Source: Bilabrum cf. latius
Lineage: Eukaryota
Assembly (NCBI GenBank): GCA_965178125.1
Contig: OZ237750.1
Span: 992,001-1,056,000 of the forward strand
Direction: 5' to 3'
DNA: 64,000 nucleotides
Positions 1 through 64,000 of this stretch are shown piece by piece. The position numbers and the translations under genes were made by a program. The notes below the pieces were generated by a model. The model was not told the origin of the DNA. It worked only from the letters and a program-made list of their open reading frames with translations, and searched no databases. Positions within the stretch are counted from its first letter, which is position 1. Every line of letters begins with the position of its first letter.

Positions 1-53
1 TTGCATTCACGAAATACAGGTCTGAATTCCGAAGCAATAGCAGACCCACGGCT

Positions 54-3000
54 ATGGTAGAAAGTGTCAGGTATGACTCGATTTTCGACAGCGGCGTTCC
101 GGCGGCGTTTCGAGCGACAGTCTCGCTTGAAATCATCAGCGACGTCATGCTGTTTGCTGCATACGCTGCAATTTCTGTGCAGCTCTTTCTGCATTCAAGG
201 GCCGCCCTGAAAATGATAAAGTCGGTAGATACGAATGGACCAATTGCCCAGGGGAGCCTTCTGTTTCAACTATTCGTTGGAGCGTGCGGGATGACACACC
301 TGGGGATGGGCCTCTCGAATGCCGTTTTGCACACGTCGGCGATCATGCAGGCCGTCAACATGGTGTTGAAGTTCATCTGCGCATGCATTAGCTGCTATAC
401 AGCTGCTGTTCTCACCCCCACCCTGAAGCTCGCGGTAGAAGCGCTTTCCAAAGAGCACAAGAGAGTGATTCAGCTGCAAGAGCGCAGCGAGGAGGCGCAC
501 ATTGGGGTGAGCGTGCTTTCCTTCCTCAATGCGCACAGGCGCAATACAAGATAGGTAACATGCTTGTTTCCATGTGGCTTTATTTCGTTTCCCGCAGTCA
601 GAGCAACTTCGATACGTGTAGGACGAGATTCGGCACCAGGCCGACCAGGTTTCTACGTCAGCGGATATCGTACAGGTGCTTCACGCCGCTACTGCAAGTC
701 TGACCAGGCTATCACCGTATGTTGAAGCAGCAGTCGTGATTCCAGCACTACCCAGGTTCAAGCAGACCCAAAGTCGCAGCGGCACCACGGACAAGCAGTC
801 AGACACCGCTCCGCAAGACGAGATCGACCCTACCCGCAGCTCGGGGGATCCCACCACGCCAAGCAATGGGCGCGGGTCCAGTGCTGGATTAAGGTACGCG
901 TCAATCTCACCAAGGGGGTCGGAAATGAAGAACGAAGCGAGCGCCTCCGTGTTTCTGGTGGCTGCGCATGTGCAGGCAGGGGTGTTCGAATCGATCGGAT
1001 CGCAAGAAGACGATTTCAGCGCCAGCTCGCCAAACGACTCCGCACCGAATGCTGGCGCAAGTGCACCAAGGAGTGCAGCAAGATCGACTCAGATCCTGCC
1101 CTCACCGGTCCCGTCGGGGCTTCCGGCCCGCGGTGCAGCTGTCCAACAGGGAGCCGCGGCTCCCCTAGTGCCGACCCAATCGGGCCGGAAGGGCAAGCAA
1201 ATGACCCTGACCACGGTTTCGAAGACAAACTCAAGATCAATCAGCAGAAACATGGGGCAGAAGAGCGTGATCGACAACACATCGGCCGGGCAGAGCAACG
1301 GGGCGGTCATCCAGTCGGTGTTCGGCCGCATGGACAGCCCGCTCTCGGGCCAGGCGCAGCTCGCCCTCAGCAAGCTCATCAAGAGGGACGAGCTGGTCCT
1401 CGTGCCGCCCGACCTCGAGGCACGGCTGCTGGGCCAGCTGGTCGCGGCTGGGGCGGCGGGCCCTCTCTTTGCCATGCGACTGTCGTTCCCCAAGCGGGTC
1501 ACGGCCGCTCTGGTGGGCAAGGGCCAGAAAGCCGTCAAGGATTCGGCGCTGTACGGCGGCGTCGCGAAGAGGAGCACCAGCACTACCAGCGACGACGACG
1601 GATAGAGCGTTTCAATGGAGCCCGCTGCAGGGGAGGCAGGGACTGGCGCCGAAAACACCAGCCGGATGACAATCGAGCAGCGGCTGGAGCGCCGCAGGAA
1701 GCGCCTGTTGCTGCGGCCCACATCGCTCGTGCTCGACAAGACTCTCTCCAACGCGATGCAGACGGCCCTGTCCAAAGTCAAGGGGAGAGACGTTGCCGTG
1801 CATGACGAAGGGGACGGGGAGGAAGACGACGGCAGCGTCCTGTTCGGAAAGGATGGCTCAAGCAACCTGGAGGCCCATGAACCCATGACGGGCTTGTCCA
1901 CAGAGGAGCGCAAGCCCACTGCCTCTGGCGAGCACGGGTCCAGCAGCGGCGACAGTGGGATCCGCAGGCCACGCAAATCGCAAGAGTCAGCCGTGGGCAT
2001 CGTCCTGGTGCGAATCCGCCAGGACATCTACGACAAGGCCAACAGGCAGTCCTAGATTCATGGCATGCCCCGCTTCATGCGCAGCATGCTCGAGCGAGTC
2101 AGGGCGCAGCTCGAGCTGTCTGTTCTGCAGAGCGACGCAGCGGTGGCAGAGAGACAGTTCCTAAAGCGGACAGCCAAGCTAGAGCGCAAGCGCAGGGAGG
2201 CCTCGCAGACCTTCCTCGCCATGATGAGCCGTGAGTCTTGCCGCTCGCTTTTGGCGCTGTTTCCTTCAAGGGTTTGCGTGTAGGCCAACATCTCGCATTG
2301 TTTCATCTACTTATGATTCTGGCTTTCTCTCGCAGACGAGCTCCGGACTCCATTGCACGCCGTCCTGGGGTACAGCGAGCTGCTGCAGGCCAGCGAGACC
2401 CAGCTGCAGGACGAGGACCTCGAGTTCCTGGGCACCATCAAGGCCAACGGGCAGCAGCTGCTGAGTCTCATCAACGACCTGCTGGACCTGACCAAGGTGG
2501 ACTTGGGCATGCTCGAGCTGGAGCACAGGCCCCTCGATATCCAGGCCGTGGCGGAAGACTGCGTGCACATCGCCGCAGGACGGCTCCAGAACAAAGACAA
2601 GCCGCTCGTGGCGCCCTACCTGCACTGCATTGTGGACCATGACGTGCCCAGGCTCGTATACGGGGATGTAGCACGCATTCGGCAAGTGCTCGTGAAGTGA
2701 GTTTTAGTGCAACGACGTGCCTGGCTGTCCAGACTGCCCATTTGCTGTCTCACTAGCCTACCGCTTCTAGCCATCCCTTGACCATTCTCTCCCAATCGTT
2801 GCAGCTGCCTCGGCAACTCTGCCAAATTCTGCGAGACGGGGCACATCTCGCTGCGGGTGCGCAGGCTTGGTCTTGAGGTCCTCCAGGAGTACGTCGGCAT
2901 CTTCGACAGCACGATATCGGGGTCTCCGCATGCCGCGGCAAGGAGCGGCTCCAGGTCCCCAGAGTCCCCTGCACTTGCATCTTCGCTGGGTGACACCGAC

Positions 3001-5256
3001 CCGCTTCCGATGCTGCACAGCACCGGAAAGCTAGCTCAAGCGCTCTAGCCCGACTCCAAGCCTGGTCAACCGCCCAGCCAGACCGGCGACCGCGAGAGCA
3101 GAGGAACCGTGGCCCGATTTCGGAAGGCCTTCGCTGGAATGCTTCGCAACGTGCCAGGCAGCAAAGACGCTGACGCCACTGGGATGCGTCGCCGAGAAGC
3201 CGCCCCGCTATTGCTCGAAATCAGCGACAGCGGGATCGGAATCGCAGCCGAGACCGCAGACAAGCTCTTCCAGCCGTTTGTGCAGGCGGACACGAGCACC
3301 ACCCGCAAGTACGGCGGCACTGGGCTGGGCCTCCCCGTGGTGGCCAAGCTGGTCAAGATCATGAAGGGGTCCCTCTGGCTGCTGGCCAGGCCCGGTCAGG
3401 GCACCACCTTCCTCCTGGCCATACCGTGCGTGGCTGCCGAGCCCGACGCTAGCTTGGCGGCCGGCGGGATGGCTCCCCGTCGGAGGTCCAAGCCGCCGGT
3501 GTTTGCGCGCCCGCTCGGCAGCATGCACGGGGCCGCCACGAGCAGGGGCAGCAACGCCACCATGAGCAGGCAAGGATCGGGGGCCTCGGGCTCCACCGGT
3601 CCGCGCCTGTCGGCGGGCGCCAAGGCTGCGATCGGCCTGCGGCCCGATTCCCCTTCCGAGACGGGAGGGAGCCACGAAGACCTGAGCAGCAACGGGTCGG
3701 TGCTAGGGGGACTGGCCGGAGCAGGCGGCAGGGGATCTCGCACGCAGCCCAAGCACTTTTACTCGCGGACGGAGAGCCTGGCGTCCATCAACGAGGTGGA
3801 AGAGCAGCCGCATGCCATCGTGGTGGCTGATGACAGCCTCACCGCTGCGGCCTATGCGAACACGCTGGCATCAGCCGGCGCCACGCTGATCGCTACGAGC
3901 ACCGTGTCGAGCGAGCAGATGAATCTGGATCTCCGCAAGCTGGCCGCGTGTGGGTGCGGCGCCTTCGCCACGGGCGAGTCTCAGAGGCACGGGGCCTCGG
4001 CCTCTCCCCGGCTCTCCTCTCTGCTGGTGCAGCTGCAGGCCCTGGACGCGCAGGACCTGCAGCGGGCCCGTCTGGACTCGACGGTCGAGAGGAGTGATGA
4101 CCTGCCGCCGCTCGCGTCCATCTTTGTGGCGGTGGATGCGCGAGTGGCGCTGCGGGATGAGACGGAGGCCTTTGCCCTGCAGGAGATCGCGTAGCGGTGC
4201 CGGGTGGTGCTGGTCTCTCCCCCGGGTGTGTCGAGCATGTCGAGCCAGCTGGGCCTGAGCAGAGCCACGCTTGAGGCCATCGTGACGGCGCCTCTCCGAG
4301 GGGAGCGCATGACTTCCATCCTCAACCGGCCGGAGCAGCCAAAGGCGGGCCGGCCCGCGCCTCGTGTCAGCTCAGCCGAGGGGCCCGTCCCGGTCCAGCT
4401 GCTGTCATCAGCCAGCCCAGTGGTTCCGGAGGCGGCGCCGAGCCCTAACGCAGGGGCTTCCGGGAAGAAGCGCCGACGCGTCGTCAAGAAGAGGAAGAAG
4501 ATGCAGCGCGAACAGGAACAGGGCCACGCACAAGAACCGTTCACTGTTGCAGAGGTGCCTCAGCAGCACGGAGCTGCAAGCCTATCTGGTCAGGTTGAAG
4601 ACGATAGGTAGGCAGGCGAGCAGAGACACTCGCGGGATTCCTCCTAGCCGAGGTCGAGCCAGTCCCGGCACAGCCTGCAGGACGGCATGGAGCCGCGAGC
4701 GGAGCCGGAGCCGGAGGATGGCGGTATGTCGGTGTCGGCGAGGCGGCGCAGCATGCTGCAGTCCTTGTCGCGCAAGGAGTCTCGGGGTACGATAAGCAGC
4801 CTGTCCTCGAGCATGGAGGAGTTGGACTACTCGAGCATACGCGTGCTCGTGGCGGAAGACAATCCCGTCAACATGCGGCTGGCCACGACCTTCCTTCGGC
4901 GGCTGGGCGTCCAGGTGATCGACAAGGCAGAGGACGGCAACATGGCGGTGTAGCGCATGCAGGAGTCCTAGTACGACCTGTGCTTCATGGACATCCACAT
5001 GCCGCACTGCGACGGCATCGAGGCGGCCAGGCGGGCGCAGGACCCCAAGGTGGTGCCCCCAGCCAACCTCCCTCGGATCGTGGCCATGACGGCCTCTGTG
5101 CAGGAGAAGGACGTGCGCGATTCGAGGAGGGCAGGGATGCAGGGCTACATCACCAAGCCGGCATCCGTCGCGGATTTCGACGGGGTGCTGAGGCCCCTGG
5201 TGGCGGCCAGGATGAGGTCAATCCGGATGCACTCCGGGGAGCACTCCCGCACGTGA
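54..5256 (+). CDS. Ethylene-receptor-like hybrid histidine kinase (3-TM ethylene-binding-like domain, HisKA, HATPase_c, receiver); 4 exons, TAG read as Gln
   Basis: N-terminal ISDVMLFAAYAAIS / FVGACGMTHL / LKFICACISCYTA resembles the ETR1 TM1-3. GT-AG introns 507-597, 2231-2335 and 2697-2804 rebuild the H-box MMSHELRTPLHAVLG and the N-box RQVLVNCLGNSAKF. G-boxes DSGIGI and YGGTGLGL; receiver VLVAEDN..FMDIHMP..MTA..TKP. In-frame TAG at 619, 1603, 2053, 3046, 4192, 4609, 4645, 4951, 4969; ends TGA. Confidence 0.9.
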
Positions 5257-5394
5257 GGCAGGCAGGGTGGGATAGGGAGGAGAACTGTTGTACGGGACAG
5301 GGCTCCTTAATGCATGTAGAGTGATCATGCCACAAAGATAGTATTGCAACTGAAGTACAAGCGTGGGGGCGGGCTGCGTCGCGTCAATCGCAGT

Positions 5395-7254
5395 TCAACT
5401 TCCGGCTCCCCCGCCGGCTGCAGTCGCTGCGCCCCCAGTCGCCGCTCCTGGCGACGCACCAGCCCCACGTGCCCCTGAACCGCCGCTCGGACGCACCAGG
5501 AAGCTCGCATCCTCGTCAAAGACCAGGTCGGCCCCTTCATCGTCCTTCTTTCCCTTGTAGGACCAGTCTCCCACGCTGCGCACGTCTGGTCCCACGGCAG
5601 GTGACTCGGGCCCCCGTACGGCCATCATCACGTCGAAACCGGCTGCGCCCTTGCCCAGCCCGCCAGCGGCAGCGCCCCCCCCCTCTGCTTCCTCCTCGTC
5701 CGAGCTGTCTCCCAGCCCGATGAGGTCTAGTGCATCCGCCACGTCCTCCCTCTCTCTGATCTTCTCCTGCTTGCGGGCCCACGCCTTCTCCAGGCCCTTG
5801 GTCTCCACGGGCCACCGGCGGTGCAGCAGCCTGGCGCCGCAGCCCTCCCGCGGACACATGCTGGGCCAGGGCGGCCTCCTCATCATCTCGTCCAGGGGGG
5901 CCAGGTGGAACCAGTGCCCGCAGAAGGCCCGCACTGGCAGCCTGGGAGATTCCTTCTTGGCCCCTGCAGTGGACATGACCTTGGACAGGGCGGGGGGAGA
6001 CCGGGGAATCAGACGGCGATGAGACAGGCAGCAGCGGGCCCGGGGGAGGTAGAGCGCGAATCTGCACGCGAGCACGTACGCTGCCACCCATAGGCTGGGC
6101 CTTGCTCTGCTCAGGGGGGCATCCACTCGATCCATGGCAGCTTCCGCCGCTCGTAGGGCAGCGCTGTCCTCGTCCTCCTCACCATCCGATGCATCCGAGT
6201 CACCATTAGGGGCAGCACGGCCTGCGGCTGACTTGGTCCCTGCCCCGCCTGCAGCGGCAGATGGCACCTGTCCCGCCGCCGCCACTGCAGCTGCCACGGC
6301 GCCCGCCTCCTCCACGGCCTTCTTCCGCAGCTCCGCTTCCGCAGCTGCGAGGGCAGCTTCCTCCCGCGCCAGCTCCCGCTTGATGGCCCGTTTGAGCTCC
6401 TTGCGGGCCGCCTTTCGCTCTGCGGCGGAGTTGGCGTGCCGGCGGGCATCGCCGTGCTGCCGCTTGTCGTTGATGGCGTGCAGCTCCTTGGTGCGCCGGT
6501 AAAACGCCAGGTCGCTCTTGAGACCGCGCAGCGATTCGGCCGTGACCTTGGCCACTGCCGCCTCCGCGTCCTCGCGCTTGATCTTGCCAGGCAGGCGAAC
6601 GGGGTTGCTCGCTCCCATGGCCACGTCGGGCTCGACACCCGCTGCGCATCTCCGGCAAGCGTCGTTTGCTTGCGAGACGAACGGCTACACGAGCTCCTTT
6701 GGGAAGTTTGTGGTTTTAGATGCCACCTTGATCCCTACCGGGACGTCAGGGTAGGCATCGGGAACCGATAGAGTGACGGAGAGGGCGTACTCGCCGCACT
6801 TCAGAGCGAGCCGGATTGAGCCAGACTTTTCAGAGGCCTTTATCTCGGATGGCGGACTTGCTTTCACCAATGCTTTGACCATTTTCACTTCTGGATAGCA
6901 GTATAGAAGCCTGGATTTGCTCGCTTCCAGAAGAAACGAAAATGAGGCGGCTCCTTGCGGAAGCGAGCCAACACTCGCTTTCTTGGCAGCTGCTTCGCAG
7001 CCAGCCATAAGTTTCCTGACAAGCTCAGGAGCGAGCTGGGGCGCTTCAACTTCACATGATACCCTGGTTGACTTGTCGGTGCCGAACGATGGCGGATATG
7101 TCAGCTTCAGTTGCGTGCGTTGCCACGCAGTCCGCCCCACGACGAGCCTTAGCCCGCTCGATGTCACAGTCCGCACTGCACCAGGCGGAGCAGCATCCCG
7201 TAGTGCAGTAACCTCACGGTTGAACAATTTCACATACTCCGGGGTCTTCTCCAT
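5395..7254 (-). CDS. RWD-like domain protein with C-terminal degenerate RING-like motif (putative E3-ligase-related)
   Basis: ORFs 6685-7329 and 5395-6624 are in the same frame and join across TAG 6685. LTYPPSF and SVPDAYPDVP are RWD-like YP motifs; FCGHWFH...CPREGC is RING-like. ATG 7254, TGA 5395. Confidence 0.6.
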
Positions 7255-7420
7255 GCCCCTATGCTGTGTCGGTTCAGCCCGAAAGGCGAACGCTGTTTGG
7301 CTCCGAGTGGATCTCGACCCTTTGGCCAAGTTTGCGCCACAAACGCAGGCAGTTGCAAGTGGGGTGCAGCGGTGTTTTTGTCTACGCGCGCGCAGTCCGT
7401 GCCATCTCCCTCGCCCCTCC

Positions 7421-9568
7421 TCATTGTCCCTTCTTCACCCTCACGAGCCGCACTGCCGCGTTGGGGACCAGCCCCGCCTCCTCGAGCGTCTCGTCGTCGT
7501 CCTGGTAGGCCCGGTTCGGATACGCGGTCCGGATCTGGTACGGCTCGTCCTTTTGCCGGTACTGGTCGATGGCCCGCCGCAGGTCGCCCACGGTATCGGT
7601 GAAGAAGAGCTTCACCAGGATCTTCTGCCTCCCAGAGTCGCTCTTCACCTGCAGCGTTGACACGTCCGGCGGGCACAGGCTGCTACCGCTGCCGCTCTCG
7701 CTCTCCTCCTCTGCGCCAGTCCCCTGTCTCCTATAGCCGCCTTCTGACTGCATGTGCATGGCCCTGGCCGTGGAGGACTCGCCCGAGACCTGCACCTCCT
7801 CCTTCCCCCTCGCGCTCTGCGGCCGGAAAGTCATGCCCAGGGGGTCAGCAGTGCCCCTCTCCGATGCTGCTCGTGTCCCATCGCTCGCACCCCCCTTGCT
7901 GCCCCTGCCCCCCTCCCTGTTCCCCCGCAGGCTCCTCATGGCCCGCGTGTCGGCCAGGATCACGCCGCCGCCGTCCTGACGGCCCCAAGACCCCCCTCCA
8001 CTCTGGCTGGCACTCGCAACATCGCCCGCCCTGCTTGTTCCCTGAATTGCGCTTTTTCCACCCCTGGCCATGGCATCTGCCACGCCGTCCCGAATGGACA
8101 CGACCCGTCCGCCACTCACAGCTCGCTCCGACAGCCGCCCTAGCAACCGGTCGCGAGGCAGGGGCAGCGGCATCTCGTCGCTGCCCCCCAGCCCGGCAAG
8201 CTTGCCCAGCGCGCCCCCCAGCCCGGCGCCCGCCCTCGCGCGGCTGTCGCTGGGACCTGACCGTGAGGGCTTCTGCAGCCTGGGTCCCGGGGGTGGTCGG
8301 CCCCCCGCACCGGATGCCACTCCGGCCTCTCCGCTGGCTGCAATTGCACCTGCATGCACTGCACCTGCACCGATGCCTCCCCCGCTGGACGACTTGGCCC
8401 CGCCCACGCGCGCGCCCGGCCCCGCGAACGGATCTCTCCCCCCTCCAGCGCCTGTCTGCTTCTTCTTCCCATCCTTGCCACCACCGCCTTGTTCCTTACC
8501 GGCCCCCGCCCCAGCCCCAGCCCCAGCGCTTGCCGCCTCCTCCATGGTCCTGCCCTTGGGTCGGCCCGCCCTCACCCACTCGTCATACCTCAGGTCCGAG
8601 TGGTCCGCCATCTGCAGCACCACACCCCCGGGGTGCTCCTGCTTGAACTCGGCGGGAAAGTACCCGTCCAGCACGTCCGCCAGGAACGCCTGGTTTGCGC
8701 GAAGCTCGGCCGCGGTCGGCTGCTGGCTCTGGCTCTGGCTCGCGGTGCCGCCGGCGACAGCACCCTCGGGGCCCTCCCCCCGGGCCCAGAGCGCCCTGAA
8801 CGGGCCCCGCCACAGGAGGAAGCCATCCCGGAATAGCGCGAAGGGGACGCGGGGGGCCTCTGCCAGCCGGGCAGCGCCGGCGGAGTCCTTTACGATGCGC
8901 TTGGACCCTTCGCCCGCCCTCCTGTTTAGCGCTTCCACGCGCTGCCAAAGAACGAGAGCGTCCCGGGCGGGCTGGAAGCCAGCGTACCTGGTTCCGTCGG
9001 TGGCCTCGTCGAGTGCACCGGCCTGGGAATCGCTTGTGTCGTCGTCCCCAACCCATACCAGGCCATAGTCTGACAAAAAAGTCTCCATGTCGAACACTTG
9101 TGCTCGAAGTCGCTCATTCTCGTCCCTGAATGCTTCCATTTCTTCAGCAAGCTGCTAGTTGCCGGAAGAAGCAGCAGCACGCTCCGCTGCGTCAAGCCGC
9201 GCTCGCAGTCTTATGCACTCCTTCTCCTTAGACACCAATGCATCTCTCAATTGTCTGCGGCTGTTCTCGAGAGTGCGCAGTCTCGCTGTCATCATGGTCA
9301 GGAGGTCCTCGCCCCTGCTATCTGCTGTGCTACAACTGCTGGGCACCTGCGGAACGTCGGGTTCGGCAGGAGGTGCAGGCCTAGCCTTCGATTGGTCTCT
9401 ATCTGCTCCAACTGGGCCGGGACTCTGTTCGCCGGGACGCGTCCTAGCCCTGCGCAAAGGCAGCCGATCGTGACGTTTCGCAATCGATCCAAGCTTTCTC
9501 GAGCTCCCGGATCCGAACGCCCGACTGAACATGTCCCGCTCCGACTGAAATGGATCTGCAGAACTCAT
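7421..9568 (-). CDS. UBXN11: UBX domain-containing protein 11-like (coiled coil, SEP, C-terminal UBX)
   Basis: Motif QVFDMETFLSDYGLVWVG; SEP-like LFRDGF..GPFR..FLADVLDGYFPAEF; UBX TVGDLR..RTAYPNRAY..TLEEAGLVPNA. Joined across TAG 9155; ends TGA. Confidence 0.85.
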
Positions 9569-9747
9569 GGGCGGCTACCAAGCGGGTAAATATGCGCTGC
9601 AAAGAGTCTGAACCTGCGACCTTCGTCAACTGCTCGCAACGCGGCGCCGCGCATCGCGAACGATCCACGGTTCCGCAAGAACTGCGGAGGGATGATAGGT
9701 CTGAATACGATCTCTTGGGTGATTGCGGCGACCGGAGCTATCAACAA
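9569..9747. promoter_or_regulatory. Putative short bidirectional promoter (UBXN11 / RhoGDI)
   Basis: Divergent starts about 180 bp apart. Similar arrangements at 41592-41711 and 63145-63312. No motif identified. Confidence 0.45.
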
Positions 9748-10620
9748 ATGGCGGGCGTTGCTGGCGATGATGCTGGCCCATCCCCTGTGTCGAGGCAGGA
9801 GAGTGAAAATGCCGACCTATAGAATTATGCAACTGGCGACGGAATCAAAGTGACCAAGGTAGAATCCATCATGGAAAAAGACAAGGAGGACGAGTCGTTG
9901 CAACGCTACAAAAAAGCGCTGCTCGGAGGGGCAGACGCTGCCGGCGCTTCGGAGGGCGCCGATAAGCGAGCTGTGATAATCGACGCTTTGATCTTGCACC
10001 ACCCGAACGAACCGGGAGGCAGAAACATTATGATTCCCCTATCGACAGAGGCTGATGTCGAAGCAGCCAAGAAGATGAATCCAGTCGTGAGGGAGGGGGC
10101 AGCGTACACGTACGAAGTTCGATTTAGAATCCACCGTGGGATCGTGTCCGGGCTGCAGCTCTCAAACAAGGTATATGGCAGCCTCGGTGTTGAGCTTGAC
10201 AGGGATGAAGTCGTCTTGGGATCGTTCGCTCCCAAAGTAGCCAAGGCTGCGGGGAAGGATGCGAAGGCTCCTTCGGGTGACGGGGCGGCGAAAGAGCCAG
10301 AGGGCGAGGGGAGTGGCAGCGCGGCGGCTGCACCGGCTCCGGCTCCGACCACCGTGGGCGGCGGGAAGATGCTCCCAGGGCTCCCTGCGCCCCGGGAGGA
10401 CTAGTACGTGTTCCGAGACGGCTCCATCGACGAGTACCCCACGGGCATGATGGCACGCGGGCAGTACCGGGCCCGGTGCAAGGTGAAGGACGACGATGGC
10501 AACGTGCACTTGCGGTTCGAGTACAGCTTCACGATCGCCAGCGAGTGGCCAAAGGAGGAGGAGGGGAAGGGGGGGAGCGAGGCCGCAGGAGGGGGGTCGG
10601 GAAGTGGAGGAGGTTCGTGA
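9748..10620 (+). CDS. Rho GDP-dissociation inhibitor
   Basis: DKEDESLQRYKKALLG, IVSGL, LGSFAP and EYPTGMMARGQY are RhoGDI motifs. In-frame TAG at 9820 and 10402; ends TGA. Confidence 0.9.
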
Positions 10621-11154
10621 GGTTGCAAGCTGCTCAATTCTGTGACTTCAAGGGCAATGGCTGGCCTGAGTTGGAGTTGGGGGTCTGCCGGTTAGCTCAA
10701 TAACAAACTAACGTCGTGAAACTCATGCACTACACATCTGTGTCATCACCATGCTCGCATCATGATGTCTTCATCACACGCATCATCACAATGCAACGCC
10801 GCAGCAAGCGATGTCCTCGGCATAGGACCAGACTGTGCAGCTTTCGGTTGGCTGCAGAGGGTGCAAATTGCAATTTAATAACTCTCTTCCTCTCATGGGA
10901 AGCTGTTTTTCCGTTTCTGGATCGTCTGGCAGTGTCAGGCATGTCGAGCATTCTCCACAAATCGTAAGTCGAAGTGCTCTGGGGTCCCGCAAAGCACCAA
11001 GAATAAGAACGGTTGCAAGATTGAGTGAAAACAGGTTTTAAATCGCGATAAATTGCTTGGGATTATTGATTGCCCCGTGATGCCCGCCGGCGGGAACTCA
11101 GCTCGCCATCACATCAGTGTTGTAGAGCGAGCACCATCCCATCTTGTGTGAGCT

Positions 11155-12585
11155 ATGTATCCAACTCCGCAGGTTTTGTCTACTTCAAGCAGAATATCAT
11201 GTAGTGAAGTGGTGTATCGTGAGGGCAAATGCGTGCCAAATTGTGTGTGCAAAAGCAGAAAAGATATTCCATCAAGGTCAAGTAGTAAGCGGATGAAGGG
11301 TCCTGTGGGAGACGTAGCGCGCGTAGTACCCCAAGTTGCATCAGCTGACATCAACACTGCCAGCAGTGCCGGCGACAGCAATCGTCTTGACGCCGAAACG
11401 AGCCCAGGTCAGCTCACAGGGCCGAGTCCGCCTTTACCTCCGAATGACTTTCAAACATCTACCGCAAAGAAGCTCATCACCACCAGCAGCAGAGGCAGCA
11501 TAAGCAACAGCAGCCAGGCTCGCCCCATCCGGCACCAGACCACGAAGGAGCTCTTACCGGTCACGGTGCCGTCTTCATATCATAGCAATTCGTGCAGCGG
11601 ATACTCAAGCACAGGGGTGCATCGATGCACGGAAGGAGACGCGGACCGCTGGGCCCAGTAGCTGTGGGAAGACGTCGACGAGGGCAGCGGGTAGTCCGGC
11701 AGCCCCTCCACCCCACAGAGTGCCTCTGCCTCTGTCAAGCAGAGAGCCCGCGTGCAGGCACTGGTGGAGCACGTGTGGGCTGCTTCTGAAGGCCCCCTGC
11801 AGTTGCCTGAGCTAAAGCGGTACCTGCCGCCAGGTCACCCAGTCCGGGACATAACGGGCGGATCGCGTGAGAGCGCGCCGGTGGGTGGAGATGCCAGCCG
11901 TGCGAGCGAAGCTGAAGCGGGGGGCGGGGGAGCCACTGACGGTGGAGGAGACTTAGGTGGGGAGTTGGCAGGGGAGGTCGATGGCCTGGGGCCGCACTAT
12001 CCATTCGGTCCTCTGGAAGCGAGGCAAAGGGAGTGCAGCAAGTCGGCCGCCACGGAGGCGCGCCCTGATCAGGGGGACGGGGGTGGTGCTATTTCTGGCC
12101 GATCCCATGATTATGTAGATGGCAGGGGCGAGCGCGGCGATAGTGGCCGAATCCTCGCTGCAGCAAGCGAGCAGACAGCTGGAATCAGGAAAGAGAGCCA
12201 GCGTGCAGTCGGCGGGAACAGCAAAAATGAACCGGATGCCTAGTCGGTCGGCCCTGTCGCGCCCCGGGCCAAGCAGGCATGGGCTCGGCTGGAGGCGGCC
12301 CAGGGAGGGGTGCAGCCGGCGGTGGACGCGGGGTCGATCGCGGGGTCGATCGGGGGCGGCAGCTCGATAATGTTCGGGACGGGCAGCACGGCGGGCAGCA
12401 TAGTAGTGCCAAGCTCGATCAGCCGCGGGATCACCCCAGGCGCCCTGGCCAGCATGGAGGCCTTCGTGCGGCGCGAGAGGGAGAGGGAGAGGGAGCTCGA
12501 GGCCGAGGACGGGCCCGGAGACGAGAGCCAGGGCGGATAGGCGGAAGAGGAAAGCTACGGGAGTGAGGGGGGATACGATGTTTGA
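11155..12585 (+). CDS. Hypothetical low-complexity protein (5' end uncertain)
   Basis: One frame is open across TAG 11659, 11692, 12241 and 12538 to TGA 12583-12585. No recognisable domain. Confidence 0.5.
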
Positions 12586-12737
12586 TCGTGAAAGGCGGTC
12601 AAGTCAATGAAGCCTAGGAATGCAATTCGCGGAAGCTTCCGCGGACAGTTCCCCGAGGTAGGACCGAAGCGGCGATCGGAGCAGGATTCGACCCGCAAGC
12701 CTCACACCCAGCTCAAGCCAGACCACTTGAGCGCGAC

Positions 12738-14768
12738 ATGGGAGCTATTCTTGCAGTGATGGGAGATCCGATCTCGATCTATCGCGTCAGCGGGTCCAAG
12801 GAATGGGGCGAGACGGCCGGGAAATTCCAGATTGCCACTCTGGTTTTTCTGGCTATTCTTGGATCCATTGTAGCTTAGACGATGCTCAAGCCGAAAAATG
12901 GAACGCGTTTGTGTGCTTCGACAAGCCCGTGGGGCAATAATGAGGTCAAGACCTTGTCGATCGGTTGCTTTGATACTTCGAGTCTCGTGCCCGCTTCCAA
13001 CGACGACGACTACTCGTACGAAGAGGCCACCCCTCATTCCTTGCGAAGCTCGAATTCATCTGTATACACAGAAGAATTGGAGTCGTACTTTCTGGCCCAA
13101 ACTGGCTCAGGATACGTTCAGGTGATCGACAAGCAGGCTACAAATCTTGCCAACTCGGCTACAACTCTCTGTTGGTTTGCTATCGTGATTGGTGGAGGGT
13201 GGCTATTGGTCTCAGTTGCTTTGGTTGACTCCACAAACTCAGATAGAGAAGACTTTAACGCCTTTGACGACGAGGATTTGCTCCTCTTTGAGGTTGGCTG
13301 CCGGTGGTGGTTTCGCTTCATGCTTCACGCGTTGTTCATCCCCATTACTCGTTTGGTGCCTGCAGTGCTGGATATTGCTGCAACAGACGACGGTGGGGGC
13401 GCCGGACCGCAGGAGCAGTCGCTGGTTGGCGTTCGGCTCGATGGATTCCCGGGCGGGTCTCGCGGCGACTACTGGAGCAAAGGGTGGTACAGCGTCGTTG
13501 CTGTCTGCGGGGCCCTGTTCCTAGCGTTCGCCTGCTTTATCGTGCAGGACGATGATGGTGAAGAGGTGGTGGTAGGGTTGGTCAGCCTGAGCGCCCTGGG
13601 CACGTTCGGCTCTCTGATGGCTCTCACAATCATCATGCTCGTCGCCAGCGGTTCGCAGACGGCGCAGGACTGCATCATGGTGCCTTCATTTAAGGCGTTT
13701 GGTGGCCTAGGGGTATCAGGGGGCGGTTCGATCCGGTTCTTGCTCGCTGCCATCGACGTGCTGCAGCTGCTGCTGTGCCTGGGCTTCACGCTCAGCGTCC
13801 TCCTCGAGCTCATGGCACTGGCAGGCACCCGACCGGCCTGCCTCAAGGAGGATGGGGCAGATCCACTGCCACTGCTGGGGGAGGACAACGAAATTGGGTG
13901 CTGTGGGGGCGATTGCTGCGAGGACGAATGCTGCGAGGACGAATGCTGCGCCGCGCAGCCAGCGAGGGCACCAGCCCCCGCCCCCGCCCCGGCCCCTGCG
14001 CCCGCACGCCCCACCCGCACTGGCAGCGGCAGCGTAGGCTTGCTGGGGACAGGCGGTCGCTCCGGTGGCTCATCATCAACTCCGAGCCCCCGTGGTGGGG
14101 GCGGGGGGAGGCGTGCGCCTGCTCGCAGGTCGAGCGCAAGCGGGGGGGGATACTAGGAATCCTCCCTGTTGTCCCCCGCATCGGGGCAGGGGCAGGGGGA
14201 GGGACAAGGGCAGTCCTCTGGCAGGGCAGGGAGAGCTGCAGCAGCTGGAGCCAACGCCGGCACAGGCGGGGTGAGGGCGGCGCCTCCCGCGCCCGTCCCG
14301 ATGGCACCCCCCGCACCTTAGGCCCCCCTCCCGCCCATGGCTCCCACAGCACCCGACAAGCCCCCTGGCGTGCCCCCGGTGGGTCCCCATGGTGGGGCTG
14401 GCTCCTGGGGCATGGAACTACCCGGGGGAGCAGCAGCAGCAGCAGGAGGCCCCCATGCTCCCGCTCTCACGCCCACGCCCAGCGCGCCCTATGCACCCGT
14501 CAATCCTTACGCGCAACCCGGCTCGGGTGCGGGTGCGGGTGCGGGTGCTGCCGTGGAGTGGGGCGGGGGGCCTGGTGCAGGGGCGAGTGGGGCCGTGGCG
14601 TACGATCCGTATGCGACGTGGGAACAAGGACAAGGACAAGTACAAGGGCAGGGGCAGGGTGGCCTGGATGTGGTGAATCCCTACTGGGCGGCCACAAGCG
14701 CGGGCGGGGCTGGGCAGTCGGGCTAGAGGGACGGGCAATCGGAATTCAACAGCGGGGGCAATGTGTGA
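12738..14768 (+). CDS. Multi-pass membrane protein with Cys/acidic motif and Gly/Pro-rich tail
   Basis: ATG 12738; in-frame TAG at 12876, 14154, 14319, 14724; TGA 14766-14768. About 6 hydrophobic segments followed by GCCGGDCCEDECCEDECC. Confidence 0.65.
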
Positions 14769-14993
14769 TATGATATGATCCGAATGCAAGAGCAAGCCAA
14801 CGGCTGCGCTGAAGTGCGTCTAACTCTTTGCATGTGTGGTATGATACATGTGCCGCACTTGGCCGACATTGTGGTGTTCTTGGCCCACGATCCGAATTCA
14901 CATGGCACTACCGTGCACTGCACGTGCACCTGGACCTCCCCGCCGCAGTGCCCTACGGCGGAAGCAGCCCTAGGCCTCGCCATGGGCCCCCCT

Positions 14994-15170
14994 CCCCACC
15001 CCGCCCTGCTGCCCTCACGCGCCTCCGTCATCCCTGCCTTCCCGACCCCCACCCCGCCCTGCTGCCCCCACCCGCGCGCCTCCGTCATCCCTGCCTTCCC
15101 GACCCCCACCCCGCCCTGCTGCCCCCACCCACGCGCCTCCGTCATCCCTGCCTTTCCGACCCCCGCACTG
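14994..15170. repeat. About 57-bp tandem repeat, about 3 copies
   Basis: Unit ccccaccccgccctgctgcccccacccgcgcgcctccgtcatccctgccttcccgac recurs, seen as a 19-aa repeat in the ORF track. Confidence 0.8.
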
Positions 15171-15332
15171 CCCTGCCCCGCAGCGTCGAGGCCTGACAAC
15201 CACAGGGGAGAGGACGCGGGCACCATCGACATGCGAGCACGTGCCCGGGGCCCGCTGCCTCCAGTGCCCCTGCGGACACTCGCACCCGTCCCCGCCCCTG
15301 CACCGCGAACCCGCCCGCGGATGGCAGCGGCT

Positions 15333-16683
15333 GGCCCTATGCCTCTGCTCCAGTCGGCCCTATGCCTCTGCTCCAGTCGGCCCTATGCCTCTGCTCCAGT
15401 CGGCCCTATGCCTCTGCTCCAGTCGGCCCTATGCCTCTGCTCCAGTCGGCCCTATGCCTCTGCTCCAGTCGGCCCTATGCCTCTGCTCCAGTCGGCCCTA
15501 TGCCTCTGCTCCAGTCGGCCCTATGCCTCTGCTCCAGTCGGCCCTATGCCTCTGCTCCAGTCGGCCCTATGCCTCTGCTCCAGTCGGCCCTATGCCTCTG
15601 CTCCAGTCGGCCCTATGCCTCTGCTCCAGTCGGCCCTATGCCTCTGCTCCAGTCGGCCCTATGCCTCTGCTCCAGTCGGCCCTATGCCTCTGCTCCAGTC
15701 GGCCCTATGCCTCTGCTCCAGTCGGCCCTATGCCTCTGCTCCAGTCGGCCCTATGCCTCTGCTCCAGTCGGCCCTATGCCTCTGCTCCAGTCGGCCCTAT
15801 GCCTCTGCTCCAGTCGGCCCTATGCCTCTGCTCCAGTCGGCCCTATGCCTCTGCTCCAGTCGGCCCTATGCCTCTGCTCCAGTCGGCCCTATGCCTCTGC
15901 TCCAGTCGGCCCTATGCCTCTGCTCCAGTCGGCCCTATGCCTCTGCTCCAGTCGGCCCTATGCCTCTGCTCCAGTCGGCCCTATGCCTCTGCTCCAGTCG
16001 GCCCTATGCCTCTGCTCCAGTCGGCCCTATGCCTCTGCTCCAGTCGGCCCTATGCCTCTGCTCCAGTCGGCCCTATGCCTCTGCTCCAGTCGGCCCTATG
16101 CCTCTGCTCCAGTCGGCCCTATGCCTCTGCTCCAGTCGGCCCTATGCCTCTGCTCCAGTCGGCCCTATGCCTCTGCTCCAGTCGGCCCTATGCCTCTGCT
16201 CCAGTCGGCCCTATGCCTCTGCTCCAGTCGGCCCTATGCCTCTGCTCCAGTCGGCCCTATGCCTCTGCTCCAGTCGGCCCTATGCCTCTGCTCCAGTCGG
16301 CCCTATGCCTCTGCTCCAGTCGGCCCTATGCCTCTGCTCCAGTCGGCCCTATGCCTCTGCTCCAGTCGGCCCTATGCCTCTGCTCCAGTCGGCCCTATGC
16401 CTCTGCTCCAGTCGGCCCTATGCCTCTGCTCCAGTCGGCCCTATGCCTCTGCTCCAGTCGGCCCTATGCCTCTGCTCCAGTCGGCCCTATGCCTCTGCTC
16501 CAGTCGGCCCTATGCCTCTGCTCCAGTCGGCCCTATGCCTCTGCTCCAGTCGGCCCTATGCCTCTGCTCCAGTCGGCCCTATGCCTCTGCTCCAGTCGGC
16601 CCTATGCCTCTGCTCCAGTCGGCCCTATGCCTCTGCTCCAGTCGGCCCTATGCCTCTGCTCCAGTCGGCCCTATGCCTCTGCT
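15333..16683. repeat. 23-bp minisatellite, about 59 apparently perfect copies
   Basis: Unit GGCCCTATGCCTCTGCTCCAGTC repeats head-to-tail with no spacers over 1351 bp. Confidence 0.97.
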
Positions 16684-17288
16684 TCAGGCGGTCGGGGCCT
16701 CCGCTAGCAGCAAGGTCTGTGGCTTCAGGTCCCTGTGTACAACTCCCTGCCTGTGGCAGAGCGCCACCGCGTCCAGCAGAGCCATCGCCACCTGCCTAGC
16801 CTCCCCCTCGCTGTACCCCTCCCGCTTCACGATCGCGTCGAAGAGCTCTCCGCCTTTGCAGGGCTCCGTCACTAGCACATATTTATCAGGGTCAGTGTCG
16901 AAGAAAGCCACCAGGCGCACGATGTGGGGGTGCCTCAGGAACCGCTGCGTCTGCTCCTCTTGCAGCAGCGACGGCCGGTCTTCTGCCTTCATGGCCGCCC
17001 GCTGCATCACTTTGGCTGCAAACAGGCAACCCGTACGGCGGTGCGTGCACCTGTGCACCACGGAGAACCCGCCCCGGCCGATCTCGGGTCCGAGCCTGAA
17101 CGCGGATTCGAACCGTGAGCCACGGTGCTTGCCCCTGTCATCAACTGCAGAGGCAGAGGAGGAGACCCCGCGCGGTGCAACGGGGCTGCTGGTGAGTGGC
17201 GCATGTGCCCTGGAGGAGCAGATCGCACCGTCATGCAGTGCACCCAATCGCATGCCGGGAGCCCTGTCTGCCCGCAGCATGCGCCTTA

Positions 17289-17449
17289 CGGATGTACTAC
17301 CATGCAATGAGCACCGGCCCCATGGTCGCCCTGCTCCTCCTCGGATGTACTGCCATGCAATGAGCACGGGCCCCATGGTCGCCCTGCTCCTCCTCGGATG
17401 TACTGCCATGCAATGAGCACCGGCCCCATGGTCACCCTGCTCCTCCTCG
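17289..17449. repeat. 53-bp tandem repeat, 3 copies
   Basis: cggatgtactgccatgcaatgagcac... starts at 17289, 17342 and 17395. Confidence 0.9.
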
Positions 17450-17476
17450 TCTGCAACGCGAGGGGGAGGCCGAGCC

Positions 17477-17549
<73 letters not shown>
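17477..17549. repeat. (GAGGGT)n microsatellite, about 12 copies; encodes (Ser-Pro)n on the minus strand
   Basis: Direct inspection; lies in frame within the kinase locus. Confidence 0.9.
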
Positions 17550-18358
17550 ATCCGACGGCGCTGAGGCGCTAGCCCGTGCGGTGGGCGTCGCAACGGAGAG
17601 CGCGCTGCAGCTCCTCGCACGCGTCGAGCACCCACTCCGGGGAAACCGCCCGCCCCACAGAGTCGGCGCACTGCGCTAGCGTGCGGCCAAACCTGGTGGC
17701 GCCCGCGGCGCGAAGCTCTGCCGACCGCGAGGTGGTCGGGTGCATCGCACTGTGGTGCCCTGCGCCCTGCCTTTGACCAGCACCCCGGACGCCCCGCCCT
17801 GGTGAGCCCGATGCACTCGTCACATCGTCCATGGGTATGGCGTTGGTCCGCAGTGGGACCGTGCCGTGGCCAAAGGCCGAAGGCCGATAGCCCCAGTCCG
17901 CCGCTTCCACCAACTGCATCAGCAACCGAAGAATGAGGCGCCCCCATTACGCTGTGGTGAGCGTCGGCCACCGCCGTCTCGATCGCACGCACCCACTCGA
18001 TAGCAATTCGTTCGTCGGCACCCGAGGCGGGAGGTGCATCGAGAACGACGTGCAGATCCCGCTGGCCCGGCACAGTCGCAATTAACCAGGCTGGCCTCTG
18101 AGCTCCTCTTGATGGGCGCCAGACACCTAATTGAGCGGCAGGCGGCGGCGGCTTCTTGCTGATAGTGTTGAACTTTAAGAAGAAGATTAAGCTGGGACCA
18201 TACTGGGTCGCAAACATATCGATACGGGTGGGCCTAGTCTTTCGTCTCGTATCCGTAATCTTCACCCACTGGTCAAAATACACCTTACAAATACATTGAG
18301 TCGAATTGATTGATTACCATTGACTGGTAAATTTCTGTGGCAAACACCGCAATTAAGC

Positions 18359-20707
18359 ATGTCTGGACCACCACCACCACCTCCATCGAGTGGATCGGGC
18401 GCGCCGCCGCCCCCTCCAGGAGGAGCTGGTGCAAGCCAGCCTCCGCCACCGAAGCCTGGAACTAACTCATTGCCGCCAGGCCCGCCTCCTGGGAATGGTG
18501 CGCCTCCCCCGCCGCCTACAGCTGCAATTAGTTCAAATAATTTGACTAGTCCGCCGGTTGTATCCGATAACAAGCCGCCACCTCCACCACCAGGCGCGGG
18601 CGCTGCGAGTCCTGATAGAACCCAAGATCCTGGTGATTCTGCAGCAGTCGACGGCAACACAGCAAGAGATGTGGCCGCTAGTGGAGATACCAAGAAATAG
18701 GACGAGGAAGCTGCTGCCAAGAAGGCCGCTGAGGATGAGGCTGCTGCGCCGGTTGTATCCGATAACAAGCCGCCACCTCCACCACCAGGCGCGGGCGCTG
18801 CGAGTCCTGATAGAACCCAAGATCCTAGTGATTCTGCCAAGAAGGCCGCTGAGGATGAGGCCGCTGCCAAGAAGGCCGCTGAGGATGAGGCTGCTGCCAA
18901 GAAGGCCGCTGAGGATGAGGCTGCTGCCAAGAAGGCCGCTGAGGATGAGGCTGCTGCGCCGGTTGTATCCGATAACAAGCCGCCACCTCCACCACCAGGC
19001 GCGGGCGCTGCGAGTCCTGATAGAACCCAAGATCCTAGTGATTCTGCCAAGAAGGCCGCTGAGGATGAGGCCGCTGCCAAGAAGGCCGCTGAGGATGAGG
19101 CTGCTGCCAAGAAGGCCGCTGAGGATGAGGCTGCTGCCAAGAAGACTGCCGAGGATGAGGCCGCTGCCAAGAAGGCCGCTGAGGATGAGGCTGCTGCCAA
19201 GAAGGCCGCTGAGGATGAGGCCGCTGCCAAGAAGGCCGCTGAGGATGAGGCTGCTGCCAAGAAGGCCGCTGAGGATGAGGCTGCTGCCAAGAAGGCCGCT
19301 GAGGATGAGGCTGCTGCCAAGAAGGCCGCTGAGGATGAGGCTGCTGCCAAGAAGGCCGCTGAGGATGAGGCTGCTGCCAAGAAGGCCGCTGAGGATGAGG
19401 CTGCTGCCAAGAAGGCCGCTGAGGATGAGGCTGCTGCCAAGAAGGCTGCCGAGGATGAGGCTGCTGCCAAGAAGGCCGCTGAGGATGAGGCTGCTGCCAA
19501 GAAGGCCGCTGAGGATGAGGCTGCTGCCAAGAAGGCCGCCGAGGATGAGGCTGCTGCCAAGAAGACTGCCGAGGATGAGGCTGCTGCCAAGAAGGCCGCT
19601 GAGGATGAGGCTGCTGCCAAGAAGGCCGCTGAGGATGAGGCTGCTGCCAAGAAGGCCGCTGAGGATGAGGCTGCTGCCAAGAAGGCCGCTGAGGATGAGG
19701 CTGCTGCCAAGAAGGCCGCTGAGGATGAGGCTGCTGCCAAGAAGGCCGCTGAGGATGAGGCTGCTGCCAAGAAGGCCGCTGAGGATGAGGCTGCTGCCAA
19801 GAAGGCCGCTGAGGATGAGGCCGCTGCCAAGAAGGCCGCTGAGGATGAGGCTGCTACCAAGAAGGCTGCTGAGGATGAGGCTGCTGCCAAGAAGGCCGCT
19901 GAGGAGGAGGCCGCTGCCAAGAAGGCCGCTGAGGATGAGGCTGCTGCCAAGAAGGCCGCTGAGGATGAGGCTGCTGCCAAGAAGGCCGCTGAGGATGAGG
20001 CTGCTGCCAAGAAGGCCGCTGAGGACGAGGCCGCTGCCAAGAAGGCCGCTGAGGATGAGGCTGCTGCCAAGAAGGCCGCTGAGGATGAGGCTGCTGCCAA
20101 GAAGGCCGCTGAGGATGAGGCTGCTGCCAAGAAGGCTGCCGAGGATGAGGCTGCTGCCAAGAAGGCCGCTGAGGATGAGGCTGCTGCCAAGAAGGCCGCT
20201 GAGGATGAGGCTGCTGCCAAGAAGGCCGCTGAGGATGAGCCCGCTGCCGAGGACAAGAAGGAGGAGGAGGCCGAGGAAGGTGAGCCCAAGGAGGAGGAGG
20301 CCGCTGAGGATGAGCCCGCTGCCGGGGACAAGAAGGAGGAGGAGGCCAAGGAAGGTGAGCCCAAGGAGGAGGAGGCCGCTGAGGATGAGCCCGCTGCCGA
20401 GGACAAGAAGGAGGAGGAGGCCAAGGAAGGTGAGCCCAAGGAGGAGGAGGCCGAGCAGGCAGAGCCCGTCCCCTCCGTTGGCCCTGGGACTGACTGGCAG
20501 GTTTTGGAGGATGAGCAGGGCCGGTCTTTCTTTTACGATCGGGTTTCAAGGTAGGTCACCTGGGAGTGTCCCAGAGGTTTCGTTCCAGCGAGGCCTGGGG
20601 TGTTGCCTCCTGGTTGGGTCGAGCACACATCCCGTTCTGGACACCCTTACTACGTCAACGTAGTGTCCAAGTTGTCCCAATGGGGTCGGCCATCGCTTCG
20701 CGACTGA
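18359..20707 (+). CDS. Proline-rich protein with long AAKKAAEDEA repeat helix and two C-terminal WW domains
   Basis: ATG 18359 (MSGPPPPPP); TAG 18698 and 20552 in frame. WW1 DWQVLEDEQGRSFFYDRVSR*VTWECP; WW2 LPPGWVEHTSRSGHPYYVNVVSKLSQWGRP; TGA 20705-20707. Mostly absent from the ORF track. Confidence 0.85.
18835..20240 (+). repeat. 30-bp coding tandem repeat (AAKKAAEDEA), about 45 copies
   Basis: Unit gctgccaagaaggccgctgaggatgaggct with mostly synonymous variants. Confidence 0.95.
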
Positions 20708-23044
20708 GGCTACCAAGGCACGACTTACTTGCGTGTTTTGTTGTTGATTTGAAGCTCTATCCGTCGAATGTAACGGAACAATACACAATTTACTGGTTTT
20801 TGCCGGTTCCGGATCAGCAATTTGCGCGGCGCCCAGATAATTCGGAGAAGAAATCATGATGCAATTCGATTCAGCGCGCTCTTGCGAGTCTGCTGGTGCG
20901 CCTTTCAACTCCATACGATGAGATTAAGTCTGTTAACATGCCATTCAAAGAATTGGCCTCTAGCAGGGAGCTGCAGCTTTGCGCGGCGCCAAAACTGTGT
21001 GATTAGTGTCGCACGACACCCCGACACTGCCCGCATACCCCTTTCTAGTCTACAAAATAGACCTAAAAATATACCTGTATGATAATGATGCTAAATTATA
21101 CGCTGCTGTGCAGACGAATGTCTGAATAAGATTCATTTGGACACGACAGGGTCCACGGTCATCCCTCTGGCAGCCGCAACAAACTTGCTTCGATTGGCCC
21201 TCTGAGATACTGAATTTGATTACACTCCTCATAATTCTGAGCAAATTGATGACTTTATTCAAATAACGCGCTCATATTCTGCTGTGCGGTTCATGAGTAG
21301 GGTGTTTCCCGTGAGGATGACTGAACCAGGCCGCAGAGTTAGCTATTGCACATTTACCTCACCAATCTGCAGCTTACCGCGAATTGAGACCAACCACTAC
21401 ATTTTTTGTATTGATCGTATTCAGAAAATCGAACAGGAGGCTACTATGGCCATCATTAGGACACGAGCAGCACCAGCAGCTGTGCGGGTGGCCAGATCCA
21501 GAAGACCTGAAGTACGCCATGCTATTCTACACCATTGGGACTGAAAATCCGTACACTGCCTTTTATTAGGTATATTAATACCATGATTAGTCTCAAACTA
21601 GTACTGGCCTCATAGATTTGACACAATTGTGTTCTGAATGGTACCAAACCACTGGAAACAGCCACAACTTGCGAAATTGTAGGACCTGTACAAATACAGT
21701 ACCATACACAAACAAATCGTATGTATAAATAAACTATAAGTGTATCAGGACAGTGGTGAATTGGATTCTGCCCAAAATGAATCGAGATCTGACGTCAAAT
21801 GAGACCATCCTCGGTTCTAATGGACTCTCTGTGACATACTGGAGCGGTGATTTGTTTTAAATACCTATTTGATCTGTAATGAAGTCGACCAATAGCGCAT
21901 TCTATTCGTCGAAATGATTGCACAATAGGGATGCAGCGTGGACTGTGGTTTCAGTGGCATTTGGATCAGCGTGCTGCTCCTCTCGTTAGCCTTACGGTGG
22001 TTGTATGGTAATTCACTAATTACACAATGAAAAAACCTCATTACATGGAAGATACGCTATTGATGTCGCGTGATAATCGACGAGTTGTATTGTGTCGGGG
22101 ATCGTTGCGGTCAAGAATTGGTGTGATGAATGTGTCGGGGTAAGTTACAACCGACGGATCGTCGTAAATTCAACTGTGGTTCCGCGTGGAGCAACTGCTC
22201 GACAGCAGAAACGGGCCCAATCCTGTAACAAGCCACTGGTCATGAATACAACAAGTTTATTTTATATATTGTACGGATAAATGATTGGTATTGAGTAGCA
22301 ATGCACGAACGGCAAGAGCTCCAGAGGCCTCATCCTCAGCACGGAGTAACCAACATCTGACGGCGCGTTGAGCATCAGCTCAAGGCATAACGAAACAACG
22401 AATCAATCGCCGTCAGATGGGAGCACCCCATAAACTGCATGGTCTGAAAGCATCGACGCCCACTCCTTCCAAGTGGCACGAGTCATAGCCCGATGCGACG
22501 CACAAGGGACAGCGGCTCCCATCAAATGGGAGGGTCACCACGCACATCACACCACGCCAAACACTGGGCCAGCACCCTGGCTTTGGAGGCAAACCCCTCA
22601 AGCAAGGGCGCCAACAAGTCTACCACGCCCGCCTGCACACGGGCCTTGCAGCGCTGACGATACCTGAAGTCAAACTCCGGCGTCACGCTGCAAGCCTATG
22701 CACAACTGGCGGAATAGCAGTCTTACCAATGCGGGGAGGGCTACTTAGAACCACGCTACCATAGGATAGACCCGGCCCACGCTCCCCGGACTCGCTGGCT
22801 TTCAGCATCCACGCGCGCTGCATGCTAACATTGCTGCGACGCAAGTCGCAGCAGTGCCACACGGGCTCAAACCCGATAGGCGGAGCAAATACAGCCAAAC
22901 GCAGGAGATTGCCAGCGAATACATCCGGGGATCATGAGAAAGGGGCCGAACCGCCGGCTTGCGACTTCTCCCCCGAAATCGAAATCAGGACTCGCATGCT
23001 GCCATCCATCTCCATGCCAGCCAACTGGTAGCCCCAGTCCCTGC

Positions 23045-23596
23045 TCACTCGCTTGCAGCCTTGTCCACGGCCTCGTTCAGCCAGTCCAGGCCCTCGAACA
23101 GCCCGTCCCCGCTCGAGGCGCAGCAGCCCTGCACCCACCAGTGCTTGGTGGGCAGCTTGTCCAGCGCCAGTGCCTTACTGACCTCTAGGGCGCTGGCCGC
23201 GCCGGGGAGGTCCTGCTTGTTGGCGAACACCAGGCACGGGGCGCCCCTGAGGTTCTGCATCACGGCATGCAGCTCCTCGGCAGCGAGCGAGAGGCGGGCC
23301 TTGTCGGCGGAGTCCACGATGAACATGAGCGCGGTGGCGTCCTGGTAGTAGTGCTTCCACAGCTTGCGTAGCTTAGTCTGGCCGCCGACGTCCCAGGCGG
23401 TGATCCGCAGCTTCTTGTACTCGAGAGACTCCACGTTGAAGCCAATCGTCGGAGTGGTCATGACCGACTCTCCAATCTTTAGCTTGTACAGCGTCGTAGT
23501 CTTTCCCGCGGCATCAAGCCCTAGCATGAGCAACTTACAGTCACGCTTTCCGAACGACTCAAACGCGCTCACGATGCTAGAGATAAATAGTCCCAT
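23045..23596 (-). CDS. ADP-ribosylation factor family small GTPase (Arf/Arl)
   Basis: MG start (myristoylation), [37 protein letters not shown]. No in-frame TAG; ends TGA. Confidence 0.95.
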
Positions 23597-23982
23597 GTTT
23601 GCAAATACCTGGGGTAGATGGAACAAGACTATCAGAAAGCTTCTCGTCTGCAGGCATTCACCCAGAAAAGAACTGATTAAGTTGTAACTATTATACTGAA
23701 GGTGCGCTTCTCACTTTTGCTTCTTTGTGGTGCTTGTATGTGAGCCGAAGTGCCTTGTTCGCGCTGCTGTTTCGCGGATATGTCTTAACCGGAAGTGCAT
23801 GTTCCAATTGATCCGATCCGTTTTTCCTCGATCCGAGTGTTGGCCTCTAGTTGTCGTAAACGGGCAATTTGCAGCCCGCGGATGATGTGCTACTGTATTC
23901 CCCAACTACCAACAGTCCAAAGTGCAATTCCAAGCCCGTGTTTCCGCCATTTCGCGGCCCGCAAAGCGAACCTCGGGCTTTC

Positions 23983-26796
23983 TCACTGGGGCTGCAGCAG
24001 CTTGCTGATCATGAAGCTCAGCTCGATGGCCAGTTCCCTCCTCGAGTGGTACCTGTCGCTCGCCGAGAAATGCCCCGAGGTCATGTCTGTCTTGAGCAGG
24101 ATGTGCCTCTTGTCTCCCTCCTCGCCCTTGCCTCCGTCCGCGTGCTTGGCCTGCAGGTGAGCCGCCCACTTGGCAGGCTCCCAGTACGCCACCCGGGGGT
24201 CATGTAGCCCCGCGCAGATGAGCACGTTCGGGTAGGCGACTCCCTCCTTGACCATCTGCATGGGCGAGTAGCTCAGCATGCACTCGTGGAACCTCTCGTC
24301 GTGGGGATTGCCCCACTCCGTCCACTCCCCCGTGGTCAGCGGGATCGACGGGTCGCTCATCGTCACCATCAGGTCCACGAACGGCACGTCGGCGAGGCAC
24401 GCGTGCCACAGGTCAGGCTCGCGCAGGATCGCGTTCCCCACCAGCAGCCCGCCTGCAGACCCTCCCCCGCACCCAAGCCTGCCCTCTTTGCCCCAGCCCA
24501 GGTGAACCAGGCGCCGGGCGCACGCATTGAAGTCCGTGAAGGTGTTTGGTTTCTGAAGCAGCCTGCCCTGCTCCTCGTACCAGTACCGGCCCAGGTCGCC
24601 CCCACCCCGCACGTGCGCCACGCCCACCACGATGCCCCTGTCGGCATACGCCAGCTTGGCCACGGAGAAGTACGGGTCCGAGGAGATGCCGTAGGAACCG
24701 TATCCCTCCAGCATCAGCGGCGGGGCCTCTCCCTTGGACCAAGGGGGACTCTCCTCGTCCGATGCCGCGCCCGCTCCCGAGGCGGGACCCACCTGGTCCG
24801 TGCCCGCCCGCGCTGCCTCTTCTGCAGCCTTCTTCGCTCCCTCCGACCGCATGGCATCAGGCCTCCACAGCAGCGAGATGGGCACGTGCACCCAGTCGTC
24901 CAGCGAGGCTGCCGCGGGCAGGGGGGCGCCCTCTGGCAGCGCGTGCCGGGGCACCTTCGCGTGCACCACGGTGGACCTGTACTTGCTGGGGTCCGTGTTC
25001 GGGACGTCTCTCCGCTTCAGCAGCATGTACTGGCTTGGGTCAGCCGCGAGCGTGGCCGCCCTCTCCTCACAGGCGGCTGTCCTGTGAGCGCACCTGGTCG
25101 CGTCGAACTGGTACGTGGAGGAGGGGGAGAGCATCGAGGTGGACGTCACGCGCACGAGGGAGGTGTCGTAGTCCAATTCCTGGGGGGAGGCATACACGCA
25201 GGACGCGCCCTCGCCCCCCCCCGCGGGGAGCACCACCAGCGGGGGGGCCCTGGGCAGCACGGGGCGGTCCGGCCCAGGGAGCTCCGTGATACCATCCACC
25301 GTGCTGGGGGGCACGTGCCTGTCGCCCCCCTCCGACTTGGACACCGCCCCGCCCTTCTCTGCCGCGATCTTGGCGCAGGCAGCCTCGGCCTCGTCCAGCG
25401 CTGCACCGTGCACCACCCATGACCGGGGGAAGCCGCCCTGGCGGCCACCGAGCACGGCGAAGTTGCGCCGCGCCACGCACGAAGTCAGCTGGATGCCACG
25501 GTTGTAGGGCCGCAGCTCCACCCATGCGTTCTCCCCCCTGGCTTCGTCCAGCGAGTCCAGGGGCGCGAGGAACAGGGAACCTTCCCGACGGCCATTGCGG
25601 TTGCTCACGATGTACATGGTCCCCTCACGCACTGAGACGCGGTACTTGTGCCCGGCCCGCCGGGGAGCAACGGTCCGCAGCAGCCCCTTGACCGGGGCCT
25701 CCAGGTCCTGGGCCGCGACTGCCCTTAGGTCCACTAGGGAGGTCTCGCTCGTGTCCGCGCGGCCCGACCTGAGGAGCAGGAACCTCCTGTCGACCGTGGT
25801 GATGAGTCCGACCCTCATGGTGTCGTCCTTCTCCTCGAACAGGAGCTCGTCCTCGTCCTGGGGGCGGCCCATCACGTGCCTCCACACCTTGTGCGGGCGC
25901 AGGGTCTCGTCGTTTGTCACGTAGTAGAGCGTGCGATCGTCTGGGCCCCACTCCACGTCACCTGACGTGTTGGTGAGCACCTCTCCCAGCGCACTCGCTG
26001 GCATCCTGGGCACTTGTCCTGTTGCTGCCTCCGGGGAGCTCTCCAGCGGCTTGAAGTGCACGTCGTACGTCTCGTTCCCGGACAGGTCCACGGCGTAGGC
26101 GAGCACAGTCTCGGAAGGAGACACCTCAGTCACGCCCACGTCGCAGTGCTCGTGCCCGGCGGCCACCTCGTTCTCGTCCAGCACCACCTCCTCGGGACTG
26201 TCGCCGGGGATCTCCTCGGGCTTCCGCGGGGCGCGCTCCGGTACGTCAGAGGCGCTTCGCGACGCGGTCTCTGCCTCGGCTGCGGCGGCGCCAGCCGGTC
26301 TGGCCTCCATTGCTGGTGCAACTGCTGCCTTTCTGCAGTAAATCGAATACGATTTCCCCTTTTCTTGCCTCGAATAGTAGTAAAATGCCCCATGGCGGTG
26401 AGGCAGCCCGACATCTGTCTCTCTCATTCTGGAGATCAGTTCTTTGTACAGCTCGCCCTTCAGCTCATCCATAGGACCCTCCATCTAGGCCTTTGCGTAC
26501 TCATTCTGTGCGTGGAGCCATCCCAGAACCTCCGGGTCCCTCCTTGTCTCGTCTCTAAGCCATGCATACTTATCTTCTATTTCACGCGGTGGATCCACCC
26601 ATTTTTGAATATTGGCCTTCTCAGGTGATTTCCAGTAGTCTGTCATCACTGGGACCTTTCCAAATGCCACTTTGCGGCTGCCTTTGCGCGCTGTTGGGGG
26701 TCTGGAGCGCCGGAGTGCCATCCGTGTTGTAATTGCCGCCGATGCCAGGAATGTCGTCCCGGCAAACGCCAAAGTACCAGTGAATATCGACTGCAT
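23983..26796 (-). CDS. Oligopeptidase B (peptidase S9A)
   Basis: DKYAWLRD, GYGSYG, HVRGGG, GGSAGG (Ser), LHDPRVAYWEPAKW (Asp), SGHF (His). N-terminal part joined across TAG 26485; ends TGA. Confidence 0.93.
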
Positions 26797-27186
26797 ATTG
26801 AATCGTGGATGAAGCGGATATGCAACCCTTCCCGTGACGTACCGCTGGGCGACTAGATCTAGTGGCTATCGTGCAGTGCATCCGCAAGATCGGATCAAAC
26901 TGTGCACCAGACAACCATTGCAGACAGACGTCAAGTAGTTGCATCAACTTATCGAAATGATCTCGAACCGCAGCATCAGTAGCAAAATTAATCAAACACA
27001 TTCTGGAACACAAGCGGCGTGATTGCCTCCAGTGGTTTAGCAACCCACTGGATCGAATCGCACCGACCTGTTCCACCGGCAGCACCAGGGCAGCATCGAT
27101 CGATCGAGGCCGTCCTCTGTGCGCCGTTTCTTTGCAGTGGCAGTGGCAGTGGCGTGCAGCGCGGACCAATCGGCAGCGCGCACGAC

Positions 27187-30100
27187 TCAGATGGCATTGC
27201 CCGTCCCAGTGGTAGCAGCAGGGGCAGGAGCAGGAGCAGGAGCAGGAGCGGCAGCAGTGGCAGGAGCAGGAGCGGCAGCAGTGGCAGGCGCAGGGGCGTC
27301 ACTCTGGATGAGTGCTTGCACGGGCTGCGACTGCGACTGCAGGCCCATCGGAGGCTGAGGCCGAGGCGGCTGCGACTGCACGCCGGCAGGCTGGGACACA
27401 TTTGGCGCCTGGTGCAAGGGCAACTACACACCCGTGCCTGCCCCCATGGACACACCCGGCATGGATGCACCCGGGCCTGCCCCCATGGACACACCCGGCA
27501 TGGATGCACCCGGGCCTGCCCCCATGGACACACCCGGCATGGATGCACCCGTGCCTGCCCCCATGGACACACCCGGCATGGATGCACCCGGGCCTGCCCC
27601 CATGGACACACCCGGCATGGATGCACCCGGGCCTGCCCCCATGGACACACCCGGCATGGATGCACCCGGGCCTGCCCCCATGGACACACCCGGCATGGAT
27701 GCACCCGGGCCTGCCCCCATGGACACACCCGGCATGGATGCACCCGGGCCTGCCCCCATGGACACAGCCGGCATGGATGCACCCGGGCCTGCCCCCATGG
27801 AAAGCGCCCCAGGCACACTGGGAGGACCGCCACCCTGCGAGGCCATAGCCATCGGCATGGGCATGGGTGCGGAGGGCAGGGGCTGGAGGGCCCCCCCGGG
27901 ACCCAACTTGAAGCGCATGGAAGCCACTGCCGCTGCCTGCGCGCTGGGTCTGGCCACCCCCGCGCCCCGCCTGCTCCCCCCGCCCATCAGCCCCCCGGGC
28001 AAGGTCCCTGGTGGCAGGCTCTGTCCCTTCTCCACCAAGATGGTCTTGCCCCCCCTGCTCAGCACGTCGAACGGGAGGGCATCGCCCTCGTGCTCCTGCC
28101 TGAAGCGGATGCACGGCAGCCACAGCCGCTTCCGCTCGTTGCGGAACCAGTCCGTGACCCGGGTCATGCTCAGCTTGGTCCTCTCGGCCAGCTCCTGCTT
28201 CATGGTCTCGGTCGGGTAGGGCGCGTTCCAGTGGTCCGACACCCACTGCTTGAGCATATTCACACTCTCGCGGGGCAGCCGCTGGTGCTCCACATAGGAA
28301 AGGCTCTCGGCTTTGCCCAGGTACCACTCGGGAGGCCGGATGCCCTTGCCGCTGTCCTCGGCCAGCAGGCCCCGCACCGTGAGCTTCTTGCGGGGAGTGG
28401 GCCGGCTGCCGCCCCCGCGCCCCCGGCCCCGCCCCCGGCCCCGCCCGCTCTTGCCCCGAGTGGCACTGCCCCGCCCCCGGCCTCGCCCCCTGCCCCGACT
28501 GCTCCCCGTTGCCGTGGTGCTTCCCCCCTGGGACCCAGCAACGGGCGAGTCGTCCTCGCCCGCAAGCCTGGGCTTGCGCAAGGGGTTGCCACTGCTGCTG
28601 CTTGCATCCTCGTCGTCTCTGCGCGGCCTGCCCCTCTTCCTCTTGCGGGAGCCGGACGAACCCAGCCGATAGCCATCCTCCTCGTCCTCCTCATCTCCCG
28701 CCGCAGCGCGCGCCAGCTTGTAGGAGGCCTTGCGCGGGCGGCCTCCGATACCGGTGGCCCGGCGCGACCCCAGGCCCGTACCAGCCACCCGCTCCATCCG
28801 CTCCTGGTGTGTCGGGGGCGCCTTCCCGCTCCCTCCCCTGGCCGCCTTGCCCGAGTACGAGGAGGAGGAGGTGCCCAAGGACCGCGTCTCTGTCCCCGCG
28901 GGACTGGAGCTGATCATGGCGAGCGCGGCCGCGGCCTCGTTCTCTTCGGCGTCCTCGTCCTCGTCGCCCAGACCCATCTCACTGGCCATCCGACTCGCTG
29001 CCGTGCCCAGCAAGTGCATCGTGCCCCCGCTCCGGTCTCCGGTCTTGCTTCTGCCCCTGGCCCGCTGCATGCCCCGGTCCGCCCCACCTCTGCCTGTCGG
29101 CTCCTCTCCGTAGCCCCCCAGGCCCGACCCGAAGCCCTGGTCCCAGCTGCGTGGTCCCCATTGCGGAGACCCCGGGGTCGGTCCCCCCCCCAAGGCGGGC
29201 TCCCAGCCCACAGGGCCCTGCAGGACGGGTCCTGCGCCCGGGAAGGGGCCCTGGCTCATGCGAGTGGCCTGCTGCTCCATCTGCTGCATCTGCAGCACGA
29301 TCTGCTGGTGGGCTGCCTGCGCAACCCGCTCCGAGACCATGACCATGCGACGCCCATCCTGCTCCACCACCGCCGAATGCGGGTCCCGGCCCGGTAGGAT
29401 AGACCGCAGCACCTCGACGATCACGTCGTTGGCAGGCAGCAGGCACACGTGCTGGCTGCCGTCGCTCGCGGCTGCCGGGGAATCGCCGTTCAACGAGCTT
29501 CCGCCAGACCCAGGCATCGAGCCAGACCCAGGCAACGAAGCAGACCCAGGCATCGAGCCAGACCCAGGCAACGAAGCAGACCCAGGCATCGAGCCCGGGG
29601 CTGGCCCCGGCCCTGGGACCTTTCCGTAGGTCGGAGGGAACGCCGGGCCAGAGCCGCTCAAGCCGCTCGGAGACACGCCCATGCCCCCTCCTGGCATGGC
29701 CGCCCCACCGCCAAACATGCCCGCCCCCCAGTCCCCAGGCCCAGGCCCAGGCCCTGGCCCAGTCGGCCTACCCGCGAAACCTGCGCCCAAACCTGGGACC
29801 AAGCCGCTCGCTGGTCCATTCCCCATCGAGGCGCCGAATCCAGCCACCCCAGCAGGGGCGCCGGGGCCGGGACCACTTCCAGCGACAACGCCAGCCATGC
29901 GGGCGCCAGGCCCGGCAGGTGGCTTGCCAGAGGAGGCCCCCCACGACGATCCACTCGGTCCAGGTGCGGGCGCCTGCCCTCCCACACCGGGGAGCGCGAA
30001 GCCGTTCCCGTTGCGCCCCGGCCCGTCCCCGCCTCCACCCATGCCGCCCATGCCGGAGCCCCAGCCCGACCCAGAGCCACCGAAGCCGCCGGAACCGGAG

Positions 30101-32817
30101 CTCCCTCCCGCGCCTGCGCCGGTGCCAGAGCCCCCTCTTTGGCCAGAGCCGTTTGAGGCGCCAGAGCCTCCGGTCGAGGCCCCGTTGCTGCCGCCGCTGC
30201 CCTGCATGGCCTGGCTGACCGCGGGGCCTCCTTGCCCTTGTCCCTGTTTGGGGTCCAGCAGCCTCCGCATGGCCATGGGGGTGTCCCTCAGCGACCTCCG
30301 CTTGTGCCCCGGAGTGGCCCCGGGAGACATCAGCCCAGCAGGGACCGCGTGGCCCGACTGCTCGTAGGCCTGCCGCATGGCCCGCCGCACCGTCCGCAGG
30401 GCACCAGCCAGCTGCACCCGGACCACGCTCAGGCTGCTGACCTTGGGCTGCACGTGAGAGGGGACGAGTGAAGGCACCGGGGGCCTCTCGTACCCAGAAG
30501 CACCGCGCCCGTCACCCACGGTCCGCCTCTGGTTGCTCGCGATGGTGGGCGAGTGCACCTCCGACTCGAGCCCGAGCCCGAGGGCGTTGTTGTTGCCCTA
30601 CCCGCTGAAGGCGAGCGACTGCATGAGGCCCTGGCCGTCGGACTGCTGCGGGCCAGCCAGTCCGGTGGGCCCTCTTTCTCCCCCCCGGGCCTCCCGGAAT
30701 ACCGCCCGGGCCTCATCCTCCGCGGACACGTGCATGTCAAGGCGGTCGCTGCCACGACTGGACTCGGCAAGATGCATCAAAGGGTCCGCGTTTCCGAAAT
30801 AGGCCACGCCCGAGCCCCCCATGGCGCCCAGCGAGCCGCCCTCTTGCTGCCTGCTGTCCCTCGCCGTGTCAAGGCGACGGTCCGACTCTGTGCTGGGCGA
30901 AGTGCTGAACTCGAACTCGAGAGGACCGCCGGGCTGCGCGCCCTGCTCCACCCCGAGCCCGAGGCGGCTCTGCGTTGATGCCGGGCTGCCACGGAAGAAT
31001 ACCCCCCTCGAGTTCTGGCCCCTCTGCTCGCCCCCCTGTCCCTGTCCCTGCATTCCCACGGCGGCAACAGGAGAGACGCCCAGAGCCGAGGAGCCGGTCG
31101 TGAACCCAGTCATGCCGCGGTGCTTGCTGTCCACGTTGCTGCTCCTGGACCCGCCCTCCTCGTTGCTCCCTAGTCCGTGTTCCCCACCCGCCCGAGACCC
31201 CAGCTCCCGCACCCACGCCTGCATGCCCCCGCTGCCGGTGCCCATCCTCCCCGGGGTCGCCTCCGTCAGCAAGGATCCGGGGGACGCGTCCATATTGCGG
31301 CTCCGAGTCCCCGTGCCGCCCCGCGTGCTCGAGGAGCCGCTGTTGGACCCGCCCGAGGAGGACCCGCCCGTCCCGCGCGCCCCCGAGGTAGTGCCCAGGG
31401 ACGGCACCTGCGCGAGCTGGCCCCCCTCCCGATCCACCTCTCTGCGCGTGCCTCGCTGGCCCTGGCTGCGGCCGGGGAAATCCCTCGTCACAGTGCCCCG
31501 TGTGTTCCCCGGTGAGACCCCCCTGCCGGTGGACAGCCCCGCAAACGCGTGGGGGCTCCTCCCGACTCCATCCCTCAGTCTCTCCTCCTACTCATCCGGC
31601 TCCTGGGTGCTGGCTGCCACGAGGTGCCTGGCTTCCACCCCGCTCGGGGTCATGCTCATGTCCACCTCCATGCTCATGCTCGCGGGGTACGCGCCCATGG
31701 AACTCGCCCCCCCGGCATTGGCAGAGGGATTCTGCATGCCTGCATAGGAAGTGGCGGTGTTGTCGCTCCCCAGCCGGCGAGGCATCCCATCGCCCTCGCC
31801 ACCGCCAGAGGGCCGAGCGGGCTAGCCGATGAGCCTCGAGTCGGAGCCCCTGGGAGCCTTCGACCTGCTGCCATGCCCCTGGCCGTGGCCTGGCTCCGAT
31901 TCGGTGCTCCACTCCCCCCGGCTGCCCCCGCTCCTGTTCCCTTGTGACCCGCTCGAGTTCTCGCTGCCCTCCCGCACGGGACCCAGCCGGCCGCCAGCCG
32001 ACGGCACCCGCTGCATCAGCGCTTCGTCATCTGCGGAGAGCTGCGGCCCGGAGTTCTGCGAGGAATGCGCAGGCTGTTCCCTGCCACCGGACTCCGACTC
32101 CAGCCGGAAGCTCCTGAGCCTCTGCAGCGTGGGATCGACCGACTCTAGCATCGAGGCGGCCCCGCGGATGCGGCGGACACTCACATTGGCACTAACTCCG
32201 CTGCTGCCAGAGCCCCCAGCGTGCATGCCCCAGCGGCTGAGTGATCTATTCGAAGTATTCCCACGGCCTGCAGCATCCACGGCCGCCTCTGCGGAAGGGC
32301 TTCCGCCGCGCAGCTGCAGCCTGGCATCGCCTGCCGTTGAGCCGGCCGGGGTCATGCCTGGAGAGAAATCGAGAGCTGCGCCTGCAGCGGCCGAGCCGGG
32401 AGTTACAGACATGTAATTAAATGACTGGTGCTGCATTACCGGGGAATCGTCGTGCATGCCGGCAAGCCCGAGGCGCGCTGGCTGAATGATTCCGCTTCCC
32501 GGCCCGGTGGCACTTCCGCTCGCGATCGAGGCCTGGCCCTGGCCACGGCCGCCAGGCGCTGCTTCGCCACCCATTGAAGAATCCCCTGATGAGATTGACA
32601 TCGCTTTCATGGCTACTCTTCCTTGGTTGCCATCAGACGAGGCCATGGCGGGCACTTGAACGATGGCATCACTCGAGAGTCGTGCTGAGCGGCCGCCCTC
32701 GGCTCCCATTTGGCTGCTGCTTCCACCAACTGCTGGCGCGCCTACGCCCGGTGCAAATCTTCCGATCATGCCAACTCCATGAGCGACTCTTCCATCTGAA
32801 GATGCCAGGAATCGCAT
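27187..32817 (-). CDS. Large low-complexity TALE-class homeodomain protein with AT-hook-like motif (5' end may extend to about 33085 or beyond via an intron)
   Basis: Homeodomain at about 28110-28290, LPRESVNMLKQWVSDHWNAPYPTETMKQELAERTKLSMTRVTDWFRNERKRLW (PYP loop), plus KRKRGRPRR. Same-frame ORFs joined across TAG 27424, 30598, 31588, 31822; ends TGA 27187. Confidence 0.8.
27429..27800 (-). repeat. 39-bp coding tandem repeat (MGAGPGASMPGVS), about 9-10 copies
   Basis: Unit cacccgggcctgcccccatggacacacccggcatggatg. Confidence 0.92.
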
Positions 32818-34056
32818 GGCTCTGCCAGCTGGTGACCTCTCAGTTGGGTTGTAGACTTGTCTAGTCTCCTGCTGAGCAAAGCTTGCGGCGTTCTACAGAA
32901 CCTGCCGCCTCGAAGATACCTGTACCTCCCTCCTGTCGCCTGGCTGGTGGAAGTGTTCGTGCTACTGCGGAGGGAAGCGAGGAAAGTGGTCCGATGCGCC
33001 TGACCCCCTCGATGTTCCGCCGATCTCCTCGCGCAGGGCAGAGCCTCTGCCGAGGAGCCTTGCTTCGGGCGAGCTTGTCCTTTCTACTGCGAGATAGAAC
33101 GATGAAGCACTTTGCGGCAATTAAATATCCAGCTAGGGCCGACGAGCGCCTGTGTCGTGTCGCCGAAGCAAACGTTTGCCCTTCAGCTTCGCCGGCCTCG
33201 TCACACGATCCGGCGAAGGCGACCCCCGGACAATTTTACAGCGAGCAATACGAAAAAGAACTAAGAAAAACATAAGATGCACAAGGGTCATCCAGATCCT
33301 ATCAAGGGGGGCTCGCTGCGAGCATGATACGGCTTCGTGTGGCTGCCAGGTCACCGATGGCTACGACCTTCTTCCAGCGCATCTGACCTCAATGGGCGGA
33401 CGAAACCTGATAACTATGACAAGTGTTTCACGTCATGGAGCTTTCAAAGCATCGGATACGGCGGCATCAGCGAAGCAGGGGCAGCCCACACGTGTGCACA
33501 CAAGCTGCTCGGCATTCTCAAGCAAACGATGGAAACTCACGGCCGTGTGGTGACTCGACTCTAAGGTTCTAGAAGCGAGCTAGGAGCTCTTGCTGGCTAG
33601 AGGTACTGTCTCTACCAGACCTTTGAGCCATGCACTATTGCGAGGCTCCTGGACGACCCCGTGGGCAACCGACACAGATCTTGAGACAGCCACGGCTATT
33701 GTAGCGATGGATCCCAAGAGCTTGGCGCTTCAAAGGAATTAAATTCAAACGTTTCCTCTTTTGTAGGCCCGATGGGTCCTATGGGCGCGCTAACTATGGA
33801 GCTAGACTGCCACAGGCATCGAACGACATGCGAGAGAGGTCCATGAAAAAAAACATGACAGTTGGTCGCAAAATGTTGGCTTGTGCGCAAAGCCGTTTTG
33901 GGGGGATTCAAGCCTCGCAGAGCATCGTTTGATTTGCCTTTTACTTTTGTACCCATAAGCCAACATACCGACCACCGTGCGAGCAGTCCTTGAACACCCC
34001 CAGAAGCTGTGCCCAGCTCACCGTGGCGTGCGCGACTGTGCACAGTCACTGGTCCA

Positions 34057-37000
34057 TCACCCGGGAGCGATTGGACCTTTCGGGTAGCCTGGCGGTGGCG
34101 GCGGGGGAGGCTTCGCGTCCGGCACCTTGCTCTCCTCCACGTCCCCGAACGGACTCCCCGCCGGCCACCGCGGGCCGGGCCCCGGGGGCGCCCCTTTCCC
34201 TGCCTGCGCCTCCGCCTGCGCCCTCGCGGCGGCGAAGGTGCCTCGCATGGCCACCGTCGCGGCCTGGGCGTCGTCGATGCGCACCTGCAGGCGATTGCGG
34301 GAGTCCTGCAGCCGCGCCAGCTCCGCGCAGTCCTCTGCGTTCAGCAGGTCGTGCTTGGGGACGGGGCAGGGGCAGTCGCAGCCCGTGCCAGCCGCCTGCA
34401 CCATCATCTCAGCGGGGGCGATGCGGAATGCAGCGGCAGCGCGGCGGCGGGCGCGATACAGCTCCGGGTCCGGAGGGCGGTAGAAGATCCCGAGAAACTT
34501 GGGGCGGTTGTAGGACCTGTCCGTGCGGTAGCCGCCCACCGGCCCGGCGAGTGCGGCTACCCCTGCCCGGGATGCCCTTGGCTCGCCCCCCCTGTCGCTG
34601 CCCGCGTCGAAGAATGCCCGCATGGCCTCCCTGGCGTCCATGCCCCGCCCGCTGACCTGCTTCACCAGCACCCGGGGGGGCATGCTCTCAGCGTCCACCA
34701 GAGCCTAGGGGAAGAACCGCCCCACCAGGGGAAACTCACCCCCCTTGTTCCCCAAGAGCTCCTCCGCCCCGGGGATGGGCCCGCGGTGCCGCATGGCAGA
34801 CAGGGGGACAGTGTACGCCGCCCCGTCGTGCCCCGCGAGCACCTGAACCAGGTCACCCATGAGCTTCGAGATGCGGGCGTGTGTCATGGGCCCGCTGGGT
34901 GGCGGCAGCGGGACCACCACTGCGTCTCCCTCCTCGAAGGGAGCCCCTGCCGGCTTGGGGACGGATGGCTTGAACTTGGCCTCCTGGGCGAGGGCCTCGG
35001 CATCTCGCTCGCGCGCCTGGGCCTCCTCCTGTTCCTTGGCCTCCATAGCGCCCTGCAGCGGGTCAAGCATGCCGGCCCTGGCGCGGGCAGCTGCCTCGAG
35101 TGCCTCCGGCCGGGCATTGGCCGCGACTGGAGTCACCCACTCTCGGTCCCCCGTCCCCGTCCCGCGCCCCTGTCCTGAGCCTGCCCCAGATCCCTCCTGC
35201 CCCTGCCCATGCCCCTGCTGCTCGTCATCCAGACGGGCCAGCGCCTCTGCCACGCCGTCCTCCACGAGCTGCTCCGCCCTCGAGTCAGCCATGCCCGCCC
35301 CCGCCCCTTCCCCCTCCACCGCCTCCTTCCCTGCCCCCGGGGACATCCAGTCGATGGCGTGCCCGCTGGCACCAGGAGCCGGAGCTGCACCTGCGGTGTC
35401 CGCTGCACCTCTCGTGCCCATCTGCTGCATACCGCGCATTCCCAGCATCCAGCTGCCGACCTCTTCATCAGAGGCCCCCTGTGGCGAAGGCAGCTGCAGC
35501 AAGCTGCTGCCTCCCACTCGGCCCCTGTTCACCCGAAGCCCACGGTGCAGGCCACCTCGGTGCACTCCCGCTTGGCTCTAGAGCAGCACGGAGTCGGCCG
35601 TCCAAATCGCCGGCAGAGCTGCCTGGCCCTCGCCCTCCTCCTCCTCGTCCCACACCGGGTCGCCCCCCGAACCCCACAAGCCATCGGCAAGCGCCTCGAA
35701 TGCGCCCACGTCCTGCACATCCAGAGCTGTAGCGATCTTCAGAGCGGCAGGCGAGTCCGGCGTGGATCTGCTCCCGTCTATTTCTTCTTCTCCTTCTCCC
35801 AGCTGCATGAGGCTCACCACCTCGCCGATGGGGGGCTTGGGCGGGTCCGCCTTGATGGCCAGCTGCGCAGGTGGGGGCGGCGCCCACCGCTGCTTGCGGG
35901 CGTTGAAGTACGACCAGAATCGATCGTTGGAAGCGGCGCGTCGAGCGGGGTCATCAAAGTGCACTGCGGGGCAGAAGGGGCTGCCCAGTTGGCACCGAGG
36001 TGCGGGCGGTGGGTTGCCCTGGGCGCCCACCTGCGCGAGCACCGCGCCTGGTTCGGAACCGTTGCGATTGTCGAGAGACGTTGGCAGGGGAGCGGGTGCC
36101 GGGGCCCCATCGCTCCCGCGTGCCACGCGGTGCGCCCAGCAGTCCTGCTCGGTTGCTGCTCCCAGCTCAACCCCACTCCGGCGTGACGAGCCCGAGGCAT
36201 CCCTTCCGAGCCCAGCCCCAGACAGCGCCTCAAAGCCCGCCATGCCCCTGCGTCCGAGCGCGCCCGCACCCGCACCCGCACCCGCACCCGCACCCGCCTG
36301 CAGGAAACTCGTGGGGCACGAGTCCCTGGGCAGCTTGCCCAGTGCCGCCATGAGCAGCCGCAGCAGGTCCCTCAGGATCTTGAGCTGCTCCACCACGTCG
36401 TTGGCGGCCCCCAGCCACTTCCCGTGCAGCTGCAGCATGCGCACCGTGTGGGCAGACCCGTCCGGGAATAGCTCCCCTTTCATGGTCGCTTCCATGCTGA
36501 TGCCGTGCCGATCGCCGTGCTCGGCCATCAGAAGGTACAGGTACTGCTTGTACGCGCGCGCGCGCGTGACCTCTGCCTCCTGGCCCTGGTACCGCAGCCG
36601 AGCGTGCATGCGATTGGCCTGGCCCGTGCTGCCGGGGCGCCCGGACCCCCCCGATACACTGCTCCAGAGCAGGTTGGCATCGATGTTGGTCCTCACGAGA
36701 GCCACCTGGGCCTCCTGCAGGTCGTTCATGAGGTCACGAAGCTGCCGCTTGCGGGACTTGCTGATCTCCATCATCTCCTTGGCCGTGGTGGCGCCCAGCT
36801 TCTGGGTCTGCTCGAAGACAGCCTTGCACATGGGCCCCAGCGCGCCAGGTTTACCCTTCTTGCCCCTCTCCTTGAGCGCGTGCGCCACCATGTAGCAGGC
36901 CGCGTAGTACCCATAGGACCGCAGCCCGCTGGCTTTCAGGGCGCCGGCCGCCTTGCTCGCGCATATGCTCTTCATCTCGACGTCGTGGTACCGGCACAGG

Positions 37001-39117
37001 AACGGCAGCGCGGCACCGGGCTTCTTGGAGTCCTTCACCTTGCGCTTGTTCTTCATGGAAGCCACGGCCGAGCCCATGGCCGCGGGCACGAGACCCCTGA
37101 TCATGGCGCTGATCTGCTCGGGGAGCTGGCCCCTCTTGGCCGCCACCTTGCCCTCCTCCGCCATGGCCACTCCCATGAAGGCGGCTCCTGCCGCGCGCCG
37201 CACCAGCTCCGTGGAGCGCCTGGAGGACGAGCGGATGAGCGCCAGGCACGCCGGGATCGTGTCGCAGATGTGCTTCTTGCCGGGGTCGGACGCACCCCCT
37301 TTGCTCGCGCGCTCAGCATCAGCCGCCGCAGCCTCCGCCATGTCCGCGTCGCTCACCTCGTGCTCCTCGGGTGCCACTGCGCCCACGAGACCTGCGCCCA
37401 GCCTGGCAATCTCGTCCGGGTCCGTGGGGTCTGCGGGAGGGGGTGCGGACGGCGGCACGGCAGGGAGCCCGTCTCCGTCTTGCTCTGGGCCTGCCTGTGG
37501 CTCGGACCCCGTGCCCTAGCCGCTGCCTCCGTCCCCCGAGCCCTGCTTGCCGTGTTCCCCGGCCCCACCCCTGCCTCCTGCCTCGCTGTCGCAGTCCGTC
37601 CCCACGCCCTCTCTGCATGCAATCACCTGCGCCTGGTCCTGCATGGCGCGCATCAAGCGACCCCTCTCCTCCTCCCGCAGCCGGGCCCCCTCGCTCAGCC
37701 CAGCATCCAGCCCCTCTAGCGGGTCCTCGCCGATTGGAGCTCTGCCGCTGCCATCCGTGCCCCCGCCTGACCCATCCAGTCCCAGCCGGCCCGCCTCGTT
37801 GGCTGCCACAGTGGACAGATCCGCCTCGGACAGCCGGGCCTGCCCCCCGCTCGCAGCCAGCAGCAGCTGAGCGCTCACCATCCTCAAGGCAGACCTCCAC
37901 CCATCGCGCATCCGCAGCAGCCGCTTCAGCACCCTGACGGCCTCTTCCTGCTTTTCCCGCGCCTCTGCCAGAGCGCGCGCAGCCCCGGACTCTCTCTAGG
38001 CCAGCGCGGCTGCCCCCGCTCGGATGCCATCGAGGGCCCGCTCCGGTGTGCTGCTCCCAACCCCGCCCTCCCCCGCGCCCCGTTTGGCCTGCTCCCTTGA
38101 ATACCCTCGCACGTCTGCCTGTCGCTTGGCGAGCTCTGCAGCTGCCCTCCGCACGTGTACGGCCGCATCTAGCACGCGCCCCTCCTGCTCCGAGATCTCC
38201 TTGTCCACCTCGTGCAGCCAGGAGGTCAGGAAGGCCAGCTTGAGGCGGAGGTACGGCACCGGGTCACGGGGCTGCTGCTGGTCCTCGTCCTGATCTGCCC
38301 CTGTGCCTGACTGGCGCGAGGTCACGTTCCCTCGGTCCTCGATGGCCTGTTCCCTGGCCCTCTTCACGGCTCTCGCCCGGTCCTCCGCAGCATCCCTCCG
38401 GCTCTCTGCCGACAGGGGCCTGTCCCTCTCGCGGTGGGCAAGGTCCGTGCGCGCGCGGGCGGCGGCACGGGCGTGGAGGCGGTCTGCGTCCTGCTGGGCC
38501 ATGTCTCGGGCCTGCGCCGCCGCCCGCAGCCGCACCGCAGCGTTCCTGGACTGCAGCCGGGCCATGGCGCGGGAGGCCTCCGCGAACCCAGGGGGCAGCC
38601 CGCCGCCAGGGTCTTCCCTGCGCGCCTCCTTGCCCGGATCCATCACATCCGTGCCTGCGACGAATGGGTACTCGGCTCCTCGGAGCGGGGACGCCTTCTG
38701 CATCCTGTCGAGCACAGCGCGAGCCCCGCCCGCCTGGTCGAGAATCTGGTCCGCAGGACTACCTTTCCCATCGGGCTTGTAGGCGCCCGGCTCCGGCGCA
38801 AGTTTGATAATGTGGCCGCGGATACTGGCACGGGGCGATGCGTCCTGCTGCAGCAGCGACGGCGCCGCCCCGGCGGTGCCCGGAAAGACGGAGCCGTCGG
38901 TGCCAATGCTCGCCTTTGGAAGCCACGGGTTACTTCTGCCGCATAGCTGCCGCCACACCACTTGGTGCTCATCCGATACAGAGTTCCACACGTTGGGAAG
39001 CGCGATAGCATGGGACAGCAGCTCGCAGGTATCATCGTCAGCCTGCTCTTGCACCAGCCTCATGAAGCTACCGAAGACTGGGGTCGCGGCCAGCAGCAGG
39101 GCGGCCTTCCAAGTCAT
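34057..39117 (-). CDS. Large (about 1690 aa) secreted coiled-coil protein of unknown function
   Basis: Signal peptide MTWKAALLLAATPVFG. Five same-frame ORFs joined across TAG 37996, 37516, 35578, 34705; ends TGA 34057. Confidence 0.75.
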
Positions 39118-39359
39118 ACTTTAGTTTTATTGCTTCAATGTCATTCTTGAGCGCTCGTAGGCAACGCAGTGGATGGGTCGGGAAGGGAAACTTGTATCGG
39201 CTTTCTCAACGGAACCAATTGCGCGGCGACTTGAAAAAAAGATCTCGAGCACGACGGGAGGCTTGTAGCTAGACGATGGGGATCGGTTTGGCGCGGCAGT
39301 GACCGTTGTGTCCAACGTGAGAGGGACGTCAACGGGTAGCCTGCAGCGACAGATTCGGC

Positions 39360-41591
39360 TCACCTGCGCTACCCGCCGCTCTCGACTCCCATGGCCTCAT
39401 GCTCCAGCAGGAAGCGGCACGCTTCCAGGTCGTCCACCTCGAGGTGGATGTCCGCCTGTGACACACCAGGGACACTCTCCACGATGCGGCGCACGCGAAG
39501 GGCGATGCGCCCTGCATCCCGAACGCTCAAGGAGTCGTCAACAGACACCTCCATCTGCACGTGCGCGCCCGCGTCCCGGCCGAGCCCCGCCCCTCCACCT
39601 CGACCCCCATTTTCACCTGCATCCCCATCACCTTCATCCAGGACCTGCCCGTCCCCGTCTCCTCCATCGGGCCCGGATTGCTTGCCCCCGCCTGCTTGCT
39701 GGAAGTAGATTCGGATGTGCGAGACCGCCTTCACCTCTTTCTCCCCCTCGAGCACAGCCTGCAGGATGCGGCGCTCCATCGAGGTCACGCTCTCGGTCCA
39801 TGGCTCCGTCTCGCTGCCAGGTCCCGGGCCCGACTCGCTGCCGTCGTGCCCGAGTCCCTGCTCCAGGTGCTGTGCATGCCCATGCCCATGCCCATGGTCG
39901 TGCGCATCTCCCCCGTGCATGTGCCCGTGGTCGTGCCTGTTGCTGTCGAGAGCGCCCCCGGCCCCAGCCCCGTGCTCCGAACCGTTGCTGGTGCTGGTGC
40001 TGGTGCTGCTGCCACCCTCTGCGACAACGACTGCGTGGTTGAAGTGCCCGTTTTTGACCTTCTCTGCATCACTCTGTGTGCCAACCTGTGTGCTCTTGGC
40101 GGCACCAGCCCCGGGACTCTCCTCCTCCGCCTGCTGCTGCTGCTCCCCCGTCCGCCAGTCGTCGTCGCAGATGCACTCCCCAAGCCGTTGTGCCCCAGCT
40201 CCGTGGGGAACGCCAGAAGACCCCAGCTGGGGCAGTGTCCCGGTAGCCCCCCCACCCCGGTGCGCGAAGGTCCGCACGATGACATCAGCCACGTCAGGCG
40301 CGGTCCGCATCACCTCGGCCCTCAGCTGCTCTGCCACCCGCTCGGCGGCACTCACCGTCAGCTGCGGACTCACCCCCGCCTCCATCTCCACCAGCACGTA
40401 GTGCCCCAGCCGCCGTCCCCTCACCTTCCGGTAGCACCTCACGTCCTCCAGCCGAACTGCCGCAGCCCGGGCCCTGCCCAGCGCGTCGTCCACGCCCACC
40501 TGCTCCTCGGACAGCTCTCTCAGGGCGTCCCTGCCCTGCCCCAGCGCCACCTGCACGATGAGCGCCGAGACCACGAGCCCCGCAGCGGGGTCCAGCGCGG
40601 GTACCCCTGCGATGGCCCCCGTGATGCCAGCAAGGGCGGTGAGCGAAGAGAGGGCGTCCGAGCGGTGGTGCCATGCGTTGGACACAATCGTGGGGGAGCC
40701 GATGCGGGAGCCCACGTCCAGGGTCCACCGGAACAGCGCCTCTTTCGACACCACAGAGAACAGGGCCACTCCCACGGCCGCGGCTGCCAGCCCGTAGTTG
40801 CCGGCGGAGCCCTCCGACACTAGGTCCAGCAGCATCTGGTCCGCTTCCCCCGGGCCGGGGGCTGCGAGGGAGGTGCCAGTGCCGGTCCCACTGGCAGGGG
40901 CCATGGAGGCCGCTTGCTCAAAGGCACTGCTTACCTGCGATACCAGCGAGTGCGAGACGGACCCCTCCCCCGTGCCACCGCTGCTGCTGGCAGTGACAGA
41001 GGGGTCGGGAACAGCAAGAGGCGACTCTGCTCGGCTTGCCGCGGCTCGCTGCGCCATGGCCAGCAGGCGCGCGACTGCATCGTACCCCACACCAGCGCCT
41101 GCCGCAAACAAGAGGCCGGATACCGCTAGCGAACCCATCGTTTCGCGGCGCCCGTGGCCCCATGGCCGGCGTGCATCCGGCGGCAGCCTTGAAGTCTGGA
41201 CCACAAACAGCGTAATAGCGTCGCTAAGCAAGTCAGAAAGCGAATGGACCGCATCGGAAACAAGTGCACTAGAATTACACGCAAGCCCTACTGCACCCTT
41301 TGCCGCAGCTAGGGTTAAATTGAGAGCAGCGCCACCTACAGTCACCCGAACGCCGGCTGCCTGGTGCTCCTTACTCCCCCGCGCAATAGCCCCGGCACCT
41401 GCGGCCCCATGCGAATGACCATGCCCACCGTGAGAATGAGAGTGCCACCGTCTGCCCGAAAAGCACTTGGGCACTGCGGCAAAAGCTGGATAACGATTCG
41501 CACCCAATGCGTGCTGCAAAGCGGCCAACTGATGCACAATAGTGCCTCTGAACCTCTGCGGTCTCAGGCCACGTATCATGCTGCGAGACAT
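39360..41591 (-). CDS. Cation diffusion facilitator (Fe/Zn-CDF, MMT1/MTP6-like), probable mitochondrial presequence
   Basis: SSALVSDAVHSLSD, PWGHGRRE, SNAWHHRSDALSS, His-rich segments and two C-terminal dimerisation-like domains. Arg-rich N-terminus. TAG 39369 is followed by RR and TGA 39360. Confidence 0.9.
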
Positions 41592-41711
41592 AAATCTTAG
41601 TGCGCTTCTGCCATCTTTGTGGCCACTCTATGCCTTTGTTTTACTCCATTTCTCCCGGCGACGTGGTCGTCATTGCACTGTAGCACCGGAATTTGGCCAT
41701 TTTGTCGACCG

Positions 41712-44700
41712 ATGAGCACTCTCGACATGAAGTTCAGGTAGTTTGTGCTATTGTGTGCCGCACTTCACCAAGTAGCAATCGCCCTGCAGCCACCCTCTCC
41801 TTCGCAGCAAGAAGCGGCTGTGCGAGGTCTTGTCGAAGAGCTCGTGCCGCAGCTGCAAGCCTATCTCGATATCAAGGTGCAGCCGTGCGGGACCGCGTGC
41901 CAGGACTCGTACTCTGTTTCAGTGGGTGCGGGCTAGAACATCTCCATTTCCGGCACGAGCGGAGTCGCAGCAGCATCTGGCCTCAGGGCCTACTTGCAGT
42001 CGGAAGGATTCGCCATGGATCTATGCTCGAGCAACCTCGAAGCAGTGCCTGTCCCGCCCCCTCAGCCGAGTCCGGCCTTGAATGCAACATCTCCTGTGTA
42101 TCGAAGGTACGCTTGGAACGTGTGCACCTTCGGGTACACGTCCGCGGGCTGGACCTGGCCCAGCTGGCGGCGAGCCACCAGGATCATGGCCATGCAAGGT
42201 GTCAACACCCCTTTGGCCCTGCAAGGCTTCGAGTACGTGCTTGCACAAGCCTTTGAGGCGGAAGGCGTCAGCGAGGATGGCCTGCAGCGGTACTTCTCGG
42301 GCCTCCCGTTCCTTCCGTGGCAGCGGATGGGCAACTTGGCCGGGCCCATCGCGGCCCCTCTCACTCCCGGGCTGCGGGCCGCTCGGCACCAGCTGCAGCT
42401 GCAAATCCTCGAGCTGCAACTATCGCTCGGCATGGAGCCCGTGCTGCCCTGCTTCTCGGGGAACGTTCCTTCCGAGTGGGCGAGCGCTCACCCCGGTGCC
42501 TCCACGCAGCCCTTCCCCAGCTGGAACGGTGTCACGCAGGAGAGCGCATTCCTGGACCCCACGGACCCTGCATTCGCGCGCATCGGTAGTGCGGTAGCGG
42601 CGATCCAGTCCAAGCTCTACGGTGACGCCACCAGGCTTTTCAACTGCGACATGTGGATGAACGACCGGCACGACTGGCAGCCCCGGAGCGACGAGCCGTC
42701 CTACCTGCGAGCGGCCGGCCTGGCCATCCCTCGGAGCATACAGGCGGTGGTACCCGACGATCGGCCGGCCTGGCCATCCCTCGGAGCATACAGGCGGTGG
42801 TACCCGACGATCGGCCGGCCTGGCCATCCCTCGGAGCATACAGGCGGTGGTACCTGACGATCGGCCGGCCTGGCCATCCCTCGGAGCATACAGGCGGTGG
42901 TACCCGACGAGCGGCCGGCCTGGCCATCCCTCGGAGCATACAGGCGGTGGTACCCGACGATCGGCCGGCCTGGCCATCCCTCGGAGCATACAGGCGGTGG
43001 TACCCGACGATCGGCCGGCCTGGCCATCCCTCGGAGCATACAGGCGGTGGTACCCGACGAGCGGCCGGCCTGGCCATCCCTCGGAGCATACAGGCGGTGG
43101 TACCCGACGATCGGCCGGCCTGGCCATCCCTCGGAGCATACAGGCGGTGGTACCCGACGATCGGCCGGCCTGGCCATCCCTCGGAGCATACAGGCAGTGG
43201 TACCCGACGATCGGCCGGCCTGGCCATCCCTCGGAGCATACAGGCAGTGGTACCTGACGATCGGCCGGCCTGGCCATCCCTCGGAGCATACAGGCGGTGG
43301 TACCCGACGATCGGCCGGCCTGGCCATCCCTCGGAGCATACAGGCGGTGGTACCTGACGATCGGCCGGCCTGGCCATCCCTCGGAGCATACAGGCGGTGG
43401 TACCCGACGATCGGCCGGCCTGGCCATCCCTCGGAGCATACAGGCGGTGGTACCTGACGATCGGCCGGCCTGGCCATCCCTCGGAGCATACAGGCGGTGG
43501 TACCCGACGATCGGCCGGCCTGGCCATCCCTCGGAGCATACAGGCGGTGGTACCCGACGATCGGCCGGCCTGGCCATCCCTCGGAGCATACAGGCGGTGG
43601 TACCCGACGATCGGCCGGCCTGGCCATCCCTCGGAGCATACAGGCGGTGGTACCCGACGATCGGCCGGCCTGGCCATCCCTCGGAGCATACAGGCGGTGG
43701 TACCCGACGATCGGCCGGCCTGGCCATCCCTCGGAGCATACAGGCGGTGGTACCTGACGCGGTGTGGGTCATGCAGGGCGGGTGGCTGTTCGCCTACGAC
43801 TGGTGGAAGGCCGACGGCGGGGCCCGGCGGGAGGCTTTTCTGTCCGGGCTGAACGCATCGGAGGTGCTGGTGCTGGACCTGGACATGGAGCGGGGAAACG
43901 AGCCAGTGGCCTACAAGGGGGGGATACCCTGGGTCTGGTGCCTCCTGCACGCGTTCGGGGGGAGGCCGGGCATGCACGGACACATCGACTGGATCGGCAC
44001 AGCCCCGTTCCAATACCTGCAGCAGCCCGACAGCTAGAGCGCTACCCCAACCCAGGTGGGCATGGGAGTGACGGCAGAGGGCATGCTGACTGATCCGATC
44101 GTCTACGGGCTCTTCTACGACGCGTGGTGGAGCAGTGGGCCCATCCAGGTGGATCGGTGGCTCGGCGGCTACCTCTCGTCTAGGTATGGCCCGGAGTTTG
44201 CGAGCAAGCATGAGGCGAAGCAGGCGTGGGGGCTACTGCTGGGCTCCGTGTACGGGAGCTAGTCTCCTCTGACGGGGTACGGGGGGGCCATGACCCGGCC
44301 GCCTGCCACCGCTCCCCATCAGTCCTATTCCAAGGGCGAGCAGGCGGCGGCAAATGCCTCGCAGGCCTTCCTTGTGCTGGCCGACGCTGCCCTGAACTAC
44401 ACCCATGAGCAGGCGCAGGCGCAGGCGCAGGCTAGTGCTGGGGCATGGTCCGGTCCTTCGATGGCTGCACCCCTCGTGTACGACGTGGTGGACGCGGGGC
44501 GGCAGGCCCTGGACATGTACCTGACGGACGCTGTGAATCTCATGCTCTCTGAGCAGGCAGCCGGTCGTGTCGACGCCACAGAGGCCATGGCCCAGCACGT
44601 GACTTCGCTCCTTGCCGACGCAGAGCAGCTGCTCCGGGGGAGCCCGTGCAGGGACCACTACCTTGCCAACTGGATCCAGGACGCGAGGTCGTGGGCACAG

Positions 44701-45306
44701 CAGGCCCAACAGGGGCAGGGGGCAGGGGCGGGAGCGGCAGGAGAATCCTCGCCCTCGGCGGATGCGCTGGAGCAGGACGCGCGAAATCAGCTTGTTGTCT
44801 GGGGCCCTGGATACGACATTGGGCCTGTGGCTGACTACGCTGGCAAGGCATGGGCGGGTCTGGTGGGGGGGTACTACCTGCGGCGGTTCGAGGCGCTGGG
44901 CAAGGCGGCTGTGCGCGCCGCGGGGTAGGGAGCCGGCGGGTCCATCAATGGGACTGCCTTCCAAGAGACTCTCGCGGGGCTTGCGATGGGCTTCGCGGCG
45001 AGCACGGGCACGGAGGGGATGCCTACCGGGCCCTTGCCTTGGGACCAGGCGCTGGGGAATGCGAGCGCAATCGCGCACCGGCACTTCGAGGACGCGCTCG
45101 CTGGATTTGAAGCTATGGAAGGTGTGGACCATGGGGGCGACGACATCGTGGGGTTCCAACTGTGGAACAACAGCCCGGGGGCGCTGGCGGGGCTGTGCGC
45201 GGCGGACCCGGGGTGTGCTGCCTTCAACTCGAACGGGTACCTCAAGCGGGAGAGGAGCGTGACGCGCACGGGGCTCAAGGGTGTCACATTTTACGCGAAG
45301 AAGTGA
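41712..45306 (+). CDS. Alpha-N-acetylglucosaminidase-like (GH89) with C-terminal Apple/PAN-like module; interrupted by a 50-bp array
   Basis: Signal peptide; NVCTFGY, FLPWQRMGNL, PVLPCFSGNVP, WVMQG, WCLLHAFGG, GVTAEG, DYAGKAWAGLVGGYY. TAG at 41739, 41934, 44035, 44260, 44926. Frame shifts +1 across the array; ends TGA. Confidence 0.85.
42711..43759 (+). repeat. 50-bp tandem array, 21 copies, amplified from GH89 coding sequence
   Basis: Unit tcggccggcctggccatccctcggagcatacaggcggtggtacccgacga; first unit at 42711, last at 43711. One unit encodes the native AAGLAIPRSIQAVVPD. Confidence 0.97.
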
Positions 45307-45462
45307 CATAGGCACAGCGGAAGCTCAGGCGGCGCAAATCGATCTCGGATCGTGGCGCCGCGCACTACGAGTGGATGCTGGTTCCGCGCACGCCGAAGCA
45401 AAACTGTTTTGAGAGATTTCAGATCAGATTTCAGATTGAAACTGGGGACAAGTATCATTAAC

Positions 45463-47669
45463 ATGCAAACAGTGATAGCTGTGACTCTTGCTGGCATGTT
45501 GATTGCAGCTAATACGGCCGCCGAAGGAGTTGCGAAACAAGCTCCGGCTAGGAGCACCCAACAGAAGAATATCTTGCTATTTTACGTGGATGATCTACGC
45601 TGGCAAGGATTCGGTAAATTGGGACCATCATTTATGCGAACTCCAAACTTTGCCCGACTCATGAGTGTGAGCCTGCTGCAGGATAGATCCACCGCCGCGA
45701 TGAACGGGTCAACCCCTGCCTGTGACGCGCAGAGTGTGCTTGGGTCATTTTGCCGACCGCACAGTTCGCTCGCACCATGCGCAGATGGGAATGACATTCA
45801 AAAACAATCAAGTATAGCAAGCCGTGTGCGCTCCTAGCCGAGCTAGTGCCCTGTGCGGCCTGCGTCCAGACTCCACTACGATCTGGGACCTCTGGCATTA
45901 CTTCAGGACCCGCATCGAGGAGAGGTACGATTTCAACGTGACCACTCTTCCGTAGGCGTTCAAAGAGAAGGGGTGGCGAGTGGGAGGGTCCGGAAAGAGT
46001 GAGACTTGAAGCCAGTGACCTGCCCGTGCAAGGGCGCGACTGTGAATTCCCGCTGCGTCGTGATGGTCTCTGCTCATATGTTACCACGCTGGAGTGAAGC
46101 CCCCTTTGAGCCGCAGTCTTCCACCCAGGCCATGCATCAGGAGCAGGTGTTACTGGCCCCGGGGACGACTACCCCATCTCCTGGACGGAGCCCTACTTCC
46201 ACGCGCCTGCGCACCACGACTACCCCTGGAACGCCACGAGCGAGCGCAGCTGGATCGACCTCGACAAGCCAGAGGAAAATTTCCCTGACGCGCAGGTCGT
46301 GCAGAACTCCATCAATCAGATCAAGCAGTTCACGGCCGAGACGCCGGACAAGCAGTGGTTCGTCGCCACGGGGCTGCACAAGCGTGAGTGGAGCAGCGCA
46401 GAGCAGAGCAGCAGCCGGTGGTCTGAACGCCCGCCGGATGGGATGGTTGCTGGTGGAGTGATGTGGCTTTGGAATGACTCGGATGCTGCGTGCATGCGTG
46501 ATGTCCCTGCGATATCGTCCCCCCACTCCCCTCTTCATTCTGCTGTCCCCAGCCCCAGCCCCCCATCGCAGCCCACCTTCCCTTCGTCGCGCCCAAGAAG
46601 TACTACGACATGTACCCGCTAGACACGATCAGGCCAGCCAACAACAGCTACGTCCCCAAGAACCTTCCTAAGATCGAGTGGAGCGACTGGGGCGAGCTGC
46701 GCAACTACGACGACATCGCCGCCCTCAACCTCTCCCGTGCGGAGGCCAACGACATGCCTGACAGCGAGGCCGTGCTCCTGAGGAGGGGCTACTTCGCTGC
46801 CACCTCGTTCACGGACAACCAGCTGGGTGTGCTGCTGGATGCTCTCAAGGAAGGGGGCCACCTCGACAACACCATCATTGCATTCACCGGAGACCAGTGA
46901 GTTGCGCTCCGACAGCTTTCGACAGCATGTCAACTTGCACTCTTGGCACACATGCCAGACCGGTGCTTCCGTTCGATAGCTTGCATACGACCACGCCTGC
47001 CCCTTTGGTTCTCTTTGCACTCGTAGTGGCTGGGACCTCGGCAACCACGCCCATTGGACCAAGCACACCAACTGGGCCAGCAACACAGGAGCGCCCCTGA
47101 TCGTGGTCTCGCCCGACCATCCCCAGTCTCACGGGGTCATTAGCGATGCCATGACCGAGACCGTGGACATCTACCCCACCCTTCTGGACTTGGCGGGGTA
47201 CCCCGTCCCCAAGCGTCTCGAGGGCTTCTCCCTGCGGCCTCTGCTGGAGCAGCCCAGCAAGCCTTGGAAGAAGGCTTCCTTCTCTCAGTACCCGCGGATG
47301 AGCACCCCCGGGACGCACAGGGACGAGAGCTACCCGCACGCGATGGGCTACAAGGTCACCACGCAGGACTTCACCTACACCCGCTGGATGAAGTTCGACA
47401 ATGCCACGGCTACCCGTCACTTTGACGAGGTCATCGCTGAGGAACTGTACGACCACCGCCAGGACGACGGCACCTCCCCCCAGCGGTTCGAGGACTTCGA
47501 GAACGTGAACGTGGTGGACGACCCGGACTTCAAGACCGAGCTGGAGAGCCTGCGGGCAATCCTTAAGGCCAACTGGAATGGCACCGACGTGGTTCCCTCG
47601 TGGGCCGTGGAGGAGCACAACCGCAGGCAGCTGGAGCTGGGCTCACCCGAGACGGTCTGGATGGACTGA
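45463..47669 (+). CDS. Iduronate-2-sulfatase-like sulfatase (formylglycine-dependent), 5 exons
   Basis: Signal peptide; NILLFYVDDLR, V*QAVCAPSRAS (CxPxR), TLP*AFKE, GKIFHPG, GLHKPHLPF, GDHGW, DIYPTL, ELYDH. Introns 45667-45784, 45999-46116, 46384-46571, 46897-47026. TAG 45815 and 45953; ends TGA. Confidence 0.92.
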
Positions 47670-47731
47670 TTCGGTAGGCTTATTCAGCGATTGAAGCGAT
47701 CGAACTAGAAGCATCGTGCGATCAATGCACT

Positions 47732-50700
47732 TTACCCGGTGTACCCCGGCATGACGTACTCGATAAAGCAGCACCACCCTCCGAATGCCAAGATGAGCAC
47801 CGCCGAGTAGGGCAGCACAACCTGCAGGATGGCAGTCAGGGACACGTCACTTTCGCCCTTGCTCCCAGCCTCGTCCGGGCCCGATGCGCCGCTGTCGTTG
47901 CCCCTGCTGGCCTCTTGGTCGCCCCCTTCCTTTTCACTGCTCTCCTCGTCATCGCCTTCCTCGTCGTCGTCCTGGGTGGCCACCATCGCCACCACGATGC
48001 TCTGCAGGCTGATCATCCCGCCCATGACGCCGCCCCCGGCGTTCGCCGCCACCGCCAGCATCGGGCTCACCCCGGCCTGCTCCGCTGCAATGCGCTGCAG
48101 CCCGGCAAACAGCACGTTGGACGAGGTCGCGCTCCCGGTCAGGCACACGCCCAGGTACCCGATGAGTGGAGAGACCAGCGGGAAGGCGCCCCCCGTCTCG
48201 GCCAGAGCCAGCCCCATGCTGGTGTCCATCCCCGCGGCCCGCACGACGTACGCCAGGGCCAGCAGCAGGGCGATGGTCAGCAGGCTCAACCACATGCGAC
48301 GCGCAGTCGAGCCCAGCGTCTGCAGCGCCTCCCACGGCCCGAAGCCCACGAAGGCAGAGGTGGCGATGGCTGCCAGCAGGATGGAGGTGCCGGTCGCCGC
48401 CAGCACGTTGACGCTCCATGTTGCGCTCCTCAAGCCTCCGCTGTAGTCCTGGATCTCCCCGTCGAGTCCCGGGATCGATACCTTGTAGTCCGCGAAGGAG
48501 AAGAGCTCTTGGACGGGGTCCAGCCCCCATACAAGCACCAGAGCGCTGAGAGAGATCCAAGGGGCAAACGCCCGCGCCAGGTCGCAAGCAGACAGGCGGT
48601 CTAGCCGGAATCGAGACGATGCGCGGGAGATCGAAGTGGGTTGGCCACCGCTGGATTCATCCAAGGGGCGTGCGGATGACCTGCTACGGGTAACTTCGGT
48701 GCTGCCGGGCCCTCCCGGCGAGCCTCCAGCGGGTGCATCCGCAGCTGGGCCCGACTTGGTTCCCTCCGGTACATTGCCTCCGTCACCTTCCTAGGGCTCT
48801 CCGGGCCCTTGCTTGTGCCCCTCCACCTGCTTCCAGTCGTTGTCTGCGCTTGCAATTGACACTTTCACGACGGCCGCCATCACCGCATCGTCCGGCGCTT
48901 CGCGGCGGCCCGCGCCCCTGCCACGCTCAGCTAGCGAGGCGCTGACCGAGCGACCGGGCCCGTGCAGCCCGCTGGGTGTCAGCCTGCCGCCTACACGAGA
49001 CCCAGGTCTGCCGTCAACCCCGACCACGGACCCAGTGCCGCCGCTCACAGACCTGGGCGGGGCCGTGCTGCCCGATCCGGCAGCGGCGGGCGGCTCCAGC
49101 TGCAGGGCCGGGACGCGGCCCAGCGCGGCCATCCAGCGGCCGCGGATGAGTGGGGAGCTGGGGGAGGCGCCCGTGGCAGTGTGGCTGCGGAGCCTGAGCC
49201 GGTGCATCTCGACAGCGCTGTGCGCGGCTGGCTGGGGCGTCTGGGTCGGGGACAGGTAGGGCGAGTGCGGCACTAGCGCAGGCGCTTCGCCGCGCGAGTC
49301 GAGCGGCGACCGAATCGCTGGGAGTTTCGCCGAGGCATCTTGCGTCGACTGACGGGCGCTTGATCCTCGGCCTGGACTGCCAGCATCGGCGCGGCGGGCC
49401 TGTGCACTGCCATCGTTGCTGGACTCGGGCGGGTCATCATGTAGCGCGTCTTCTTGCTCGTTTGCCTCCTCCTGGTCCTGGTCCCAAGCATCCCGCTCGT
49501 CGACCACGCCGTCGATCAGGTCCTCGATGGGGCTGGGCCCAGCCGCGAGGGCGCCGATCACGGCCGAGTCGTCCAGCTGCACGCGGAAGGACTGTCGCTT
49601 GCGGCCGCTGAGAGCCACCCTGCCGCTGATGGCGCTCTGCAGGGCAAAGAACAGCCGGTTGGTACCGCGGTCTGCTGCGTCGTCGATGTCCAGCTGCCCG
49701 TCGTCAAGGCTAGGGCCCCCGGTCAAATCGGCGGGGCTGGCGGACCGATGGCTCCAAGCGTCAGGCTCCCCGTCCCCGTCCTACCCCCTACCAGCGCTGG
49801 CTCCATCCTGGCCCTCAACACCAGTCACCTGCTCCTGGCTGCCCTTGTTCCCCGATCCTCTCCCTTGTTCCCCCCGGGCCCCCTCCCTCGGGGCCATCTC
49901 AATGTCGCCACTGGCAGCAGCAGCATCTCCTTCACCCTGGTCTTCTCTCTGCCTCAGTGCGTCCTCCCCACCCTGTTTCCTGCCGGGTGCACCGCGTGTG
50001 TCGGACGGCGTGCTTCCCTGTCCCCCGGCCGCCCAGCTCTGGTCCTTGGCTCGGAGCACCGTGGGTGGCTGCCAGAACTGGAGCAGCACGGCCACTGCCA
50101 CAAGAGAGACGAGCGATGCCACCACGGACACTGGTCGAGCCCCCACGAACTCTGTCACGATGGCAAGAGACCCCGTGTAGACGAGCGAGACGGTCAGCAC
50201 CGCGGGCCACGTTTCCAGCGTGCCTTGGATGGAGCCGCACGACGCGAAGACGACCATCCACGGGACAAGCAGGCCGAATGGGACCTGCAGCCGACCGGTG
50301 GCTCTGGCAACGTCATTAATTTCGAAGCCAGTTGCCTCTGGGATGACCAGAATGGGCGTGCCCAGAGCACCGAAGCTCACTGGGATCGTGTTGGATAGCA
50401 GCGCCAGAGACGCAGACTCGATCTTGCTAAATCCCATGCCTGCTAGCATGGCGGCAGCTAGTGCCACGGGTGTGCTGAACCCCGCCGCTCCCTCGAGGAA
50501 GCCTCCGAACAGGTATGCGATCACGAGGGTCTGCATGCGGCGATCCGGCGACAGAGACAGCAACACGGCCTTCACGATGTCGAAGGCGTGCGACCGCACC
50601 GTCAGATCGTACAAGAAAAGGGCAGTGAGAACAATCCATGAGATCGGGAGTATGCTGAACAGTATCCCGTGAAGAACTGCGTGAAAAAGCCTTTAAAAAA

Positions 50701-51134
50701 TCGCTCACGAAGGATCAATACGTGTCTCGCGCTTCCGAACACACGAAGAATGTACGCCGCACAATCCTTACCTGATGCTGCAGTCGTATCAAAGGGCATT
50801 TCAAAGGCAAAAACGGCAATAGTGACCGCGCAAATCAAGCTTGCGGCAGCGGCCCATATCACCTGCAGGGTGTGATTGAATGGTGATGGGAATGAGAAAC
50901 GCCGCATCTCATGGCAACTATATACTAGAACGATCCATCAGCCGAAGATTCTGATAGAATGAAGACTAGTTAGTTGCAACATACCTTCAGTCGAAGGCCT
51001 AAAGCCAAAAATAAAGTAAAGATTGGCATAAATGCAACGACTGCGCTCGCTCCCAATGAATCACCTATCCTGGTGGGGTCCTGAACAAATGCAGGGAGCG
51101 AGGCGTTCTAGAAAGATGCGTTACTCTCGTCCAT
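47732..51134 (-). CDS. L-lactate/glycolate permease (LctP family) with large internal disordered insertion
   Basis: GILFSILPISWIVLTALFLY, SPDRRMQ, FGGFLEGAAGFSTP, NTIPVSFGALGTP, LTGSATSSNVLF, GGMISLQSI. Introns 50863-50984 and 50677-50771; TAG 51108, 49781, 48791; ends TAA 47732. Confidence 0.9.
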
Positions 51135-51806
51135 ATCTTCTGCCAGTAATACGAGAGGTGCCGGATTTTCCCGCGGATGCCACAGTTCGAACGAACGAAC
51201 GAATCTTGATTTCTATTTCTTCTGTTCGATGTTGGTTCCTTTTTCCGGTTTGAACCAGGCTGGCTGCACTGCACTGGCAGTAAGAACACCACACTTGCAC
51301 TCAACCATGCGACGGATACACCGTGGTGGAACAGGCAAACGTCGATGCCATGGCTGAGGGTCTGTCAGGCATAGGGCCCCCCCAGGCAGTAGGGCGAGCT
51401 GTCGCTGTGGCAGGCAGTGCTGTCGCTGTGGCAGGCAGTGCCAGCCTCGCTCGAGACGTGCTGCGCGCTGACACCACTGGCATGTGAGTCCACGCGCTGG
51501 ATGGGGGCGGTGCACAGGGCCCGCCGAATCCTTCAGCTTCGACGGGGGATGTTTGTGAGGCAGTTGCTTTCCTGGCAGCACGCGCGGGACGAGCTTCGGG
51601 GTGCAACTCTGGTATGTCTGGCTGCGAGCGAGCCGCGGCAAGCCCTGGAGCTCAACGGACACCAAGGGTACGAGGTGGTGCTGCGCCGGGCACTGGAGTC
51701 CTGCTTCGTCTCGACTGCTAGCTGCACGGAGTGAAGTGCAGGTAATACCAGTGCAATTGTGTTTCTCATCAATTTGCGCAGCTGATCAGCTCGACAAGGC
51801 GGCTCT

Positions 51807-52955
51807 TCAAGGCGGTTCTGGTGCTCGCCGCAAGGGCGCATCATCGTCTTCAAAGCCTCCGCTGGCAGTGGCAGCTTCCTCGCCCACCCCCACATTCCCG
51901 GTCCACCGTGCCTCTTGATCCACGACAAGAAAGTGCACCCCCGCCATTGTCGCCATGATCGGCGTGAGCACCGCCGGCATCCAGTCCCGCCTGGCGCTCC
52001 CATCAGCCCATGCGGAGTCTGTCCAGCAGCTCGCTGACGTACAGCCAGCACACGATGCAGTACAGCATAGGGATAAACACAGCAAAGCTAATGAATCCAT
52101 CCGCGCAAATACCTGCAAGATTGAACGTCGATTTTGTCTGTGGGCTGTGCTCAGCTAGGAGTGCTCCCAACCGATGTCCTCGCGGCGCTCCCAGGCGACG
52201 GCTCCGATGCTGCCGACTGCGTAAAACGCCGCTACTGGTAGGATCAGGCTGCTCCAGCAGCACAGTCCGACCAATGTGGGGAGCCGCGAGCTGCCCGAGC
52301 GCACGACGGCGAAAAACAGGCAAACGATCGCAACAGAGGTGGACGTAATCACGACGCCGGCCTGTGCCATCCGCAGCACGGCCACAGGAAACCAGCTCTT
52401 TGTTTCGTACCACACATTGTCCTCCGCGCCTGGCACGTTGCAGTAGTCCGTGCCCGTCTTCTAGTACTCGATGTCCGAGGCATTCACGCCTTTACCCAAA
52501 GCAGCGTCTGGCAGCGTACCAGAAACAGAGAAGGAAGGCAGCCCTGACGAAGCCATCTCATTCGAAGGATACACCCACACCAATAACTCAGATGCGGGCC
52601 CTGTCATCGTAAGGTTCCCACCCGTGACGAGGCTTGTCCAATTCGCCAGCGTAGTAGCTTCCGAGCGGATCAAGGCCATGGCATCGTCGTCAGACGCCCC
52701 ATCGCCCAGTATAGCCTTAGCGTACAGCAGACCACCGTCCTATCTCACTCTCATGCGAGCATTGTACTTTGGGCCGGAACTGGATGCATTCAGAATGTCG
52801 TACACGTCGCCGATGACACACGAAGTATCGAGATGATCAACATCCCAGGCTTTAAGGCCGGTTTCAAGTAGTACAGCCGAAGACACCATGTAGGCAATGA
52901 AACAAATGAACGCAACAAACGTGCTCGCGAAGAAGATGCAGTCATCTTGCGCCAT
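51807..52955 (-). CDS. Hypothetical multi-pass membrane protein, paralog A
   Basis: Four same-frame ORFs joined across TAG 52740, 52461, 52155; ends TGA. N-terminal TM, luminal loop with N-x-S/T sites, further TMs. Confidence 0.75.
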
Positions 52956-54622
52956 GGTGCAACAATTCTGTAAGATCCACGCAAATTAGCGGTTCTCGAA
53001 CCCAGACCGGAACCGTCATCCTCATCCTGTTCCAGCGCGTTGCCCCGACAAGTCTGCGGTTCGAGCGAGACCCAGCCCTAGCAGCGGATCTATCACGGAC
53101 TTGCACATGGCCTACCCGCCCCGGCGAATTCCAGCAGCACGGCCCAACCGAGGCTCCGAGTCCGAGTTGCACTCGCGGCGCTCATCATGCAGCGTGCACC
53201 TAACCACTGGCAGTGGCCGCTTGTGCTCCGCCGGTGGCTCCCCGTGCTGCCTCGACCACATAATCGGTCTACCGGGCCACTGAAGCCCAAACCAAAGATT
53301 GGCTTTCATCAACATCATTGTCGCTGTGGCTATCACTCCGCTACCGAGAGAACCCGCGGTCAGCTCTTCCAGTGGCGTCAAAGCGTCGAGTAGTACTACC
53401 CGGCCGTGGCGGAGCAGGGGCACGGGCACGGGCAGGGGCACGGTACTGGTACTTCGTACTTGCCGCACTGTCTGTATTCTATGAGGCCGAAATCTCTGAG
53501 CACCGTGGCCAAGGCCAACCAGCTCTACAGGTACAGAGAAGGAGTTATCATAAATGCAAATATATTGAACCCAACGTAGCATACCAGAGCAATGAAATAC
53601 GCCAACTCCATCTATGGACTGTTTTCTGCAATGTACTGTTCCCAACTACTGTCAGTACTACCTTGTCTCCACTTAGCGGCGCCAATGCCGCCGACTGCGA
53701 AGAAAGCCGTAAGCGGCAGGATCAGACTGACCCAGCACCAGAAGGTGACAATTGCGGTGAGCCGCTCATCGCACCTTTCGGCAAAAACTGAAATCATGAT
53801 GCACACGATCCCAATCACTAATGGCGCATTAATAATGCCAGCCTGTGCCATCCGCAGCACGGCCACAGGAAACCAGCTCTTTGTTTCGTACCACACATTG
53901 TCCTCCGCGCCTGGCACGTTGCAGTAGTCCGTGCCCGTCTTCTAGTACTCGATGTCCGAGGCATTCACGCCTTCACCCAAAGCAGCGTCTGGCAGCGTAC
54001 CAGAAACAGAGAAGGAAGGCAGCCCTGACGAAGCCATCTCATTCGAAGGATACACCCACACCAATAACTCAGATGCGGGCCCTGTCATCGTAAGGTTCCC
54101 ACCCGTGACGAGGCTTGTCCAATTCGCCAGCGTAGTAGCTTCCGAGCGGATCAAGGCCATGGCATCGTCGTCAGACGCCCCATCGCCCAGTATAGCCTTA
54201 GCGTACAGCAGACCACCGTCCTATCTCACTCTTATGCGAGCATTGTACTTTGGGCCGGAACTGGATGCATTCAGAATGTCGTACACGTCGCCGATGACAC
54301 ACGAAGTATCGAGATGATCAACATCCCAAGCTATCAAGCCGGTTCCAAGCAGTATGGCAGAGGACACCATGTAGGCAAGGAAACACGCGGTGAAAATGTA
54401 AAATAGCACATAGGTAGCACAACCACGTTGCGCCATGGTGCAACAATTCTGTAAGATCCACGCAAATTAGCGGTTCTCGAACCCAGACCGGAACTGTCAT
54501 CCTCATGCTGTTCCAGCGCGTTTCTCCGACACGTCTGCGGTTCGAGCGAGACCCAGCCCTAGCAGCGGATCTATCACGGACTTGCACATGGCCTACCCGC
54601 CCCGGCGAATTCCAGCAGCACG
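52361..54622. repeat. Direct segmental duplication (about 52361-53141 vs 53842-54622, offset 1481 bp)
   Basis: Long near-identical blocks covering the coding loop, the upstream region and a copy of the last codons of the SCAPER-like gene. Confidence 0.92.
53378..54436 (-). CDS. Hypothetical multi-pass membrane protein, paralog B
   Basis: Joined across TAG 54221, 53942, 53612 and two more TAGs to TGA 53378. Central loop near-identical to paralog A. Confidence 0.75.
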
Positions 54623-57600
54623 GCCTCTGTGAGCAGAGGCCCAACCGAGAGCTCCTCGCACTCGCGCACCATGCGCCAGTCGGCCTCTGCCGATACAGAG
54701 CCGCCGCTTCGATGCCCCACCCCAGCCCCGCGCCCGTCGGCACGATGGTCGATCGACGTCTGCTCCTCCCCTCCCGCTGCACAGCCTCCCGCTGCGGCGC
54801 CCCGCTGCTCCAGCAGCTCCCCTGCCTCTGCCGCGAGGAAGGCAGGAGACACGCGCCGGGCCACGACGGCCATCGCGGCGGGCAGGGCGGCGCACATGGA
54901 CAGCAGCGACGGGACGAAGCACCGACGCAGCGAGGGCCTGGACAGGAACCGCAGAGGTGCGTGTGACAGCCGGTGCAGCAGTGTGGGCTGCGTGCCCCAC
55001 AGCAGTGCCTCCTGCGCCCTCCTCTGACCCACGCACAGAGCGCCCAGACTCGCTGCAACGCACAGGAGCAGGTCGTCCGAGCAGCACTCGGCGGGCTCCT
55101 CCAGACTGCCTGGCAACGGTAACAGCCTAACGCCGCGCCCCGCCCCCCGCGCGGGTGCACGAGCCCCTGGCACACCTTCCTCCCCAGCTCCAGCTCCAGC
55201 TCCAGTCCCTGTCCCAGTCCCTTGTGCCCGCTCTGCCTCTGCCTGCGCCGCTTGCAGCAGCGATGCAAAGGTGTGCTGCAGCTGCAGCTCCAGCGCCCTC
55301 TCGGAGTGCACGGCGGCCTGGGTCTCCTTGAGTGCGACCAGCGCGCATGCCAGCAGGGCGCGGAGGGACAGGCGGGCCACCAGCACGACATCCCGAGGGA
55401 GCACTCCCTCCCCGGGGTCGGGAGACGGAGGGGCGCAGGGCTCGCCGCAGGTGCTGCTGCTTTTTCCGGGTTTGCTGCTACTGCTGCTGCTGCTGCTGCT
55501 GGGGGGTTCGATCTTCCCCTATGCTCCTGCTGCACCGTTTGTATCGCGGGGGGGTGTGGACGGCGCTTGTCGCCCTGACCCTGACCCTGCCGCCGCTGCT
55601 GCTGCTGCTGCTGCTGCTCTGGATTGCGGAGAGGAGGGTGCACGCGCCCTGGACCTCCGCTGGGAGCCGAGGGGAGACGCTCCGAGGGCGATCTCGGCCA
55701 GGAAGGCAGGCACGCCCATGGCCCCCGTCTCCGTGATGGCCGCTGCGGTGTCTGCCCTCAGCTTGGCCTGCGCGCGGCTGGTGGTGCTAGAGCCTGGGGC
55801 CGAGTGTGTCGGAGCCGCCGCCCTCCGGACTGCGGTGAGGAGCAGAGCAGACACGGACAGCGCGGACAGCACAGGATGCGCGCATCCCAGCCTGCTTGCG
55901 AGGCCACCCTGCGCCGCGCTGAGGAAAGCAGTCAGCCGCTGGGGCAGCCCGCTGGCAACAGCGTACTGCAGCACCGGCAGGTACTCGACAGGCAAGGGGT
56001 CCTCCAGGCCCCATGCAGCGCTCGATCCGGGCGCAGGGTCCGCGAGCGATGAGTCGGCATGGTCGGATGTCTCTGGCCCCGGGGACACGCTGCCCTCGCC
56101 CGGTGGCGCGTCGGCACCGGCCCCTGCCCCGTCCACGATGGGCTGCAGCAGCATGCTGAGCCCAGCCGCGGCCGCCTCGAAGGATGCTACAGTGGATAGC
56201 AGCTGTGCCCTCGCGATCCGCCGCTCGAAGGAGGCAGCCGGTTTCAGGGACACGGGAAACGAGGTGCCCAGCGCATCTGCCCGCCGCCGCCGCCCGCGCC
56301 TTCCCCCGGGCACGCCTCGCCCCTGCTGCGGCCTCCCCCCGCCCGCGCCTCCTCCGAGCCCCGCAGACTCAGTGTGCACGGCCCCATCCTGCATCGCGGC
56401 AGTGGCAGCAGCCTCGCGCGCCCTCCGCAGGCGCTCTTGCCTGTGCTGCACCATGTCATCCCTTACACTCGCAGCCAGCGCGCGGCCCTCAACGTTTCCC
56501 ACCGACTGGCTGGAGGGTGCTCTTGCACTTGGCCTGCCCGTGCTTGCCGCATGGGCGGCTGTCCCTCGCACACGGTTCGCCCGCAGTGCCTATCCAGCTC
56601 CCGCCCCACTGGTGGCAGCGTTGCCTCGCGATGCACCCGATTGCGCCATCCCGCTCTCGCCTGCCGCCCTCCTCGCCGCAGCCGGCAGCTCGCACAGCAG
56701 AGCATAGCAGTGCCCCAGCGCGTCCAGCGCCTCGGCCAGTGCGTCTACCAGCACCACAGCAAGGCCGGACCGGAGCAAGGCACGCCTGCCCTGGGGGCAT
56801 CCACACGCCAGAGACACAGTCCGCAGCGCCGCCAGCAGCGCGCGGGCCCGGCTGAGGCGCAGCAGGACCGAGGCATGCGCGTCTGCCGCCACCTCAGGAG
56901 CAACCTGCTCCGACGCACTCCTTTTATCCTGAGCCGAAGGGTGCGTCGGGGACTGCCGGGAACCGGCGACCTTGCCGCGGTCTCGCAGCTGTCCAGAGCT
57001 GAGGCTCCTGCCGGGGCCGTGCCTGGCGCTAGATCTTGAGCCCGACCGGAGCTTGGCAGAAGAGGCAGCCGCGGCAGTGAGGACCCCAGAGGGGGCCAGC
57101 ACCCCCCTGGGCAGCAGGGAGGCCACCAGAGCCACAGAGAGGGCCAGCACGCCAGAGCCGCAGACGTTGTCCACGATGCCGGCAGGGGCCAGCTGGTGCT
57201 TGGCCAGCATACGGCCGCCAAATGGCCTCGCATCCACGGCCGCAGATGCCTCCACCACCAGCCCGCCCAGCTCTGCATCGCCGCCGGCAGAAATGGAGGC
57301 AGCCCCACCCCCGGCCAAGCGGGAGCACACCGCGTGGCAACTGCTCGACAGCCCGGAGCCCAGCAGCAGCAGAAGCGGGGACGCGACCTTGCCGTCCAGA
57401 ACAGTCGGAGCCCCGCATGCAGACGCAGCGGCGACCTCGAGCCGGTGCCGGTGCCCTTTTCGACCCCCAACCTGGGCGCCAGCAGACATGCCCGCTGCCC
57501 CAACGGCCTAGCCCTGCTTAGCGCGGCCCCCTTTCCCGTCCTGCCTGGCCGCAGACAGCGCCTGCCCCGCCTCGGGCGCCTGCAGCAGCACCCCGCACGC

Positions 57601-60600
57601 CGCGAGGAGCCCAGCCAGCATCGCAGACACGGCCGACTCGCCGAGACCGGCCACTCCCGCCGTCTCTAGCCGCAGCGAGTCGGGCGCCACCAGCCCCCTC
57701 GGCCAGAGCCCCTCCTCCTCGGCCCTCCGCAGGGATGCCACCAGGAGAGCGTGGCCCAGAACGTGCTGCCCCTGCCTGCGCCGCAGGTGCGCCGCCCTGG
57801 CGGCGGGCACGTCCTGCGCCGCCAGCTGCGTCAGCCGCTCCAGCCCTTCACTGAGCGCGCACAGACGGGCGGCAGTCCTACGGGCCCGCCCCAGCAACCG
57901 CATTGACCTAGTTAGTGCCGAGTCCGCCGCGGCAGCGGAGCCACTACCGTTGCTGGACTTTGGTGCACCGCCACCGCCAGACCCCGCCACTCCTGCTCCC
58001 GACCCCGCCAGCAGCTGGTCGTGGCTGGGCCCGTCGGGGTCCACCCACGACGCGCATGGAGGGAACATGCCCTGGAACTGGAGGGACACCATGCTCTGGG
58101 CAGCGGCGGGGGAGGGAGGCACGGGGGCCGGCAGCACCGGCTTCCTCTCGTCCTGAGCACCCCCCTGAGACTCTGGGCTCCTGCGGTAGGCCCCGAAGAG
58201 AGGCAGATCGCTGGCAGAGGCCCCCTCGAGCCCCGGGCCTGCCGTCCTTTCGGCGAGCCCTCCCCCTAGGCCGAGCTCGCCACGGGGTACAGCAGCGCCC
58301 TCGCGCCTCCCAAGCAGCGCGGACACGCCCTCCGCCTCCACCCCGAACGCGACTGCAATGGTCCGCAGCGACTCGGCCACCAGGCCCTGCGCATCTGCCC
58401 GGACGAGCCGGAGCGCCGGCACGTGCAGCCGAAGCCGCTTGGCTGCCGCGGCCGAGGCCGAGGTACCCGTGTCCCTATCCCCGCCGGACAGACGGAAACT
58501 GCCGATCCCGATGCTGCGCCTCGCAGCATCTGCATCCCTGGACGCAGCGTACTGCGCGATGTCTCTGCGCGCAGTTTGCCTCCTCTTGCGCCTCCTCTCC
58601 CGCTCTTCCCTGGACACACGCGGCACGGGCAAGAAGGACGAGGATGAGGACGAGGATGAGGCTGAGTACTGGCCAGCCTAGGAGTTCCCTCCTCGGCGGC
58701 GAGCACCGTGTCTGTCGGACATCCTTACCCCTCTCGCGGCCAGCACAGACCGTCTGCCCGCACCAGATGCCAGAGAGCCAGAGTTGGAGCGGGATGCCCG
58801 GCCCTACGCGCCATGCGTGGTCCTGGGCCCGTGCAGCTAAAAGGACCCCGAGGAGGTGCGCCGGTGCGGGGGTGTGCGAGACATCCTGCTGGACCCAGCG
58901 CCTGCCCATGGCCGAGCGCCAACTCCGTGCAGAGAGCCCCCTCGCTCACGAGCGGGCGTGGATGACACAGAGGCGGGGCTCAGAGGGGCGTGACTCCGGT
59001 CGTGCAGCTGCTGGCCCCTCGAGCGTGACGTGCCACGGATCGCGGCGCTGTGGCTCTGGGCAGACCGCGGGGACGACGGGTCCGTCCGATCTGCGCCCGC
59101 ACGGGGAGAGGCGCAGCTGCCGAGGCTCGCATCGCCTGGGCCGGCCTTGCGACTGGCCTCCTGGTCCTAGCCATGCACGCCTGTGACTGGCCCATCCCCG
59201 GCTGCGGCCCGTTCCACGAGCTCCCTGAACTCCCGCAGGGTGACTGCTCCTGCTGCAGCTGCGGCGTCCTCGGCGAAGGCAGGTTGCTCTGGCGGGCAGT
59301 CCTGCGTGCCCTTCCGTTTCTTCTTCCTTCTCTTCTTCTTCTTTGGTTTGACCGCCCGATCCTGCCCAGATTCGTTGGCCAGAATGTTGCTTGAGGCTGT
59401 AGCCGCCGCACCTGTTGTCCCAGCCAGCTCATCACCACCAGCCCCCACATCCACCGATGGTCGCTGCAGGGGCCCCTTCCAGCCAAATCCGGGGGACTCG
59501 CTGTCCGCCGACGTGCTCAGCACGTGTGCAGACAAGAAGCCCCCGCCCATTCCATTTTCTGTCGTGCCGCCCGCTGTGCCTAGCAGCCGCATGCTAATAG
59601 ACAAATCGTCGCGGTCCTATACAACACCCCTCTGCCCGTCCTCCCACCCCTGCCCATGGTCGCCCTGCAGCGAGTGCTACCTACGAGACACCTTGGGCAC
59701 GATCCAGTCCCCGCCCGCAGGTGCACCCGATGATGCTCCCCCGGCCAGCGCAGTCTGCTGCTAATCCCCGTGTCTCTCCATGGACAACAAGCTGCCGTGA
59801 GATGAAGATAGGACTCCACCCGTCTAGTGCGCGATGCCTGCGGGCTGTGACAGCTACATGGAGTCTAGCAGAGGGGGGGCCGGTGCATGGCCCAGCTCCA
59901 TGCCCTCGGTGAGCGGTGACAGGGGCGGGCTGCGCACCACCTCAGCATCTCCAGAAGGCTCGCGGCTTCCTGCCTCTGTGCGCATGCGGGACCGCAGCGC
60001 GGCTCCCTCGGTCTCTCTGTCCCTGCCCCTGCCTCTGTCCCTGCCCCTGCCCCTGCCATGAACCTGCACCTGCTCCCCGTTGTCGTCCGCCAATGCGCCC
60101 AGGAGCCCGCCTGCCGCTCCACCGGACTGCGCCCCAAGCAAGCCAAGAGCACCCCCGGTCTCAGCATCATCGCCGCGAGCTACGTCTGGAGCAAACCCTC
60201 CCAACAGCGGCCCGCTCAGCTACCGGCCCTCCTCCTCCTCTTCCTGCTCATCTCTCTCGTCCCCGGACCCGTCCCCGGGCAGGGAGCCAAGCGGCGCTCC
60301 GCTGGATGCGCGTCTTCGGCGAGAGCCAGAGGGAGCGCTGGCAGCGCTGTGTCCACCGACAGAGCGCGAGGCGCTGTTTCGAGCAGCGAGAAAGCTTCCA
60401 ATGGTCATGCGCGGCGGTGTGCGGCTATACCTGCCCTCCTCATCTTCCTGGGCCGGTTTGCGCCACGCAATGCTGGTAGCCTTGGCGCGGATCGAGTCCA
60501 GGGCAGCCTCCCTTCTGCGGTCGCCCTCCTGTAGCCTCCTGGATATCTCGTGCCGCTTGGCCTGATTTTGTACCTGCAGGATGAAGCCGACTTCGTGCAC

Positions 60601-61571
60601 TTTCTGGTTCTCGGTCTCAGCCTTGCGGCGCACCTGCTCGAGGTGAGCCTGGTGCCGTCCCGCCGCCCGCTCTAGCCGCTGCGCCATGGCTGCCCCCTGC
60701 GCCTGCAGACGCCTCTCCCTCCTCTCCCTGGCCCTCTCTGCCCTCTGCGCGAGCGCCTGCCTCCGCTCCTCTCTGGCCCTCAGCTGCTTCTGTCGGTTCC
60801 TCTCGGCCTGCTGCAGCCGCTCCTGCATGGCCTCCTGCTGCTCGCGGGGAGACAGCTTCCGCTGCCGGGTCGGACTGCTCAGCTTCGCGTGCAGCAGGAG
60901 GCCTCCGGACTCGGGTGATTTGGCCCGGCGAGCAGCCGTGCGAACAACGGACTCAGGAGGCGGCGAGCAGTACGAAGCAACGGCGCCCTTGGAGGTGTGC
61001 TTGCCGACGAGTGCCCTACCCTTGGAGGTGTGCTTGCCGACGAGTGCCCTACCCCCTGCACCCGACCTCCCGCTCCGGCTGCTAGTCCCTGTAGGCCTAC
61101 TCGATCGAGTAACCTTGTCAGCTGGCCGCTTATCGCGCCTCCTGCCGCGCTTCCGCCCCTGCCTGCCCCATCCTTTCCGGTACCCATTTCCCACCGAGTC
61201 ACGGTACACGTCGCCTCCAGCCTCGGAAGATGGCTTGCCCTCGCCATGGAAGATCGACCGCCAGCTCCTGCCTCCGCCTTCGTCTGAGCTTTCCCGCTTC
61301 GACACGGCTGGAATTCTGTCCCCTCTGCTGCCAGTGAGCTCTCTGCTGCTACCTGGTAGTGTAGTGGTAGCCATGCCTCTACGCCGGGCCGCGCCTTCAC
61401 CCGCACCCGCACCCACACCCACACCCACACCCGCACCCGCACCCGCACCCGCACCCGCACCCACACCCACACCCGCACCCTCACCCGCACCCGCACCCGC
61501 ACCCGCACCCGCACCCGCACCCGCACCCGCACCCGCACCCACACCCGCACCCGCACCCGCACCCGCACCCG

Positions 61572-61610
<39 letters not shown>

Positions 61611-63144
61611 CCGCATCCTCAGGTTGTGGGCCAGGGTGCTTGTCCGGCACCTGCCTGCGCCCAGCACGCTGGTCCTCGTCGGCAGACTTACCCTTTGGGT
61701 CCTGCACGGGATTGAATCGCACCATCGCGCCCCCAGCTCCACTCGCCAGGACAAAGCCACTCATCCCTGCAGTAGAGGATCCAGTACCCCCTTGCCGTCG
61801 AGGAGGGAGCTACTCGTCCGCCTGAGCAGAATCAGGGCCAGGGCCAGGACCAGGACCAGTGGCCTGCGGGTGCACCGTCAGGGTTGTGGGGGGGCGTTCT
61901 CCAGTAGCGCTCCTCGACTGTTCTCTACCTTCCTTGCTCTTTCCCTAGGGATCGGATCCTTGTTTACCCAGTGCATGTCCCCCGCTTGTTGTACTGCTGC
62001 GGCCTCTCAGGTGCACTGCGGCCACGGCTCGCGCTGCCTCCAAAATGCTGCCGTCCCAGCTGTGTCGTCGCACCAGCCCACGAGCACTGTGCCTCTGCCT
62101 ATCACCTGTGGTCTATCCTCTGCCATGACTATCCACCCCATCTCCACCCTTGCCTCCTACACCCGTGGGGTCCTCGTCCTCGTCCTCGTCCTTGTCATCA
62201 CCTGTCTCTTCATCCGATGGATACCCCCTGCCTGGCAAGAACCCAGTGGCCCGAAGCCTGGCTTCTCTCGACAGCATGGGGGTCAGCAATGCAAGCGAGG
62301 TGTGCGCGCTCCATGCGCTCCGCACCGAGGATTCCTCCCAGCTCGGGGCCCGCAGCTACCGGGGGGTGTCTGCTGCAGTAGCAGTTGCAGTAGCAGTGGC
62401 AGCTGCAGGCCCGGAGATAGAGGCAGTGGCAGTGGCTGGAGTATTGCTGGATGCATGGTCCTGCTTGCTGTCAGATGCACTTGCGCTTGCAATTGCACTC
62501 AAGCTGGCCAGCGTGGGGGGGACCCCGAGCTGGGGCGAGCTGCGCGTTCGCACCCCAATTGCCCCAGGGCTGTTTCCGCCGCTGCGGCTGCCTCGGGACC
62601 TGGGCGGGGTGCGGGCGGGGCTATGCCCGGTGTTTGCCTGCAATAGCTGCTCTAGTCGAGCAGCGTGCTGCTTTGAGCTCCTTGCGCGGGCTGGTGAACG
62701 CCGGACTTCCCAGGCAATGGACCGTCGTTCGCGCGGAGATCGTGATGGCGAACCGGGCTCACTGCCAGCGCGACGACCCGGGGATGATTCTGGTGTCATT
62801 TCATGAATTTGAGACGCACTGCCCGCTGCATAGCTGCCACTTTCAGCGCTGTCCACGCGGACCAGTCGTTCCTGAAGAGAGGCGAAGTCTGCACGAGCTG
62901 CCTCTAGAGCATCAATGGCTGTGCGGGTCTTCGCAATATCGCTCTCGAACTCGCATAACGTATAAAGCTCTTCAATTGATCTGCGTTGGGAAACTTTTTG
63001 GCTCTTGAGATTCACAGTGCTCCATTGAATGCGCGCACAATTCGAAATCGTAGGGAGCACTCACCTGTCCATATTTCTGAACGTTGACGACCACAGTTTC
63101 CGTCTAAATGTATGAGACCGGTCATCAGAATCATGCTGACTCAT
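54574..63144 (-). CDS. SCAPER: SCAPER-like protein (S-phase cyclin A-associated ER protein), about 2830 aa
   Basis: Intron 62981-63064 rebuilds LWSSTFRNMDRSIEELYTLCEFESD (SCAPER_N-like). SIAWEVRRSP, LHAKLSSPTR and a coiled coil follow. One frame is open across 17 TAGs to TGA 54574. Confidence 0.8.
61395..61615. repeat. (ACCCGC/ACCCTC/ACCCAC)n hexamer microsatellite encoding GE/GA/GV dipeptides in SCAPER
   Basis: Direct inspection. Confidence 0.9.
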
Positions 63145-63312
63145 CGAAATGACCACGATACGAGCCGCAGGCGTGGATCCGAGGACAGAGCAAGTCGAAC
63201 GTTCCATCCAAGCGAGTTGCCGTTGCGAGGCACTGCGCAAATGCCAGACCAGAGGACCCAATGCAGGTAGAGGCCTGGTATTTCAAAGATCTTTGCAACC
63301 AATAAAGAAACC

Positions 63313-64000
63313 ATGAGAAGGGAAGCACGTATGTTGGCCACTAGAGGAAGTCCAGCAAACGAAGACTAGTAGTACAGCTCAATCCAACTGCAGCTTGAAC
63401 GGGTGCGTGCGCAATTCAACCTGCCCGAGCAATCCGATTTGTTGCTATTCGGTAGAGCACTGGATGATGCCAGTGATGCTGCCGCGCAAGTTGAAGCGCC
63501 GAAGGCTCGCGTATCGGTGCTTGGCGTGGTGCCGGCCTATGTGGCTCGAAGACGGAAGGAGCTAGCTGCAGGGGCCTCATCGAATGGAAGAGTTGCACGT
63601 GGGAAACGGCTTCAACCAGACAAAGTACCGCATAACCTTCTCACTGATGCTGCGGCCCAGACCATGGTTGGTTTGTCAACTGCACTGAAGCGAGCGAATG
63701 CTGGAACCTCATCTCTTCAAGAGTCTGCCATGCGCCAGGCCGCCTCCAAGCATGGCCATCGCGTTGAAACTCTGCACGAGTCTGCCATCGAAATGGCAGC
63801 TCGACCGGCCTCATCCTTAGCGGCTAGAAGCAGGACTGCCAGAGTCGGGTCGCGAGGCAGAGCTCCCATTGACCCGTCCCCAGCGAGTGCAGTCCTGGCG
63901 TCCATGCATGCGGCCCATCGCATCGGCGTCTGGCAGGCGGAAAGCCCAGCCCCAGGCGGAAGGGTGGCCGGCGCATCGCTCACTGGCAGGCCCGCCACGG
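63313..64000 (+). CDS. 5' part of a hypothetical protein running off the window
   Basis: ATG 63313/63331; tandem TAG TAG at 63367-63372, then open to the window end. Head-to-head with SCAPER. Confidence 0.55.

Follow-up and report, generated by a model that had tools for sequence, protein, structure and literature searches.

The stretch of DNA analyzed here (64,000 nt, referred to as the window) has a G+C content of 64.1%, ranging from 0.53 to 0.71 per 4 kb. Its first gene, on the forward strand, encodes an ethylene-receptor-like hybrid histidine kinase (54..5256) in which Pfam recognizes an ETR1_N domain (54-510), a HisKA domain (2317-2697), a HATPase_c domain, and a receiver domain. The exons (to 2230, 2336-2696, and 2805-5253, with a TGA stop at 5254-5256) are separated by two spliceosomal introns of 105 nt (2231..2335) and 108 nt (2697..2804), both of the form GTGAGT...CAG and both preserving the kinase frame. 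The joint 2230/2336 was found in contigs of runs X5 and X6 and not in X1, and the joint 2696/2805 in X5, whose spliced contig contains no other letters than the window over this gene. In-frame TAG codons occur at 619, 1603, 2053, 3046, 4192, 4609, 4645, 4951, and 4969. Next, on the reverse strand, lies a conserved gene without an assigned family (5398..7434) that ends with TGA and shares 64% amino acid identity with its counterpart in L001, a metagenome contig syntenic with the window; its single in-frame TAG, with first base 6687, is covered by X5, X6, and X7 contigs without any difference. The SEP/UBX-domain gene that follows (7424..9625, reverse strand; Pfam) carries TAG at 9157 and, upstream of the first ATG, at 9577, and ends with TGA. 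A RhoGDI gene (9529..10620, forward strand; Pfam, PDB), also ending with TGA, has TAG at 9820 and 10402 (PRED-TAG-YVF), both unchanged in the X6 and X7 contigs; the codon at 10402 is CAG in L001, and the TGA stop is TAA there. A third forward-strand spliceosomal intron (209 nt, GTAAGT...CAG; 10964..11172), with its joint present in X5, X6, and X7, lies at the 5' end of the next transcript. This transcript (11173..14768, forward strand), represented by a single RNA contig, comprises two ORFs without an assigned family (11152-12582 and 12567-14765) and nine in-frame TAGs (11659, 11692, 12241, 12538, 12615, 12876, 14154, 14319, and 14724).

A repeat-rich protein with two C-terminal WW domains (Pfam) is encoded on the forward strand at 18314..20707, with TAG at 18698 and, inside the first WW domain, at 20552. 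On the reverse strand are an oligopeptidase B gene (23986..26943; Pfam, PDB), which ends with TGA and has one TAG within Peptidase_S9_N (26487) and another ahead of the first ATG (26868); a TALE (KN) homeobox gene of 1977 codons (27190..33120; Pfam) with 6 in-frame TAGs; a large gene of 1687 codons without an assigned family (34060..39120) with 4; and a cation-efflux (CDF) transporter gene (39363..41669; Pfam) with TAG at 41630 and, two codons before TGA, at 39371. The alpha-N-acetylglucosaminidase (NAGLU) gene (41319..45306, forward strand; Pfam) is made up of ORFs 41319-42854 and 43258-45303 and harbors six in-frame TAGs (41598, 41739, 41934, 44035, 44260, and 44926). A minisatellite of 21 copies of a 50-bp unit also lies inside this gene. 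An iduronate-2-sulfatase-like exon with the CxPSR active-site motif (45785..45997, forward strand) contains TAG at 45815 and 45953. The remaining features are on the reverse strand: an L-lactate permease gene (47735..50692; Pfam) with TAG at 49783 and 48793, whose ORF ends with TAA; a pair of tandem paralogous ORFs (51810-52985 and 53381-54466, within 51810..54466) with 3 and 5 in-frame TAGs, two of which occupy identical positions in both copies; and a giant low-complexity gene of 2828 codons (54577..63060) that has 17 in-frame TAGs and ends with TGA.

Nearly every gene of the window thus carries in-frame TAG. In 22 ORF pieces delimited by TAA or TGA (about 19 genes, 17,352 codons), we counted 76 in-frame TAGs, 536 CAGs, and 121 CAAs. 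TAG makes up 0.4% of all codons and about 10% of the window's Gln codons, and it is present in frame at about 75% of the expectation from overall trinucleotide frequency (76 versus 101.5). In-frame TAA and TGA are absent from these pieces by construction of the ORFs (38 and 186.5 expected, respectively). With TAG read through, the longest ORF increases from 1057 aa under the standard code to 2828 aa. Pfam matches run through TAG in Response_reg (2 TAGs), Rho_GDI, Peptidase_S9_N, NAGLU, and WW, while the basis for the TAG-spanning sulfatase exon is a PDB alignment and not a Pfam match. A previous, sequence-only reading of this DNA had counted about 70 TAGs over 18 genes, which was right in magnitude. 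It had also claimed that joining frames across TAG restores intact domains, and this holds for Response_reg, Rho_GDI, and WW; the three strings that it quoted all exist, NMAV-TAG-RMQES-TAG-YDLCFMD from 4939, PRED-TAG-YVF from 10390, and VSR-TAG-VTWECP at about 20552. Its description of a GC-rich genome with spliceosomal introns likewise agrees with the 64.1% G+C and with the three GT..AG joints in contigs.

Within the window, no Rfam match and no rRNA or marker gene was found. The only named protein-search matches were to one fungus at 29% identity, one Streptomyces, and bacterial kinases, and the protein search gave no usable match for two other ORF pieces.

The retention of TAG in RNA, which had been proposed as a check, was assessed on contigs of X5 to X7. 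All three GT..AG joints (2231-2335, 2697-2804, and 10964-11172) are present in these runs, and the genomic-type run X1 lacks them. Between positions 500 and 14500, all 22 in-frame TAG sites are covered by X5-X7 contigs and none shows another letter; this comparison is one of contigs, and the RNA origin of X5-X7 rests on the splice joints, the automated typing labeling X5 "probably DNA." A genomic-type contig thus has the same TAGs as the spliced contigs, which stem from three runs belonging to two further studies; this indicates that the TAGs result from neither RNA editing nor assembly error.

We then asked which residue stands at the TAG positions in homologues, TAG being masked as X in the query. 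The column of TAG 45815 holds Q in 131 of 150 homologues (S in 13 and A in 3, with no E, K, or L), and that of TAG 45953 holds Q in 124 of 152 (E in 25). Both sites align to Q of the solved iduronate-2-sulfatase 6ioz/5fql. The sequence-only reading had placed the two TAGs exactly at these coordinates and in Gln columns, and the homologues and structures bear this out. In several other columns, the deep homologues gave no information on Q. The columns of the receiver-domain TAGs are variable and uninformative for Q, which occurs in just 7 and 6 of 150 homologues, and the oligopeptidase B column is variable among homologues; the RhoGDI column has E in human. In NAGLU, for which the protein word search gave 7 matches (3 for the giant ORF), columns 41934 and 44926 are mixed, and 41739 and 44035 are likewise uninformative.

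L001 is 66 to 80% identical to the window at the nucleotide level, has 55% GC, and contains about 32 in-frame TAGs; its 11 kb and the 64 kb of the window constitute the whole sample. An 826-aa alignment between the two takes in 6 TAGs of the window and 8 of L001, and TAG is kept in both at 619 and 3046. Seven true-frame alignments yielded 38 pairs of TAG with a sense codon, in which the partner is CAG or CAA in 16 cases; the remaining partners encode E (4), K, P, and R (3 each), A, V, and S (2 each), and G, L, and H (1 each). Against a Q background of 189/6090, the probability of at least 16 Q partners in 38 is 8.6e-15. CAG codons show the same pattern, with Q standing opposite 66 of 151. When we compared meanings for TAG by log likelihood, with substitution frequencies drawn from the same window/L001 alignments, Q scored -80.2, K -127.4, and E -129.6, and Leu and Ser were 99 and 53 units worse than Q.

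Relatives with 83 to 92% identity allowed nine TAG comparisons, in which the partner is Q three times and E, R, A, P, K/A, and N/gap once each; NAGLU TAG 44260 is Q in relative P0001. Called ORFs of these relatives start or end exactly at window TAG positions. In aligned frames, the TAG share of Gln codons is 26% in L001 versus 10% in the window. Since the relatives use TAG as the window does, the change is older than their split and is common to a small clade. Four independent kinds of data support the central claim of the sequence-only reading, that UAG is a sense codon for glutamine: TAG is kept in spliced RNA, falls in conserved Q columns, exchanges with CAG and CAA in L001, and stands at Q in the closer relatives. 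Because TAG is retained in spliced RNA and sits at glutamines of relatives, we conclude that UAG is read as glutamine.

Termination was found to rely on the two other codons. In the window TGA ends 13 of 14 ORFs, and in L001 it ends 3 of 4, at C termini that relatives share; TAA ends two ORFs, that of the lactate permease in the window and that of RhoGDI in L001, the latter TAA sitting exactly where the window RhoGDI has TGA. If TAA behaved like TAG, 18.9 in-frame TAAs would be expected in the true aligned frames of L001 and, in a small sample, 3.5 in those of the window; we found none in either. With CAA and CAG at 33:56 in L001, 32 in-frame TAGs next to no TAA has a P of about 6e-9. UAA is therefore not reassigned and still terminates. 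TAG meaning Gln, together with TAA absent in frame and ending ORFs, defines a code in which UAG specifies Gln and UAA and UGA are stops. This code, with UAG alone as Gln, is NCBI table 15.

We considered whether UAG might have a dual use, being mostly Gln but also a context-dependent terminator in some genes, as UAR or UGA is in Condylostoma, karyorelicts, and Blastocrithidia. Such a use could be suspected in three ORFs with TAG within the last 15 codons, at 39371 (CDF), 14724, and 53398, which lie 2, 13, and 5 codons ahead of TGA. With TAG at 0.4% of codons, however, a TAG would be expected in this region in about 1.2 genes, and three are not unusual. Moreover, none of the 14 window ORFs and none of the 4 L001 ORFs needs TAG as its end, all having TGA or TAA, and RhoGDI and the kinase share with relatives the C terminus set by TGA/TAA. 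We regard dual use as unlikely, although some UAGs might also serve as stops. Still less probable is a UAR code, in which UAA would also be Gln and TAA merely too rare to be seen in GC-rich genes. The sample is only 64 kb, and CAA in the aligned frames of the window has a quarter of the frequency of CAG, both of which leave room for this view; against it stand the lack of TAA in the less GC-rich L001 (0 versus 18.9 expected at 55% GC) and the TAA that ends its RhoGDI ORF at a conserved C terminus.

It is equally improbable that UAG is sense with one of the meanings known from other UAG/UAR variants (Glu, Lys, Leu, or Ser). In favor of such a meaning, Glu is second in sulfatase column 45953, aligned in human RhoGDI, and the partner in 4 of the 38 L001 pairs. 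Yet column 45815 is free of E, K, and L among its 150 homologues, L and S are partners in only 1 and 2 of the 38 pairs, and the likelihoods of K, E, S, and L are worse than that of Q by 47 to 99 units. The least probable explanation of all is that the TAGs are untranslated and reflect pseudogenes, assembly errors, or U-to-C RNA editing. Nothing was found in its favor. The complete agreement of genomic-type and spliced contigs at these sites contradicts it, as do coding conservation that extends across TAGs over 826 aa, the conservation of TAG at two orthologous sites, and frames without interruption by TGA or TAA, the ORFs being delimited by these codons.

Altogether, the window very probably belongs to the nuclear genome of a GC-rich eukaryote that has spliceosomal introns and uses UAG as an ordinary Gln codon, with UGA, the usual stop, and UAA as the only terminators. 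The decoding machinery, tRNA and eRF1, we infer entirely by analogy with other UAG-reading eukaryotes; ARAGORN found tRNA genes in neither the window nor L001. As established for such eukaryotes (PMC5304391), a tRNA-Gln with anticodon CUA would decode UAG but not UAA, and an eRF1 whose N domain has lost recognition of UAG and kept that of UAA and UGA would make this decoding effective. A plausible route would be stop-codon capture. Since UGA is by far the commonest stop (13 of 14 ORFs), UAG stops may have been rare enough to be lost, and the freed UAG could then have been captured through a one-base change of tRNA-Gln(CUG). The reassignment of UAG alone to Gln is itself already known in other lineages. 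In the literature searched, we found no GC-rich non-ciliate eukaryote with this code. We tentatively propose, as a possibility somewhat short of even odds, that the window organism, its relatives at 83 to 92% identity in public assemblies, and the environmental relative L001 form a hitherto undescribed, independently recoded, moderately to strongly GC-rich clade outside ciliates and fornicates, which would have captured a UAG that was rare as a stop under UGA preference.

Nuclear codes that split the meanings of UAG and UAA are rare and are relevant to the question why this pair of codons is nearly always coupled; UAG-only Gln is a rare variant among them, described in a few protists that are not related to each other. 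Every independent origin puts the competing codon capture, ambiguous intermediate, and tRNA loss models to the test, along with the eRF1 residues by which the third stop base is told apart. AT richness is not a precondition for reassignment, and a genome rich in GC that has a relative lower in GC and richer in TAG (26% versus 10%) would make it possible to follow in which direction codon usage drifts once a codon has been reassigned. Annotation under the standard code would shorten most proteins of this genome and of its relatives, and the relatives' proteins in databases do break off at TAG.

How does this code compare with those described so far? In the UAR=Gln codes of many ciliates, Ulvophyceae, hexamitids, oxymonads, and Amoeboaphelidium, UAA is also Gln, and in the window it is not. 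Amoeboaphelidium protococcarum, which is reported to read both TAG and TAA as Gln (PMC6299283, PMC5304391), is similar in being a non-ciliate, non-algal eukaryote that reads UAG as Gln. It differs in the meaning of TAA, a stop in the window, and in its genome of 40.5% GC (PMC10608142, Table 1) versus 64% here, and on both counts we rejected it as the identity of the window organism. The rhizarian exLh, with UAG as Leu, and Scotinosphaera, with UAG as Ser, have further nuclear codes that separate UAG from UAA (PMC5304391, PMC11687900). The difference lies in the residue, Leu and Ser being 99 and 53 log-likelihood units worse than Gln for the window TAGs.

Protocruzia and the phyllopharyngeans are ciliates, typically AT-rich and with tiny introns. 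The composition of the window and its introns of 105 to 209 nt do not look like those of ciliates. As to the code, PMC11687900 reports for Protocruzia tuzeti and phyllopharyngean ciliates that UAG only is Gln and UAA is a stop, with repeated independent origins, and on this description UAG is reassigned to Gln and UAA kept as a stop just as in the window.

The same codon table is found in the fornicate Iotanema spirale, for which PMC5304391 gives a nuclear code with UAG as Gln and UAA and UGA as stops. In this non-ciliate, too, UAG alone has become Gln, and its eRF1 is reported to carry the substitution T32G, at a residue in contact with the third base. Iotanema is described there as an anaerobic endobiotic metamonad, known by its transcriptome, with UAA as the primary terminator (PMC5304391); in the window, by contrast, UGA ends 13 of 14 ORFs. 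The window further stands apart by its 64% GC, its GT..AG introns, and its genes for an ethylene-receptor-like kinase and lysosomal glycosidases.

The window has a G+C content of 64.1% (0.53 to 0.71 per 4 kb). With TAG masked as X, Pfam searches revealed a typical eukaryotic nuclear gene content on both strands: a hybrid histidine kinase (ETR1_N, HisKA, HATPase_c, Response_reg), a SEP/UBX protein, RhoGDI, a protein kinase, a WW-domain protein, an Arf-family GTPase, oligopeptidase B, a TALE homeobox protein, a CDF transporter, alpha-N-acetylglucosaminidase (NAGLU), an iduronate-2-sulfatase-like sulfatase with several exons, and L-lactate permease. The histidine kinase (54-5256) opens with ETR1_N (E 2e-11), followed by HisKA, HATPase_c and the receiver domain, and is thus an ethylene-receptor-like kinase in a genome that does not look like that of a plant. 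No tRNA genes and no matches to Rfam families were found in the 64 kb. The window contains no marker gene for taxonomic placement, named protein-database matches to its ORFs were remote or bacterial, and an Atlas search with two ORF pieces gave no usable match. The stramenopile affinity loosely suggested by the sequence-only reading is thereby neither strengthened nor contradicted.

Reading through TAG extends the longest ORF from 1057 aa under the standard code to 2828 aa. In 22 ORF pieces delimited by TAA or TGA (about 19 genes, 17,352 codons), we counted 76 in-frame TAG, 536 CAG and 121 CAA codons. TAG reaches about three quarters of the 101.5 expected from its overall frequency, whereas neither TGA (186.5 expected) nor TAA (38 expected) occurs in these pieces, which they delimit. 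GC-rich DNA often contains long ORFs by chance, so homology is the evidence that counts most. TAG lies inside Pfam matches to the receiver domain (two TAGs), Peptidase_S9_N, Rho_GDI, NAGLU and the first WW domain, and alignments to PDB structures are continuous over the TAGs of oligopeptidase B, RhoGDI and a sulfatase exon. The sequence-only reading, which held that genes here are interrupted in frame by TAG, is borne out by these counts and domains, and every string and coordinate that it quoted was located in the window. In a pair of tandem paralogous ORFs (51810-52985 and 53381-54466; family unassigned, probably membrane proteins), in-frame TAGs coincide at two sites, RVR-TAG-DGG and IEY-TAG-KTG. 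When the gene duplicated, its presumably translated TAG codons were therefore copied with it.

Repeats account for part of the window. A non-coding minisatellite (23 bp x 59, 15333-16691) contains CTA in its unit, which explains 20 to 22 "TAG" codons in spurious minus-strand ORFs. The WW-domain protein harbors a coding repeat (30 bp x 47, AAKKAAEDEA, 18834-20248). Within the NAGLU gene lies a minisatellite of 50 bp x 21 (42708-43759; 1050 bp, a multiple of three overall), whose unit copies exon sequence coding AGLAIPRSIQAVVPD. P0001, a database fragment from an 88%-identical relative, is continuous across NAGLU without it. The array may be removed by splicing, add 350 residues to the protein, or have been expanded during assembly.

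To assign the amino acid, we used the sulfatase exon (45785-45997), its TAGs masked as X, to query 1.84 billion representatives; the top 150 homologues were then aligned. The column of TAG 45815 held Q in 131/150 (S 13, A 3, others 3), and of the 152 stretches aligned at TAG 45953, 124 held Q and 25 held E. Glutamine also occupies both positions in the iduronate-2-sulfatases 6ioz and 5fql and in arylsulfatase 6hhm, confirming the earlier placement of these TAGs at Gln columns. Other columns were variable or mixed and uninformative: both receiver-domain TAGs (Q in 7/150 and 6/150), RhoGDI (E in human), oligopeptidase B, and NAGLU 41934 and 44926; NAGLU 44260 was likewise variable (Q 3/7).

Codon-level evidence came from L001, a metagenome contig retrieved in a contig scan with P0162, a protein it encodes. 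L001 (11,046 bp, 55% GC versus 63% in the matching part of the window) is colinear with 71-10237 at 66 to 80% nucleotide identity. Seven alignments in true reading frames (kinase exons, an unknown gene, UBX, RhoGDI; 52 to 91% aa identity) contained 32 in-frame TAGs in L001 and 14 in the window. TAG stood in both at 619 and 3046 and faced a sense codon in 38 pairs: Gln in 16 (12 CAG, 4 CAA), E in 4, K, P and R in 3 each, A, V and S in 2 each, and G, L and H in 1 each. The TAG of the RhoGDI motif PRED-TAG-YVF, for instance, is CAG in L001. Gln is conserved at 50% of its own aligned positions, and CAG has a Gln partner in 66/151 cases; 16/38 is therefore what a Gln codon should show (P = 8.6e-15 against the Gln background of 189/6090). 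Using substitution frequencies from the same alignments, the lnL was -80.2 for Gln, -127.4 for Lys, -129.6 for Glu, -132.9 for Ser and -179.4 for Leu.

ORF fragments from relatives at 83 to 92% identity, P0162 left out, gave nine further comparisons. Q stood opposite TAG at 44260, 60222 and 59679 (3/9), E at 59763, R at 4951, A at 4969, P at 55521, K or A next to a gap at 44035, and N or a gap at 59619. Two fragments stop exactly one residue before TAGs 59856 and 59169, as would be expected from a standard-code gene caller if the relative has TAG there.

Seven public runs, their types not on record, contain the stretch, and four were compared over 500-14500. The X1 contig (12.7 kb) is colinear and genomic-type. 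Contigs of X5, X6 and X7, from two further studies, skip three GT..AG-bounded segments, 2231-2335 (105 nt), 2697-2804 (108 nt) and 10964-11172 (209 nt, in all three runs), which are canonical introns of the GTGAGT/GTAAGT...CAG set. Because of these joints we treated the contigs of all three runs as RNA-derived, including those of X5, auto-labelled "probably DNA". By coordinate arithmetic the first two splices preserve the frame, so that 559-2230, 2336-2696 and 2805-5253 form a single histidine-kinase ORF, open only with TAG as sense. Between 510 and 574 the window shifts frame where L001 has one uninterrupted ORF, which points to another intron or an indel. Pieces of X5 to X7 cover every one of the 22 in-frame TAG sites in 500-14500, and none of the four runs showed a letter differing from the window, although these are assembled contigs rather than raw reads, and assembly drops rare variants. 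TAG is thus retained in RNA, as the sequence-only reading had proposed to check, and the unchanged TAGs in genomic-type and spliced contigs make editing to CAG, assembly error or pseudogenes very unlikely. These spliced contigs, which match the window exactly, come from runs with two other organism labels, where the organism could be present as a symbiont, parasite or contaminant, or under a synonym.

TAA was absent from the true-frame alignments of both window and L001, where ORFs are delimited by TGA only. Had TAA been used like TAG according to the CAA:CAG ratio, the window should contain 3.5 and L001 18.9 (P(0) = 6e-9 for L001). Long window ORFs end in TGA (13/14) or TAA (1/14, lactate permease), L001 ORFs in TGA (3/4), and the RhoGDI ORF of L001 ends in TAA exactly at the TGA of the window. 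UAA and UGA are therefore terminators. A few UAGs may also terminate besides coding for Gln, as TAG lies within the last 15 codons of 3 window ORFs; however, by our own arithmetic about 1.2 are expected by chance, which is close. One of the three is the CDF transporter gene, where a TAG (39369-39371) precedes the final TGA by two codons.

We conclude with high confidence that UAG encodes Gln, as first proposed: Gln columns, L001 codon pairs and TAG in spliced contigs all support it. In this code UAG is read as Gln while UAA and UGA terminate translation, and we refine the proposal to a UAG-only reassignment common to a small clade. A tRNA with anticodon CUA decodes UAG but not UAA, and eRF1 recognizes all three stops through its N-domain (sections of PMC5304391). 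Such a tRNA would read UAG as Gln here, presumably accompanied by eRF1 N-domain changes like the suggestive substitutions of both UAG-only lineages described there (T32G in Iotanema, Ala at 69 in the rhizarian). Capture of a rare UAG is plausible because UGA is the dominant terminator. Within the aligned frames, TAG makes up 26% (32/121) of the Gln codons of L001 versus 10% (14/144) of those of the window (own arithmetic), and its use seems to drop with rising GC, consistent with TAG to CAG drift under GC pressure after reassignment.

Full-text searches of a literature collection with few subscription journals found no GC-rich non-ciliate eukaryote with UAG-only Gln. The undescribed independent origin raised in the sequence-only reading is possible. 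The relevant sections of PMC11687900 and PMC5304391 describe UAR=Gln in many ciliates, ulvophytes, hexamitids, an oxymonad and Amoeboaphelidium protococcarum, UAG=Leu in a rhizarian and UAG=Ser in Scotinosphaera. A. protococcarum is excluded as the source of the window by TAA, which is reported to be Gln there too (PMC6299283) and is a stop here, and by its 40.5% GC (PMC10608142 Table 1) versus 64.1%. Reassignment of UAG alone to Gln, as in the window, is described in the same sections for Iotanema spirale, Protocruzia tuzeti and, twice, phyllopharyngean ciliates. This type is thus already known elsewhere, and the window represents a further case of a known code variant.
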